Assembly (NCBI GenBank): GCA_002245135.1
Contig: NGBS01000001.1
Coordinates: forward strand, 310,001 to 374,000
DNA length: 64,000 bases
Source of the DNA: Proteromonas lacertae
Lineage: Eukaryota
Direction of reading: 5' to 3'
Made by a program: the position numbers and the translations under genes. Positions 1 through 64,000 of this stretch are shown one piece after another (the stretch's first letter is position 1; each line of letters opens with the position of its first letter). The notes beneath the pieces were generated by a model that worked only from the letters and a program-made list of their open reading frames with translations, was not told the DNA's origin and made no database searches.

Positions 1-2248
1 TTGATGATGAAGTTATTCAGAAAAGAAAGGTCAACAAGAAAGAAGCTGAAATATCAATTTCATCACAAGTGTGAAGAAAGAAAAGAAGAATGTTATTTAG
101 ATGAAATGCTTTTTAATATAACTGCTTATCCTGCAGATAAAGAAATGATGATAAAAATTGAATCAAACTGCATTTGTGTATGTGAAGAAGGAATGAAGTA
201 TCTTTTTAAAGTATTGAAACTTATCAATCCATCGAAACTGATATTCTGTATATTTACTAATCATTTTTGGTTGTTTAGATTGTTATAATATTCCATTCAA
301 TAACCAATCGTTATTTGGATCATTATTTTCTCAGCTATCTAATCTACAACAACTAGAATTATCATTTTGTAATCTTACTTCTTCTTTCATTGAATCGTTT
401 ATTCAATCAATTCCTCACATGAAATTAAAATGTCTAACTCTTCCATGTATCTGATATTCATTTTTAATTATTTTTAAATAGTAAAATTGATTGGTCAAAG
501 AGGATTGAAAATGTTATTTCCATATTTACATCTATTAATCAACAAAAATAATGAATTGGATTTTAGAGAAATGAATTTAAATGATGAATTGATAATATTA
601 TTATCAAAAGAATTATACAAATATTCAAGTCTTAAGAAAATTGATATTAGAAATAATATTTATGTTAATTCAAAGGGATTAAAAGCTTTATTCTCCAAAT
701 TTCCAATTTCTAAAATAGCATTTGATTTTAAAGGAAAAGAAGATATTTTGATTGACAAAGACATTCCAGAAATAATAGAATTTGTTAAAAATCATCATAA
801 TGGTGTATATATTGGAGGTTTGGAAATTAATGACGAATTCTTCAAATCATTAGTATATTTGAGATTAAATGAATTATGGATGATAGCACAGCTAGATTTA
901 AGCAGTATCTTTTGATAGCTTTCCATTATTTAGATAATAAACTGACATATACAAGTGTTGAAACTTTGATTAGAAATTTATCTTCATTTTCAAGTCTTGA
1001 AAAACTTCATTTAAATGGAAATGAAATAGGAGATGAAGGACTGAGAGTATTATCTCCACATTTACATTTATTGATAGATGATTTTAAAAGTATAAATTGT
1101 TCAAGTATAATGAATATGGTTGTTATTGAATAGGTATGGGATTATCTTCAACTGGATTAAAATATTTGATTAATGGTTTAAAAAATATAGATAAAAAGAT
1201 TAAACTCAATATAAGTAATAATAGTATAGACACAGATGGAATAGAGTGTTTGATGAATTTTGTGAAAAAAAATGATGTGATTGAAAACTTATTTATAATA
1301 GATAATCCTATAGGAAATGGTGGGTTTAAATTAATTCTGAATAGTCTGGAAATGTTAATGTATGCATATCCGCCTGAGATAAACTTGAGAAACATATCCA
1401 TAGATGATGAGAGTGCATCATTATTAGCTGATAGAATACCTTCAATTGAAAATTGTGTAAAGATAAATCTGAATGGTAATAATATCAGAATGAAAGGATT
1501 AAAATCAGTTTGTACAAAATCATCAGATTATAAAGACAGTCCATTTATACAAGCAAAATGTTCAACATGGACAAATGAAGAATTGGTGTATTATTTGAAT
1601 TATTGCATTAAAAAGAAAAGGCATAAATATGATTATAGAATATATGACTTATCGAGTATAGAATACTAATTTCTAATTAAATAGATATGAATTTGAATGA
1701 TTCTCATATTTCCTTAATAAAACAGATAAAATATCAACACCTTGATTTATGCAATAATAAAATCACTTCAAAAGGATTAAAACAATTAACAGAATTTTTA
1801 CCAAAGTATACAAGCCATATTTCAATAGTTGACAATCCAATTGGAGATGAAAAGGAATAGAAATAATTTCGAAACATTTTGATATATTTGTTATTTATTA
1901 TTCATTAAATCTATCATGTATTTTAATTGTATAATATTTGAATAGATATTGGAATGAGTGAGAAAGGGTTGCAGATGTTAATAGAAAGATTAAAGGGTTA
2001 TAGATCATTAGAAAAGATCGACATATCAGGAAATGAATTAAATGAAAAAGAATTGAAATTAATGAAAGAAAATGAGAAAATATTAGGAGATTTCCATGAG
2101 TTATCAATTACTGTTAAAGAGAATATTGATAAAAAGGAATTAAAATCATTCTTAGATGCGTTTTTCATTCATTAGAAATATAAAAATTGATGGAATTGGA
2201 AATGAAGAAAATAAAGAAATTTTACAGCAATTTTTGAATGTAAAGTAA
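1..2248 (+). pseudogene. Pseudokinase-LRR family copy A (5'-truncated by window edge; LRR half only; two frame breaks)
   Basis: RI-like LRRs (LEKLHLNGNEIGDEG, LNISNNSIDTDG) joined by ~30-nt GT-AG introns (e.g. 248-278, 447-481, 905-933); colinear with copy at 17130-20508; extra bases at ~1851 and ~2163 break the frame (pseudogene or assembly error). Confidence 0.7.
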
Positions 2249-2380
2249 TTAAATATGATAATAGTTCCCGCTCTCTTCTTTTTGTATTATATGAGTAACG
2301 AATATATTTTTTGTAACCACTATCCCGCCTTTTTCAATACTTATATTACTAATTAAAAATCTTTTTGTGAATAGACATTA

Positions 2381-3838
2381 ATGAAAGCTATATTTGTTTT
2401 ATTATGTTTTGTTATGCTAGCCAGTTGCAGAAAAATGTCAGTATGCATTTTTTGTTATTACAGATATAGATTACAGCAAGGAACTTTACTTTCTTTGTTG
2501 TAGATAAGTTTTCAGTGGGAACTACTCATGAAGAAAATGATGTAAAACTTCCTACAGGATATGCTTACGTGTATAATTCAAATCTTTACAGTTTTATAGG
2601 AATACAACTACATATGATAATGATGTATATCTTTCGGTATATAACGATTTGCAATGGAAAAATGTATATGGTAAGAAGCCTAATTGTACAGATGTTCGTA
2701 TCAAACGTGATCCTCTTAAAATAGGAGATTTCTACAGAGATTTTCCATTTAATGATGTAACCCGTGCATATTATTGGTATTTAGCAGCTTTCTATTGTCC
2801 TGAAGAAAATACAACAGTAGTAATACCAAAAGAACTTCACATGAAAGTTCATTGGGTAGATGTTGGTTCAGGCGAAGTTCCATATAATTTATCAGGCTTA
2901 TTAATAATGCAGATTTCCATTGCAGGTATTTGTGGCTTAATATCAATACTTATGTTGTTATTTAAGAAATTAAATATCTTTAAATTATTCCCATTAGAAA
3001 CTGTATATTTTTTATTTTATTAATTTTCTTATAGTTATTTGTAGTTTCATCATTGTTCGAGTGTTTATATTATGGATTGGAAATAGTGAATCATTTTACA
3101 TTAAAGAATACAGGAACACAGTTATTAGGCGTTTGGCCATTCGCTTTTCATACAGTTGCTGCTGTTTTAATAACATTATTCTTCTATTTAGTTGGTGATG
3201 GTTATGGCATAAGTAAATATGTATATAAATAATAATAATAATAATATTTGTTATTATATATATATATATATAGGAATATCCCAATAAAGAATGGGCTTAT
3301 CAATTATCATTTATGATATTTTGTGGTTTTTATCTTTACATTGATACTGAATTATATGGATTAGATCCTGGTAAAGAAACATCAGTTTATGAATCTAATG
3401 GTGGTGTAATTCTTGGTATTTTATATGCATTTTCAGCATTGATTTATTTGATATTAACAATTAAAATGTATAAAAGACCTGATCAAGTATTGATATAATC
3501 TTTATTGTCAATTAGATTGGTCATCATAAAGGTATTATTGCCATTGGCATTGTTGGAATATTGTATTTCATTATTTATCCAACTTGTGTATATATTAATT
3601 TTATATATATATTATTTATGTATAATAGCTAATAATGGGAGTGTTTATTTCACCTTGGACAAGATCTAGAATTACTTTAATTGCTGTATATTTTATATTT
3701 TATATTTTTGATTAATAGAATTCAATTATGACATCTATTGTGTATGTGATAGTTTGTATTTATATGTCACCATGCTTACAAGGATTTTGCTTTACTTATG
3801 GTGTTGGAGGACCAAAATACAATAGTGATGTTCAGTAA
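2381..3838 (+). CDS. Multi-pass membrane protein, TMEM145/GPR180-like (spliced)
   Basis: Signal peptide MKAIFVLLCFVMLASC, YYWYLA motif, several TM segments, GLDPGKETSVYESNGG resembling TMEM145 DPGEVLYTYES; ORFs join in frame through GT-AG introns. Confidence 0.55.
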
Positions 3839-3935
3839 AATGTGAATGATTAATAGATATTATTATTAAACAATTTGTGTTATTCAACAACAAAAAATGA
3901 AATAAATAACACTTTGCTTATTATTTTGTTATTTA

Positions 3936-5573
3936 CTATTCTTTTGATGTATTAGTGAAATATTTCTTCTCAATATTCTCTGGTAATGCAATTACTTCGA
4001 AAGAACGAGAAAGTAACAACAAATTAAATATATTAAGGATAATGAATTAATATAACAACACATAAAAAGGATATGGAATAGGGACTTTATGATATATTGA
4101 TAAATCTAACCAATCTTCCATTAGTTCTTCAAGACTTTCTTTGCTTAATCCCTTAGCATGACATTCCTCTTTCTTCGCAAGCATCAGCTAATTCATCATA
4201 ACTCATTGATTTAACTCCTTCAATCATTATTAACTTATCATCCTTTCTAATCTTCTTTATTGTTTTTCTTATTCTGACTCTTTTCAATTCGTTAAAAGCC
4301 GAGAGTAGTTTTGTTTAGATATTTGCATAATATATTTAATTCAACTTTGTTCATATTATCCAATGATAAATCTTCTTTTAACATTTCACTTATACTAATA
4401 ATTTGTTTTCTATTAACTATTACACCATCTTCTTTACATTTCTTTATAATTTCTAAAAAATCATTAATATGTTTTTTCTTTTCATCTGTATCAATATTTA
4501 ATGAATTATTCAATATATTTTCCATTCTCTCTTGCAAAATATGAGCATTTTTAACTCTTTGCTATTCAAATAGATTATATATTTATAAATACTTCTATAA
4601 ATCTTTTCTCTTGATCATTTTTAATGTTTGGTGTTTGAAAGCTTGATGGTAACATATTCGGAAAATACTAATTACATTTACAATAAAATTTAGTATATAC
4701 AATTAAATAAAACGGAAATATTAATTCAGTACCAGGTACTGTACAAAATATACTAAATGGAATCATTTTTAATGCATCACCTTTAGCTCTTTTCAATTTC
4801 CTTAATTCGTGGTGAGTTAATTCATATCCTTGTAATCTTCGTATAGAAAGTCTATATCCTTGCTTCATATCTCCACCAAATACCTTACAACTCTTCCAAA
4901 ATTCTTTAAACCATTCAATTACATTTTCTTTTGTAGGATGAAAATAAATACATAATTCTTTCCATCCCTATTTAATGTGATATAGAGTTAGTATTTAAAA
5001 TACTTTTGTTGGAGATACAACTATATGTAATATAATTACTCCTATTTCTCTACAATAAACACTAGTTTTCTCCATTAATGATTTTTTAGGTTTGTTTTGT
5101 TCTATTAATTGCTTATTAATTTCTTTAGGTATAACGCCGCTGGATTTAATGTTAATTTTTGTGTGATTCTTTTGCTGAGAAACGATATTATCACCAACAT
5201 TTTGTATTTGATTAATAATCTACAATAAATAGCAGCTATACTCTCTTATTCTGCTCAGGAGTAAAATTTTGAGTTTGCGACTAAAGTATAATAAATTATA
5301 CATACAATTAATCTATATTGCGTATTCATAAATGTAGAACGATTGTTATATCCTTGACACACAAAGTCATTTCTGATTGTTGAATATTTGCTTGAATGAT
5401 ATGTCTAAAAAAATTAAAATACGCTGCATATACTCCATATAATCTAATCCCAGCTATTTTGAAAGGAACTAAGAGAATATTAGTTTAGATATACTATTTT
5501 TACATTTATGTGTTAAATATTTGTTGTAAATTAATGTTTCATTCTTTATACCTAAACGAAATGTTGAAAGCAT
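3936..5573 (-). CDS. LETM1-like mitochondrial inner-membrane protein, paralog 1
   Basis: KMIPFSIFCTVPGTELIFP..FPNMLPSSF, ACEERG, WLDLS..VPIPLLLLSRSF; needs a U12-type intron (4024-4074) and two +1 corrections (~4294, ~4155). Confidence 0.8.
4024..4074 (-). other. U12-type intron, AT-AA termini, 51 nt
   Basis: Minus strand ATATCCTTTTT...TCCTTAAT-ATATTTAA; contains in-frame TAA; removal restores the LETM1 motif VPIPLLLLSRSF. Confidence 0.8.
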
Positions 5574-5679
5574 GATTAAATTAAAAAAATGTAAATGAAA
5601 GTAAAAAAGGATGTAATTTACAAAAACACAAATGTAAAAAACAAAAAAAGCAATAATATTAAGTTAATTCCTACATTAC

Positions 5680-6953
5680 TTATATGAATGACATATACAT
5701 AAATAAAATTCTTCATAAAGTTAAGAAATTATTATAGTCTATTCTGAATCAAAAAAAAAGATATGAAATTGGGATAGAGTGATTTATAGATAAATCAACC
5801 CAACGTTTAATCATATTTCTAACTTCTTCTCTACTCAATCCTTCATATTTTATTCCTCTCGCTTCACAAACATCTTCTAAATCAATATCAGTTAAACAAT
5901 CAATTCCATCTATAACAATTAATCTATCTTCATTTTTAATTGAATTTATTTTTCTTAATAGATTTAATCTCAATATATATTGAGGGTAATATTTAAACAC
6001 ATTTAAATATTTACATAAAGATGTTAATTGTCCATAACTCATATTTTGAAGTAATAATTTATCAAACATTTTCACATTTTCACTCATTTTAATCAATTGA
6101 TTTTTCTCCAATATTTGCTTATTTGTTATTAATTCTTTCACTTCTTTACTTCTCTATATTAATATCAATCAATTTATTATATTCATTTTGTAATAATGGA
6201 CTTATTCTTTTCCTAACAACATAAGTTCTATAATGTTTATTATGTCTTTGTTCAACAGTCTCAAAACTGGAAGGTAACATATTAGGAAATGAAACTAAAC
6301 AAATTGGTAATAAAATACATGTTCCTGGAATAAGACATAATAACATAAAAGGTATAAATTTTATTATATCACTTCTTGTCCTTGATAATTTAATAGATTC
6401 ATGACGATTCAATTCAAATCCTTCTATTTTCTTAATAAATAAGCGATGAGCATATTTTAGATCTTTACCAAGGATTTTACAGCCTTTCCACATATCTATA
6501 CACCAATCTATAGCTGGCTTCAATAAAACTAACATATCTTCCCAACTCTATTAACAATAAAACAAATAGAGATAATACTTTTGATGGTGATGTTGGTATA
6601 TTCTTAACAATATCATATATTTCGGTTGTGTATTGCTGATATTATAGTATTTAAATTGAAACCATTAGTATTTTTTGATATAATTATTGGCAATTTATCT
6701 AATTGAATATTATCAGCTTTTATATTTTGATATTCCATTGTGGACATAAATCTTAAAGTATTGGAATAATGTAAATGAGAAAAATCTATAATGATATTTC
6801 GAATCTTATACTGAGTTGGGTTCCAATAGCTTCTAAACTACATTGTTTCATGAATATATGCTGGAATGGCTTTTGGAATGATCTTATCATTTGATTGTTG
6901 ATTTTAGAAGGATTTAAATTTCTGTGGTGCGAAATGTTTTCATTAACCAACAT
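5680..6953 (-). CDS. LETM1-like protein, paralog 2 (tandem)
   Basis: KFIPFMLLCLIPG..FPNMLPSSFET, CEARGI, WVDLS; U12-type intron 5711-5764; +1 breaks at ~6148 and ~6615-6640. Confidence 0.8.
5711..5764 (-). other. U12-type intron, AT-AG termini, 54 nt
   Basis: Minus strand ATATCTTTTTT...TTTCTTAAC-TTTATGAAG; same phase-2 position as the 4024-4074 intron in paralog 1. Confidence 0.8.
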
Positions 6954-7062
6954 TTTTAAAAAGAGAATATTTTCTGTTTATTTATTCATGTGATAGAATA
7001 TTATAAATATAACCAGTAGAATAAACAGATAATATAAGAAATAAATATTAAAATATAATAAT

Positions 7063-10000
7063 TCACATTTTCTTTACTAAAGCAAGTCTACCAATTTGAG
7101 ATATAGTTCGATAATCTAAATAAATAAATAATTATAATAATAAAATAAATACTTTCAATATCATTTTTATTCATTGGACCAATTCTATACATATAAGCAC
7201 TTACAGATATATAAGGTGGATATTTCAATGTAGGTAGAGCAGCTTTTTCACCTGGCTGTAATTGAACATCAAATTTACCATCAATACATCTTGCTATAAA
7301 AAAATAATTTAATAAAAATACATGTTGCTAAATCTCCCCAAGCTACAGGTATTTGCAATACTGGAGAATTTGGATATGTTGGACAATACACTTCAAACAT
7401 TAAATTCTCTGATCTTTTAAAGAATGTTCTGATTGTATGAATAGATCCTCTAATGAAGTGTTTGTAACTTCTTTTAAACCTTGCTTCATGAGCTGTTTCA
7501 TCATCAATAAAACCATCAAGTGTATAATCAATCCCTAATAAATTATATCTCACTTGACAAGCAACAACATCGCTATCAAATAACGTTTTAGTATTTCTAA
7601 TAATATAATCTTCATAATCATCTTTATCAAATATTTGTATATTCTTCGGTGGAACATGTTCTGGTGGAATGACAAGATTGTCTTTATTCTTTATGTTTGG
7701 ATTTGGTATATTATAAGCAGCATTAACTTCAATGGATAATTGCCATACTGAATTACCCCAACTTTCTCTCAATATTGCTTGTTCTGCCATTCTTTTCTTT
7801 ATTTCATCATCTCTTGGTGTTGCTGGTAATATATCATCATCAATTGATTTCATATCACTAACAGGAGTACTTAATAATGGATTTTGATGGACTGGAGTTC
7901 GGATTCTTGGTGTATTAATCATACGGTTTGAATTAGAAGCTATTAATTTGATTGGACTTGGAAATCTATTATTTTAAATAATAATATTTATATATATATA
8001 CTCAATTGGTTTATCATCATCACTATCATCATCACTATCATCATCACGATGAATTGCATTTGGATTATTCTCTTCTTCGATTTGTTTAATTTCATACTTC
8101 GAAACAACAGGTCCTAATTCACCTCTTGGAGTTGCTGGTAATACTTTTGATGAAGTTAAACTAGCATTACTATTCGTTTTTATTAATTTCAAAGTTAATG
8201 GATTAGGTGTCATTGGAGGTTGTTTCACTAAAGGAGATGAATTTGTTGGATGGAATAATAAACCAGAAGTTGAACTACTATTCGAAGCTGTAGACATTAC
8301 TGAATCTCTATTCTTATGTCCAATTGTAATATTATTTTCACCTTCAATACATGAATTTACTTTACTAATAGTTTCATTTGGTATATCTTTCCATATTCCC
8401 ATTGAACATTTCTTATCTAAAGCACTTAAACCAGCATGTGGTAAAATAGAAAGCCACTCTGATGGAATTGGATCACATGTAAAGAAATTAGAAGGTAACA
8501 TAAATAAACTATCACTCACTTGAGATAATCTCTTTTGCATATAATCCATATCAACATCATCTTTTGTTCTATCTAATCCAACAGTTACATGTAATTCTGT
8601 TGTATCTAAACCCATATTCAGTGGTATATATTCATCAATATAATTTACATAATCACTTCGGAATTGATATAATTGTAATTTTGTAGTTGATAATGGTTTT
8701 TCATCACCTTCCCAAAGTAATGACACGGTTACATATCCATCATCATTTTGTAACATTTTATACAAGCCAGAATCTGGTTCAACATTCCCTTTTGCTGGCG
8801 TATTCTTCACTAAGAAATAAAATACTTTTAGATAATTAAGTGGTAAAACAACATATTCATCTTTATCACCACTTTGTTTATAGTATTTACTTGTTTCTAT
8901 TCTATCATCAGTAAACATCACCTTTTGTGCACTTTCTGGATCAATTGGTAAATCAATCACAGTCAATAGTATCTTTAATCTAATAATTAATCTTCTCATC
9001 ACTATTTTATTCTTACTTCTTGATTTATTAAGCTTACTACTGCTATTATTGTTACTTCTGGTATTTCCATAATAAGTATTTGACTTACTAAACACTGGAG
9101 CTGATTTACTACCATCAAATGCTTTATTAATTGAGGAATTACAAAATGATGTTCTTGAATATGTATACTTAGCTCTTAATGATTGTGGGACATTTTTGAT
9201 TGGAGATTCAATTATTGCTGATTTTGGTACATTATGTAAAGTATGAAGAATAATCATTATTCTGCCTAATGTTAAACTTTGAGGTAAAAAGTGAACTACA
9301 TGTTTCATATCTATTTTACTATCAATCACTGGTATTTCTGTTAATAGTTCATTTCCTGGATCTTCAAATGATAAACCTTTGATATTACCTTCTCCATCTT
9401 TTGCTTCTTTAAACTATATATAATAATAATAATAATAATAATAAATACACATGGAGCTGGTATTCCTAAAGTCCTTGCTAATGCTGATGATTTTGCTCTC
9501 AATTTCTGTTCAGCTCTGTAAACATTATAACACAAAGTACAAACTCTAAGTCTACCAAATTCATGTGCTACTTTTGAAACAGCGGATGATTCATTCTTTG
9601 ATTTTGAATGTGTGTCTACTTTTAACCAACTAGTCTTTGTTTTACCACATCTTATTCCTAGATTGATCTTTAATTCTTTAATCATATTAGCAGACATTGT
9701 GAATGGTAGTCTATCAATAGGATATCCAATACCACAACAATTACAAACGAAAAATTTATTAGTTACACCAGTCATTGTTTCATAATCTTCAACGTATATA
9801 TTGTCAATTGCATCTTCTTCAGCTGTAGCTCTAAAATTCAATGCTTCTGCATCATTTCTATCCTTTTTATACACTCCTGATTTATCCATTAAATATAATG
9901 ATGGTTCACTTTCACTGTTTACTATTCCACTCAATCTATTTAATTTTATTAATAATTATATATTTATATTATTAATACTTTGGAATACCATCCTTTATTC

Positions 10001-11131
10001 TAAATGATTTAACCTGTAAAAACCACCATTGCCCATCTTCATCTTTAATAAAATCACAAATTAACTCAATAAATGGTCTTCCAATATTTGAAGAAATAAA
10101 TTGATAAATATTGAATATTTGTTTACCCAATTCATTACATACAGCTCCTTGTAATGGTACAATATGGCACATATGATCACTATGATAATTAGTAGTAAAT
10201 CGGATTAATTAAATTCACTTCTGCTTCATCATCAAATGTAACTTTTGAAGTTATACTCCACGCTTTAGTTGATTGATTATCACCCCATAAGACTCTTACT
10301 ATTGAACTATTACTTCCTTTACATTTTATATATCTTTGAAGAACAACTGAACTTTCACTTTCTGCTAATTGAGGAATGATATCTTGTAATCTTTTTGTAT
10401 TTAATAACTATACATAATTATAATATATAATAGATTAAATAATTTATACTTGAACTTGATTTCCTTCACACACTATGAATTTGCTATTGTTCTTACATGA
10501 ATGAGTTAGCTGAGTCTTCATAACTACTGCTATATCATCTTGATACTTCATATCTCCCAATTTACTAACAATATGTCTAGATCTGAATTTGGTAGTCTTT
10601 TCAATGAAACCTTCACTATTACTATATACCCATAGTGGTTTTTCTTGTGGATTGTATATCACAGTGTCTGGAATCCATAATTGAAGTCTTTCTTTGTTAT
10701 TTCTATAGAAAATAACATTATGAATAAGTTATACCTAACATCATCTCTTGCTAAATAAGCAAATAATCTTGCTCCAGGAGATAAGTCATTACTATAAAAA
10801 TATCCTTCTTCTTCTAAGCAGAATGAAATCTGTGAGACTAATTCTCTCTATTTATTATATTTATATATTTGTCTATCTATACATATTTAGTTTTCATTCT
10901 TCTTTCTCTCTTTTCTTCAGGAGACATGCTATTGGTATAATAATCAAACAATATACAATCCTGCTGGACTTGATGGTGATTTATTTATTGAATACTTTGA
11001 AGGACTATTTAGATCAGTTGATCCATTCTTTGAATTAGAGGAGTACAACTGGATATTATAATTTTATAGCAAAATACCTGTGATGTAGATCTTGATTTAT
11101 TGTAATATAAGCTTGGTGATACCCTGCTCAT
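7063..11131 (-). CDS. Large uncharacterised protein (spliced; CxxC pairs; N-terminal region possibly ATP-grasp-like)
   Basis: ORFs 10444-10662, 9972-10172, 9341-9934, 7974-9329 and 7281-7922 join via GT-AG introns; CNCC and CTLC motifs; one +1 break near 10190-10202. Confidence 0.65.
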
Positions 11132-11195
11132 TTAGTAAATTCAAATTAAAAAAGTTGAAACGAACAAGTTTGACAAACTCTAAAGAAACGTTTCA

Positions 11196-12156
11196 ATGTC
11201 TATAGACGTATCAAATGATCCATTAATTCAAGCTTTACGAGAGCAGCTACAAGCAAGGAAGACTATACCAAGATCAGCTCCATCATCGAAGAAATACCCA
11301 AAGATTGGTTCAGCTACTTTTACAAGTATCTAATGTAGTTATTAATGTTAGAATTTTCTATATATGAGAATAATATTGATGATTATCTACCTTCAGACTG
11401 GTCTTGTACACCACAATCTCAATATATTTCACCTTATTCCATAAAAGCAATAAATGCTTCTAGATCGTATATTTTTGTTCTATATAGAATAGAACTTGTA
11501 GGAATACACCTGTTAAAAAACGAGAAATAGAAAGACAGCCTTTGATTTACACTCATGCTGAAGCTAACAACCATTGGAAAGGAGAATTACCACATTGTGT
11601 AAGTAAACAAGCAGCAAAATGCATTGATTTTGTTCCAGATATCCAAGTTATAGCAAATGAAGCAGATTTTGAAGCTGCAAAAGAATTGTGTAAGAAAGAG
11701 TTAGATGATGCTGCATATCAAAGAACATTTGTTGTAACACCAGTAGATTGGAAAAGTATATTGTTTATAAGGTAATCTAATAATTAGCACTTGTTCCTTC
11801 CAAGAATTTAAAAAGTGGTCCAAGGCAAAGACTTCAAGGTAATAAGAAAATAGACTCACATCATTTACAGCCAATTGTGGACATGAACTTCCCTGAGAAA
11901 GCAGAAACAACAAATCAAGTATTTGAAGAGAGTAATTCAGAAGATCCTTTAAGACATTCAATGAGAAATGGATATTATAAAAACGGTTATGGTAGAATAA
12001 AATGTAGAGAAACTAGAATATGGGAAATATCATTTTTTATAAATAAATTTGGAATGAAATTATTATATCCTTAATAGAATGTAAGAGAATTTGCCAGTAG
12101 CAAGAGCATTTAGATATAGTAGAGGTAGAAGAAAGGGTGAAGAGGATTTACCATGA
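11196..12156 (+). CDS. Uncharacterised protein (spliced)
   Basis: ATG 11196; in-frame exons across four GT-AG introns; 3' end depends on the putative U12 intron at 12027. Confidence 0.55.
12027..12085 (+). other. Probable U12-type intron (AT-AA ending 12084 or AT-AG ending 12085)
   Basis: ATATCATTTTTT...TCCTTAAT-AGAATGTAA(G); the AA end opens a 23-codon exon ENLPVARAFRYSRGRRKGEEDLP*. Confidence 0.5.
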
Positions 12157-12298
12157 TTACTATAATAATTCAAGTAATTAGATAATTTGTATTGTAAGTT
12201 TAAATATATATTCATTATATCAAATATTTTTTATTGTAAAATTAAGGTAAACAACAAAATTAATATATATTCAAAAAAATAATTATTTATTAAATTAT

Positions 12299-13554
12299 TT
12301 ACACAGCCGGATTTCTATGTAAATATGGTAGATTAGCAGGATAATTCTTCTTAGATATTCTGCTACCACCTTCCTCATCAATCTGAACAATCTTTGGTCC
12401 TTCATATTCCTCTCCTTCTTCATTGATAGGAGTCATTATTTTAGTCTTTTCATTCTTCACTTGATCTACTCTCACTTTTAAAGATTGTTTACTATGAATA
12501 TCGCCTAATCTCTTATCTTCACTCAACATACTAGTTACTGATTTATAATCATCATCCATATCATCATTATATCCATTTTTATACTCATTATTGCTATTAT
12601 TATTATTGTGTAATGTGTCTATTGTTTGTTGTACTACACCTATTGTATCATCACCTCCTTCTCGAAGAGTTGGCTTTGATAATTCTTCTATACGATCTTT
12701 CACTTTTGTTAAAGCAGTTCGTAACTCTAGATCTTCTATATATTTGTCATAATCTAAAGTATTTACAAAATCTAATAAATCATCTAATTCTTCCTCCTTT
12801 TCTTCTTCTTGTACTTTATTTATGTCTTCTTCTGTGTATGCCCACTTTGGCTTGTTTTTATCTATTCTTGTTGGTTGATTATCTGTTTTACTTTCATTAT
12901 TGGTTTCTAATTTTACGGTAGGTTCATATTCTTTTGTCTCTGTTAATTGCATTGTTGGAATTTGTTGTGTTGTGTTATCATTCATCTTTGATTCTTCAAA
13001 TGTTTGTGTTTTTCCTTCCTCTTCTTCATTTACTTCTTTCATTAATAATTTTATGGTATTATCTATTGCTGATTCTTCTTCTGCAGTTTTACTTGCTTCT
13101 ATTATTGTTTCTCTCACTTTCTTTCGCAAGGCTGCTTCTCGCTTTGTGAAATAATCACTACTCTTTGAACCTTTTGATTCTTCAGCAGTTTCTTTTTCTT
13201 TCATCTATTCATTCATATAAAATTAAAGAAATAATACCATTGTTCTTGCTTTTTGTAGATCAGCAAGCCATTTACGATGTCTGATAAGAGCTGGTAATGG
13301 AGCTCTTTTTTTCTCTCCCTATGTTTATTAATACAAGCAAATATACTAAAGGTTTAGGAACTTTACACACTCCCAACGGTTCTGGCACAATTCCAGATTT
13401 AAAATATTTTGGTTCATTTCTTGTGGCTTCTGCTTCTTCAACTATACAAAAATTCAAAAACAATTGTAATACATGTTCCTGCGAATGGTCTATTACAAAG
13501 CATAACACCCTTAAAGTTCCCTACACCTGAATTATCAGTAGTTGCCTCAGCCAT
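12299..13554 (-). CDS. Uncharacterised acidic coiled-coil protein
   Basis: Spliced ORF starting MAEATTDNSGVGNFKGVMLCNRPF and ending NLPYLHRNPAV; contains KPKWAYTE and LDYDKYIEDLE. Confidence 0.7.
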
Positions 13555-13675
13555 ATCACTTCAAAAGAAAAGAAAACTGATTATAACGTTTTTAGGTAAT
13601 TTACTTTTGTTGTGTAATTGACTGAAATCAAGCTCAAAAAGCTTGAGACATTGTTTGTAAAGGTGTTAGACACAA

Positions 13676-16600
13676 ATGGAGTATAATATTAGAAACAATT
13701 CCATTTCTAAAAACCAGATTTTATCGAAACATCTGGAAGCTGGGAATGTATGCGTTATTAAAGTATGTTTTATATATTTTAGTCAGCTATAATTGAAATA
13801 GGGTAATGACAGTATGTCAAATCATTTTTCTAAAAGTGCTGTATTATTTTTTAAAGACGCTATTTATCATTTTCAAAAAGGACTGAAACACGAAGAAGAA
13901 AAGTCAATTATAAAGTATTATGAAGTGAAATGCAATGAAATAAAAGCAACAATTTTATCAATTCAAAATAACGAAAAGAATAAAAGTGATTCAATAGATT
14001 CAATTCCGCAACACTTTATCAATTGTAGAAATAGAGCGTATGAACTTATGAAAAAAGGAAATTACAATCAAGCATCAATGCTTTTCGGTAATTGTGTAAC
14101 AGCTATTTTAGATGTTATTCCTCATTTACATCAACACTCTGAATTGTATCAAAAGTATGTAGAACTGTTGGAAGACTGTTTAAAAGGGACAACTGACTTT
14201 AAGAGTAAATCACTCTCTATATTAATGTCTTCTTCAATAATTAATAATTTGAAATTTCTACCATTTAATGATAAGAATCCATCATTGATAAAAAATCAAA
14301 CTTCTTCATCATCATCAATTTCTTCTTCATCATCTTCAACAGATTATGAGATTTACTCAGATCCTGATAATCCACCATTAAGTCCAGAACAAATAAAGAG
14401 AGGAGGGAATTATAGAAGACCTTGTCAAATATCAGATGAGCAATGGTATATCAAAAACAAATCTGATGAATTATCCATTGTTCAAGATTGTACAAGTGAT
14501 TGTAGTTTTGTATCTTCCTTGTGTATCTGTTGTTCATATGAAAGAAAATTCAAAAAGTTGTTAGTTACAAATATAATATATCCACAAGATACAAATGGCA
14601 ATCCACTTTATAATCGAACAGGTAAATACACAATAAAACTGTATTACAATGGTTGTGCAAGATGTATAGTGATTGATGATACAATTCCTGTTGATAAAGA
14701 AGGTTCTTTTCTATGTTCTTATACAAAAGAATTGAATGAATTATGGGTACCTTTGATTGAAAAGGCATATATGAAAGTATTCAGTTTTATTTATTGTATT
14801 AGTTGAATGGAGGTTATAATTTTCCAGGAGGTGATAGTTCAATTGATTTGTATTCCTTAACAGGTTGGATTCCTGAGAGAATATTATTACATAAACTAGA
14901 AAATGCAGACGATAGAGATCATTTTTGGGAAATTATCTATAATGGAATGAAGTATATATTATTCTTATGTAATTATTGTTATTAAAATAGTCGAGGAGAT
15001 TGTTTAATAACAGTGTCAACAGGTAATTTAAGTAAAGAAGATGAAGAGAGATTTGGATTAGTTGCTACACATGCATATGCTGTACTTGATCTTAGAGAAG
15101 TATAAATATTATTATTATTGATTTAGGTAAAAGGAGTAAAATTTCTATTACTAAAGAATCCTTGGTCTCATACAAGATGGAAAGGACCTTATTCACCTTA
15201 TGATTTCTTCCATTGGACTGTCGAATTATCAGAAGCTTTAAATACGGATTTATTTGAACAAGCTGTTGATGATAAAGGATTGTTTTGGATCAATTGGGAT
15301 TCTGTTTTAGTGTATTTCCCAGGATTATATATTAATTGGAATCCTGAACTATTTTCCAAACATTTGATAATTCATGATGAATATAAACCTAAAATGCCAA
15401 ATTGTGTAGATAGATACACAATGGGATATAATCCTCAATATATATTAGAATATAAACCAGAAGAATTGAAAGAATCAGAAACTGTGTATATTTTAATATC
15501 CAAACATATGAACAAACGAAGAGATCCTAGTGATCCAAGTAGATTATATTCATTACATGTTTATAATGATACTTTATTAGACAGGATTTATTATCCTGAA
15601 AATGCTGTAGTTTGGTCACCATATGTAGATCATCCACATTTATTAGTTAGATTGAAACTAGATCCAAAGAAAAGTCGATATATATTGGTTGTATCTCAAA
15701 ATGATAAATCTTTTGATATGGATTATACTATTCAAATATATTCACACATTGAAATGTCGTTGAATCAAATTCCTTATCATTTGACTAAGAAGATTGCAGT
15801 GAAAGGTAGATGGACAAAAGAAGAATCAGGAGGAAAGTATATTAATTATTTATAATTGTTGTGTTATAGTCATTTATTATCAACATACAAAAAGAATCCA
15901 AAATATTATATATCTCTAACAAATGAAGATTCTATAAGGTTGTTATTATTCACTAATAATAAGATAAATATCAACTTAAGATTATTTGATATGAATTATA
16001 ATTTCATTGGTAATAGTGGAGAATATAGAGAATGTATATAATAATATTCATATTTTTTTAATATAATCATAAATAGGTTTTTGTAATCTAATAATTTCAT
16101 CATTACCTCCAGGTAAATACATAATTATCTCATCAACTTATCATCCAAAGGAAATTGCAGAATTTGGCTTATACATAGAATCTAATAATGGCGTTGTATT
16201 GGTAAAAAGTGAAGATCTTCTCTTATCAAGTCAAATACTCAGTTCTACAATGTCCCGCTCATTAAGACAACAAACAATACCAAAAGATAGTTTACATTTT
16301 AATAGAACATTACATAGAACATGGCAATGTAAGAGTTATAGTGGTGAATGGAGTATTGAACAAAGGACAGCAGGAGGTAGTGGAGATGATTATTATAGAA
16401 ATCCTCGGTTTATGTTTGATATTGTTGATCCAATTAATCTGCAATGCACTGTGTATTCAAAAATTATACCATTTAAAGTTGTTATGTATTATCTAGATAA
16501 TGATGATATACCTTTATACTTAGATGAATTGAAGATAGTTAGTAGTAAGAACGATGATTTTAAAAGTATGAATAATACTCAATCCATTCCATCTCAAAAT

Positions 16601-16729
16601 TTGGAAAATGGTAGATATTTTATTGTTGCAGCTACAAAGGAATCAACAGATGGTCAATTTTTTCTGGATATTAGTTCAAGTGAAATAATGGATGTTCAAT
16701 GTGTGACATTAGAAGCTGATATGTATTAA
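13676..16729 (+). CDS. Calpain-7/PalB-like cysteine protease
   Basis: IVQDCTSDCSFVSSL (catalytic Cys), HAYAVL (His), LKNPW (Asn), WVPLIEKAYMK, C2-like domains (YNPQY, YRNPRF); six GT-AG introns. Confidence 0.85.
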
Positions 16730-16799
16730 TATGATAATAATATGTTTCTCGTAATGTTTAATCTCGTAGTTGTGTTTTATTAATGGTTAAAAATGGAGA

Positions 16800-17000
16800 A
16801 ATAAAAAAATAAAACGGCTCTATATTTTAAAACAAAATGTTTTTCATAAATTCTCATGTAAATATGTAGATAATTTTGTTGATTTATCATTAAATCTATA
16901 TCGTATCTTAATTGCATATTATTTGAATAAATATCGGGATGAGTAAAAAAGGATTAAAAGTATTAATAGAAAAATTAAAAGATTATTGTCTATTAGTGTA
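16800..17000 (+). pseudogene. Relic fragment of the pseudokinase-LRR family
   Basis: ATGAGTAAAAAAGGATTAAAAGTATTAATAGAAAAATTAAAAGATTAT matches the family last exon (MSEKGLKILIETLKGY); the acceptor is mutated to TTGAATAA. Confidence 0.6.
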
Positions 17001-17129
17001 ATCAGTTAATATATATTGTTCTATTAATGTATTTTATATTAATAGTTTTACGAATTTTGTTGATTTCATTGCGTTTTTATGAGTAACAGAAACTTCATAA
17101 CGGATATATTATTATAAAAAGTATTTTGA

Positions 17130-20100
17130 ATGAATTTTATAGATAATGTATTATCTTCAATATTTCCACCTGATACTCAAGTATTTTTAATAGTCTTACT
17201 TTTATAGATAAATGAGAAAGTTGAAAAAAGTAGTACAGAAATAGATGTAATTATTCAGAATCCAGAGGTTTATAGATTATTAAAAATATTGAATATTGAT
17301 GGAATAAAGGGGAAAACAATTTTAAAATTCCTAGAAACTTACTCATCGTTGTTTCAATATCATTTATCGTTCCTCTGTCAATATAAAGTGTTTCAGATGA
17401 ATAATTATCATCAATATATGATAATATCAAGAAATTATTATGATAAAGATTTAGAAGAGGTGATTCACACTAAATCTTTTTTAAGTAGTGATGTATGTAG
17501 AGTTATAATGTTCAATATGTAATAAGTTGATGATATTAAGTGAATATAATATAATAGATGACAAATTTAAAGAGTTCTAATGTAGTATATGAAGATGATT
17601 ATAGTATAAAGTTATGTGATTTAAATCTTAATACATTAAGAAAAGAAGAAGTGAGTTTATATGACATATGCTTCAAAAGCCCAGAAGAGTTGAGTGGACT
17701 TGAGTGTAATGAAAGAAGTGTGATTTGGTCAATTGGTTGTATTTTATATGAAATGATTTGTAAGAAATTACCATTCAATGAAGATGATAGTATATACAAA
17801 ACTATGAATAATATTTTGGGGTGTAAATACTGTTTAGATATTGATGATTCAATGAAAGATGTGATAAATAGAATGCTAAAAGTGAAGAATGAAGATAGAA
17901 TGAGTTTAAAAGAGTTGAGAAAAGAGATGATAAAAATGAGTGAAGTATTAAAAGATCAAGGTAATTATTTAATGATATCTAATGAAAGGAAAGAAATAAT
18001 TTTGACTAATGATTATACAAATTTTGCAATTCCAATACAAACACCACCTGCATTTTATTACAATATCGATTTGTATGAAAGTATAATAATTGTATAATGA
18101 ATAATTCTAATAGATATTCAATCAAAATTAATAAAATTATACAACAGTAAATATGATGAGAGAATCCTGTCAATATTATTGGGTTTGTACCAAAAAGATA
18201 AAAAAATAAAAAATAAATTGAAGTTTAAATTCCTTCACAAATGCAAAGAAGGAAGAGAATGTTATTTAGATGAAATGGTGTTTAATATATTTACTGATTG
18301 CGATTATATATACACATTGGATATTGCTTCATCATGTATGTGTGCATGTGAAGAAGGAATAAAATACTTTTTTGGAATAATGAAGTTACTAAATATAACA
18401 ACAATTCCATCTAGTATAGTTTCCATTTGTTATTTATATAGATAGTTTAGATCATGTTATTTTTCCATTGCAACTTCAGCCATTATTCGCATCATCTATC
18501 TCTCAATTATCTAATCTGCAACAATTAGATTTGTCAGATAAAAATTTAACTTTTCATTTCATTGAATCATTTATTAAATCTATTCCATTAATGAAATTAG
18601 AATATGTAAATTTTCAAAGTATAAATATACTTCTGTATATATTATTATTAAATAGATAATCGAATTGGTTCAAAAGGTTTCAAATTGTTACTTCCACATT
18701 TAGATTTATTAATCAACAAAGAAAATGAATTGAACCTTGAAAGAATGAACTTAAATGATGAATCAATTATATTATTATCAGAACAATTATATAAATATCC
18801 AACTCTTAAGAGAATAGATATTTGGGGAAACTGTAATATTCATTCAAAAGGATTAAAAACCATATTTTCCAAATTTCCTATTTCAAAATTGTCATTTGAA
18901 CTTAATAAAAATACAGCATTATTGATTGATAAAGACATTCCAGAATTAGTGAAATACATTAAAGACGAAAATGATTATGAAGATAGTAATAATAGTGATA
19001 TTGTAAATAACCTGAAGAAATTAGAAATTGATGATATTTTTTTCAAATCATTGATTTCATTAAGATATAATGAGTTTAAAGAAATAGGCAGATTAGATAT
19101 CAGTGGTATAATTTGATATTTGTTTATAATTTAGATAATAAATTAACATATAGTAGTATAGAAATACTGATAAACAATTTATCTTCATTTTCAAATCTTA
19201 ATTACATTCGATTAAATGGAAATGAAATAGGAGATGAAGGAATGCAAATATTATCTCCACATGTTAGTTTATTAAAAGACGTATGTGATGTTATGGATTG
19301 TTCTAGTATATATATTGTTATGTTACATTTAATAGAAATGGGATTATCTTCATTAGGATTAAAGTACTTATTAGATGGCTTAAATAGTATTAATGGAGAG
19401 ATTCGCTTGCTTAATGTAAGTGATAATCATATTGATTCAAATGGAATTGCATATTTGATGAAATATATAAAAAAGAAGAAAAATATAGAGACTTTCTTCA
19501 TTCACTGTATGTTTTATATTTATTAAGTATTTTGTATAAATGTTAATAGATAATCAAATATGTAATACTGGATTTAAACTGATAGAAACAAAATTGAAAA
19601 TGTTGATTAATAGAAATATTTACGAAATAAATTTAAATAATACATCAATAGATGATGAAAGTGTAGTATTATTATCAAACAGGATTAAATCAATTGGAAA
19701 ATGTGAAAGAATTATTATAAAAGGGAATAATATTAGAATGAATGGATTAAAATCAATATGTTCAAAATCACTAGAGAAATGCACATATCCATTTATGCAG
19801 TTAAAATGTTCTTCATGGTCAAATGAAGAATTGGAGTATTACCTTGATTATTGCATTAAGAAAGAAAGAAGAGATTATTGCGGATATGATTTTTCTAGTA
19901 TAGAATCGGATAATCTTATGAAATAGATATGAATATCAGTGATTCTCACATTTCATTAATAAAACATATTGATTATAGAGAACTTGACTTATCCAATAAC
20001 AAGATTAGTTTTAAAGGATTTAAAGAATTGATGGATTCTTTACCAAACAATAACTATATTACTATTAAAGTTAATAACAATGAAATAGGGGATGATGGAA

Positions 20101-20508
20101 TAGAGATTATATGTAAATGTTTAGAAAAATTTGTTGAAAAAGATTGGAAGAATTATCCATCATTAAATCTTTTAAGTATTTTATGATAATTTTTTTATTT
20201 GAATAGATATAGGAATGAGTGAAAAAGGGCTGAAAATATTAATAGAAACATTAAAGGGTTATGAACCATTAAAAGTATTGAATCTTTCAGGAAATGAATT
20301 AGATGAAGGAGAATTAAGAATGATGATAGATAGTAAGGTAATATTTGATAGTTTACAAGAATTATCGATTACATTAAAAGAGAAAATTGATTTAAAAGAA
20401 TTAAAGACTTTTTTAGAGACTTTTTCATCAGTTGGAAGAATCAAATTGAATGGAATAATAGAAGAAGAAAAGAAAGCAATAACTAAAATATGCAATAATG
20501 TAGAATAG
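17130..20508 (+). CDS. Pseudokinase + LRR protein, copy B (full length; two frame breaks near 17507 and 17557)
   Basis: Kinase-like NLKSSNV, KLCDL, FKSPEE, IWSIGCILYEM followed by RI-like LRRs; about nine GT-AG introns. Confidence 0.75.
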
Positions 20509-20850
20509 TTAATTGATAATTCTTGATGTTTATAGTATTGAATATGAAGAGTTAATTAATTTTTACTACAATTAATTATTTACTCATAATTATCATATCA
20601 TACAGATATTTATTAGTATATAATATGTCAGCTTAACATTTAAAATGCCTGATAAGAGTTATAATAAAAATATTTCTCTAAGTTACTTAAAAACAATTAA
20701 AAATTGGTAAAATTTATGCATGACAATAATAGATACCAAGAGAATATTTATTATTTATAGAAAATATGCTGTGATAATTGTTTCATTGAAAAAACGAAAA
20801 TAACATAGTCAAGCCAAATATAATTTTGATTTATATTTTGGTTTATAACT

Positions 20851-21985
20851 CATGAAAAATGAGACTTGCGAGAATCCTGATTCTCTAATCTCTACCAAGT
20901 CTCTTGTATAAATACATATATTATATATATAGAGTCAAGCTTTAAACTTACACACCAAATACTCAATAGGATATAGTATTCAGGAGTTTTTACCCTTGAA
21001 CTGTATGTCAATGCTGGCTTCTCAAACTCTGTTCTGTATATTAGTTATTGTGATCAATAGATCAAGAATCTGATGTTAATTATATCTTAGGTACTTATTT
21101 GGAGTTATGGAAGTATGAACAATCCATAAATCGAATCACATGCCACAAATTAACTATTCATTTCCCTGATGAATTTGCAGATTTGATACGAGCCTTCTTT
21201 AATGACAGTATACTATTTATAATTCTTACTTTATGCACATAGAAGATATATATTACAACGAATATTTCATATTTATTAGTATATTTGGTTTTTTTGAGTT
21301 TAATCATTTATTACCTCTGTTATTCACAATATCCAAAATATATAGTAATGTATATATAGATGAAGATCAATTATCAACATTTTTTCAGATATTTAGAATA
21401 TCTAAAGGTACCTATAACTTATTTAAAGAGTTTATAAAAAATAATGAATGTAAATATGATAAAACAATTAGTGATAAATACCACTTAAAAGATGCAATTA
21501 GTTTTTTCCAAACTTCAACAGAACTGATAAGAATTATAAATAATTTAAAATTCTTCATAACTACACACATATTTCCACTTAATAGAGCAGAAAGAATCAT
21601 ACTTCGACATAAGTTTTATTATAAACATCCTGGTGCAACATTACCACCTGAAAAGTGTTTGAATAAATGGATAAGAGTAATGTTTACCCAAGATCCTCAT
21701 CCGTATAGTTATAATTATGGATTTGATGATCCAAGTGAAAAGCGAATTGATGAATTTGTACATTTATTAAAGACTGAACGTACTTGTGTTCCTGGTATAA
21801 GAAGAGTGAGTAGTAGACCGCTTTCATCTCATTCAAGAATATTAACAAATGGAATTGCAACTCCATCTCATGTTTCTCGTGCTAGTTATTCACTAATGTA
21901 TGTGAATAAATCAAGATATAACAGAAACAGTGTATCTTCTAAAGTATTATTGGATAAGAATGATATTAAATTTGAGAATAATTAA
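20851..21985 (+). CDS. Uncharacterised protein (5' exons uncertain)
   Basis: 250-aa ORF 21233-21985 preceded by short exons and GT-AG introns. Confidence 0.5.
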
Positions 21986-22132
21986 TTATTTAATCATACA
22001 CATTAGGTTTTTAATTTTATTACTGTTTATTATTTTTTATAAAGTAAAAAAAATATATATATAAATAAAAAGAAAAGATAATATAAAAACTCTTACTACC
22101 TATATGCAGTTATAACACATACACATCTATAT

Positions 22133-23716
22133 CTATTTTTTATTAAATATTGAATTGAATATTATTCTCATAAGATTTAATGGAACTACAATATCATATT
22201 CTTCACTCACAATTTCACATGGCAATGCATAATAATTATGACCTAACAATTGAGCATAAATGTAATTCGTAAAATGTGCAGGTTTCTTATAAAACGTATC
22301 TTCATTCGACATAAATTCAATCACATGAGTTCCTTGTGTAGCAAATCCCATATAATACAATGAAGGTCCATGAGGTCCAATAATCATAAAAACATTCGAC
22401 CAAAACAACAACATTTCACTTAGAGATTCAAAGTATATTTTATCATATAAATATAATGTGTAATTTTGTTTATTCATTGTTTTATTCAGGAAATGAATAA
22501 ATATTTCTTCATTTAAAACATGTCTTCCACCTTTAAAATTACCTACATTTCTTGACATATACACAATTATATATTTATCTCTACTTTTATATTGACTATT
22601 TAAATAAGGCAATTTTAGTAGTGTTTGCATTCTTTGATATAAATATGGATGGAGAGGAGGTGTTTTGCAAGATAATATCAGTGTTTCTGCTCTTATATTA
22701 ATCTGTGTAGCAAAAATCAGCCTTTCAGTGGATATTCCAATTCTGTTATATAACTCCATTATAATTGGCGTATTTGCATCTTTCTGATTTATATCAATAT
22801 AAAAATATATAGAAGGATCTGCAATATATGACTCTAACTGAACTAACTTTGGTATTATTCTGTCTAGGAAATGATGAAATGTTCTTCCTTCAGGTACAAC
22901 TATATATACCACTTTACCTTTAATATATAATGCAGTTGGATGTTCTGGTTCACCTTCTTTTGGTAATAAATGTTTTAAATGATTCAAATTACCTTCTCTT
23001 CCACATATAAAATCATCTGCTACTTCACCATCTTCAATCACATCTATTTTCCCATTTGTGTATAATTTGGTGTTATATATCTGAAGATTAGTGTAGTTAT
23101 CACAGTCTATTACCAAACATGGGTTGGTATGATAATGTGTCATGTATAATTGTGGATATAAACATACATTATCTGGACATAATGCTTTATTCTTCACTCT
23201 TGTCTTGAAAAATGACGAACTAATCATACTAATTGGTGTATTTAGTGGTCCTGCCAGTATGAACGGTGGATAATAGAATCTAAGTCTGAATAAATACTTT
23301 GGATCTTCTGGCAAACCATCTAAAATAATGGATGGATATATTTTTTGAACAACTGAATAATACTCAGTTCTGGTTGGTCTGAACATCAATTTGATTAGTT
23401 CATGTGAATCACGTGGAGTTGGTGGTGGTGTTCCAGTGTCTATCTCTAGGTGATGTTCGGGAATTAAATCTCTAACATGGTTTCCTTTAAAACTCTTCTT
23501 TTCTTCGATATTATTGTCATGTTTTATTTCTAGATTATATGCTGTTGGTTTTCTGTATATGCCGTTCTTTAGAATTTGTTCTATAGCGACTGATTTTGGC
23601 AGCAGTGGTATATAAGACATCCTTGCGATCCTTTCATTTAAAAAATTAATAATCATCATTTCCATAATGCATACAATAGCCAATATAGTTAAAAAATTTG
23701 TTATGTTCAAAATCAT
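22133..23716 (-). CDS. Glycosyltransferase family 61 (DUF563)-like type II membrane protein
   Basis: Intronless 527-aa ORF; N-terminal TM; FHHFLD, YMSR..RHVLNE, IIGPHGPSL, VIEF. Confidence 0.75.
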   Translation of the reverse strand: MILNITNFLTILAIVCIMEMMIINFLNERIARMSYIPLLPKSVAIEQILKNGIYRKPTAYNLEIKHDNNIEEKKSFKGNHVRDLIPEHHLEIDTGTPPPTPRDSHELIKLMFRPTRTEYYSVVQKIYPSIILDGLPEDPKYLFRLRFYYPPFILAGPLNTPISMISSSFFKTRVKNKALCPDNVCLYPQLYMTHYHTNPCLVIDCDNYTNLQIYNTKLYTNGKIDVIEDGEVADDFICGREGNLNHLKHLLPKEGEPEHPTALYIKGKVVYIVVPEGRTFHHFLDRIIPKLVQLESYIADPSIYFYIDINQKDANTPIIMELYNRIGISTERLIFATQINIRAETLILSCKTPPLHPYLYQRMQTLLKLPYLNSQYKSRDKYIIVYMSRNVGNFKGGRHVLNEEIFIHFLNKTMNKQNYTLYLYDKIYFESLSEMLLFWSNVFMIIGPHGPSLYYMGFATQGTHVIEFMSNEDTFYKKPAHFTNYIYAQLLGHNYYALPCEIVSEEYDIVVPLNLMRIIFNSIFNKK

Positions 23717-24034
23717 GAAAATAACAACTGCAAAAATATATGTTTGTATAAATATCCTTTAATATACTTTTTAAGGTAAAATGGTTAACTATAATTCACA
23801 AAATCGAAGATAATAATCAACATAAACTTGACTATTATCAAGCTCTTGTGTTTTTAAAATCTCATCCTAGGTGTACATCCTTCATTGTGTTTACATATAA
23901 TATAAAAAATCGTCCATGAAGTTTTTATTCACCCATTTTATGTATATAGAATGTATATATTCTGAATAGCGTAACAATTATTTTACACTAGATAGACAAC
24001 ATCGCAAATAGTGAATTTATAAATCATTGGCTTA

Positions 24035-25513
24035 TTATTTACTACGAACTAAAAGACTAATTAAGATTTCCATTCGTTCTGTATTAACATCGATATTCAA
24101 ATTTGATCCTTCTGCCTTACAAGGTAAAGAATAATAAGACAATCCGAGCAATGATGCAGTTTTTAATATCCTAAAATTATCTTCATTACCAGAAAAGCTA
24201 TCAGATGCTGGAAATAATTCTACAACAGCGACATTTCTTCTCGCAAACATCATATTATAGAAAGCATCACCAGATGGACCAACCATAATCAATACTTTAT
24301 CCCACATTGATATAACTCTGTCAGCATTATTATATTTAATATTATCATAAATGATCAATCTCATAGAATTTGATTTAGCTATTCTTCGAAGTGTTGATAT
24401 AACATCTCTTTCATTATTTACTTGTCTACCATCATTATTGTCACCTCTATTTCTAGATAAATACATAATAATATTCTGATTTTCACTTTCTACATCATTA
24501 TCAGTAGTAAATGGAATATTCATCATATATTGAGCTCTTTGTAAAGATAAAGGATTATATTTTGGACTATTACATGGTAAGATCAATATATCAGCTGTTA
24601 TTCGAATATTTTCATTATTTGGTATAGCTCTAATTATTCTTCGTGATGTAATACCTACTCGTCTCAACAGTTGTTTGATGATATAATTCTTGGGAGCTAA
24701 ATCAATATAAAATTTAATATCTTTATCTGATAAAAAAGATTCAACTTGAACTATCTTTGGTAATAAATTCAATACAAATCCTTCTAGTGAATTACTATTT
24801 TCTACTAATAAATAAACAACAGTTCCATCATATCTTTTAGATTTCATTGATGAAGATTTATCTCTTAAGTAATTCTTAGCATTGTCATTATTGTCATTGT
24901 TATTATTACTGCCACAGATGAAATTTGGAGGTAATAATCCATTCTTTATTACATCTACTTTACCTTTAGTGTATTTATCTTCATAATATACTTGAAAATA
25001 AGTTTCATCACTGCAATTCATTTTGTTATTGCTACATGGTGATACACTATAATGAGTGAAATAACTGTGAGGATTTCTACAAATATGTTCATTACAATTG
25101 ACTTTATTACTTAGACTTCCTTCATAACCACTACTGCGAAGGATATATGGAGGTAAATTAAAAGGAGGAGGGATAGAAAAAGGATTATAAATGAAAGTAA
25201 GTTGTTCAGTATAACTATCTGGTAGTGAATCTGTTATTTTACTATACGACAAAGGTAAATAAGGCTTTATTCTAGGGATGATGACAGGTATTTGATCATT
25301 ATAAAGTAGCTTTTGATTTGATGAGCGTATATTGTTGGATTGTTCACTTTTATCGTATTTCTGCTGAGAAATATCCATCAATTTCCACGAATTGTGTACT
25401 ATCTTGTCTGTTGCTATATTTGAGGATAGAAGTTTGAGTGTAGATATGAACTTGATCTGTACAAAGGCAAAGAAAAATAGGAAAGCCACAGCAAACACTG
25501 CTTTCACCTTCAT
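24035..25513 (-). CDS. GT61-like paralog (tandem)
   Basis: Intronless 492-aa ORF colinear with its neighbour (YTKGKVDVI, YLSRNRG..RQVNNE, VGPSGDAFYN, VVELFP). Confidence 0.7.
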   Translation of the reverse strand: MKVKAVFAVAFLFFFAFVQIKFISTLKLLSSNIATDKIVHNSWKLMDISQQKYDKSEQSNNIRSSNQKLLYNDQIPVIIPRIKPYLPLSYSKITDSLPDSYTEQLTFIYNPFSIPPPFNLPPYILRSSGYEGSLSNKVNCNEHICRNPHSYFTHYSVSPCSNNKMNCSDETYFQVYYEDKYTKGKVDVIKNGLLPPNFICGSNNNNDNNDNAKNYLRDKSSSMKSKRYDGTVVYLLVENSNSLEGFVLNLLPKIVQVESFLSDKDIKFYIDLAPKNYIIKQLLRRVGITSRRIIRAIPNNENIRITADILILPCNSPKYNPLSLQRAQYMMNIPFTTDNDVESENQNIIMYLSRNRGDNNDGRQVNNERDVISTLRRIAKSNSMRLIIYDNIKYNNADRVISMWDKVLIMVGPSGDAFYNMMFARRNVAVVELFPASDSFSGNEDNFRILKTASLLGLSYYSLPCKAEGSNLNIDVNTERMEILISLLVRSK

Positions 25514-25763
25514 TATTTAATTTATCTCAAACCAAGCTTTTTATATTTCAACGTTCATATCATTCTTCTAAGGATTTCTTGTTTATCATTATAAATATAA
25601 AGTTGGTAATTTGTCTATAGTGTACATATTTACAAAATGTAATTGTGTGTAACATCGTTTTATTAGTTTCTTTGGATTTTTGCTCATTATTTTAACAGAT
25701 ACATTTATAAAAAGTAAAACCTAAAACAAAAACAATAATAACAACACAATAATAATATCCACT

Positions 25764-28199
25764 CTACTTTTTAGAAAATGCAAATGATTTTTCTATGTTA
25801 CCTCTTCCTCTACCTCTAGATGATCTATTAGGCTTACCTCTACCTCTTCCTCTCACATATGGATTGGGTGCTTGAATATTAGTATTTCTTGCTCCAATTT
25901 GATTAGCAACATCACTAGAATAATTGAATGGTTGATATGCAAGAGGAGATGTGTTATTGTTACTATTATTTCTTTTTTCTGAAGTAGCTTGACTTGGTTT
26001 CTGATCAATGATTGATATTATTTCACCTTTACTATTTGCCCATTTTACATCAATACATAAATCATCTAATGATTGTGTGGTTTCAACCTTTTTTCTTGGA
26101 GTTTCATCTTCTTTCTATTTATAAATAATATATATATATATACACTAACAGCTAATGCTTCTCTCTTCTTCTTATCTTTATTAGTCTTTCTTATTTCATT
26201 ACATTTATCATATATTTCATTCAACTCAGATGGAATTCCATCAGATATTTTCTCAGCTTCTTCATTCAATGATTTACTATTAATTAATGTCAAACTACCT
26301 GATAATAAGTCATTCATATTAAACGATTTAGAAACAGCATCTAATAATGGATTCTTATTACTACAATCAACTGTATTAAATGGAGAAAATAACGATTCTT
26401 CAGATGGAATTAAAATAGATTTACTATCAGTATTATTCCTATTTATCTTTACATTATTATTTGATATAATTTCTCTAGGAGTCCAATCTACACTTTCCAT
26501 TAATTCAGCAATGTTATTTATACTATCAGTTGTCTGAAGTGGTGGTGAATGAAATGATAATACAGTATGTAATGTAGCATTTGGTGATTCTATTAAATCA
26601 ATATTTTTGTTATTAACACTCTCTTTTATTACATTACATATATCATTCATATAAAATGATATATTTGATGGTAATGGATTGAATATACTCATCACATCTG
26701 ATGGATTTCGTGGTAATACTTGTGACAATTTAATCATATCTTTAATCTTCAATATATATTCAGGAGATTCATCTTTCTTCTCTTGCTTGAGTATCTCTCC
26801 ATTCGTGTAATGAATATAAACACTGTTTCTGTGCTTTTGTTAACGATAATCCTCGTCTTTGAATCATTTCTTCACATTCTATTGGATTATATTTTGGTAA
26901 ATGATATGTTTTTAAACATATATCACTACTTCTTAAATATGTGTTTAATATTAATTCACTATTTTCACCTTCACTCTTTTCATATAATTCTCTAGCCATA
27001 CAATCATATACATATAATAAATAATGAGTATCACTTCTTGCATATAATAACTTATCTTCAGATAATGGTCTTTCTCTCCAATCAGCCAACTGATTAGTTT
27101 TGTCTAAGTTAATCTTACAATATCGAAGTACCAATGAAGCATAACTATGTTTATCTAATAATAAATGAACAGAGGCTTGATAGGTGTCAAACATATTCAC
27201 TACATACACACCAAAATCCTTTTGTAACCACAATATATCTTGATTAGCACCATGAAATACTTTAATAATTGATGGATTACAGAATACATTGTTTAGTTTA
27301 TAACATATTGATCTTAATGATATTGTATCTATAATATAATCTTCTTTTCTTGTAGATATTTGCATTAAACAAGTAAATCCTTGATAACTTCTATAACTAT
27401 GATATTCTAAATCTATAGCTATTTCTTTTTGAGTGATTAAATTCTCTAACATTTTATTAAACTCATCTACATTATCTATATAATATAATGGTGTTTGATC
27501 TATTGATAATGGCTCTACTTCAGTATGTGGAAGTAATTGAGAAGGCATAAACTCTAATTGTGTTATTTCATCTAAGTAAGGATGGATATATTCAATATCA
27601 CCATCTGTTATTTCATAACTTGATTCTATTATAAATAAATATCACAAATATATATATATATATATATATATACGAATAGATAGTTCAAATGGTGTAGATG
27701 CATATGGTTTTTCTTTTAATTTTGGTTGGTAAGGTGTAAAATTGTCTATTTTATCTTCAAATTCTTTCTGTGGCTTTTTATCTGTTACTGATTGTGGAAT
27801 TGCTTCTTTATTCAACATTTGTTTGGTCAAATTGATTTGTTTATTCTTTTGTCTTACTCCAGTATGTTCATCTAAACATACATCTGCTTTTTCTAGTAAA
27901 TGGTCAGAAATATCAGCTATTCGTCTAAAATCTATATCTTCTGAATCAGTTATATTAATGTCTGGTGTTACTGAATGACATAGTTTTTGTAGCATAGCTG
28001 AAACTCTTTCTGATGATTTGTTACAAAACTGTTGAAAATCTTCATTTGAGGAATACATTTCGAATGTTCCATCTTGTGACATAGGTAATGACTTTGATAA
28101 CTTTGTTGTATTGACTATTGATCCAAGAATGTCATTTAATGAAATTTTGGACTTTGCTTGAATGAGATAATCAAAAGTTTTCGTCTTTTCTTTGTCCAT
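25764..28199 (-). CDS. RRP6: Exosome 3'-5' exonuclease RRP6/EXOSC10
   Basis: IAIDLEYHSYRSYQGFTCLMQISTR, QLADWRERPL, YARSDTHYLL, HRDC domain; one extra A at ~26775 breaks the conserved EEDESP. Confidence 0.92.
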
Positions 28200-28287
28200 T
28201 TGTTACTCACAACGAATTAATTTTCAAAATGAAATTTAAAAAAAGAAATAGGCTTGAGTTGTCAAACTGGATTCAATTTATTTAGAA

Positions 28288-28787
28288 ATGCCATCTTATT
28301 TGATTGAGCAATGCGCTAATAAACTTATTATTAGAGACAATGCAGATTGTATTTTTTAAATTTATATTCTATGCATAGCCAAATCTATGATGGTTGTAAG
28401 AGTTTCAAATGGCCAAATACAAGTAGAAGAAAGTGATCCAAAGTTCGAAAGATCATCAGCAATTTATTCTTCACAAGGTGTTATTGGAATTTACAAAATG
28501 GCAGATCGTATTTTATATTCTATTGATATAATTCAAAATAGACTTTTTTCTTGCATCAATCAAGCAAAGTCGTGAAACAAGAATATACATCCATAAATTC
28601 CAAATAATTAATGTATAAAATATTGTAATTATTCATTCCTAATAGATTGAAGATGTTGAAATCATTCCAATCTTAGACTATCCAGAAAATCCAGTAGAAT
28701 TAAAAGTACAAAAGATGATTACAGAATTATATAAATCAAAACAATTCTTTTATTGTTGGAGTTATGATATTTGTTCTTCATTACAAA

Positions 28788-28821
<34 letters not shown>

Positions 28822-30235
28822 GAACATTCAGAAGGACCAGATGCAGACAATCAATTCATATTCAATCACGATTTATACCAAAGATATACCAACACACCAT
28901 TAATGAAATATACTCCTCATTTAATGAGTGGTTTTTGTGAACAAATCAAAGATTGCTGTGTAGAAAATCATTATTTCAATATGATATTAATATCACGTAG
29001 AAGTAGATATCATTCTGGTACAAGATTCAATACAAGAGGTTTGAAGAATTCAAAATGTGCTAACTTTGTTGAAACTGAACAAATAATTCAAATGATTAAT
29101 GAAAATCAAGAAGCAACTGAAGAATATTACAGTGTAACACAAATTAGAGGTTCTATTCCAGTCTATTGGCAACAAAATGTAACATTGAAATATACACCAA
29201 AAGTGACAATCTCCAAAGATGAACAACAAAATAGAAATGGATTTTTAACTCATATTAAAGAAATTACATCTCAATATGGAGGTATTACAATAGTCAATTT
29301 GATTGATAAAAAGAAAGATCAATTGATATTAGGTAAAGAATATGAAAGATACAGTGAGGAGTTTAAAACTGAATATAAATTACATTATATCTGGTTTGAT
29401 TTCCATAAAGAATGTGCAAGAATGAAATGGGAAAATTTATCAAAATTAATGGCAGATATTGATGCAGATATAAAAGCATATGGTTATTTCCATATTAAAT
29501 CAGATGGTAATGTAGATAAAAAGCAAACAGGTGTATGTCGTACTAATTGTATGGACAATTTAGATAGAACAAATGTAGTACAATCTTTAATTGGTAGAAG
29601 AGTTGTATTATATATATTTGATTCACCATCATCATTGACATTAGATAGTGTATTAAATTCACCATATTCACAGTTTGAAGTATTATTTAAAGGTGTTTGG
29701 AGTGATAATGCTGATAGATTATCTTATTTATACAGTGGAACAAACGCCTTAAAAACTGATTTTACTAGAACAGGTAAAAGAACATTCCAAGGTTTATGGG
29801 ATGATGGATGTAACAGTATGATGAGATATTATTTGAATAATTTCTGTGATGGATGTAAACAAGATGCTATTAATCTATTAGTAGGAGATTATACAATATC
29901 TGAAGATGTTTGTAAGAAAATAGCAAAGAAACAAAATGCATTTGTATATATATATCTTTTATTTTATTGAATAGATGATGTTTTTAAGAGATTTAGCTGT
30001 TATATTAGCAATTATTGCATTTTCTATTGCATTCTCCTTCCCTGGACCTTATAATAAAGTTGCTTCTGCTTTAATGGTATTTACTGCAATATTATGTATT
30101 TTATACATGTTTTTGAAGAAAGGAAATAAGATTGGTTTGAGATATACTGATAAGGTATTTATATTTGTGTTTTTATATTATTTATAGCCAATTCTGTTGA
30201 AAGAAACCAAAGCTGATCTTAGAAAAGAGGATTAA
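28288..30235 (+). CDS. SAC1: SAC1 phosphoinositide phosphatase
   Basis: ISRRS..GTRFNTRG, ANFVETEQ, QIRGSIPVYW, RTNCMDNLDRTNVVQ, ALKTDFTRTG, two C-terminal TM segments. Confidence 0.92.
28789..28818. repeat. (TA)n microsatellite inside an intron (similar tracts near 27650, 31410, 32570, 34250, 39130)
   Basis: Directly visible TA runs lengthening GT-AG introns. Confidence 0.85.
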
Positions 30236-30382
30236 ATCAGTCATTTTTCTGCTATTCTAATATTATATTATTCACTTATTATTACTATGTATGTTTGTGT
30301 TTGAATATCTATTCAGTACTCACATTATGGAATAGTGTCTATTCAATTTAATAGAAAAACGATTAAAAAAATCAACATTTTC

Positions 30383-31404
30383 ATGTCTCGTTTCTTCATA
30401 GCTTCATTTCCAAAGAAAGTGAATCTATCGTTAGCCAATTCCTTTCCTAATATAATGGCTGAAGTATAGTCTCTTTTTACATTTAGTACAACTCACATCC
30501 AGAACTTGATTGGTCTTTCAACTGTGATATATCGAGGGATGAGAATAATATATTGTATGGGATAGTTTTTAATTTCATAGATTCTGTGTGAAACCCAATA
30601 GCAAAAGAATTGATGTGAAAGACCCAAGTAAGTCTTTTCCATTTAAAGTGTATGATTTGAATGAATTAGTTCATCCTGAGGTATGCATGGTAAATGTTAT
30701 TGATCCTAGGAAGAAACACTTGAAATCTCAGTAGAAAAGACAGATGTGATGTATAACATATTCATATTATTTTAATAGCGAAGAGATTCCAGAAAGTAGA
30801 AGAGACTCTCAAGGAGGAATGATAATTCCATTAGAAGTATTTTCTCATTTTGTATAATCAATAGATTGATATGGAACAAGTATTGAAAATCATGTTTGAT
30901 ATACTGGAAGTAAGAAGTTCAACTGTAGTCACCACTGAAACAAACGATTTCGAGATTAAATTCCCAATCAAGCCAAACAAGGTAGAAATCGCCATAAAAT
31001 TGTTAAATTCACTTGGTGTAGGTAAAATGTTTGGGACTTATTCCATATTCCCAACAGAAATTTGTAAAGATTCCAATGATAAAAATGCAGATGGTACATT
31101 TGCTGAAACAGTCAAATCCAGAATGGTGTTATTCGAGACATTAGTCAGTAATATCTCTGATGGTGCTGATTTTAGTTTTGATTATGTAGTTCTTTTAATA
31201 ACAGCTGGTATAATTGCAGGAAGTGGTTTAGCAACTAATAATTCAGTTATGGTAGTTGCTGCTATGTTAGTATCACCATTAATGGGTCCTATATTGGCTA
31301 TGACATTTGGTGTATTGATTCATGATTGGATATTGGTGAAGAAAGGGATTATTAATGAAATATATGGAATATTGATATGTGTATATATATTTTTATTTTT
31401 ATTT

Positions 31405-31436
<32 letters not shown>

Positions 31437-32295
31437 GATATTTGTTGGATTATGTTGTGGCGCAGTAGCTGCTCCATTCTTAGATGAAATCAGTTCAGAA
31501 ATGGCTTCTAGAGGTAATGCAATGAATCTGCTAATTGGTCTATCCATTGCTATACCATCAGGTGTTGGTGTTGCATTAAGTATGAGTCAAAGTAATACCA
31601 GTAGTTTGGTTGGAGTTGCTATTAGTGCTTCCTTATTACCACCAGCTGTAAATGCAGGAGAATTACTGTATATATATTTATATAATATTATGAATAGAAT
31701 GTATGGTTTTATTGGTCCAGCAATTCATGGTAATGTTGATAGAGGTGATACAATATTAAAGGCATTTATTAGTTTATGTTTGACACTTTCTAATATTTTA
31801 TGTATTATTATCTTTGGTGCTGCTACATTTTATATTAAAGAAGTTGCTCCTATTCCTGGTAAAACTGCATTTTGGGATGATGTTAAAACTGTCAGACATA
31901 AATTTGATATTTCTCAAAAGACAGTATTATTTTTATTTATCTTTTATTTGTTATATAGATTAAAGCCAATACTGAGACTACAATGAAATTACACAAAGAC
32001 CTCAAGATAATCAACAAAGTAATAAAAGAGAAAGAAGAAACAACCTGTTTCTGTTTTAAGAAGAAAGCTCAAATTGATTATGATGAGATTGAGAATATAT
32101 TGAGAGAGAATACTTATTCTCCTGATGCTACATTGACGTTTAGAAGTCCAGTTGCTTGCCGTTCAGTTACTAAGAGAGCTCAAGAACATAGAGTATATAT
32201 TTATTACGATTATAATTCTTTAGTTGAGTTTAATGTCTGTATTTAATGCACCTGATCCTTCTGAAATGAATAATACTAAGCCAAAACCAGTATAA
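30383..32295 (+). CDS. DUF389 (TIGR00341-like) membrane protein
   Basis: GLATNNSVMVVAAMLVSPLMGPI and LVGVAISASLLPPAVNAG. Confidence 0.85.
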
Positions 32296-32363
32296 AAAAT
32301 ATACATGTAATTGTAAACGTAAAAATAAATGTAATAAAAAAAATAGTTAAATTAAATAATTAT

Positions 32364-33118
32364 TCACAGTAAAAAACCTGAATTATCTTTCAAATAATTT
32401 TCTACTGTTTTGTATCTAATTAAACAAACATAATCATTGTGAATCTCGTTAAAATCATCTACTTCACCTGTAGCACCATAGGTAGTGACTGTACCAATAT
32501 CTCGACATGATTTGAAAATCACAAATTCATTTTTATTTGGTTTATCAACTATTTATAAGAAATAAATACATATATATATATTATACTAACAGTATCATCT
32601 TGTGGAATCTCTCTTAACTCAGCTGGAATTGAATTTAAAAAGGAATTATTGAAGTATTTAACAACCATATCAGAATACTTCTGTAGATAAGTCTTTTCAT
32701 TATTTGATAATAATGCATACACTTCTGGATTGTTTAGAATATAAATATTGTACTTTTCTATCTTTTTAATTCTAATACGAAGATATTGAGAAAGCATGAA
32801 CTTTATTCTTGATATTTCAAGCTATACAGTAAAAATATGTTATTCTTATACTGACCTTAAACTAATAGATAGTCTATTTGAAGCTTCTTTATCTTCTTCA
32901 TTTGACAAATCTTCTTCCTATTCCATTATTATATCAATACAATACTTGATCATGCAATTTTTTACTTATTCCTTCTATTACTTCTACATCATATGGTAAA
33001 AGATTTGATGAAGACTAAAAAATGAATGCAATGGTTAAAATACTTTCTCATTCATTAGTAAATATTTCAACTTTTGTATATCAGTTAATTGTGACTGTGT
33101 GCTACTCAAGCTCTCCAT
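32364..33118 (-). CDS. SLD5: GINS complex subunit SLD5/GINS4
   Basis: NEK..LLPY, EISRIKFMLSQYLRIRIKKIEKY, LLSNNE, PNKNEFV; four introns. Confidence 0.8.
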
Positions 33119-33180
33119 GAAAAAAGAAAAAATAATAATCAAAATATTTGATATGAATCAAGCTTTTAGATTGATTTTTA

Positions 33181-35347
33181 ATGTTTTTCTTAGACTATGA
33201 GAAATATAGATTAAAAAGATTGGGTAAACTAAAACATATTATTCTGCTCTTTTGTGTAATACTCTCTATCCAATGTATATTTAGTATTTCTATTTTTTCT
33301 AAGTCATATATCAAAGTTCTAACCACAATAGATTGTTAAATGATGATGGAATAACAGATCATATATGTGATAACAATATAGAAGTATATTCTGTTTTATT
33401 TCTATTTTAGAATAAATTTCATTGCAAACAGCCTGATTGCGAAGAATTCTGTGATTTATTTAACTATATATATGGTTATTATTGTGGAGTTTTCTCAGGA
33501 ATCCAATGGTTTGGGTTAATCTTCTATTTCTACGTAATTGCTTTTGGTATATATCTAATGGGAGATACAGTCGATGAATACCTATGCAATATATTACAAT
33601 CAATAGTGTTGAAGTTTCGCATATCTCCAAATAATGCTTGTGTAACATTTTATTCAATAGGAAATGGAGCTGTTGATGTATTAATCGTAATTTCTTCTTT
33701 TGTCAAAGATCACTCAGAATTGGGATTATGCTGCAACATTTAGCTCAGGTATATTTGTCTGTACAATCTGTTTGGCTGCAATAATGTTAACTAAAACCTT
33801 TGAAACAATGAAAGCTCAATTTGTTCGAGATATTTCATTCTTTGTTGTTACTGTAGCTTATATATTGATAATGTATTCTGATGGTGTAGTTAAAGTGTAT
33901 GAAGTGATTGTATTCATTATATTATATGTTGTATTTGTTGCAATCATTGTAATATTTGGAGATTGTGGAGATGTAGCCATAAAATGTGTTTCATTATGGA
34001 ATAAATATCGTAACAGTTGTAATAATGCTTCACAGGATAATAATATAGAAAGTGGGGATATATCAGTTCCATTGAATAGTACAGTAAGAAGGAGAAAATT
34101 ATCATTTGTTGATTCTTTATCATCTCCAACTACAACTGATCGTAGAGTGATATTAGAAAGAAGAAGAATTTATACATTGAATAATGATAATGATGATACT
34201 ACTCAAGGATCAGAAGTAAAATTGACTTGGAAACATGTATTTACTGTATATATATATATATATATTATTATTATTATTATAAATTGATTTATTTATGAAT
34301 AGACTGAAGGTCAAAATGAATCAATACTACATCCATTTCATGAAGGTGATTTTGAACCACAACCATATTCCTATGCATTTACAATATTGAAGAGTATAAT
34401 ATATTATTATTATTATTTATTTATTTGTAGATGATCTTAAAGAATGTTTGAATGTTCCCCTATTTTATTATTTTTTCACCATTCCAATGATTCCATTTGA
34501 TATACTTAGAAGAGTGTTTATTCCACTGTATATTCCTGATTATTATAGTAAATCATTTGTTATTACATCAATGCTTGGATGTCCTTTCTTTTTTGCATTA
34601 GTTACTGATTGTATATATATAATATTATTGTTTTTATGAAATAGTGCCTTTATCATCTTATTATCTATTGATTTATCTCTCAATCTCTATCATTCTTACC
34701 ATAATTGTTCTTGCATTTGCTGATACAAATATACATCAAAATCATTGGATAATCACATCGCTAATTATATTAGTTGGTTTTGTTAATTCAGTATTCCTCT
34801 TGTGGCTTATTGCCTCAGAATTGAGTATAATATTATAATTTATATTATATTCTTTAATTAGTTGTTATTATCCATTCAATTTCATTAATTATTAATACTA
34901 ATCACACAATATTAGGTATTTTATTACTTGGAGTTGGTGATTCAATATCTGATTTTATGTCTAACGTAAATATATCAAGACAAGGTTTCCCAGAAATGGC
35001 GATTGCTAGTTGTTTTAGTACTCCTGTTTTTCAATTATTAGTTGGTTTAGGAATTGGCTTTATTATTCAATTAGTTAAATTTGGTAATGCGAATATTGTT
35101 GCTGAGATGAGTAGTGTTGATTTGACAATGGTGTTTATGTCATTGCTGTTTTTGCTTGGTGCTATTTTCTCAACAATTATTGTATATTTTATTTCTTTTC
35201 TATTTTAATGATTAGATAATTCCTTTAACCTTTAAGAAATATGCAAAATACTATGGAATTTATTTAGTACTGTTTTATATCAGTTATATTGTTATTTCCA
35301 TATTACGTACTTTGAATATTCTAGATTTTGACCTTAAGTTTACTTGA
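33181..35347 (+). CDS. Cation/Ca2+ exchanger (CCX/NCLX-like)
   Basis: Alpha-repeats VTFYSIGNGAVD and GIFLLGVGDSISDFMSN, RDISFF, GFPEMAIASCF; +1 break at ~33730. Confidence 0.8.
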
Positions 35348-35460
35348 TAATTATATTTGTTGTTGTAATTTTTGTGTGTATAGGTTGTATTTCTTCTTAA
35401 TTAGTGAGAAAAAGGAGAAATAAATTTCTCAAACAGGTTTGAAAAGTACCGTTTTCAACA

Positions 35461-36448
35461 ATGTATTCTATGAATGCTAGCTCATCGAGTGTGTTTTCGG
35501 GCAGTATGTCCTCATCGTTCGGTTCGAGCTCCATGAAGCCTCATAAATCAAAACATAGATATAACACAGGTAGTTGTTTTGATACTGTGTTGGTCCACAC
35601 TGGAGAAATTCCAGGGGGACATCCACCATTATCTCCAACTACAGAATTGGGAGCTTTTGCTGAATATCATCCTACTGAAAAACCATCTCCTGACAGTATA
35701 TTACTTTTAAAGATAATTTATTATTTTAGACTGGTTACGTAAAGGAACAGGGTTAGGTGGTCATCGTGTATTAACACCATTAGATAAAAAACGATTACAT
35801 GATAAATATCATGCAGAAGTTGTATTAAGAGGACCACAACCAGCAGGAGCTTATCACAAACGTGCCAATCCACCTAATACAGATTTCCGTCGATATTATG
35901 ACAGAGGAGATATTCCAGTTAAAGTAATGCATGGAACAGTAAGAAAATTAGTGTGGTTACAAGAATTCCAAACACTGGATTATTATACATTATTACCGCT
36001 ATTCTTTGACGGATTAAGGGAAGAAGAAGAACCATATCAGTTTTTATCATTTCAAGGATGTAAAGAATTACTAGAACATGGAGAAGAATCAAGAATTTTA
36101 CCAGTTATTCCACAAATTATATTACCATTAAAAACAGCATTAAATACTAGAATATCATATATCATGGTAAAATGTTTGAAGTGTATAAAAGCTTTAATCT
36201 TGGCTGGTGAATCAATTGGAGAAGCTTTAGTTCCTTATTATCGTCAGATATTACCAATATTGAATATATATTGTGTATTTGATAGAAATTTGGGAGACGG
36301 TATTGATTATCATCAAAGATGTGATGATAATGTTGGTGTATTAATTGGTGAGGTTTTAAATATGATGGAAAGAAATGGAGGGCCTGATGCATTTATTAAT
36401 ATTAAATATATGATTCCAACATATGAAAGCTGCATGGATCATGAATAA
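35461..36448 (+). CDS. PACRG: Parkin co-regulated protein (axonemal inner-junction protein)
   Basis: FRRYYDRGDIP, LDYYTLLPLFFDGLRE, ILPVIPQIILPLK, GEALVPYYRQILP, GGPDAFINIKYMIPTYESC. Confidence 0.92.
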
Positions 36449-36597
36449 TTTCACAATAAAGAATTATTTTTATTATTTATATGTCTATTTTCTATTGTAT
36501 TGTGGATTATTTAAAACCAATAAATATATAATAAAGTAATGATATATAATATAATATGGAATTAATATAAAAATAACAGATGTTAAACTTAACCACT

Positions 36598-37166
36598 CTA
36601 TTCTTCCATTGGATTAGCTTCAGGATCCATTTCAGCATCTTCTTCATCCATATCAGCATCTTCACCTGGTAACTTCTTTGGTTCTTTGCTAATTAAGTTC
36701 TTGTGAATATGTGGAATAACACCTCCTCCTGCAATTGTAGCTTTGATCAACATATCTAATTCTTCATCACCACGAATGGCTAATTGAAGATGTCTTGGGG
36801 TAATACGCTTCACTTTTAAATCTTTTGAAGCATTTCCTGCTAACTCAAGAACTTCTGCTGCTAAATATTCTAAGATAGCTGCGGCATAACTATTGATAAT
36901 AATAATATCTTCTTATCATACACAGCTGCTGTAGCACCAACTCTTTGCTTTGCTGCTATTCTACTTTTCAAGAAACGATGAATACGACCAACAGGGAACT
37001 ATAGGGAATAAGAATATGATAGTACTTGTAAGCCGGCTTTAGCTGATCGTGATTGTGGTTGCTTCTTAGATGTTGGGGCCTTACCTCCCTTACCTCCCTT
37101 ACCACCTTTTCCTCCTTTTCCAGACTAGATAAAGTTAAATAACAAATAAGCAGTAGGTTATACCAT
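36598..37166 (-). CDS. H2AZ: Histone H2A.Z
   Basis: [62 protein letters not shown]; first coding exon is the ATG alone. Confidence 0.95.
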
Positions 37167-37286
37167 TTTTCTCTTTTAAAAAAATAGGAGTAAAAAATAA
37201 TTAAACGCAATGTTGTTTAAATAAAATTAAATAGGAATTAAATACTTGATGTATATTAAATAAATTTTGCGGTTTATTAGTTTTAG

Positions 37287-37298
37287 TTTCGCGCCAAA
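37287..37298. promoter_or_regulatory. Candidate E2F site TTTCGCGCCAAA upstream of H2A.Z
   Basis: Matches the canonical E2F element; CG-rich word in otherwise AT-rich intergenic DNA, ~120 bp upstream of the H2A.Z ATG. Confidence 0.45.
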
Positions 37299-37612
37299 AA
37301 TTAGTGAATCTAAATCTTTAATTATTAGTTTATTGAGCATTTAGACAATGATATGCAGTTGACATATTAAAAATATGTTTAAATTTTCAAATTTAAGTCA
37401 GAACAAAATCAATCCCCTCATTATAAATCCACACAATTAACATAAAAATCCACATTTAAGTGCTAATTTGTCAATATGAATAGATTAGCTGATTATATAA
37501 TTATGTCTTGCATAATTAGAAAATCAATTTAATATTTTGAAGATTTTATGTATGATATATATGTTAATAAAAGCAATAAAACAAAATATCAACAAAACGA
37601 ACAACTTATAAT

Positions 37613-38494
37613 TTAATTCTCAGAAATGATTATATTAAACGCATCAGATTGTTTCTTACAATACACTTTTTTCATATTATATCCATACTTTTCAAATATG
37701 CTATATATATCATCTTCTCTTTTCCTGAGTATAAGTAGGTTTTTACACAATAATTCCATATGAAAATGTCTAACTAATTTCCTTTTGAGTATTTCTCTTG
37801 CTCCTTTCAATGCAAAATATTCATACCCTTCTATATCTAAACAAGCTAAGTGGACTTTTCCATTAAAATTGGATAAAAGTCTATCTAAAGAATATATTTT
37901 TATGGGAAAAGTTAAATAGTCTTGTTTATCTTCTAGTATAGAAGAACCACCCCAGTTTCCTTTTCTTATTTTAATTGCAGATTCTTTTGACATTTCACCT
38001 ACTCCATATGGATATAGAATAACATTCTTTAGCATTTGAGGGTTTTTCAACAATGATCTTGAATATAAGTTCAAATTTCCTGGAATTGGCTCTATTGATA
38101 TTGTTTTAATTCCTTTATCTAAAAAATTCATTGAACATATCCCTATATTAGCACCAATGTCTAAGAAATAATCATCTTCTCCTCTTCCCGACAGAGAATA
38201 CCAGTATCTTACCAATTCTAGACAATCCATCCAATTACCTCCATTTTTTATGGCTTCACTTATCAAGTCTTTTGGTCTTATGTATATAACAAAATGATTA
38301 GCAGTGTTGACACTTGTAGTACAGTTACTCTTTTCTGAACCTGGATATAATACAGTCTTTTTATCCCATTCTAAATTTTCACTGTTTATGTCTTCTATAG
38401 CAGATGATTGAGACATTTTACTATTCAATTTAAAGAATATCAAAGCAGTCAATCCAACTAAGGAGGTAATAAATATAAAAAAGAATGCTCTCAT
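37613..38494 (-). CDS. FkbM-family SAM-dependent methyltransferase with N-terminal anchor
   Basis: Intronless; FLDIGANIG, SIEP, LDIEGYEYFALKGA. Confidence 0.85.
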   Translation of the reverse strand: MRAFFFIFITSLVGLTALIFFKLNSKMSQSSAIEDINSENLEWDKKTVLYPGSEKSNCTTSVNTANHFVIYIRPKDLISEAIKNGGNWMDCLELVRYWYSLSGRGEDDYFLDIGANIGICSMNFLDKGIKTISIEPIPGNLNLYSRSLLKNPQMLKNVILYPYGVGEMSKESAIKIRKGNWGGSSILEDKQDYLTFPIKIYSLDRLLSNFNGKVHLACLDIEGYEYFALKGAREILKRKLVRHFHMELLCKNLLILRKREDDIYSIFEKYGYNMKKVYCKKQSDAFNIIISEN

Positions 38495-38626
38495 TATAAA
38501 CCTGTCAGGCTACAAATATACCATAAACAAACCACAAAAATTGAATAATTTTTTCGTTTATTTTGTTAGAAAATACACACATTCAAGAAATTGTTTTAGT
38601 AATACATTTATTTTAAATAGAAAAAC

Positions 38627-40146
38627 TCAATCAAATAATTTTTTCACATTCTTATTCCAATTACTACGCCAATCGTCTTTTTTGAATTCTTTCACACCTT
38701 CATGCAAATCTGTTAAAAGTTTGTTATTAGGAAAGTCTGATAATAAATTCTCAAAGCATTTCTCGAGACTTTCACTATCATCAAATAATAATCCATTCTT
38801 ATTATCAACAACAAGCTCTTCAATACAATTGAATCTCATAGCACATACTGGCAGATCTGATCCAAACATATCCACTACTTTCATTGGTAAATCATAACCA
38901 GATGAAGAATTATGAAGAGATACACCTAAATCGCAGCTTCCTAACACCAATGGGTAATTCTTAGGAGATAGCCAAACTGATTTGATGGTAATATGTTTGA
39001 AATGTTGTTTTTCCACTTTCTTCATATATTCATCTCTCAAATCACCTTTACCTGTTATAATGCATAATATATTGGGATATTTATTTGGATTCTTTTCAAT
39101 ACTAATAATAATATAATATAAATTAATATATATATATATATATATATGTTATACACATCATCAAATTTAACAAATGCATCAAATAATATACCAAAATCTT
39201 CATCAGCTGTCCAACTTGTCGAACTAACTAGTAATGCAGGTCTATCTTTATTATATCCATATGTATTTTCATCGATTTTATGAGTAGCAATTGTGTAACG
39301 AGGATCTTTAATTGGTTCATCAGATAAATCACTATGAATTTCAACTAATAGATTATGCATTTCCTAATAAACAAAATGAATATTTCTATTATTATTATTA
39401 TTATTATACGTATAACATGGTATGTTTGAAAAAGTCAGGAGGTTTATCATACAGTACAGTAGCTTCAATATTCCAATTCTTCTTTAACCAATCCTAATAA
39501 TAATAAATAAATAATAAATAAATAATAATATATACTTTCATTGCTTTAGTTACACAAATATGATAATCACCTTTACTACCAAATACTCTTTCAAACCATT
39601 TAGCTATCCTAACCACTATTTTATTATATATATTTATATATATACATACATATATGATTCTCATTGTTGTTAAATCTCAATTTTAGTATTGTATATCCAA
39701 AATTATGCCAATCGATTATTAATTTACTGGATTTTAAACGACATACAACCCAAGCGACAAATAAAGATGGGATACTTGGAGGATTCTGAACAAGAATCGC
39801 ATCTGGAGTTGGTATTTCAAATAATAAAGTATAAAACAAAAATATTATCTATTATTCACACATAATAATATTATAATACCTGTAATAACACCTTTATTGG
39901 AGCATAAAACAAAAAGTATTTTCGATTTACATCTTTAAAGTATTGACGTAGATAATATCTGGTGATTTTTGGATTGTTCCTTACTTCTTCTATACATTCT
40001 TCTCCTTCATATCCTACAATTGATACCTATTATATAAAATGATAAATTCAAACTTTGTGACCATTCTCAGCAAGGGATCTGGCATGATATTGCATTCTTG
40101 GGCTTCTTCCTATATCTCCCAACACCAAAATAGCAATATTTGCCAT
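38627..40146 (-). CDS. ALG1: Chitobiosyldiphosphodolichol beta-mannosyltransferase
   Basis: VLGDIGRSPRMQYHA, VQNPPSIP, IIDWHNFGY, SSTSWTADEDF, SSSGYDLPMKVVDMFG. Confidence 0.95.
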
Positions 40147-40265
40147 TTTATTTTAAGAATAAAGAAATGTGGTTATGAAAATTATTTTTTTGAATCCCCA
40201 CATTTTCTTTTTTTAAATGAATGAGAAATAAACATCATATCTATCAAAATAATATAAATTTTCAA

Positions 40266-42371
40266 CTATTCAATATTGAAGAATTCTTTTGATAATTCTC
40301 TCTTTTCTTCTTCTAAAATTCCATTTAATTTGATTGTTTCAATAGATGAAAAAGTTTCTAAAAATGATTTTAATTCTGATTTGTCTATATCCTCTTTTAC
40401 TGTTATAAATAATTCTTCTAAATAGTTAATGACTTCTTCATTCTCTTTCATCAATCTCAATTCATTTTCATATAGTACATTTCCTAATAAATTTATCTTA
40501 TTTAATTGTTCATTATAAACTTTCAGTCTTTCTATTAATGCTTTTACTCCCTTTTCACTCAATCCAATATCTATTCAAATAAAAAATTTACTTAATACTT
40601 GACAAATGAATGGATATTTCTATTCTCTGAAATATCTATTTTCTTAAGATTTGGATATTTGGATAATTCTAATGTTAATAATATAATTAATTTATCATTT
40701 AAGTTCATTTTTGCAAGATTCAATTCATTATTTTTGTCTATTAATATGTGCAAATATGGAAGTAATAATATGAATCCTTTTGAACCTATTCGATTATCTA
40801 TTTCATAAATAATATATATATATAATAATAAATACACTGAAGATTTACATATTTCAACTTCATTAATGGAATTGATTTAACAAATGATTCAATGAAATGA
40901 ATAGTCAGATTACATGATAATAAATCTAATTCCAATAAATTAGTTAATTGAGAAAAATATAATCCAAATAATGAATAATATTTGATAGGAATTTTCATCA
41001 TAATAATATTCATCAGAATAATGATTCACTAATATTTATAATAAACATGATTAATATTATACCAAATTTCAGTTTTCTTGTATTAATTACTATCAATATT
41101 CTGAACAAATAATTAATTCCTTCTTCACAAAGACAATAACATTTTGGATTAATTATCAACATATTTTTATCACTATCATTTCTATCAATATTGAATATCA
41201 TCTTATCTAAATAACACTCTTCATCTTCTTCATATTTGCGATGAATTTGAAATTTCAATGATCGATATAAATAATAATAATAATATTCTTCTTTTACTGT
41301 AAGACTCATTATCAATATAACTGATAGAATTTTTTCGTTGGGTTTTTTATTATACTATCCTACTAATGAATTTCGAATTTCTATAAAATAATAAAAAACA
41401 ATTATATACCAATCAAATTCTTACTTTCAAGATAATATTCAAAAGGAATTATTATTGGAAGTGAAATGCTTATATAATCATTGTTTAACAATATCTCTTT
41501 TCTTTCTTTACATATCATTAAATAACTACCTTTATCTTTCAAAATTTCATTCATTCTTTTTATTTCTTTTCTCAACTCTTTTAAACTCATTCTTTCTTCA
41601 TTTTTCACTTTCAATATCCTTTCTATCCTTTCTTTCATTTCATCATCACATTTCATATCTAAACAGTATTTACACCTCAAAATATTCTCTTTTGTTTTAT
41701 TTATATTATTATCTTCGTTAAATGGTAATTTCTTAAACATCATTTCATATAATATACATCCAATTGACCAAACCAGACTCTTGTAATTGCATTCCAACCC
41801 ATTCAACTCTTCAGGACTTTTGAAGCATATATCATATATTCTCAAATCTTCTTCTTTTCTCAACATATTTAGCTGTAAATCACATATCTTTATACCATCT
41901 TCTCCTTCAAATATCACATTAGAACTCTTCAAATTAGCAACAACAGCTATATCATAATCATTCAATATCATCAACATATCACATATTAAACATATTACAC
42001 TACAAATATCACTACTTGAGTTTAATTCACTTTTAATTATTTCCTCCGTATCACTATTATAATAATTTCGTGACATTATCATATATTCACTAGAATTATT
42101 CAATTGGACGAGTTTAGATGGAATAATGAATGATTTACAACAATATAGCAATAATGAGTAATTTTCACATAATCTCAATATTATTTTCTCTTTATTCCTG
42201 CAATATTAAAAATCTTGACCATCTTAATATCATTCTCATGTTGTATAACCAAATCTACGTCATTACTACTCTTTTCTAATCTTTCTACTATCTATACAAA
42301 TAAACCAATTAAAATACTTGCGCATTATGAGGTAGTATTGAGAATATCTTATCATCTACATAAGATTTCAT
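40266..42371 (-). pseudogene. Pseudokinase-LRR family copy C (premature stop and internal deletion)
   Basis: Kinase-like ORF 41402-42178; in-frame TAG at 41355-41357; jumps from the NIHS repeat to the last intron/exon near 40600, lacking ~1.3 kb present in copy B. Confidence 0.7.
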
Positions 42372-42475
42372 CGTTTTAATATTTTATAAAAATAGAGTCG
42401 TTATTTTCTTTATGTAATTTTTTATTTTACTACAACAATATGAAGTATTTTATAAAATATCATAAATATATCATA

Positions 42476-43664
42476 TTAGGATGATTTATTACTGCTATCT
42501 TTCAACAAACACACTTCACCACTAAGAATATTATAAAACCTATTACAATCTTCATTTTTAAAGAACTATACCATAAATAAACAAATAAATAATATACAGA
42601 TATTGCATATGTTTCTACCTCATTATTTTTCTTTACATCAATTGAAGAGATAGTCACTCTATTACTATCACTATTCATCACTATCTTTGTTGCTCCAATT
42701 ATAAGTAAATGAACAAGCACATGCAAACCTTGACCTGTTTCTGAACTCTCTTGCCTCATTATTACACGGACTATATTATTATTATTTCCCTTCGTTTTAT
42801 TAATTCTTATTGGACCTGTACAAATATGACTATATTGAATCTTTACTTTATCAAATAAATATCCTTTTGCTCTTGTTTCAAATAATATTATATCATTTTC
42901 TTCGCCATTTCCTTTATCATTATTAGTAATAGTAGGTTCTGTTGACTTTGGAATAGTATTGTTATTACTCTGTTTATTGAAAAAGGGAGTGTGTTTGAAT
43001 AAATCAGTTGATGGAGCAGATGGTATTGAAGTAGTTTTAACATTAGAAAGAGGAGTAGGTGTAGTAGAAGAAGTAGAAGAAGATGATGATGATAATGATG
43101 ATGAAAATACAGTATTCTGTTTAAATATATTATTATTAGAAGAAGAAGAAGCAATAGAAGCAAATGGAGAAGAGGATGAAAAAAGTGAATTGCTTTTGTT
43201 ATTATCTACAGCTGTTGTTGTTGTTGATGAAGAAGATGAGGATGAAAAAACACATTGTTTTGCTGAGATTTCTGCAAAGGGGGATGTTTTAAATTGACCA
43301 AAGAATGATGATGAAGTTGTTGTTGTTGTTGATTTATCATCTGTTTTGTCTATTTCTTTTTCTTTGGAAAGATCAATGGTTTTATTTTCACTTAATTTTG
43401 TTGATGCATCTTCTGGATCTGTTAATAAACGTTCTATTGCCTTTGTTTCATCTTCTGTTTCATCTTCAGCTTCACGTACAATCTATTACATAATAACATT
43501 ATGCAATTCATACATTATCTGATTTAGTCGAATGATCTGATTTTCTATACATGATAATAGAAATATACCTTTTCTTTATATCAGTATTATCAGGAGATAC
43601 AATGTTTTCTATTGCAAATTACATATTTGATGATACCTTTTCTTTTCGGAGTATCTATATTCAT
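42476..43664 (-). CDS. Ran-binding-domain protein (RanBP3/Nup50-like)
   Basis: Ser/Thr-rich region with Phe motifs, then GEENDIILFETRAK..GPIRIN..RVIMRQE. Confidence 0.55.
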
Positions 43665-43732
43665 CAGTTTAAATGCAATTTAAAACTCAAGCCAAGTTTT
43701 TATAGTATTTTATCATTTTTAAAAATTCTATC

Positions 43733-45382
43733 ATGTCTGAGCAACAATCCAATACAAAGCAAGGTGAAACTCTTAGAAATAATGCTAAAACAGAAGATGT
43801 AAGACAATCTAATATTATTGCTGGTAAAGGTATAAAATCAATAATTATAATGCGCTAGCTGTCGCTGATGCAGTCAGAACAAGTCTTGGTCCAAAAGGTA
43901 TGGATAAGATGATACAGACAGACAAAGGTGAAGTGATCATCACAAATGATGGTGCTACTATTCTTTCTAAATTACAAGTATATATTTACTATTTAAAATC
44001 CATAGGTTGTCCATCCATGTGCAAGAATGTTAGTAGACTTATCAAAATCACAAGATATTGAAGCTGGTGATGGTACTACCTCAGTTGTTGTATTAGCCGG
44101 TTCATTATTAGATGCTTGTACACTTTTACTTCAAAAGGGAATTCATCCAACCGTAATTGCCGATGCATTTGGATTAGCTGAACAAAAATCCGAAGAATTC
44201 CTCAAGCAAGTTGCTATTCCAGTTGATTTAAACGATAAACAATCACTCATCAAAGCGGCAACAACCTCTTTAGCTTCTAAGGTAGTTTCTAGTAGTTCAA
44301 CTGAATTAGCTCCAATGGCAGTGGATGCTATTATGAGTATATATGATAAAGATCATCCAGCGACTGTTGATTTGAAAGATATAAGAATAGTTAGACAATT
44401 AGGTGGAACAATCGAAGATACTGAATTAGTGAAAGGATTAGTGTTTTCTCAAAAAGCCTCACCCAGTGGACCTAAGGTGATTAAAAATGCTAAAGTAGCA
44501 TTAATTCAATTTTGTTTAAGTGCTCCAAAGACTGATTTAGATAATCAAGTAGTAATAAATGAATTTGAACAGATGGATAGATTATTAAGAGAAGAGAGAA
44601 AATATATCGTTGATTTATGTAAGAAAATCAAGAAGAGTGGTTGTAATGTACTATTAATTCAAAAATCAATTTTAAGAGATGCTGTAAATGACTTATCTTT
44701 ACATTATCTTAGTAAGATGGGCATTATGGTAATTAAGGACGTAGAAAGAGCTGATGTTCCATTCATTTCAAAATGTATTGGTTGTTTACCAATAGCTCAT
44801 ATTGACTCATTTTCACCTGAAAAATTAGCAACTTGTGCTTTAGCCGAAGAAATACCCATGAACGAAGGTAATTCAATAATCAAAATTACAGGTGCAGAAA
44901 AGCCAGGTAAATGTGTATCAATGGTAATAAGAGGATCTAACAGATTAGTATTAGAAGAAGCAGATAGATCAATTCATGATGCCTTATGTGTAGTTAGATC
45001 ATTGGTTAAATTACAATATATGATTGGTGGTGGAGGTTCACCCGAAGTAGAATTAAACTACCAATTGAATAAATATTCAAAGACATTAAAAGGAATGGAA
45101 AGCTATTGTGTTAAAGCATATGCTGATGCTTTGGAGATTATTCCTTATACTTTGGCTGAAAATGCTGGTTTACACCCTGTTTCTATTGTCACTGAATTGA
45201 GAAAACAACATGCTGAAGGTAATAAATATGCTGGTATTAATGTGAGAAAAAGTTGTATTAGTAATATCTTAGATGAGAATGTGTATCAACCATTGTTAGT
45301 AACTACTTCTGAATTATCTCTTGCTACTGAATGTGTAAGAATGATTTTGAAGATTGATGATTTGGTTGCTACCTTACGATAA
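43733..45382 (+). CDS. CCT4: CCT/TRiC chaperonin subunit delta
   Basis: [52 protein letters not shown]. Confidence 0.95.
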
Positions 45383-45542
45383 ACTATTATAAAAAGCAGT
45401 ATCTTAAATATTTCTTTCTTAAAATGAAAATATTTTAATGTGTTTTATGTTCTATCTGAAAATAATCGAAAACAAACATGGTTTGAGAAACACGCTCAAA
45501 AAAAAGATGAATCTCATTAAACACGCCGAAAAGCAGTAAGAA

Positions 45543-46330
45543 ATGATAATAGATCCAGACATAAAATGGAAGAAAAGCTATTCTCGCAATAATAAATCTG
45601 CTGTAGAAAAACACCTGTTGTGTTTTCCTGACCATTTCTCGTCACACAGGGTATTTTTAGTGTTTTACAAGTTTATAGAATAAAGGCTTTTGTGGAAAAA
45701 GCATTAAAATCATACTAAACCCAACAGAAGAGTTGTATCATCCAGCTGTGGTGATTGGATACTTTTCTAACTCTAATAACAAATATCTTCTTCCTAAAAC
45801 TATGCTGACTAAAGAAATAATAACTGTGCTTAATGATTTTCACAATTACTTCAGAGGAGTTAAATTAGTATAATTAATTCATTTATTGTTAGAATACATC
45901 TAGTAATGATTATATTCTTAATCCTCAACCAAAGTATTGGAATTGTCTGAGTATTTTAAATCCTAAAATGCAACAGACATACAATTTTGTAGTTGATCTT
46001 TTTATTTTGACTAATAGCAATACTTGGAAATGTGTTAGTGAAGTTTTCTCTCCAGCATTTGAAATACATTCAGCTTCTTTTACTAAAAAGACAAATAAAA
46101 AGAAAAGAAAGAATTCAAAAAGAATATTGAAGGAATTAAATGTAGAAAAATGTTGTCTAGTTAAGAAGATAAAATATAGTAAAGATGAATGTGAATGTGT
46201 ACATTCTCCTGTATCAGTTGTACCTTCTAACTATTGTGAGCAAAATCAATATGTACTTCCAAATAAATATTATCAAATAGATAATAAAGGTAATGTGGTT
46301 TGGTTTTCAATGGTTTCATCATGTGAATAA
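45543..46330 (+). CDS. Uncharacterised protein (start uncertain)
   Basis: In-frame exons joined by short GT-AG introns; basic, Cys-containing C-terminus. Confidence 0.4.
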
Positions 46331-46579
46331 ATGTAAATATATACTTTTAATAAATCCCCCAATTATTAAGCTTACTCTTCCATTTTATATGTTTATCTTT
46401 GTATAGAATTTGTAATAACACATCAACAATAAATAATTCTTCACTATTAAATGAGTTATTTCACTTTTTAATAAGTTGGCTTAATGAAAATATTATTTTC
46501 GATTAAATATTGAAAGTTACATTATAAATGAATTACAGTTAGTTTCGCTTGAATAATATTATAATTAAATAAATAATAA

Positions 46580-47806
46580 ATGGATTACGATAAATTAATA
46601 TTCAATTATTCAATGTAAGAAGTAGTTCATTAATAAATAGAGTGCTATTGTTCTCTCCTCTTGGAATATATCTTAGAATTGTTATTATAGAATTGCTAGA
46701 GACAGTTGATAAAAATCCATCGATAATAGTTTGTTATGCGATTATTAACATAATTGGAAGGTATATTATAATTCAACTCACATACATAAGTTCTATACTT
46801 GGTATATCAAATGTACTATTATCACAATGTCGTAATATTAAACCACTCAAAAATGTATTCATTGGAGTTGGAACTGGATTATGTGGCTGTCTAACATCAT
46901 TCAGTTCTTGGGCTAATTTGATTGGTATTAATATAGTATATGATGGATTATATTTAACTTCGCTATTTATGTTGTTAATTGGACCAGCTGCTGGGTATGT
47001 TGCATATATGGTATAATAATTATAATAACACCACTAATAGTTCTCTCATAAAATTACCTATTTAATATTTGAATATTTAAACGTCCCAATATTAGATTCA
47101 AGACATAACAATTATCCCCAAATAATCCAAACACCATTATCACCTTTACCTCTTTCTCCACCACCCTCCATTATAATATCTTCACCAACATCAGAATATT
47201 CAAATATATCAATGGACAGTATAATAGAAACAACTTCATCATTATCATCAACTTCTCCATCTCCAGAATCAGAGAGATATATATCCAATAATATTTTAAG
47301 AATACTTCACAGTGAAACATTCTTTTATATATACATATCATTTGTAATTGTTTTACAAATTGCATTTATGACAATATTCATATTTTTAACAATATTTTAT
47401 GATGATAGAATATTAATATATATATTTGGATATATTGGAGTTAGTGTAAGGTATTTCCTCTCTGTTTATTTGAATAATAAAAGAAGCAAAATCCCCTATG
47501 GATCGCTTATATCAAATGTAGGAGCAACAATTATTATGGCTACAATTGATTCATTTGTTGTATTATATATATATACTGTTATATTTAATATAGAGAGCTA
47601 ATAGAATTAGTAATACATTTATTGTTTATGCTACTGAGAATGGTTTGTGTAGTTGTATGAGTACTATGTCTACATTTGTCGCTGAATGGGGAGCAATCGT
47701 TGAATCTGTACATATTCAACCTGGGAATTATATTATTTATTATATTCTTGGTTCACTTATTGTTTCGATGTTATATTCTGTTGCTATTATGTTAATTGTA
47801 AAATAA
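46580..47806 (+). CDS. FEX/Fluc (CrcB) fluoride exporter with two Fluc domains
   Basis: GVGTGLCGCLTSFSSW and PYGSLISNV..GLCSCMSTMSTF. Confidence 0.8.
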
Positions 47807-47976
47807 TTAATATTTATTGTGTATGTGTTTTTATTTATATAATGGAAAAGAATATTGTAATAACAATATAAACTTTTAATTTCAAATAAACTATAATTAA
47901 TTATTAAATTCATATCTGTTTAGCAGATGTTAAAGAATTTGCTGAAGAAGATTGACCTTCAGAATCTGATTCTGAA

Positions 47977-49533
47977 TTATTGATTAACATAAATTATAAT
48001 ATTTGTAGTTGCTTTAACAGGGTTTCTAAAATATAGTTTGTATTTTCCATTCATTGTTTTTTTGGCCTTTCCAGTTATTTCACCAGAATAATAATCAATT
48101 GATAAACCTTCTGGCAATTCACATCTAAAACAACTGGCAAAACCATATATATATCGTTTTATTGAAACATCTTCACCTTCACAAAGTCTAAATCTGTAAT
48201 TGGGTTGAGTAAACAACGATGTATTTATTTTCTGTTTTTCTAATACATCATAATCATCATCTTCGTAGAGCTTATAGTTATTTGAGTCTTCTAGAACAAA
48301 TACAAGTTTAAAAAAATATATTTGTCTGAAGCTGTCATTGATGAATGAATAGTATAACGACATTAATACAAATGCTTCTTTACTCTCTGCAAGTATTATG
48401 ATATCATTTATAACTTTACCATAACTACAAGCTAAAAACTTTGATACTTTTCTTTTGTTTTCTTTTGATAATGATGAATATGAATTCAACAGTTTCTTTA
48501 GAAATTTTATCAACACATCTTTATCAACTATAGAATATAAAGGAAAAGAATATACTAAAATCCACCTTATAATATGTTAAAAACAAACACATTTTCAATA
48601 ATTCATTAGAATTATCAGTTTGTAATAAACAACAAATTTGTTTTTCTACAGATTCTGGAGTATTCATATCTTCTTTTCTATGATTATCATATATGTATTG
48701 ATGATGAATTGACTTAGATGATTCGATCAATTCAGTAATGTCTTTTTTGGGTATATACTTAACATTCTCTTCTGTTATATAACTCAGATTTATTTCTTTC
48801 CAGTTTATATGGTTTAATATTTCATTTTTCTTATCTTCAAACCCTATTTCATCATCTTTATCGTTTATAGTTTCATTTCTTCTATTCTCATTTTTTAACC
48901 ATACACAAATGCTATTGAATAATTCACTTTCACTATTATATAATAGATTTTCTTTATTTAAAACAAACAACAAACTTCTATAGCTCAATTTCAATATTGT
49001 TTCTATAAATCATATAATATAACTACATACTTTCATTTAACAAAAACTCTGACATTTCATCAATTTTTTGAGGTAGTATTTTTTTAATTTTTTCACAACT
49101 TTCTGCTTCTAATAATTCACCACAGTTTAGTAGGTCTATCAGTAAGTCTATATTAAAGTTATCTATTATATAATCACTGCAATAATTCACAATTTTTATC
49201 TCATCATAATAAACACAGGTTTTTAATAAATCAACTACATTCTCATTCGTTATTTCTATTTCTCCAAATCCATAATAAGTGAGTAATAATTCAATACTTT
49301 CAATACTGCATTTAGAATTCACTAATAATTCACCTTTTTCATTCATAGAATCATTCAGCAATTTTGAGAAAAGAGTATTTTGAGTACATAATAGACTTTT
49401 CACACATTTTAGCTCATGATCTCCTATTTTTAATTTTAAATCATCGTAACCTTCACTACACAACAAATTGATTATTCTAGACCAATAAAAATAAAATATA
49501 CCCTTTATTCGGGATAGATATAGATATCTTCAT
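47977..49533 (-). CDS. BTB/BACK protein with C-terminal putative Ig (He_PIG-like) segment
   Basis: DLKLKIGDHELKCVKSLL..LF, ESELFNSICVWL, LPEGLSIDYYSGEITG; may extend to 47910 via a +1 break. Confidence 0.7.
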
Positions 49534-49725
49534 AATTTAATGGAATGATATAGAATTATGTTGATTATGATTTGAAAAGATTATGAAACCACTATATTTT
49601 CAATATAAATTGGGAATATCAAAAAATAACTGATTGCTTATTATATTACAAGATATATCACAAAAAACATGTTTAAAATTCGTATAAAATGTATATATAA
49701 TAATAATAGAGAATAATGAAGAGCT

Positions 49726-51972
49726 TTAACTTGGATATTGCGACTGTTGATATATAGCCGGCTGTCCTTGTGCTGAAGAGTATCTAGTAGTAATAGGTAT
49801 AGATTTAACAAATGGATACTGTGGCGTTGGAGCTGGAGAATTATGAACTTTTTGTTGTTGTTGTGCATATGCTGGTTGGCCTGTTTGCTGAATACTAATA
49901 TGATTATTACTTAGATTTCGATTAGCCATTTCAATTGTAATATGCGGTGTAGATAGATGTTGTGATGCTTGTTTCTGTCGGAAAGATGACTGTTGTTGTA
50001 AATATGCTGGAGTTCCACCACCACTTGGTGAAGGTGCAACAGGTGGAACACCACCATTACTATTTTGATGTCCACTCTTTCTTTTACCTCTGAATTTCTT
50101 TCCTTTGCCTTTTTCTCCACCATAAGTCTATTAAAAAGTTATAATAATTCATTATTAATTTTTACTTGTCTCATAAAACCAGGTATTCCAGAATCTGAAT
50201 GTAATACAGCTATTTACAATATATTAACAATTATCTATATACAATTAGTCCAATCATCACCATCATCTTCATCATCTTGTTTTTTACAACAGAATAATGT
50301 CTTCCAGAATTTCTTCTTTTGAGATCTTTCTTTCAATGTCTAATAATTAATATATACAAATATTATATACATCAATATCTAATTCATCACATTCGGTTAC
50401 AATATCAATGAATTGAGCATATGTCAAACAAGTAGCATCAGCATTACCAGTAGCATGCTTTAATATGTTCTTTACCAAATTATCAATTTCTTTTGGAGTA
50501 AATGATTCTTCTCCTTCTTCTCGAATACCTTGACCTTCTCCTTTCTTACCAAATGCTCTTTCCAATAATTCTCGAATTTCTTGTTTAGATAAGACATGAT
50601 CTCCATTTTTATCAATAACTTTGTATATCTGAGCATTCAATGCAGCTTGTAATGTAAATTGAGCAAGTTCTTGTTTAAGGTTGGTATCTTGATAACCATA
50701 ACGCTTATACAATGTAGAATCTGCTCCTAGTAAATACCAGGCTATAAAGGTGGTTATTGTATAAGCAAAGTTTAACAATACAAGACCATTAGTTATAGCT
50801 GATATTAAATAGGAGTAACTAAACTCAGATACCATTCCAGTTGGAACAAAACTAAAAGAAATACCTCGAGTCTCTTTTTGAATAAAGTCTGAGGTTAAAT
50901 ACTTCTTTGAAACTACTTTTGGATTAGATAAATCAAATACTTCATTACCTAAGGATGTAGCAACAGTATCAACTTTCACTTTTACTTCACATTGAAAATC
51001 ATCTACACTAATTACACTACTTTGCCAATTATCCAAATCAATACCCAGATCATTAGAATTATCATATTCTAATGTCACTTGAAGAGTTATTCCCGTCACT
51101 CGATAGGATATGTTATTCATATTTGGATTAGGATCATCTAAAGATTTTACTCCAGCTAATTCTAACCATCTTGTTAAAGGTAAACTAATTTCTTGACCAG
51201 AAGCAAATATTTCAGCTTGATTATTGTTTTGATCTTTTATAATTGTCACCATCTTTGTTCCATCTCGACCATCTGATGAAGCTGTCATTTTTGTAGTCTG
51301 GTAAATATGAATTAAAGATTGTAATGAATAGTAATTCATTTAATAAAAAGATATAATTTTATGACTAAATGTATAATTTAGATTTTCTACACCTACCATT
51401 AAGAAATTATCTAATTGTTTCATTCTACAATGATTATTAGTTACATTTTCACATCCATTTAATTCACATATACCACAATCTACAGTTTCATAGGTAGTTT
51501 GTTTCATATAAGACACAACTGCTGATTCTTTAGAATTACTACTTGTAACTCTTCCCATATCAGTAGCTACACATGTAGGTTGAAACATCTTACCGTCATC
51601 TGGATCTTCATATTGATGATTGCAATAAGCGGGATTGTATTTATCTCCTATAAATTCTTCCTGTAACTGATTATACATTCCGGGGTTAATATGAGTAAAT
51701 ACTGACCCTGTAGGAGACTATAATACGATAAAATCGTAAAAATCATACTTCTTTCGATAAGTACGTTTTGTTGGCAACAATATCATATATCGTATAAAAT
51801 AACATTCCGATTTGTAATAGTCGGAAAATGATACCCTAGGTAATATAAAGCATGAATGAAGATACTAATCTTAAATCATGTATCTTTAGGTACTTTTGAG
51901 TTGAGTACACAAACATTGAGCTAACTGTAGACCACACACCCTACCAGAATAATAAAAAAACAACCATACCAT
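49726..51972 (-). CDS. P2X receptor-like ATP-gated channel with C-terminal EF-hand
   Basis: N-terminal YSTQK (YxTxK), TM1, GVENL, RVTGITL, RGISFSF..G, TM2, DKNGDHVLSKQE. Confidence 0.75.
51301..51354 (-). other. U12-type intron, AT-AC, 54 nt
   Basis: Minus strand ATATCTTTTT...TCTTTAAT-TCATATTTAC; removes an in-frame TAA, giving FSHKI|QTTK. Confidence 0.85.
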
Positions 51973-52085
51973 TCTAGTCAAAAAATGTTTTAGATTGCGT
52001 AAATGTTTTTGTGTAAATTACATGTTTCTATGATTTTTCTATTTATCCGTTTCATTGTTTCCCTATTTATCATAAATCTTTTGAT

Positions 52086-53404
52086 ATGCAGTCTGTTTTA
52101 GCCAGAAGTCTATTAAAACAGAAGAATTTAATTCGTATAAACATTAATATTTATAATTTTAGATTCTTTTGGAAGAAATACTCAAACTATCATGAAATGT
52201 TGTGCTTCTACTCTCCAATATGGTGAAAAAACATTTCCTGTAATTAATAAATGCAAAATGTTTGAGCCATCTAAAGAATGGCCATCAATTCCAGTTTATA
52301 GAGTGTTAGATGAAGAAGGTAAGGTAGTTGGAGATGTTTCAACCCCAGATGATTTGGCAAAGAAAATTTATATTAATATGGTTAGAACAAGAGTATAAAA
52401 CCAAATAATTATTCAAATAGGTAATGGATGATTTCTTACTGAACTGTCAAAGACAAGGAAGAATTACATTTTACATGGCTTCATTAGGAGAAGAAGGAAC
52501 ATCTGGCACAGCTGCTGCTTTAGACAATAGTGATGATATTTTCCCTCAGTACAGAGAACAAGCAACACTATTATGGAGAGGCTTTACCTACCAAGAGTTT
52601 TGTGATCAGTGTGCATGTAATATCAACGAATCAGGAAAAGGACGTCAAATGCCAGTTCATTATGGTTCTCCCAAACATCACTTCATCACAGTATCGTCAC
52701 CATTAGCTACACAAATACCTCAAGCCTCAGGATATGGATATGGCTTGAAATTAGCAAAGAGTAAGAATATCTGTGTGTGTTTCATGGGTGACGGTTCTGC
52801 ATCTGAAGGTGACTTTCATGCTGGTTTAAATATTGCTTCTACCAGATCTTCACCTGTTTTATTCATTTGTAGAAACAATGGTTATGCAATTAGTACACCA
52901 GTTAAAGAACAATATCATGGTGATGGTATTGCTGATAGAATGAAGGGATATAATATTCCCTGTATAAGAGTTGATGGTAATGATCCATTAGCTCTGTATC
53001 AATCAACCAAAATGGCAAGAGAATATGTAGCTAATAATTCAGCTCCATTTTTTATGGAATACATGAGTTATAGAATGAGTCATCATAGTACTAGTGATGA
53101 TAGTAGTGCTTATCGTTCAAAGGAAGAGATGGATGGTTGGAAGAAGAGAGATTGTGTTTTAAGAATGAAAAAGTATGTAATTGATAAGAAAATATGGAGT
53201 GATGAAGAAGATAAGAAGCTTATTGCTGACTCTACTAATGAAATAAAGAAGTGTATTGAAAAAGCTGAAGTAGCTCCAATGGCTACATTAGATGAATTAT
53301 ACAAAGATGTTTATGATAAGATTCCAAAAGGTTCTGAAGTATTAATGGCTGAATTGAAAAAGAATGCTGAAAAACACAAAGATTTCTACAATAAAAAACA
53401 TTAA
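52086..53404 (+). CDS. BCKDHA: Branched-chain alpha-keto acid dehydrogenase E1 alpha
   Basis: QRQGRITFYM, QYRE, GRQMPVHYG, SSPLATQIPQA, GDGSASEGDFHAG, HHSTSDDSSAYRS. Confidence 0.95.
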
Positions 53405-53523
53405 AATAATAGTATTAACAGATTTATATATTTCTATATTGGGGTAAATGAGAAAAACAAAAAAATAAGAATAAATGATCCAAAACGTATATATTTTTAA
53501 TTAGAAATTGAAATTATTCATTA

Positions 53524-54197
53524 ATGAGTTCTAACGGGTATGTATTGCTTTATTTTGCAAAATATTAACCTACATTAATCAACAAATTTTATTCTCTATC
53601 TTATAGCAAAAATTCAGTTGAAAACGCTCAAGACTTAGATGAAATCTTGAAAGCTCAAAAACAAGTCTTCGCATTACCCACTTCAATGAGTATATTTCTT
53701 ATGTAATAGTGCACATAGATTTTAGTCTCTTTTTATCATCAGCTTTGGTAGTTTGTGCATCACTCTACTTATATATCAGTAAGATGTTCCATATGACAAT
53801 TGCTGATGTATTTATAGTGTTTTATATATAATTTAGGATGGACTCATTCTCGGAGGAGTTGGTTTAACAACATTAATCTTGTTGTTTGTTGCAGGTCAAA
53901 GAAAAACAACTGTAAGCTATCTTAAAAGAAGAAATCAATTCGGTCCAGTTCAAAACAGTGTTATTGATGCTGCAGTAAGCAAAGAAACCACAATGAGATC
54001 TATTGGTGTAAATAATGCTATATACTTCGCAGCATTCACACTTCTTGCTACATACATCATCCCAAGAGTTCCATTACCAATTAATGAAGAAATTAGTTGT
54101 GGTATTTCAAGTATTTATTCTGTTATTTATTTTTCTTTTTTAAATAGTGATACTCCCAGCTGCTTTTTTGGTTTTCGAAGCTTATCAATCTAAGTAA
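53524..54197 (+). CDS. Small multi-pass membrane protein, possibly TRAP-gamma (SSR3)-like
   Basis: Four short introns; ETTMRSIGVNNAIYF resembles SSR3 EATTFSIFYNNTLF. Confidence 0.45.
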
Positions 54198-54298
54198 ACA
54201 TTTTAAGAAACATTTTCATGAAAATTGTTTTGATTGTTTTTTATAATTTCTAAAACAACACAAAATAAATAATATTACATTAAACAAAAATATATAAC

Positions 54299-55493
54299 TC
54301 ACTTAACATGCAATGTGCTATACGCCCAATCCACTAACATTCTTGTATCAATGAATCTCATATTCTGATCAACTGAACCAAGAGTAATTATGGATAAAGT
54401 CAGTCTATTTCTCTCTACTATAGACCACAAATTACCATGTATTCCTGGTCCATTAGGATTTGGCACCCATCCCGTTTTACCAGCTAAAAATCCATCAGTT
54501 CCAATCAATATATGAGTATTATGCCAATTAATAGATCTACATCGTGATTTACCTTGAATTACACATGTATAACTAAAATAATTAATAAATATAAACAATA
54601 TATACTTTTTAGTACTAATAATTGTATTAAACAAAGGGAATAATTGACAATGCAATCCCAATCTCATCAAATCACTAGCTGTTGATAGATTATTCTCACT
54701 TCTCATTCCATGTGGATTTACATAGTGTGTATTTCTCATATTTAATCTTTTAGCATGTTTATTCATCTTCTTAATAAATGCATTATATCCTTCTAATTCT
54801 GATACTTCATATTCATCATTGTTATTATCTTTATATCTTTTTTCTATTAACATTTTTTGTCCAACATGTTCAGCTAAGGCTATTGCTGCGTCATTTCCTG
54901 ATGGTAACATCATTGCATATAATAAATCAAATACAGATAATACATCTTCGTATTGCAAATGTGCATGTGTACCATTTTTACAATCAGCAGATCTTTTGGA
55001 GACTTTTACATAATCATTTGACATTTCATCTTCGTCTGAATTATAAGCTCTAATTACTGTGTATAATGTCATCATTTTAGTCAATGAGGCTGGTTGAACT
55101 TCCTTCTTTGAATCATATTCAAATAGTATATCACCTGAATCGTTTTCTGCTATAATCCAATGATGACAACTTACTGGTGGAGGTACATACATAGAATATG
55201 AACCGCTTGGTATGGTATGTGATAAGGGTATCTAAAGAATAACAACAATATATGTACATTATCTCCGTCATAATTAATCAATATAATTGGACCTTTTACT
55301 GTATATAATTCAAATAAACTCATGATTCTTTTTGTTAAATCGACAGAAGTTCGAATTTCACTCCTAATGGAATAGAATGACAAAAATACCTTAGCATGGA
55401 CAAATATCGGACCTTACCTTGGTATTTAATCGCTAAATTTAATGTTTTCTTATCATAAAGCATATATGTTCCTCCATAAACTAGCATAGACAT
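54299..55493 (-). CDS. Peptidase S11 (D-alanyl-D-alanine carboxypeptidase-like) with small N-terminal domain
   Basis: PASLTKMMT (SxxK), PSGNDAA (SxN), NPHGM, GKTG (KTG); three GT-AG introns, including a stop-free 33-nt one at 54573-54605. Confidence 0.88.
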
Positions 55494-55625
55494 TCTAAAA
55501 TATTAATTTCAAAAAATAAACCTGTTTATAACGCATATATTTTTGTTATTGTTTTTATAACAGAACAACAAATACACAAAGTTTTATATATATAATAAAT
55601 AAAATATATAAACATACTAAAATCA

Positions 55626-56346
55626 CTAATTTTCTTGTTTTACTTCACCTATTATTTGAGGAACTCTATCAATACTAGGTTGATTTTCATCTCTAACAAC
55701 TAAATTAGTAATTACTTCATCATGTAAACTTTCCATCGCTTGGGAAGATTTACGTTTTTGTTGTTTCTGTGGTTCGGGTTTTAATCCTTTTGACATTACA
55801 GAATTTCTAAAAGCTCTTTTCTTCACAGATAATGGATCTAATTCATCAGGATCATTATTTTTATGGAAAGAATCTTTCCTAGTCACTACTTTAAGGAATT
55901 GAGCATCTTGCATTTGTGCTGTTGACATTCTAGGTTCATGATGTTGTTGAAGACTCAGTTTTGAATTTGGATTTAATTGTGAACTAGCTCTAACAGCTCT
56001 AAAACCACTCGATCCACCGTAAGGACCTAGTTTATACCCACTACCTCCATTATTACCAACACAATGTTCACCATGCGGTGTTAGTGCATATGGTCCTAAT
56101 TCATTAGAATCGTGTCTTAAATTGTTGATTTGAGGTATAAGCATAGGAGATGCTACTTTATCTTTTGTTTCAGAATCTCTTTGTATATCCTTCTTCTCCT
56201 CATTCTTCTTCTCCTTCTCCTTCTTTTCTTCCTTGCCATCTTGTTTTGCATCATCAGGATCTGGTGCAACCTGATACTTTGAAGCACGACCTACAATAAT
56301 ATAAAATATGATGTGTACTTTTATGCCTAAAACAACTGAAACACAT
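55626..56346 (-). CDS. Uncharacterised low-complexity protein
   Basis: MCFSCFRHK first exon plus one intron into ORF 55626-56144. Confidence 0.5.
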
Positions 56347-56496
56347 TTATATTATATATATTAACTATAAATAAGAGATTTTAAATGATATATTTTTTAA
56401 AAACGAAAGTCTGACAAAACAGAATCAAACTATTTGTTTTATTTTATTCAATAATAATATATGAGGTATGTAATTAGATCTAATATTCCTGTTTAT

Positions 56497-58520
56497 TTAA
56501 TATTCAGGAAGTTGTCCAACTTGTTTACTTACGATCTCTTCCCTTTGAAGCTGTCTTCTAAATCTTTGTAATTGTCTTCTTAGTGCCATGTTCATGTTTA
56601 TCTTCTTGTCTAAAATTTGTTCTAATCTTTCTGCATATGCATCAATATCATAATCTACTACATCATCACCTTGAATTTTGGCTAAAATCTGTCCTTCTTC
56701 AGTCAACAACTCTGCACTTTCTTGAATACTTCTCATATGACTCTGTAACAATTTTTCTTCTTCAGCGATTAACAATTGAACAGCAGTATGTACATTCATG
56801 GCTTCTGTTGCTTCCTTACTATTACGTTGTAATGAATGACACAATATCTCAATATCTTTAATATCTTCTTCTTCATTACTATCAGGTGAATCATCATCAT
56901 CTTTAGATTCAATATGTGGTTCTTTACTTGGATATAAATGTGGAATTGGATCTAATTTCTCTTCTCTAGCATAATTAGAAGGTGGTGGGATTCTACTACC
57001 ATTATTTCTACCACCAGCACCTGCACCACCACTTGGTCTATCATCATAACCACCACCACCACCTCGATTGTTGTTATTATTATAATTATTATTATCTAAA
57101 TGATCTTCAACATGACCATCTTCTACTAATGGCATATCCATAGCTTCACTAACATCTTTCTGTTTAATTCTATCAGCATATCTCAATGTATTCAATGTAT
57201 GATCAGCAGAACTAGCAGTAGGTGAAACAGTACAAATCATTACAGCTCTTGCTTTACCTTCAAATGTATCTCTCAATACTTGGGTTAATTTACTAGCACG
57301 ATAAGGGATATGAACATTAGAACCACCACTATCTAACGCTCTAATACATTCTTTCAGAGCTAATAAACTCTTATTAATTTCAGCACCTTCTATTCTCTTC
57401 TGTCGATTGTGATTCTTTGTTTCTGAAGCTCTTTCACTACCAGCTAAATCAATTAATGCCAACTTACCATAACTTCTATCATAAGCATCTTTAATTGTAA
57501 CGAAACAGATTGCATGCGATCTACTACTCTGATCGTGTACTTCTGTAGCGGATGTTGTTCTGATTCTAGTAGCATGATCCATTAAACTCAATAAATCCTC
57601 AACTGTATTAGCTTCTACTTCTAATAATCCTGGTATTTGTATTTTATGTTTGCCATCTTCCATTAAACTGACTCTCTTTCTTTTGTTTAATAAATCTAAT
57701 AATCTTCCACCGTAAATTTCAAAATAACTGATTGTTACTTTCTTATCACTATTTTAATATATATTATATTATACCTAAATTCTGGACTTTTCATATAACT
57801 GAACAAATCTTTAGCAGCCATTTGTTGTATTGTTGACATTGTATAGGTTTTACCCGAACCTGTTTGACCATAGGCAAAGCATGTTGCACATCCGTTGGTA
57901 GTCATAACGAAATCTACTAGTGGTTTGGCTGTATATTTATATACAACATCTGTTTCTACACTATCACTGAAAGCATGATCAAAAGCGAATTGATGATTTA
58001 CTAAATATTTGGTTATACCATCTACTTTTAATTTACATTCATGTACTATGACTTCTGGATTGTAAACTGAAACTGCATCGTAATCTTCGTGAGATATTTC
58101 TTTTGGATTGATCGGACGTTTACGAATCTATGCATTGAGATAGAATATAATTGTTATATACACATATAGTGATTTTATAAGCTCCTGGTTTCTGATGCTG
58201 TCTTTCTGCACTTCCTCTTTTTACGCGATAATCATTGATCATTCTACAAAAATCTAAATCTCCAACCCTCCCTTTAGCCTTTTGTTCCTCCACTTCTGCA
58301 ATTTCTAACAACATAAACATACTTTATATACTATTTTTCTTTGCTTCTTCTTGATTTAATCGTCTCTGCTCACGCTGTTGTCTTAGACGCTCTACGGCCT
58401 CTACTGTCGGATCAACTTTCTAGATTACCTCTAAAAGCAATTATATACCTTTTTGTTATTGTTTGGTGGAGGCCCACTTGGTTTAGGTGGGTTTGGTTTA
58501 TTTGCTGAAGCGAGTGGCAT
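56497..58520 (-). CDS. Kinesin-13 family microtubule depolymerase
   Basis: KLKVDGITKY, CFAYGQTGSGKTYTM, SSRSHA, LIDLAGSER, EGAEINKSLLALKECIRAL, HTLNTLRYADR. Confidence 0.92.
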
Positions 58521-58583
58521 TTTATAAATACCAACAGATTTATTTAAATATTTGAATTAGGCTTGATTCTCAAGTGTTTCAAA

Positions 58584-60747
58584 ATGAATTTGAACAAAAA
58601 AATTATCACTTTTCTCGACGAAAAGCCAGAGAATACCAAACAAAATGTGAAACATGAAAATGTATGGTCATTTTAATTCTCATTATTAATAGTTAGATGT
58701 AATTAGAAAAGAATTACCTGTTTATCAGTATAGAACTGAAATTGTAACATCATTAAAACATGGAAGAGTACTTATTATCGTTGGTGAAACTGGTAGTGGA
58801 AAGACAACACAAATTCCTCAATATTTATATGAATCTAAATGCAACGGGTATTATTTCAATTATTTAGTTTATTAGAAATCATCAAATAGGAATTACACAA
58901 CCAAGAAGAGTTGCAGCAATAACAGTAGCAAAAAGAGTGTGTGATGAAATGAAATGCAAACTAGGAAGTACTGTCGGTTATTCAGTACGTTTTGATGATA
59001 CATGTACAAACAAAACAAAACTCAAGTTTGTAACTGATGGTATGCTAATGAGAGAAGCTATGTTAGATCCATTATTATCAAAATACTCAATCATTATAAT
59101 CGATGAAGCACATGAAAGAACACTTCAAACAGATATACTATTAGGAATATTGAAACAATTATTAAAGAAAAGATTAGAATTAAAAGTAATAATAATGTCT
59201 GCAACTTTACAAAGTGAATTATTTCGTTCATTTTTTGAAGATTTTAATCCGAAAATCTTAAACATCAAAGGAAGAACATTTCCAGTGGATGTGTATTATA
59301 CTTATCAACCTGAACCTGATTATTTAGAAGCTACACTCTCTACTATTTACCAATTACATACAGATTGTCCACCTGGTGATATCTTAGTGTTTTTAACTGG
59401 TCAAGAAGAGATTCAATCATTATATAATATATTAGAAAAAAGACAAACATTAAAATCAAAATGTGGTTTAGAAATGATGCCTTTGATGATATTTGCTGCT
59501 TTACCACAAGATCAACAGTTATTAATATTTAATCCACCTCCTGAAGGTAAAAGGAAGATTATTCTATCAACCAATATATCAGAAAGCTCAATTACTATTA
59601 ATGGAATTAGATATGTGATTGATCCTGGATTTGTTAAAGTATATATATAAATAAAATACTTATTGTTTATATTATCAATAGATTAGAGGCTTTCATAGTC
59701 AAACAGGTGTTGATTGTTTGTTAGTATTACCTGTCTCAAAAGCTCAAGCTTGGCAACGAGCTGGAAGAGCTGGAAGAGAAGCACCAGGACAATGTTATAG
59801 ATTATTCACAGAAGAATCATTTTTAGAATTGCGAGATAATCCATTACCTGAAATAAAGAGATGTAATATGTGTACTGTTATATTACAATTAAAAACAATG
59901 AAAATTTCAAACATATTTGAATTTCCATTTATTGAACCACCATCTAAAGACACTTTGACTAAATCATTTGAGATATTATATTTATTATTAGCATTAGATT
60001 CAAAAGGAGAAATCACTGAATTGGGTAAAAGAATCGCATATTTCCCATTAGATCCAATTTATAGTAACATGTTAATAAAATCTGTAGATTTTCACTGTTT
60101 AGAAGATATTTTGGATTTAATATCATTATTATCAGTTGATACTATTTTTTATACACCCAAAGGTAAAGAGCAACAAGTAATGAATGCGAGAAAACAGTTT
60201 TATGCTGCAGAAGGTGATCATATTACTTTACTAAATGTTTATAAGAATTACAAAGCTGTAAAAGGTGATAAAGAATGGTGTAAAAATCATTTTATTAATA
60301 TCAGAGCGATGTATACAGCTGATAAAATCAGGCAACAACTTGTAGAATATTGTGAAAGTCAGAAATATACTTTTGAAACATGTAATGGGAATATTGAAAT
60401 AATATTAAAATGTTTAACATCAGCTGGTTATTTGAAGTTAGCTCAAAAAGTTGATTCTACAGCTGGTAAGAATGTAATTGGATCAAGATGTCAATATCGT
60501 ACATTACATAGACATCAATTAGCATCTATTCATCCCACTAGTACTTTATTTGGAGTTAATCCACAACCAGATTATGTAATTTACAATATATCTTTTTTTC
60601 TACAATTCTATTTATTTATATGCTTTAATCGTTGATTTTTTTTACGAATTAGTATTTACTTCAAAGAATTATCTTCGTTGTGTTTCTTCAATCTCTAAAG
60701 AGTGGATTGTTGATTTAACTCCACCAATTTTCCAAAATTTGAAATAG
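58584..60747 (+). CDS. DHX33: DEAH-box RNA helicase, DHX33-like
   Basis: GETGSGKTTQ, TQPRRVAA, DEAHER, MSAT, SKAQAWQRAGRAGRE; last exon reached through an AT-AC intron. Confidence 0.8.
60588..60645 (+). other. U12-type intron, AT-AC, 58 nt
   Basis: ATATCTTTTTTT...GCTTTAAT..TTTTAC; removal restores the conserved YVIYN|ELVFTSKNYLRCVS. Confidence 0.92.
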
Positions 60748-60871
60748 AATATCTCTATTTTTGTTGTTATTTATATATTTTTATTGATTTTGTTATGAAT
60801 GTAGATTTTTGTTAATTTTAAAAAATAGAGTAGTTACACTTTCATCAAAATTTTTATTTTTTTTTGAAGTT

Positions 60872-63800
60872 ATGAGAATTTGGCTTTATGCGGTTTCCGT
60901 TGTTATATTACTACTTGGTATGTGTATTGCAGACATGAAAGACAATGTCGTTTTAAAAGAACAACTCTGTCCATCAAAATCAATGGTATAATATGAAAGT
61001 TATAGCATAACATAGGGTGCAGAGAATACATTATTTTCTGCAATGAACGAAGGTATAGCGAATGATCAGTGCCTTAATGATCTTGAGAATAATATTTTCT
61101 ATCAAAGCATAGTATTTGATAAAAATCTACCTGGATTTATGGATATTATAAGTAATGTCATAGATAATAAAAGTGCTTTTCCGATGAAACAAGCAATGGT
61201 ATAAAGATTACTTCTATTGTCATAGAGTTTTGTGTCAGTAGCTATTGCTATGATAATAATTTTAGTTCTAACTTTGATTATTATTCCAATAATATGGTGT
61301 TGTAGTTGTTGCTGTTTAAAAGGAGGTGAAAATGAATCATCTCAAACTGATTTTAAATCCAATTCACAAGTGAATAGTACAATTGAATTACCAACTGTTG
61401 CTACACAAGATGACAGTAATTATGTAGGTGATGGAAATGAGAGTAGAACTCCAGCATTTACAAAGAGAGGAAAAGGTAAAAATAATAACAAAAAAAGTGG
61501 TGAAAGTATTGATGATGATTGTTGTGCTTGGTGTTGCTGTTGTTGTGGAAGGATATGTGGTATTATATGTGGATTTATGGGATTAATATTATCTATTATT
61601 TCACTCTTTTTTGCCATATTTGCTTGTGCAAATGTATATATTATGAATATTTATCAATTAGGGAGCTTTTAGTGGATTTCCAGATAAAATTGGTGAAGTA
61701 ACTGAAGTATTTGATAGTGCTTCAGATTGGGCAAGAAATACCCTTCAAATAGTGAAAGGTCCAATTGTAGATGATCTTATATTAAAAGATGGAATAAAGA
61801 CAATTGATAAGTTTCAAAATATATGTATAATATTCTTTAAAGTTTTATTTTATATAGTTTTTGATTCACTTAATACTGATTTATTAGTAGATGATTTGAA
61901 GAGTATATTTATTGCTATTGCTATTGTTATATTTATAGCTGTTAATGTAACACTTCATAAACTACCAACAGGTGAAGAATTACGTTATAATGTTGATGGA
62001 ATAAATAAAGCAATGGATATATTTCCCAAGAAAGAAGAGAATGATAAAAACTTTAATGATTTTAGTAATAGTATAAATACACTAACAGGTTCATTGGACA
62101 GTACAATTACAGTGTTTCAAAATACAATAGATAAATCACAGTTAATCAATATAGATGGTTTTAGTAATGATGATGCAAATCAGCTTGATGAATCAGTTAC
62201 TTCAATTTGGTATAGTGATTATGATGGCATTGATAAATTACTTACAACTGCAACAAGTGCTGATTGGAAAACAGTTAAAGATTCAACATCAGTATATAAT
62301 CATCATTTTATTTGTCTATATAGTGTGAAAGTACTGAATGTCAATCATCAATTGAAATAGTAATTAATGATTTAGATGAATTTCGAAAAATGGAAATTAA
62401 AAATATCACTTTAATAACAGATCAATTAATACCCAATATTAATAATTATATTACATCACTTGATGGATTTACTACAGGTGCAGAATCAATCTTTACAAAA
62501 TTGCATAATTCGATTAATAATTTGAAATTATCATCATTTACTGAAAGTGTATAAATAATTAATTATAATTTATTAATAGCTTCACGCAGTGAATACTACA
62601 GTAATAGAATTTGATGTTAATCCATTAACTAATACGGTAGATGTAATAAAGAATGCAACTAATACACTTCCGCCATTAGTGCCATTTGCCAATTTACTGA
62701 ATAATACTTTAGAAGTTGTAGAAGTGGTTAATCTATTAAATAGACAAGTGGATAATATTATGAATATGTCTAAGAATTTGTTAAATGTTTCAACCTTAAT
62801 TGATGCTCTAAATTCTATTGTATTTTTCACTTCTTTTATTATATTGTAAATAGAAAGATGAGACAAACCAAATCACTCAATTAACAGGTTCAATTAAAGA
62901 ATCAAGAGATCAAGTATTGAAGATGGATGAATTTATTCAAAAAGCATCAGATCTCTCTGAAATGAACAAAGCAATTGATACAATTAATAATCAAATAAAT
63001 GAATATAAGAATAATGTTAAAATAATGGATATGATTAAGAATATGGATAATCTTACAACATATTTCAATAATTATATGTTTGAAATTCAAACTGTAAGCG
63101 TTTCCTTTAAAGAGAAACTTCAAACTATTAAAACGTATTATGATGCTAATTCAGGAAATATAAATTTGAATTTTATATCTCAGAAATATGATTCAATTAA
63201 GAATGAAACAGGTGATGCATTATATAATAATTTTAAGAGTTTTAAAGATAAAAATTGTGATAGTGATTGTAAAACAAGAATTGATACATATATTGATCAA
63301 AGTAGCCTAAGTAATGTTGATAATTATAAACAATTAGTTACTCTTATAAAAGATATTAAAAGTGATGAAAAAGTCAAAACACTTGTTTATGATTCTACAA
63401 ACCCTTTTCCATATTCAATTTATAGACAATTAGCTGAAAATGTAAAAACTGAATTACCTAATTATAGTGGTGAATTAAATGAACTTATATCTTTTTTTCT
63501 CACTTTAATACATTTATAATTGTTGTTATTTCTTAATTAATCTTTTACAAGAGTATAAAACAATCAATGAATGATAATGTTCCAAATTTAGATGATATTA
63601 AAACTCCATTAAATGAAGCATCAGATACAATAACTGATTTAAAACCAACCATAGATAATGTAGCTAAAGAATTAGATAATTATGATTTATATACTGGATA
63701 TGTATATTATTGTTTATTAATTAATAGATTAATGATTTGTCTCCAATATATCCAGAAGGATTTTTAGACACTGATAAGTATGATAAGAATAAAAGTATTG

Positions 63801-64000
63801 ATATAAATGTATTATATATCTCTATAGTGTCTGGAAGAATACAAAATATGATTTGGAATCCAATTGTTCCAAAGATATCATCTTTAAATAGTCTCACTTA
63901 CCTTGTTGAAGATTTTGTTGGTCTTCATAACAAGTTTCAGAGTTATATCACTAAGTTTGGTGATATTAATGCTAAAGATAAAGTATTGGAAAAAACAATA
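60872..64000 (+). CDS. Large signal-peptide membrane protein with Cys-rich juxtamembrane segments and long helical ectodomain (prominin-like topology; runs off window)
   Basis: MRIWLYAVSVVILLLGMCIA, TM-WCCSCCC, CCAWCCCCCG-TM, many short introns. Confidence 0.6.
63487..63548 (+). other. U12-type intron, AT-AC, 62 nt
   Basis: ATATCTTTTTTT...TTTCTTAAT-TAATCTTTTAC; joins ORF 62917 to ORF 63567 in frame (ELNEL|KSIKQSMND). Confidence 0.88.

Follow-up and report, generated by a model that had tools for sequence, protein, structure and literature searches.

Six reading frames in the 64-kb window, by which we mean the whole stretch of DNA that was analysed, are interrupted by short segments starting with AT, which raises the question of whether these are introns, which spliceosome would remove them, and whether their number points to an expanded minor-splicing system. 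The initial annotation had described all six as U12-type introns, and each was found where it had been placed (three on the minus and three on the plus strand), with a start of the form ATATC(C/T/A)TTT, a length of 51-62 nt and a box 8-16 nt from the 3' end. We consider it probable (about 0.8) that they are introns of the minor (U12) spliceosome, of the short, exclusively AT-starting type known from Blastocystis, and that the host is a flagellate related to Blastocystis, for instance Proteromonas lacertae. Judged from sequence, controls and homology, the predicted U12-type identity is well supported. The host genes and their candidate introns are as follows:

3936..5573, minus strand: LETM1/Mdm38-like gene, copy a; Pfam LETM1_RBD; frameshifts near 4295 and 4155
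4024..4074, minus strand: U12-type intron (predicted) of LETM1 copy a; AT-AA, 51 nt, phase 2; box TCCTTAAT, putative branch A at -10
5680..6890, minus strand: LETM1/Mdm38-like gene, copy b; Pfam LETM1_RBD E 1e-26; 3skq E 1.6e-12; frameshift near 6150
5711..5764, minus strand: U12-type intron (predicted) of LETM1 copy b; AT-AG, 54 nt, phase 2; box TTCTTAAC, putative A at -11
11196-12156, plus strand: gene without clear family, hosting the 12027 intron as its last intron
12027..12084, plus strand: U12-type intron (predicted) of this gene; AT-AA, 58 nt, phase 0; box TCCTTAAT, putative A at -11
12087, plus strand: alternative 3' end of the 12027 intron; AT-AG, 61 nt
49726-51972, minus strand: membrane protein with EF-hands (presumably 'P2X-like'); in Pfam only EF-hand_7, below cut-off
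51301..51354, minus strand: U12-type intron (predicted) of the EF-hand membrane protein; AT-AC, 54 nt, phase 0; box TCTTTAAT, putative A at -12
58584-60747, plus strand: DHX33/Dhr2-like DEAH helicase gene, by homolog alignment
60588..60645, plus strand: U12-type intron (predicted) of the helicase; AT-AC, 58 nt, phase 0; putative box GCTTTAAT (A at -18) or TCGTTGAT (A at -11)
60872 to window end, plus strand: weakly prominin-like membrane/coiled-coil gene; Prominin E 1e-3, below cut-off
63487..63548, plus strand: U12-type intron (predicted) of the weakly prominin-like gene; AT-AC, 62 nt, phase 0; box TTCTTAAT, putative A at -13

The donor starts with ATATC and carries TTT at +7 to +9 in all six segments; position +6 is C in one, T in four and A in one (ATATCCTTT once, ATATCTTTT four times, ATATCATTT once). 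The textbook donor RTATCCTTT is matched by one segment only, and the U12 donor RTATCCTT with a relaxed +6. The branch box, which resembles TCCTTRAC, reads CTTAAY in four segments and CTTTAAT in two; from YYTTAAY to the 3' end there are 8, 9, 9, 10, 16 and 11 nt, and the putative branch A lies at -10 to -13 (in the helicase at -11 or -18). The 3' ends are AC in three cases, AG in one, AA in one and, in the 12027 intron, AA or AG: of the two ends previously proposed there, 12085 leads to a four-codon tail and is discarded, 12084 is retained, and 12087 also fits.

Both LETM1 introns occupy one phase-2 position in tandem paralogs, with differing 3' ends, and the independent intron positions therefore number five, not six. 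Phase 0 accounts for four of the five (p 0.01 when compared with the usual 22%, p 0.18 with the 49% of Blastocystis ST1). The bias away from phase 0 that typifies U12 introns is thus not seen at these sites; it is a typical trait, not a required one, and ST1 departs from it too.

A self-trained gene model of the 64-kb window predicted 148 GT/GC-AG introns (all counts of major introns are predictions), in agreement with the roughly 150 estimated earlier. Their median length is 31 nt; 131 of the 148 measure 23-40 nt, as the annotation had said of most of them, and at least 50 nt is reached by six. C at +5, present in 6/6 candidates, occurs in 5/148 major introns (Fisher p 3e-8), and CTTAAY in none of the 148, or in one if the CTTTAAY variant is counted. 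GT-type minor introns were sought among the 148 predicted introns and none was found; the window has five introns that start with GTATC, all of them 26-35 nt long and without CTTAAY.

These contrasts bear on the idea that the segments are real introns removed by the major spliceosome, as U2-type AT-AC or hybrid introns. The GTAT with which 142 of the 148 major introns start is one base away from ATAT, the canonical C at +6 is missing from five of the six candidate donors, and the Rfam search of the 64-kb window gave no match and no minor snRNA, a result that is uninformative for the whole genome. However, four linked traits set the candidates apart, namely C at +5, the branch box, the length and the non-AG ends (142/148 major introns end in TAG), and the matching pattern in Blastocystis accompanies a full minor spliceosome. 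We regard removal by the major spliceosome as very improbable.

Another possibility is that some of the sites are not introns, but assembly indels, traces of pseudogene decay, or gene ends beside an AT-rich motif. The window holds about seven single-base frameshifts, three of them within the LETM1 pair; the donor motif by itself is no more frequent than chance (21 observed, 20.1 simulated); and at 12027 and 5764 a stop within the segment could be the end of the gene. Nor is repair of the frame decisive. The earlier statement that GT-AG splicing cannot mend the breaks holds at the LETM1 sites, but the other four have frame-restoring GT/GC-AG pairs, none of them GTAT-starting. Frame repair alone is weak proof, since a model with a relaxed donor invents a false AT intron (4322-4283) at a frameshift; removal of that segment would lose conserved LETM1 residues, and a one-base frameshift accounts for it. 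Two further candidates were rejected: 47335 lies inside an open CrcB/Fluc membrane helix and was accepted only at a 20% prior, and 40617-40571 has only a relaxed motif and overlaps a GT-AG intron.

On the other hand, indel errors cannot create inserts of 51-62 nt that share a donor and a box. The loose donor and box pair is marginally in excess (7 observed against a mean of 2.0; at least six in 3.5% of 200 simulations); the strict pair occurs five times, against a simulated mean of 0.43 and maximum of 3. Given the true donor and box, the gene model accepted five introns and gained 45 nats; the gains at single sites were +8.9 at 4024-4074, +11.6 at 12027 and +10.7 at 63487. Decoy donors failed to reproduce this: 40 of the 44 runs yielded no intron and four yielded one, which in three of the four overlapped true sites. 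The model chose 5764-5711 in its initial training round and when the prior was set to 20%; with a prior of 2% it left the segment out (gain 0), because the last exon comprises ten codons, and this intron rests on the paralog.

Homology gave further evidence, removal of the segments restoring a conserved protein against homologs at two sites and against the paralog plus Mdm38 at two more; 12027 and 63487 are placed by the gene model only. The spliced helicase is gapless at the junction relative to 22 of 23 other homologs, the remaining one ending short of it. At the same site, the relatives P0001, P0121 and P0122 read through a 17-codon insert, and P0123 stops within such an insert. In these proteins of 93% identity, the first and last residues of the insert are compatible with a start in ATATC and an end in TAC, and its length and interior differ; the insert has ends conserved among relatives and a diverged inside. 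A metagenome scan returned 25 loci, all distant and none of the host lineage, four of which have no intron at the helicase site. The spliced membrane protein shows no junction gap against P0365 (54%) and P0373, and 15 homologs at a greater distance keep the register; P0373, which seems to be a genomic sequence, continues across the site without an insert. In LETM1 copy b, the exon upstream of the intron matches Mdm38 (3skq) as far as the donor. Copy a read across the intron had no PDB match, its register being fixed by the paralog. With two sites confirmed by homologs or relatives and a third position by paralogs, we consider it very improbable that some of the sites are not introns. The suggestion that some hosts are lineage-specific stands for two genes without clear family, including 11196-12156, for which an Atlas search gave no usable match; LETM1 and the DEAH helicase are ancient.

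In U12 splicing, U11 and then U6atac pair with the donor, U12 pairs with the branch box, and the 3' end is set mainly by its distance from the branch A. In the preferred reading, that of minor-spliceosome introns, ATATCYTTT would be the pairing partner of U11 and later of U6atac, and the YYTTAAY box that of U12 (for the consensus motifs see bioRxiv 2020.10.12.336362). Distance to the branch A, here 10-13 nt, would be the main determinant of the 3' end, and we propose that this is why the introns can end in AC, AG or AA. Only AT-starting minor introns would persist in this genome, presumably because the major donor is GTAT and a GT-type minor intron would pass to the major spliceosome. The minor introns would owe their extra length to the shortest distance that the U11/U12 complex can span.

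The annotation had further seen in these introns a remodelled system. The AT-only starts, the shortness and the relaxed 3' ends are real, but they are not new: an AT-only, mixed-end class of minor introns, longer than the tiny major ones, is already published for Blastocystis ST1 (PMC5608401, PMC10639083), and all of these features recur here. Gentekaki 2017 (PMC5608401) gives 346 U12 introns of 35,412 in ST1, together with minor-spliceosome components comprising four snRNAs and seven proteins. Shared with ST1 are the ATATC start, the mixed AC/AG/AA ends, the branch box near the 3' end, the richness in phase 0, a length above that of major introns of about 30 nt, and a share above that of most eukaryotes (PMC5608401, PMC10639083). 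The differences concern length (51-62 nt, against a median of 39 and minimum of 37 in the 129 ST1 U12 rows examined, seven of which reach at least 51 nt), donor position +6 (mostly T here; C in 336 of the 339 ST1 rows that start ATATC, PMC5608401 supplement file 32) and the box (TTAAY only, whereas ST1 rows often have CCTTCAC). The same 129 rows end in AC (80), AG (41), AA (5) or AT (3). Unlike ST1, the present genome is AT-rich with a fixed GTAT major donor, and the local minor share is 3-4% against about 1%.

U12 introns of animals and plants likewise have an RTATCYTT-like donor and a CCTTAAC-like box, and AT-AA is a known non-canonical end, but they make up about 0.3-0.5% of introns, are mostly GT-AG, have only about 4% non-canonical ends and are biased away from phase 0 (PMC10639083). 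Physarum polycephalum shares RTATCYTTT donors, non-canonical ends and, if the window is typical, an elevated density; its 20,899 mostly GT-starting minor introns, TTTGA branch point, bias away from phase 0 and proposed transposon signature (bioRxiv 10.1101/2020.10.12.336362) are not seen here, where the boxes are TTAAY and no inverted repeat was visible by eye at the ends of the six introns.

The claimed expansion to about 4% is possible: the window has 6/154 introns (3.9%, 95% CI 1.4-8.3%), or 5/153 (3.3%, CI 1.1-7.5%) when independent sites are counted. If the window were typical, there would be a real genome-wide expansion, with minor introns at about 2.5-4% of all introns, thousands of them AT-type and many recently gained; this differs from our best explanation in density only. 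Both shares exceed the 0.98% of ST1 (binomial p 0.004 and 0.018) and 0.5% (1e-4 and 1e-3). The phase-0 bias at four of five sites would agree with this reading, as would P0373 and the four metagenome helicase loci without an intron at matching sites. The human/mouse tables of genes with minor introns (PMC6717393 supplements; gene level; the control DDX54 was found) list no DHX, LETM or P2RX gene, and no ancient position shared with animals or plants emerged from this search by gene name.

Against this stand a single window with five independent events, singled out partly for its intron density, and the lack, by eye, of a Physarum-like inverted-repeat signature. Moreover, ST1 is over-dispersed: at about 1% overall, in the part of its table examined (11,525 of 36,254 rows with 120 sites, taken to follow the order of the genome), six U12 introns occur in 2/74 blocks of 154 introns and five or more in 4/74, and 1.8% and 4.6% of sliding windows, respectively, are as dense. 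In that portion, ST1 thus reaches the local density of six or five in 2-5% of blocks. Expansion is therefore unproven, and we hold it as a tentative reading. A genome-wide minor-intron share of 1% or more is likely; the figure of 3-4% rests on one window.

Minor introns are regarded as rare and ancient, with next to no gains; Physarum is the one large exception. ST1 is a smaller, unexplained exception, for which Larue and Roy (2023) call for more genomes from the clade (PMC10639083); the window likely supplies one. Such a genome does not appear in the text and supplement file that were searched, and a literature search for Proteromonas, U12 and intron gave no paper; the introns may already be described in the P. 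lacertae genome paper (Zahonova et al. 2023) or its supplements. It is conceivable, if rather unlikely, that a flagellated Blastocystis relative underwent a second independent mass gain after Physarum, giving thousands of minor introns (~3-4%), all AT-starting and phase-0 rich, with a donor shifted to ATATCTTTT, a change that its U11/U6atac snRNAs should mirror; an AT-only system would then be common to Opalinata, and the 1% of ST1 would be its eroded or a parallel form. A genome-wide count would bear on whether the AT-only system is older than Blastocystis, on bulk gain, and on co-change of donor and snRNA. Annotation restricted to GT-AG introns splits or truncates the host genes.

Regarding the lineage, tortoise Blastocystis is the poorer match: its genomes have 21-23% GC and a median intergenic length of 645-719 nt, against spacers of mostly 60-250 nt in the window, and their RNA data and annotation are public. 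The GC content of the window is 27.4%, and that of P. lacertae, for which there was no public annotation or RNA-seq, 27.0%. A ciliate host is less favoured, since ciliates have no minor snRNAs (PMC13685798) and the best PDB match of the PACRG gene is apparently not the Tetrahymena entry. None of the 120 matches listed in each of three homolog lists is a named Blastocystis protein, and the Blastocystis gene-end motif TGTTTGTT occurs nine times in the window and is not among its top enriched 8-mers. In a CCT4 tree (117 rows, quick method; P0246, P0262, P0265 and P0296 left out), the host sits on a long unplaced branch, apart from named stramenopiles; the window contains no 18S gene. Among the matches listed, close relatives (85-99%) of the helicase, D-Ala-D-Ala carboxypeptidase and CCT4 are Logan records. 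Blastocystis has lost nearly all flagellar genes; the window carries an axonemal PACRG gene (E 9e-72).

Six segments with an ATATC-type start (the donor) were found at the coordinates proposed in the initial annotation, three of them on the minus strand:

4074-4024 (-), in copy a of two tandem LETM1/Mdm38-like genes
5764-5711 (-), in copy b of the pair
12027-12084 (+)
51354-51301 (-), in an EF-hand membrane protein gene
60588-60645 (+), in a helicase gene
63487-63548 (+)

Only the end of the 12027 segment had to be revised, from the suggested alternative of 12085 to either 12084 or 12087 (AA or AG, respectively); the 12084 end places the branch A at -11, matching the other sites. The donor is fixed, the YYTTAAY/CTTAAY branch box lies 10-13 nt from the intron end, and the terminal dinucleotide is tolerant. 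As read from the sequence, this is the anatomy of minor-spliceosome (U12-type) substrates. The snRNA pairing steps of minor splicing are well established. Donor position +6 is T in four segments and A in one, a drift for which a matching change or wobble pair would be expected in U11/U6atac.

A self-training gene model that allowed GT/GC-AG introns and, optionally, U12-type ones predicted 148 major introns from sequence only (median 31 nt, 131 at 23-40 nt), in line with the earlier estimate of about 150 introns, mostly of about 23-40 nt. Within the window these introns start with GTAT and end with TAG in 142 of 148 cases each, and no branch or pyrimidine signal is visible in them. Their uniformity is unusual, and their GTAT donor is only 1-2 positions off the minor donor. 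The classes separate at +5, where C stands in 6/6 AT segments vs 5/148 major introns; CTTAAY occurs in none of the 148 predicted major introns. The claim that GT-AG splicing cannot repair the reading frame held at two sites; at the other four, frame-restoring GT/GC-AG pairs exist, none with a GTAT donor. Five of the six segments were called introns, with a gain of 5-12 nats per site; the gain was 0 for 5764-5711, which was called in training round one and again once the prior was raised.

The donor pattern by itself occurred at chance level (21 observed vs 20.1 expected, 200 simulations) and donor plus loose box was marginal (7 vs 2.0), while the strict pair was found five times vs 0.43 expected, with a maximum of 3 across 200 simulations; as the search patterns had been derived from the six sites themselves, this significance is overstated. 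We judged a decoy test with the gene model to be the better control. The true donor and box gave five introns and +45 nats, whereas of 44 runs with 11 permuted donors, 40 gave no intron and 4 gave a single one, which overlapped a true site in three cases.

Comparison with homologs covers four sites, the intron calls at 12027 and 63487 resting on the gene model. Of 23 other homologs, 22 align to the helicase without a gap at the junction once 60588-60645 is removed; the remaining one ends short of it. Close relatives (93%, Logan records) carry at the same site a 17-codon insert that is read through, or a stop inside the insert; the terminal residues of the insert are compatible with an ATATC start and a TAC end, but it differs in length and interior, the pattern expected of an evolving intron. 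Removal of 51354-51301 likewise gives gapless alignment to two homologs of the EF-hand protein (P0365 and P0373). The LETM1 paralogs are in register, with AT-AA (51 nt) and AT-AG (54 nt) introns at one common phase-2 position; in copy b, the exon before the intron can be matched to yeast Mdm38 as far as the donor. The six segments thus represent five independent positions.

About seven one-base frameshifts interrupt genes that are otherwise intact (the two LETM1 copies, which hold three, RRP6, a large gene without family and a kinase-LRR gene):

about 4295, 4155, 6150, 10190, 26775, 41350 and 42200 (-), approximate positions

They are likely to be indel errors left in a long-read assembly that was not polished, or to mark pseudogenes. 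With a relaxed donor the model placed a false AT intron at one such frameshift; both points weigh against the intron calls.

We conclude that the segments are likely genuine U12-type introns, of the type found in Blastocystis, in a genome without an earlier survey; no paper on U12 introns in Proteromonas was found, and the P. lacertae genome paper could already mention such introns. Blastocystis ST1 has 346 U12 introns among 35,412, together with the complete set of four minor snRNAs and seven minor-spliceosome proteins (PMC5608401). Its intron table (supplement file 32) contains 339 rows that begin with ATATC, and 336 of these read ATATCC. In 129 of the 339 the ends are AC (80), AG (41), AA (5) and AT (3), with a median of 39 nt and a sharp floor at the minimum of 37 nt. 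The box in these rows is often CCTTCAC or CCTTGAC, not CCTTAAC, and several genes hold two or three such introns. Larue and Roy count 253 in Blastocystis, of which 77% are AT-AC and 49% lie in phase 0, and propose that they were gained recently (PMC10639083). The AT start, mixed ends and greater length seen here are therefore known traits and not new. In Physarum, minor introns number 20,899, their branch point is TTTGA and a transposon origin has been proposed for them (bioRxiv 10.1101/2020.10.12.336362); neither trait is seen in the six window introns.

The minor share is 6/154 or 3.9% (CI 1.4-8.3%), and 5/153 or 3.3% (1.1-7.5%) for independent sites (binomial p vs 0.98%: 0.004 and 0.018), which favours a density modestly above that of ST1 and lies beyond the usual 0.3-0.5%. 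The proposed expansion to about 4% thus agrees with the local share but is not proved by it, because ST1 minor introns cluster: among 74 blocks of 154 introns, 2 contain six minor introns and 4 contain five or more (11,525 of 36,254 rows of the PMC5608401 table, row order assumed to be genome order). Signs of recent gain are phase 0 at 4/5 independent sites, the existence of homologs without the intron, and the absence of DHX, LETM and P2RX entries from the human and mouse minor-intron tables searched (supplements of PMC6717393). That minor introns were gained in bulk a second time, in this lineage, is possible but less likely than not.

The AT-only state might have arisen if, with the GTAT major donor so near the minor donor, GT-type minor introns were captured by the major spliceosome and then shrank. 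In support we cite five GT-AG introns of 26-35 nt that start with GTATC and lack the box: 905-933 (+), 447-481 (+), 11326-11351 (+), 43609-43636 (-) and 51836-51865 (-). They are possibly minor-to-major conversions, or chance. The intron at 905-933 begins GTATCTTTT, as minor donors do, and has no branch box.

The window is gene-dense, with 27.4% GC; P. lacertae has 27.0% GC and a 52.2 Mb genome with 23,189 predicted genes (PMC12129017, PMC10690189). It has no public annotation or RNA-seq, in keeping with the lack of named proteins close to those of the window; with the Blastocystis-like intron type this makes P. lacertae the host somewhat more likely than not. Pfam matches (105 of 148 listed ORFs) include the eukaryotic genes LETM1 (two tandem copies), calpain, RRP6, SAC1, PACRG and H2A, as well as CCT, PDH E1, kinesin and a DEAH helicase. 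In a CCT4 tree the window and two relatives form a long branch without clear placement. Other genes are:

35461-36448 (+), axonemal PACRG (Pfam ParcG E 3e-69; PDB E 9e-72)
4-1860 (+), 17130-20508 (+) and 40266-42371 (-), three kinase/leucine-rich-repeat genes, similar by eye
22133-25513 (-), two tandem intronless glycosyltransferase-61 genes
37613-38494 (-), intronless FkbM methyltransferase
54299-55493 (-), D-Ala-D-Ala carboxypeptidase (Peptidase_S11), three predicted introns

The axonemal PACRG indicates a flagellated host, which speaks against Blastocystis itself as the host (PMC12129017). The kinase/leucine-rich-repeat genes may form a related, dispersed expanded family. The glycosyltransferase-61 pair and the FkbM gene, lying amid intron-rich surroundings, are possibly recent transfers or retrocopies. 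Among the matches listed for Peptidase_S11, the closest named eukaryotic ones are from Stentor (32-33%), followed by bacteria.
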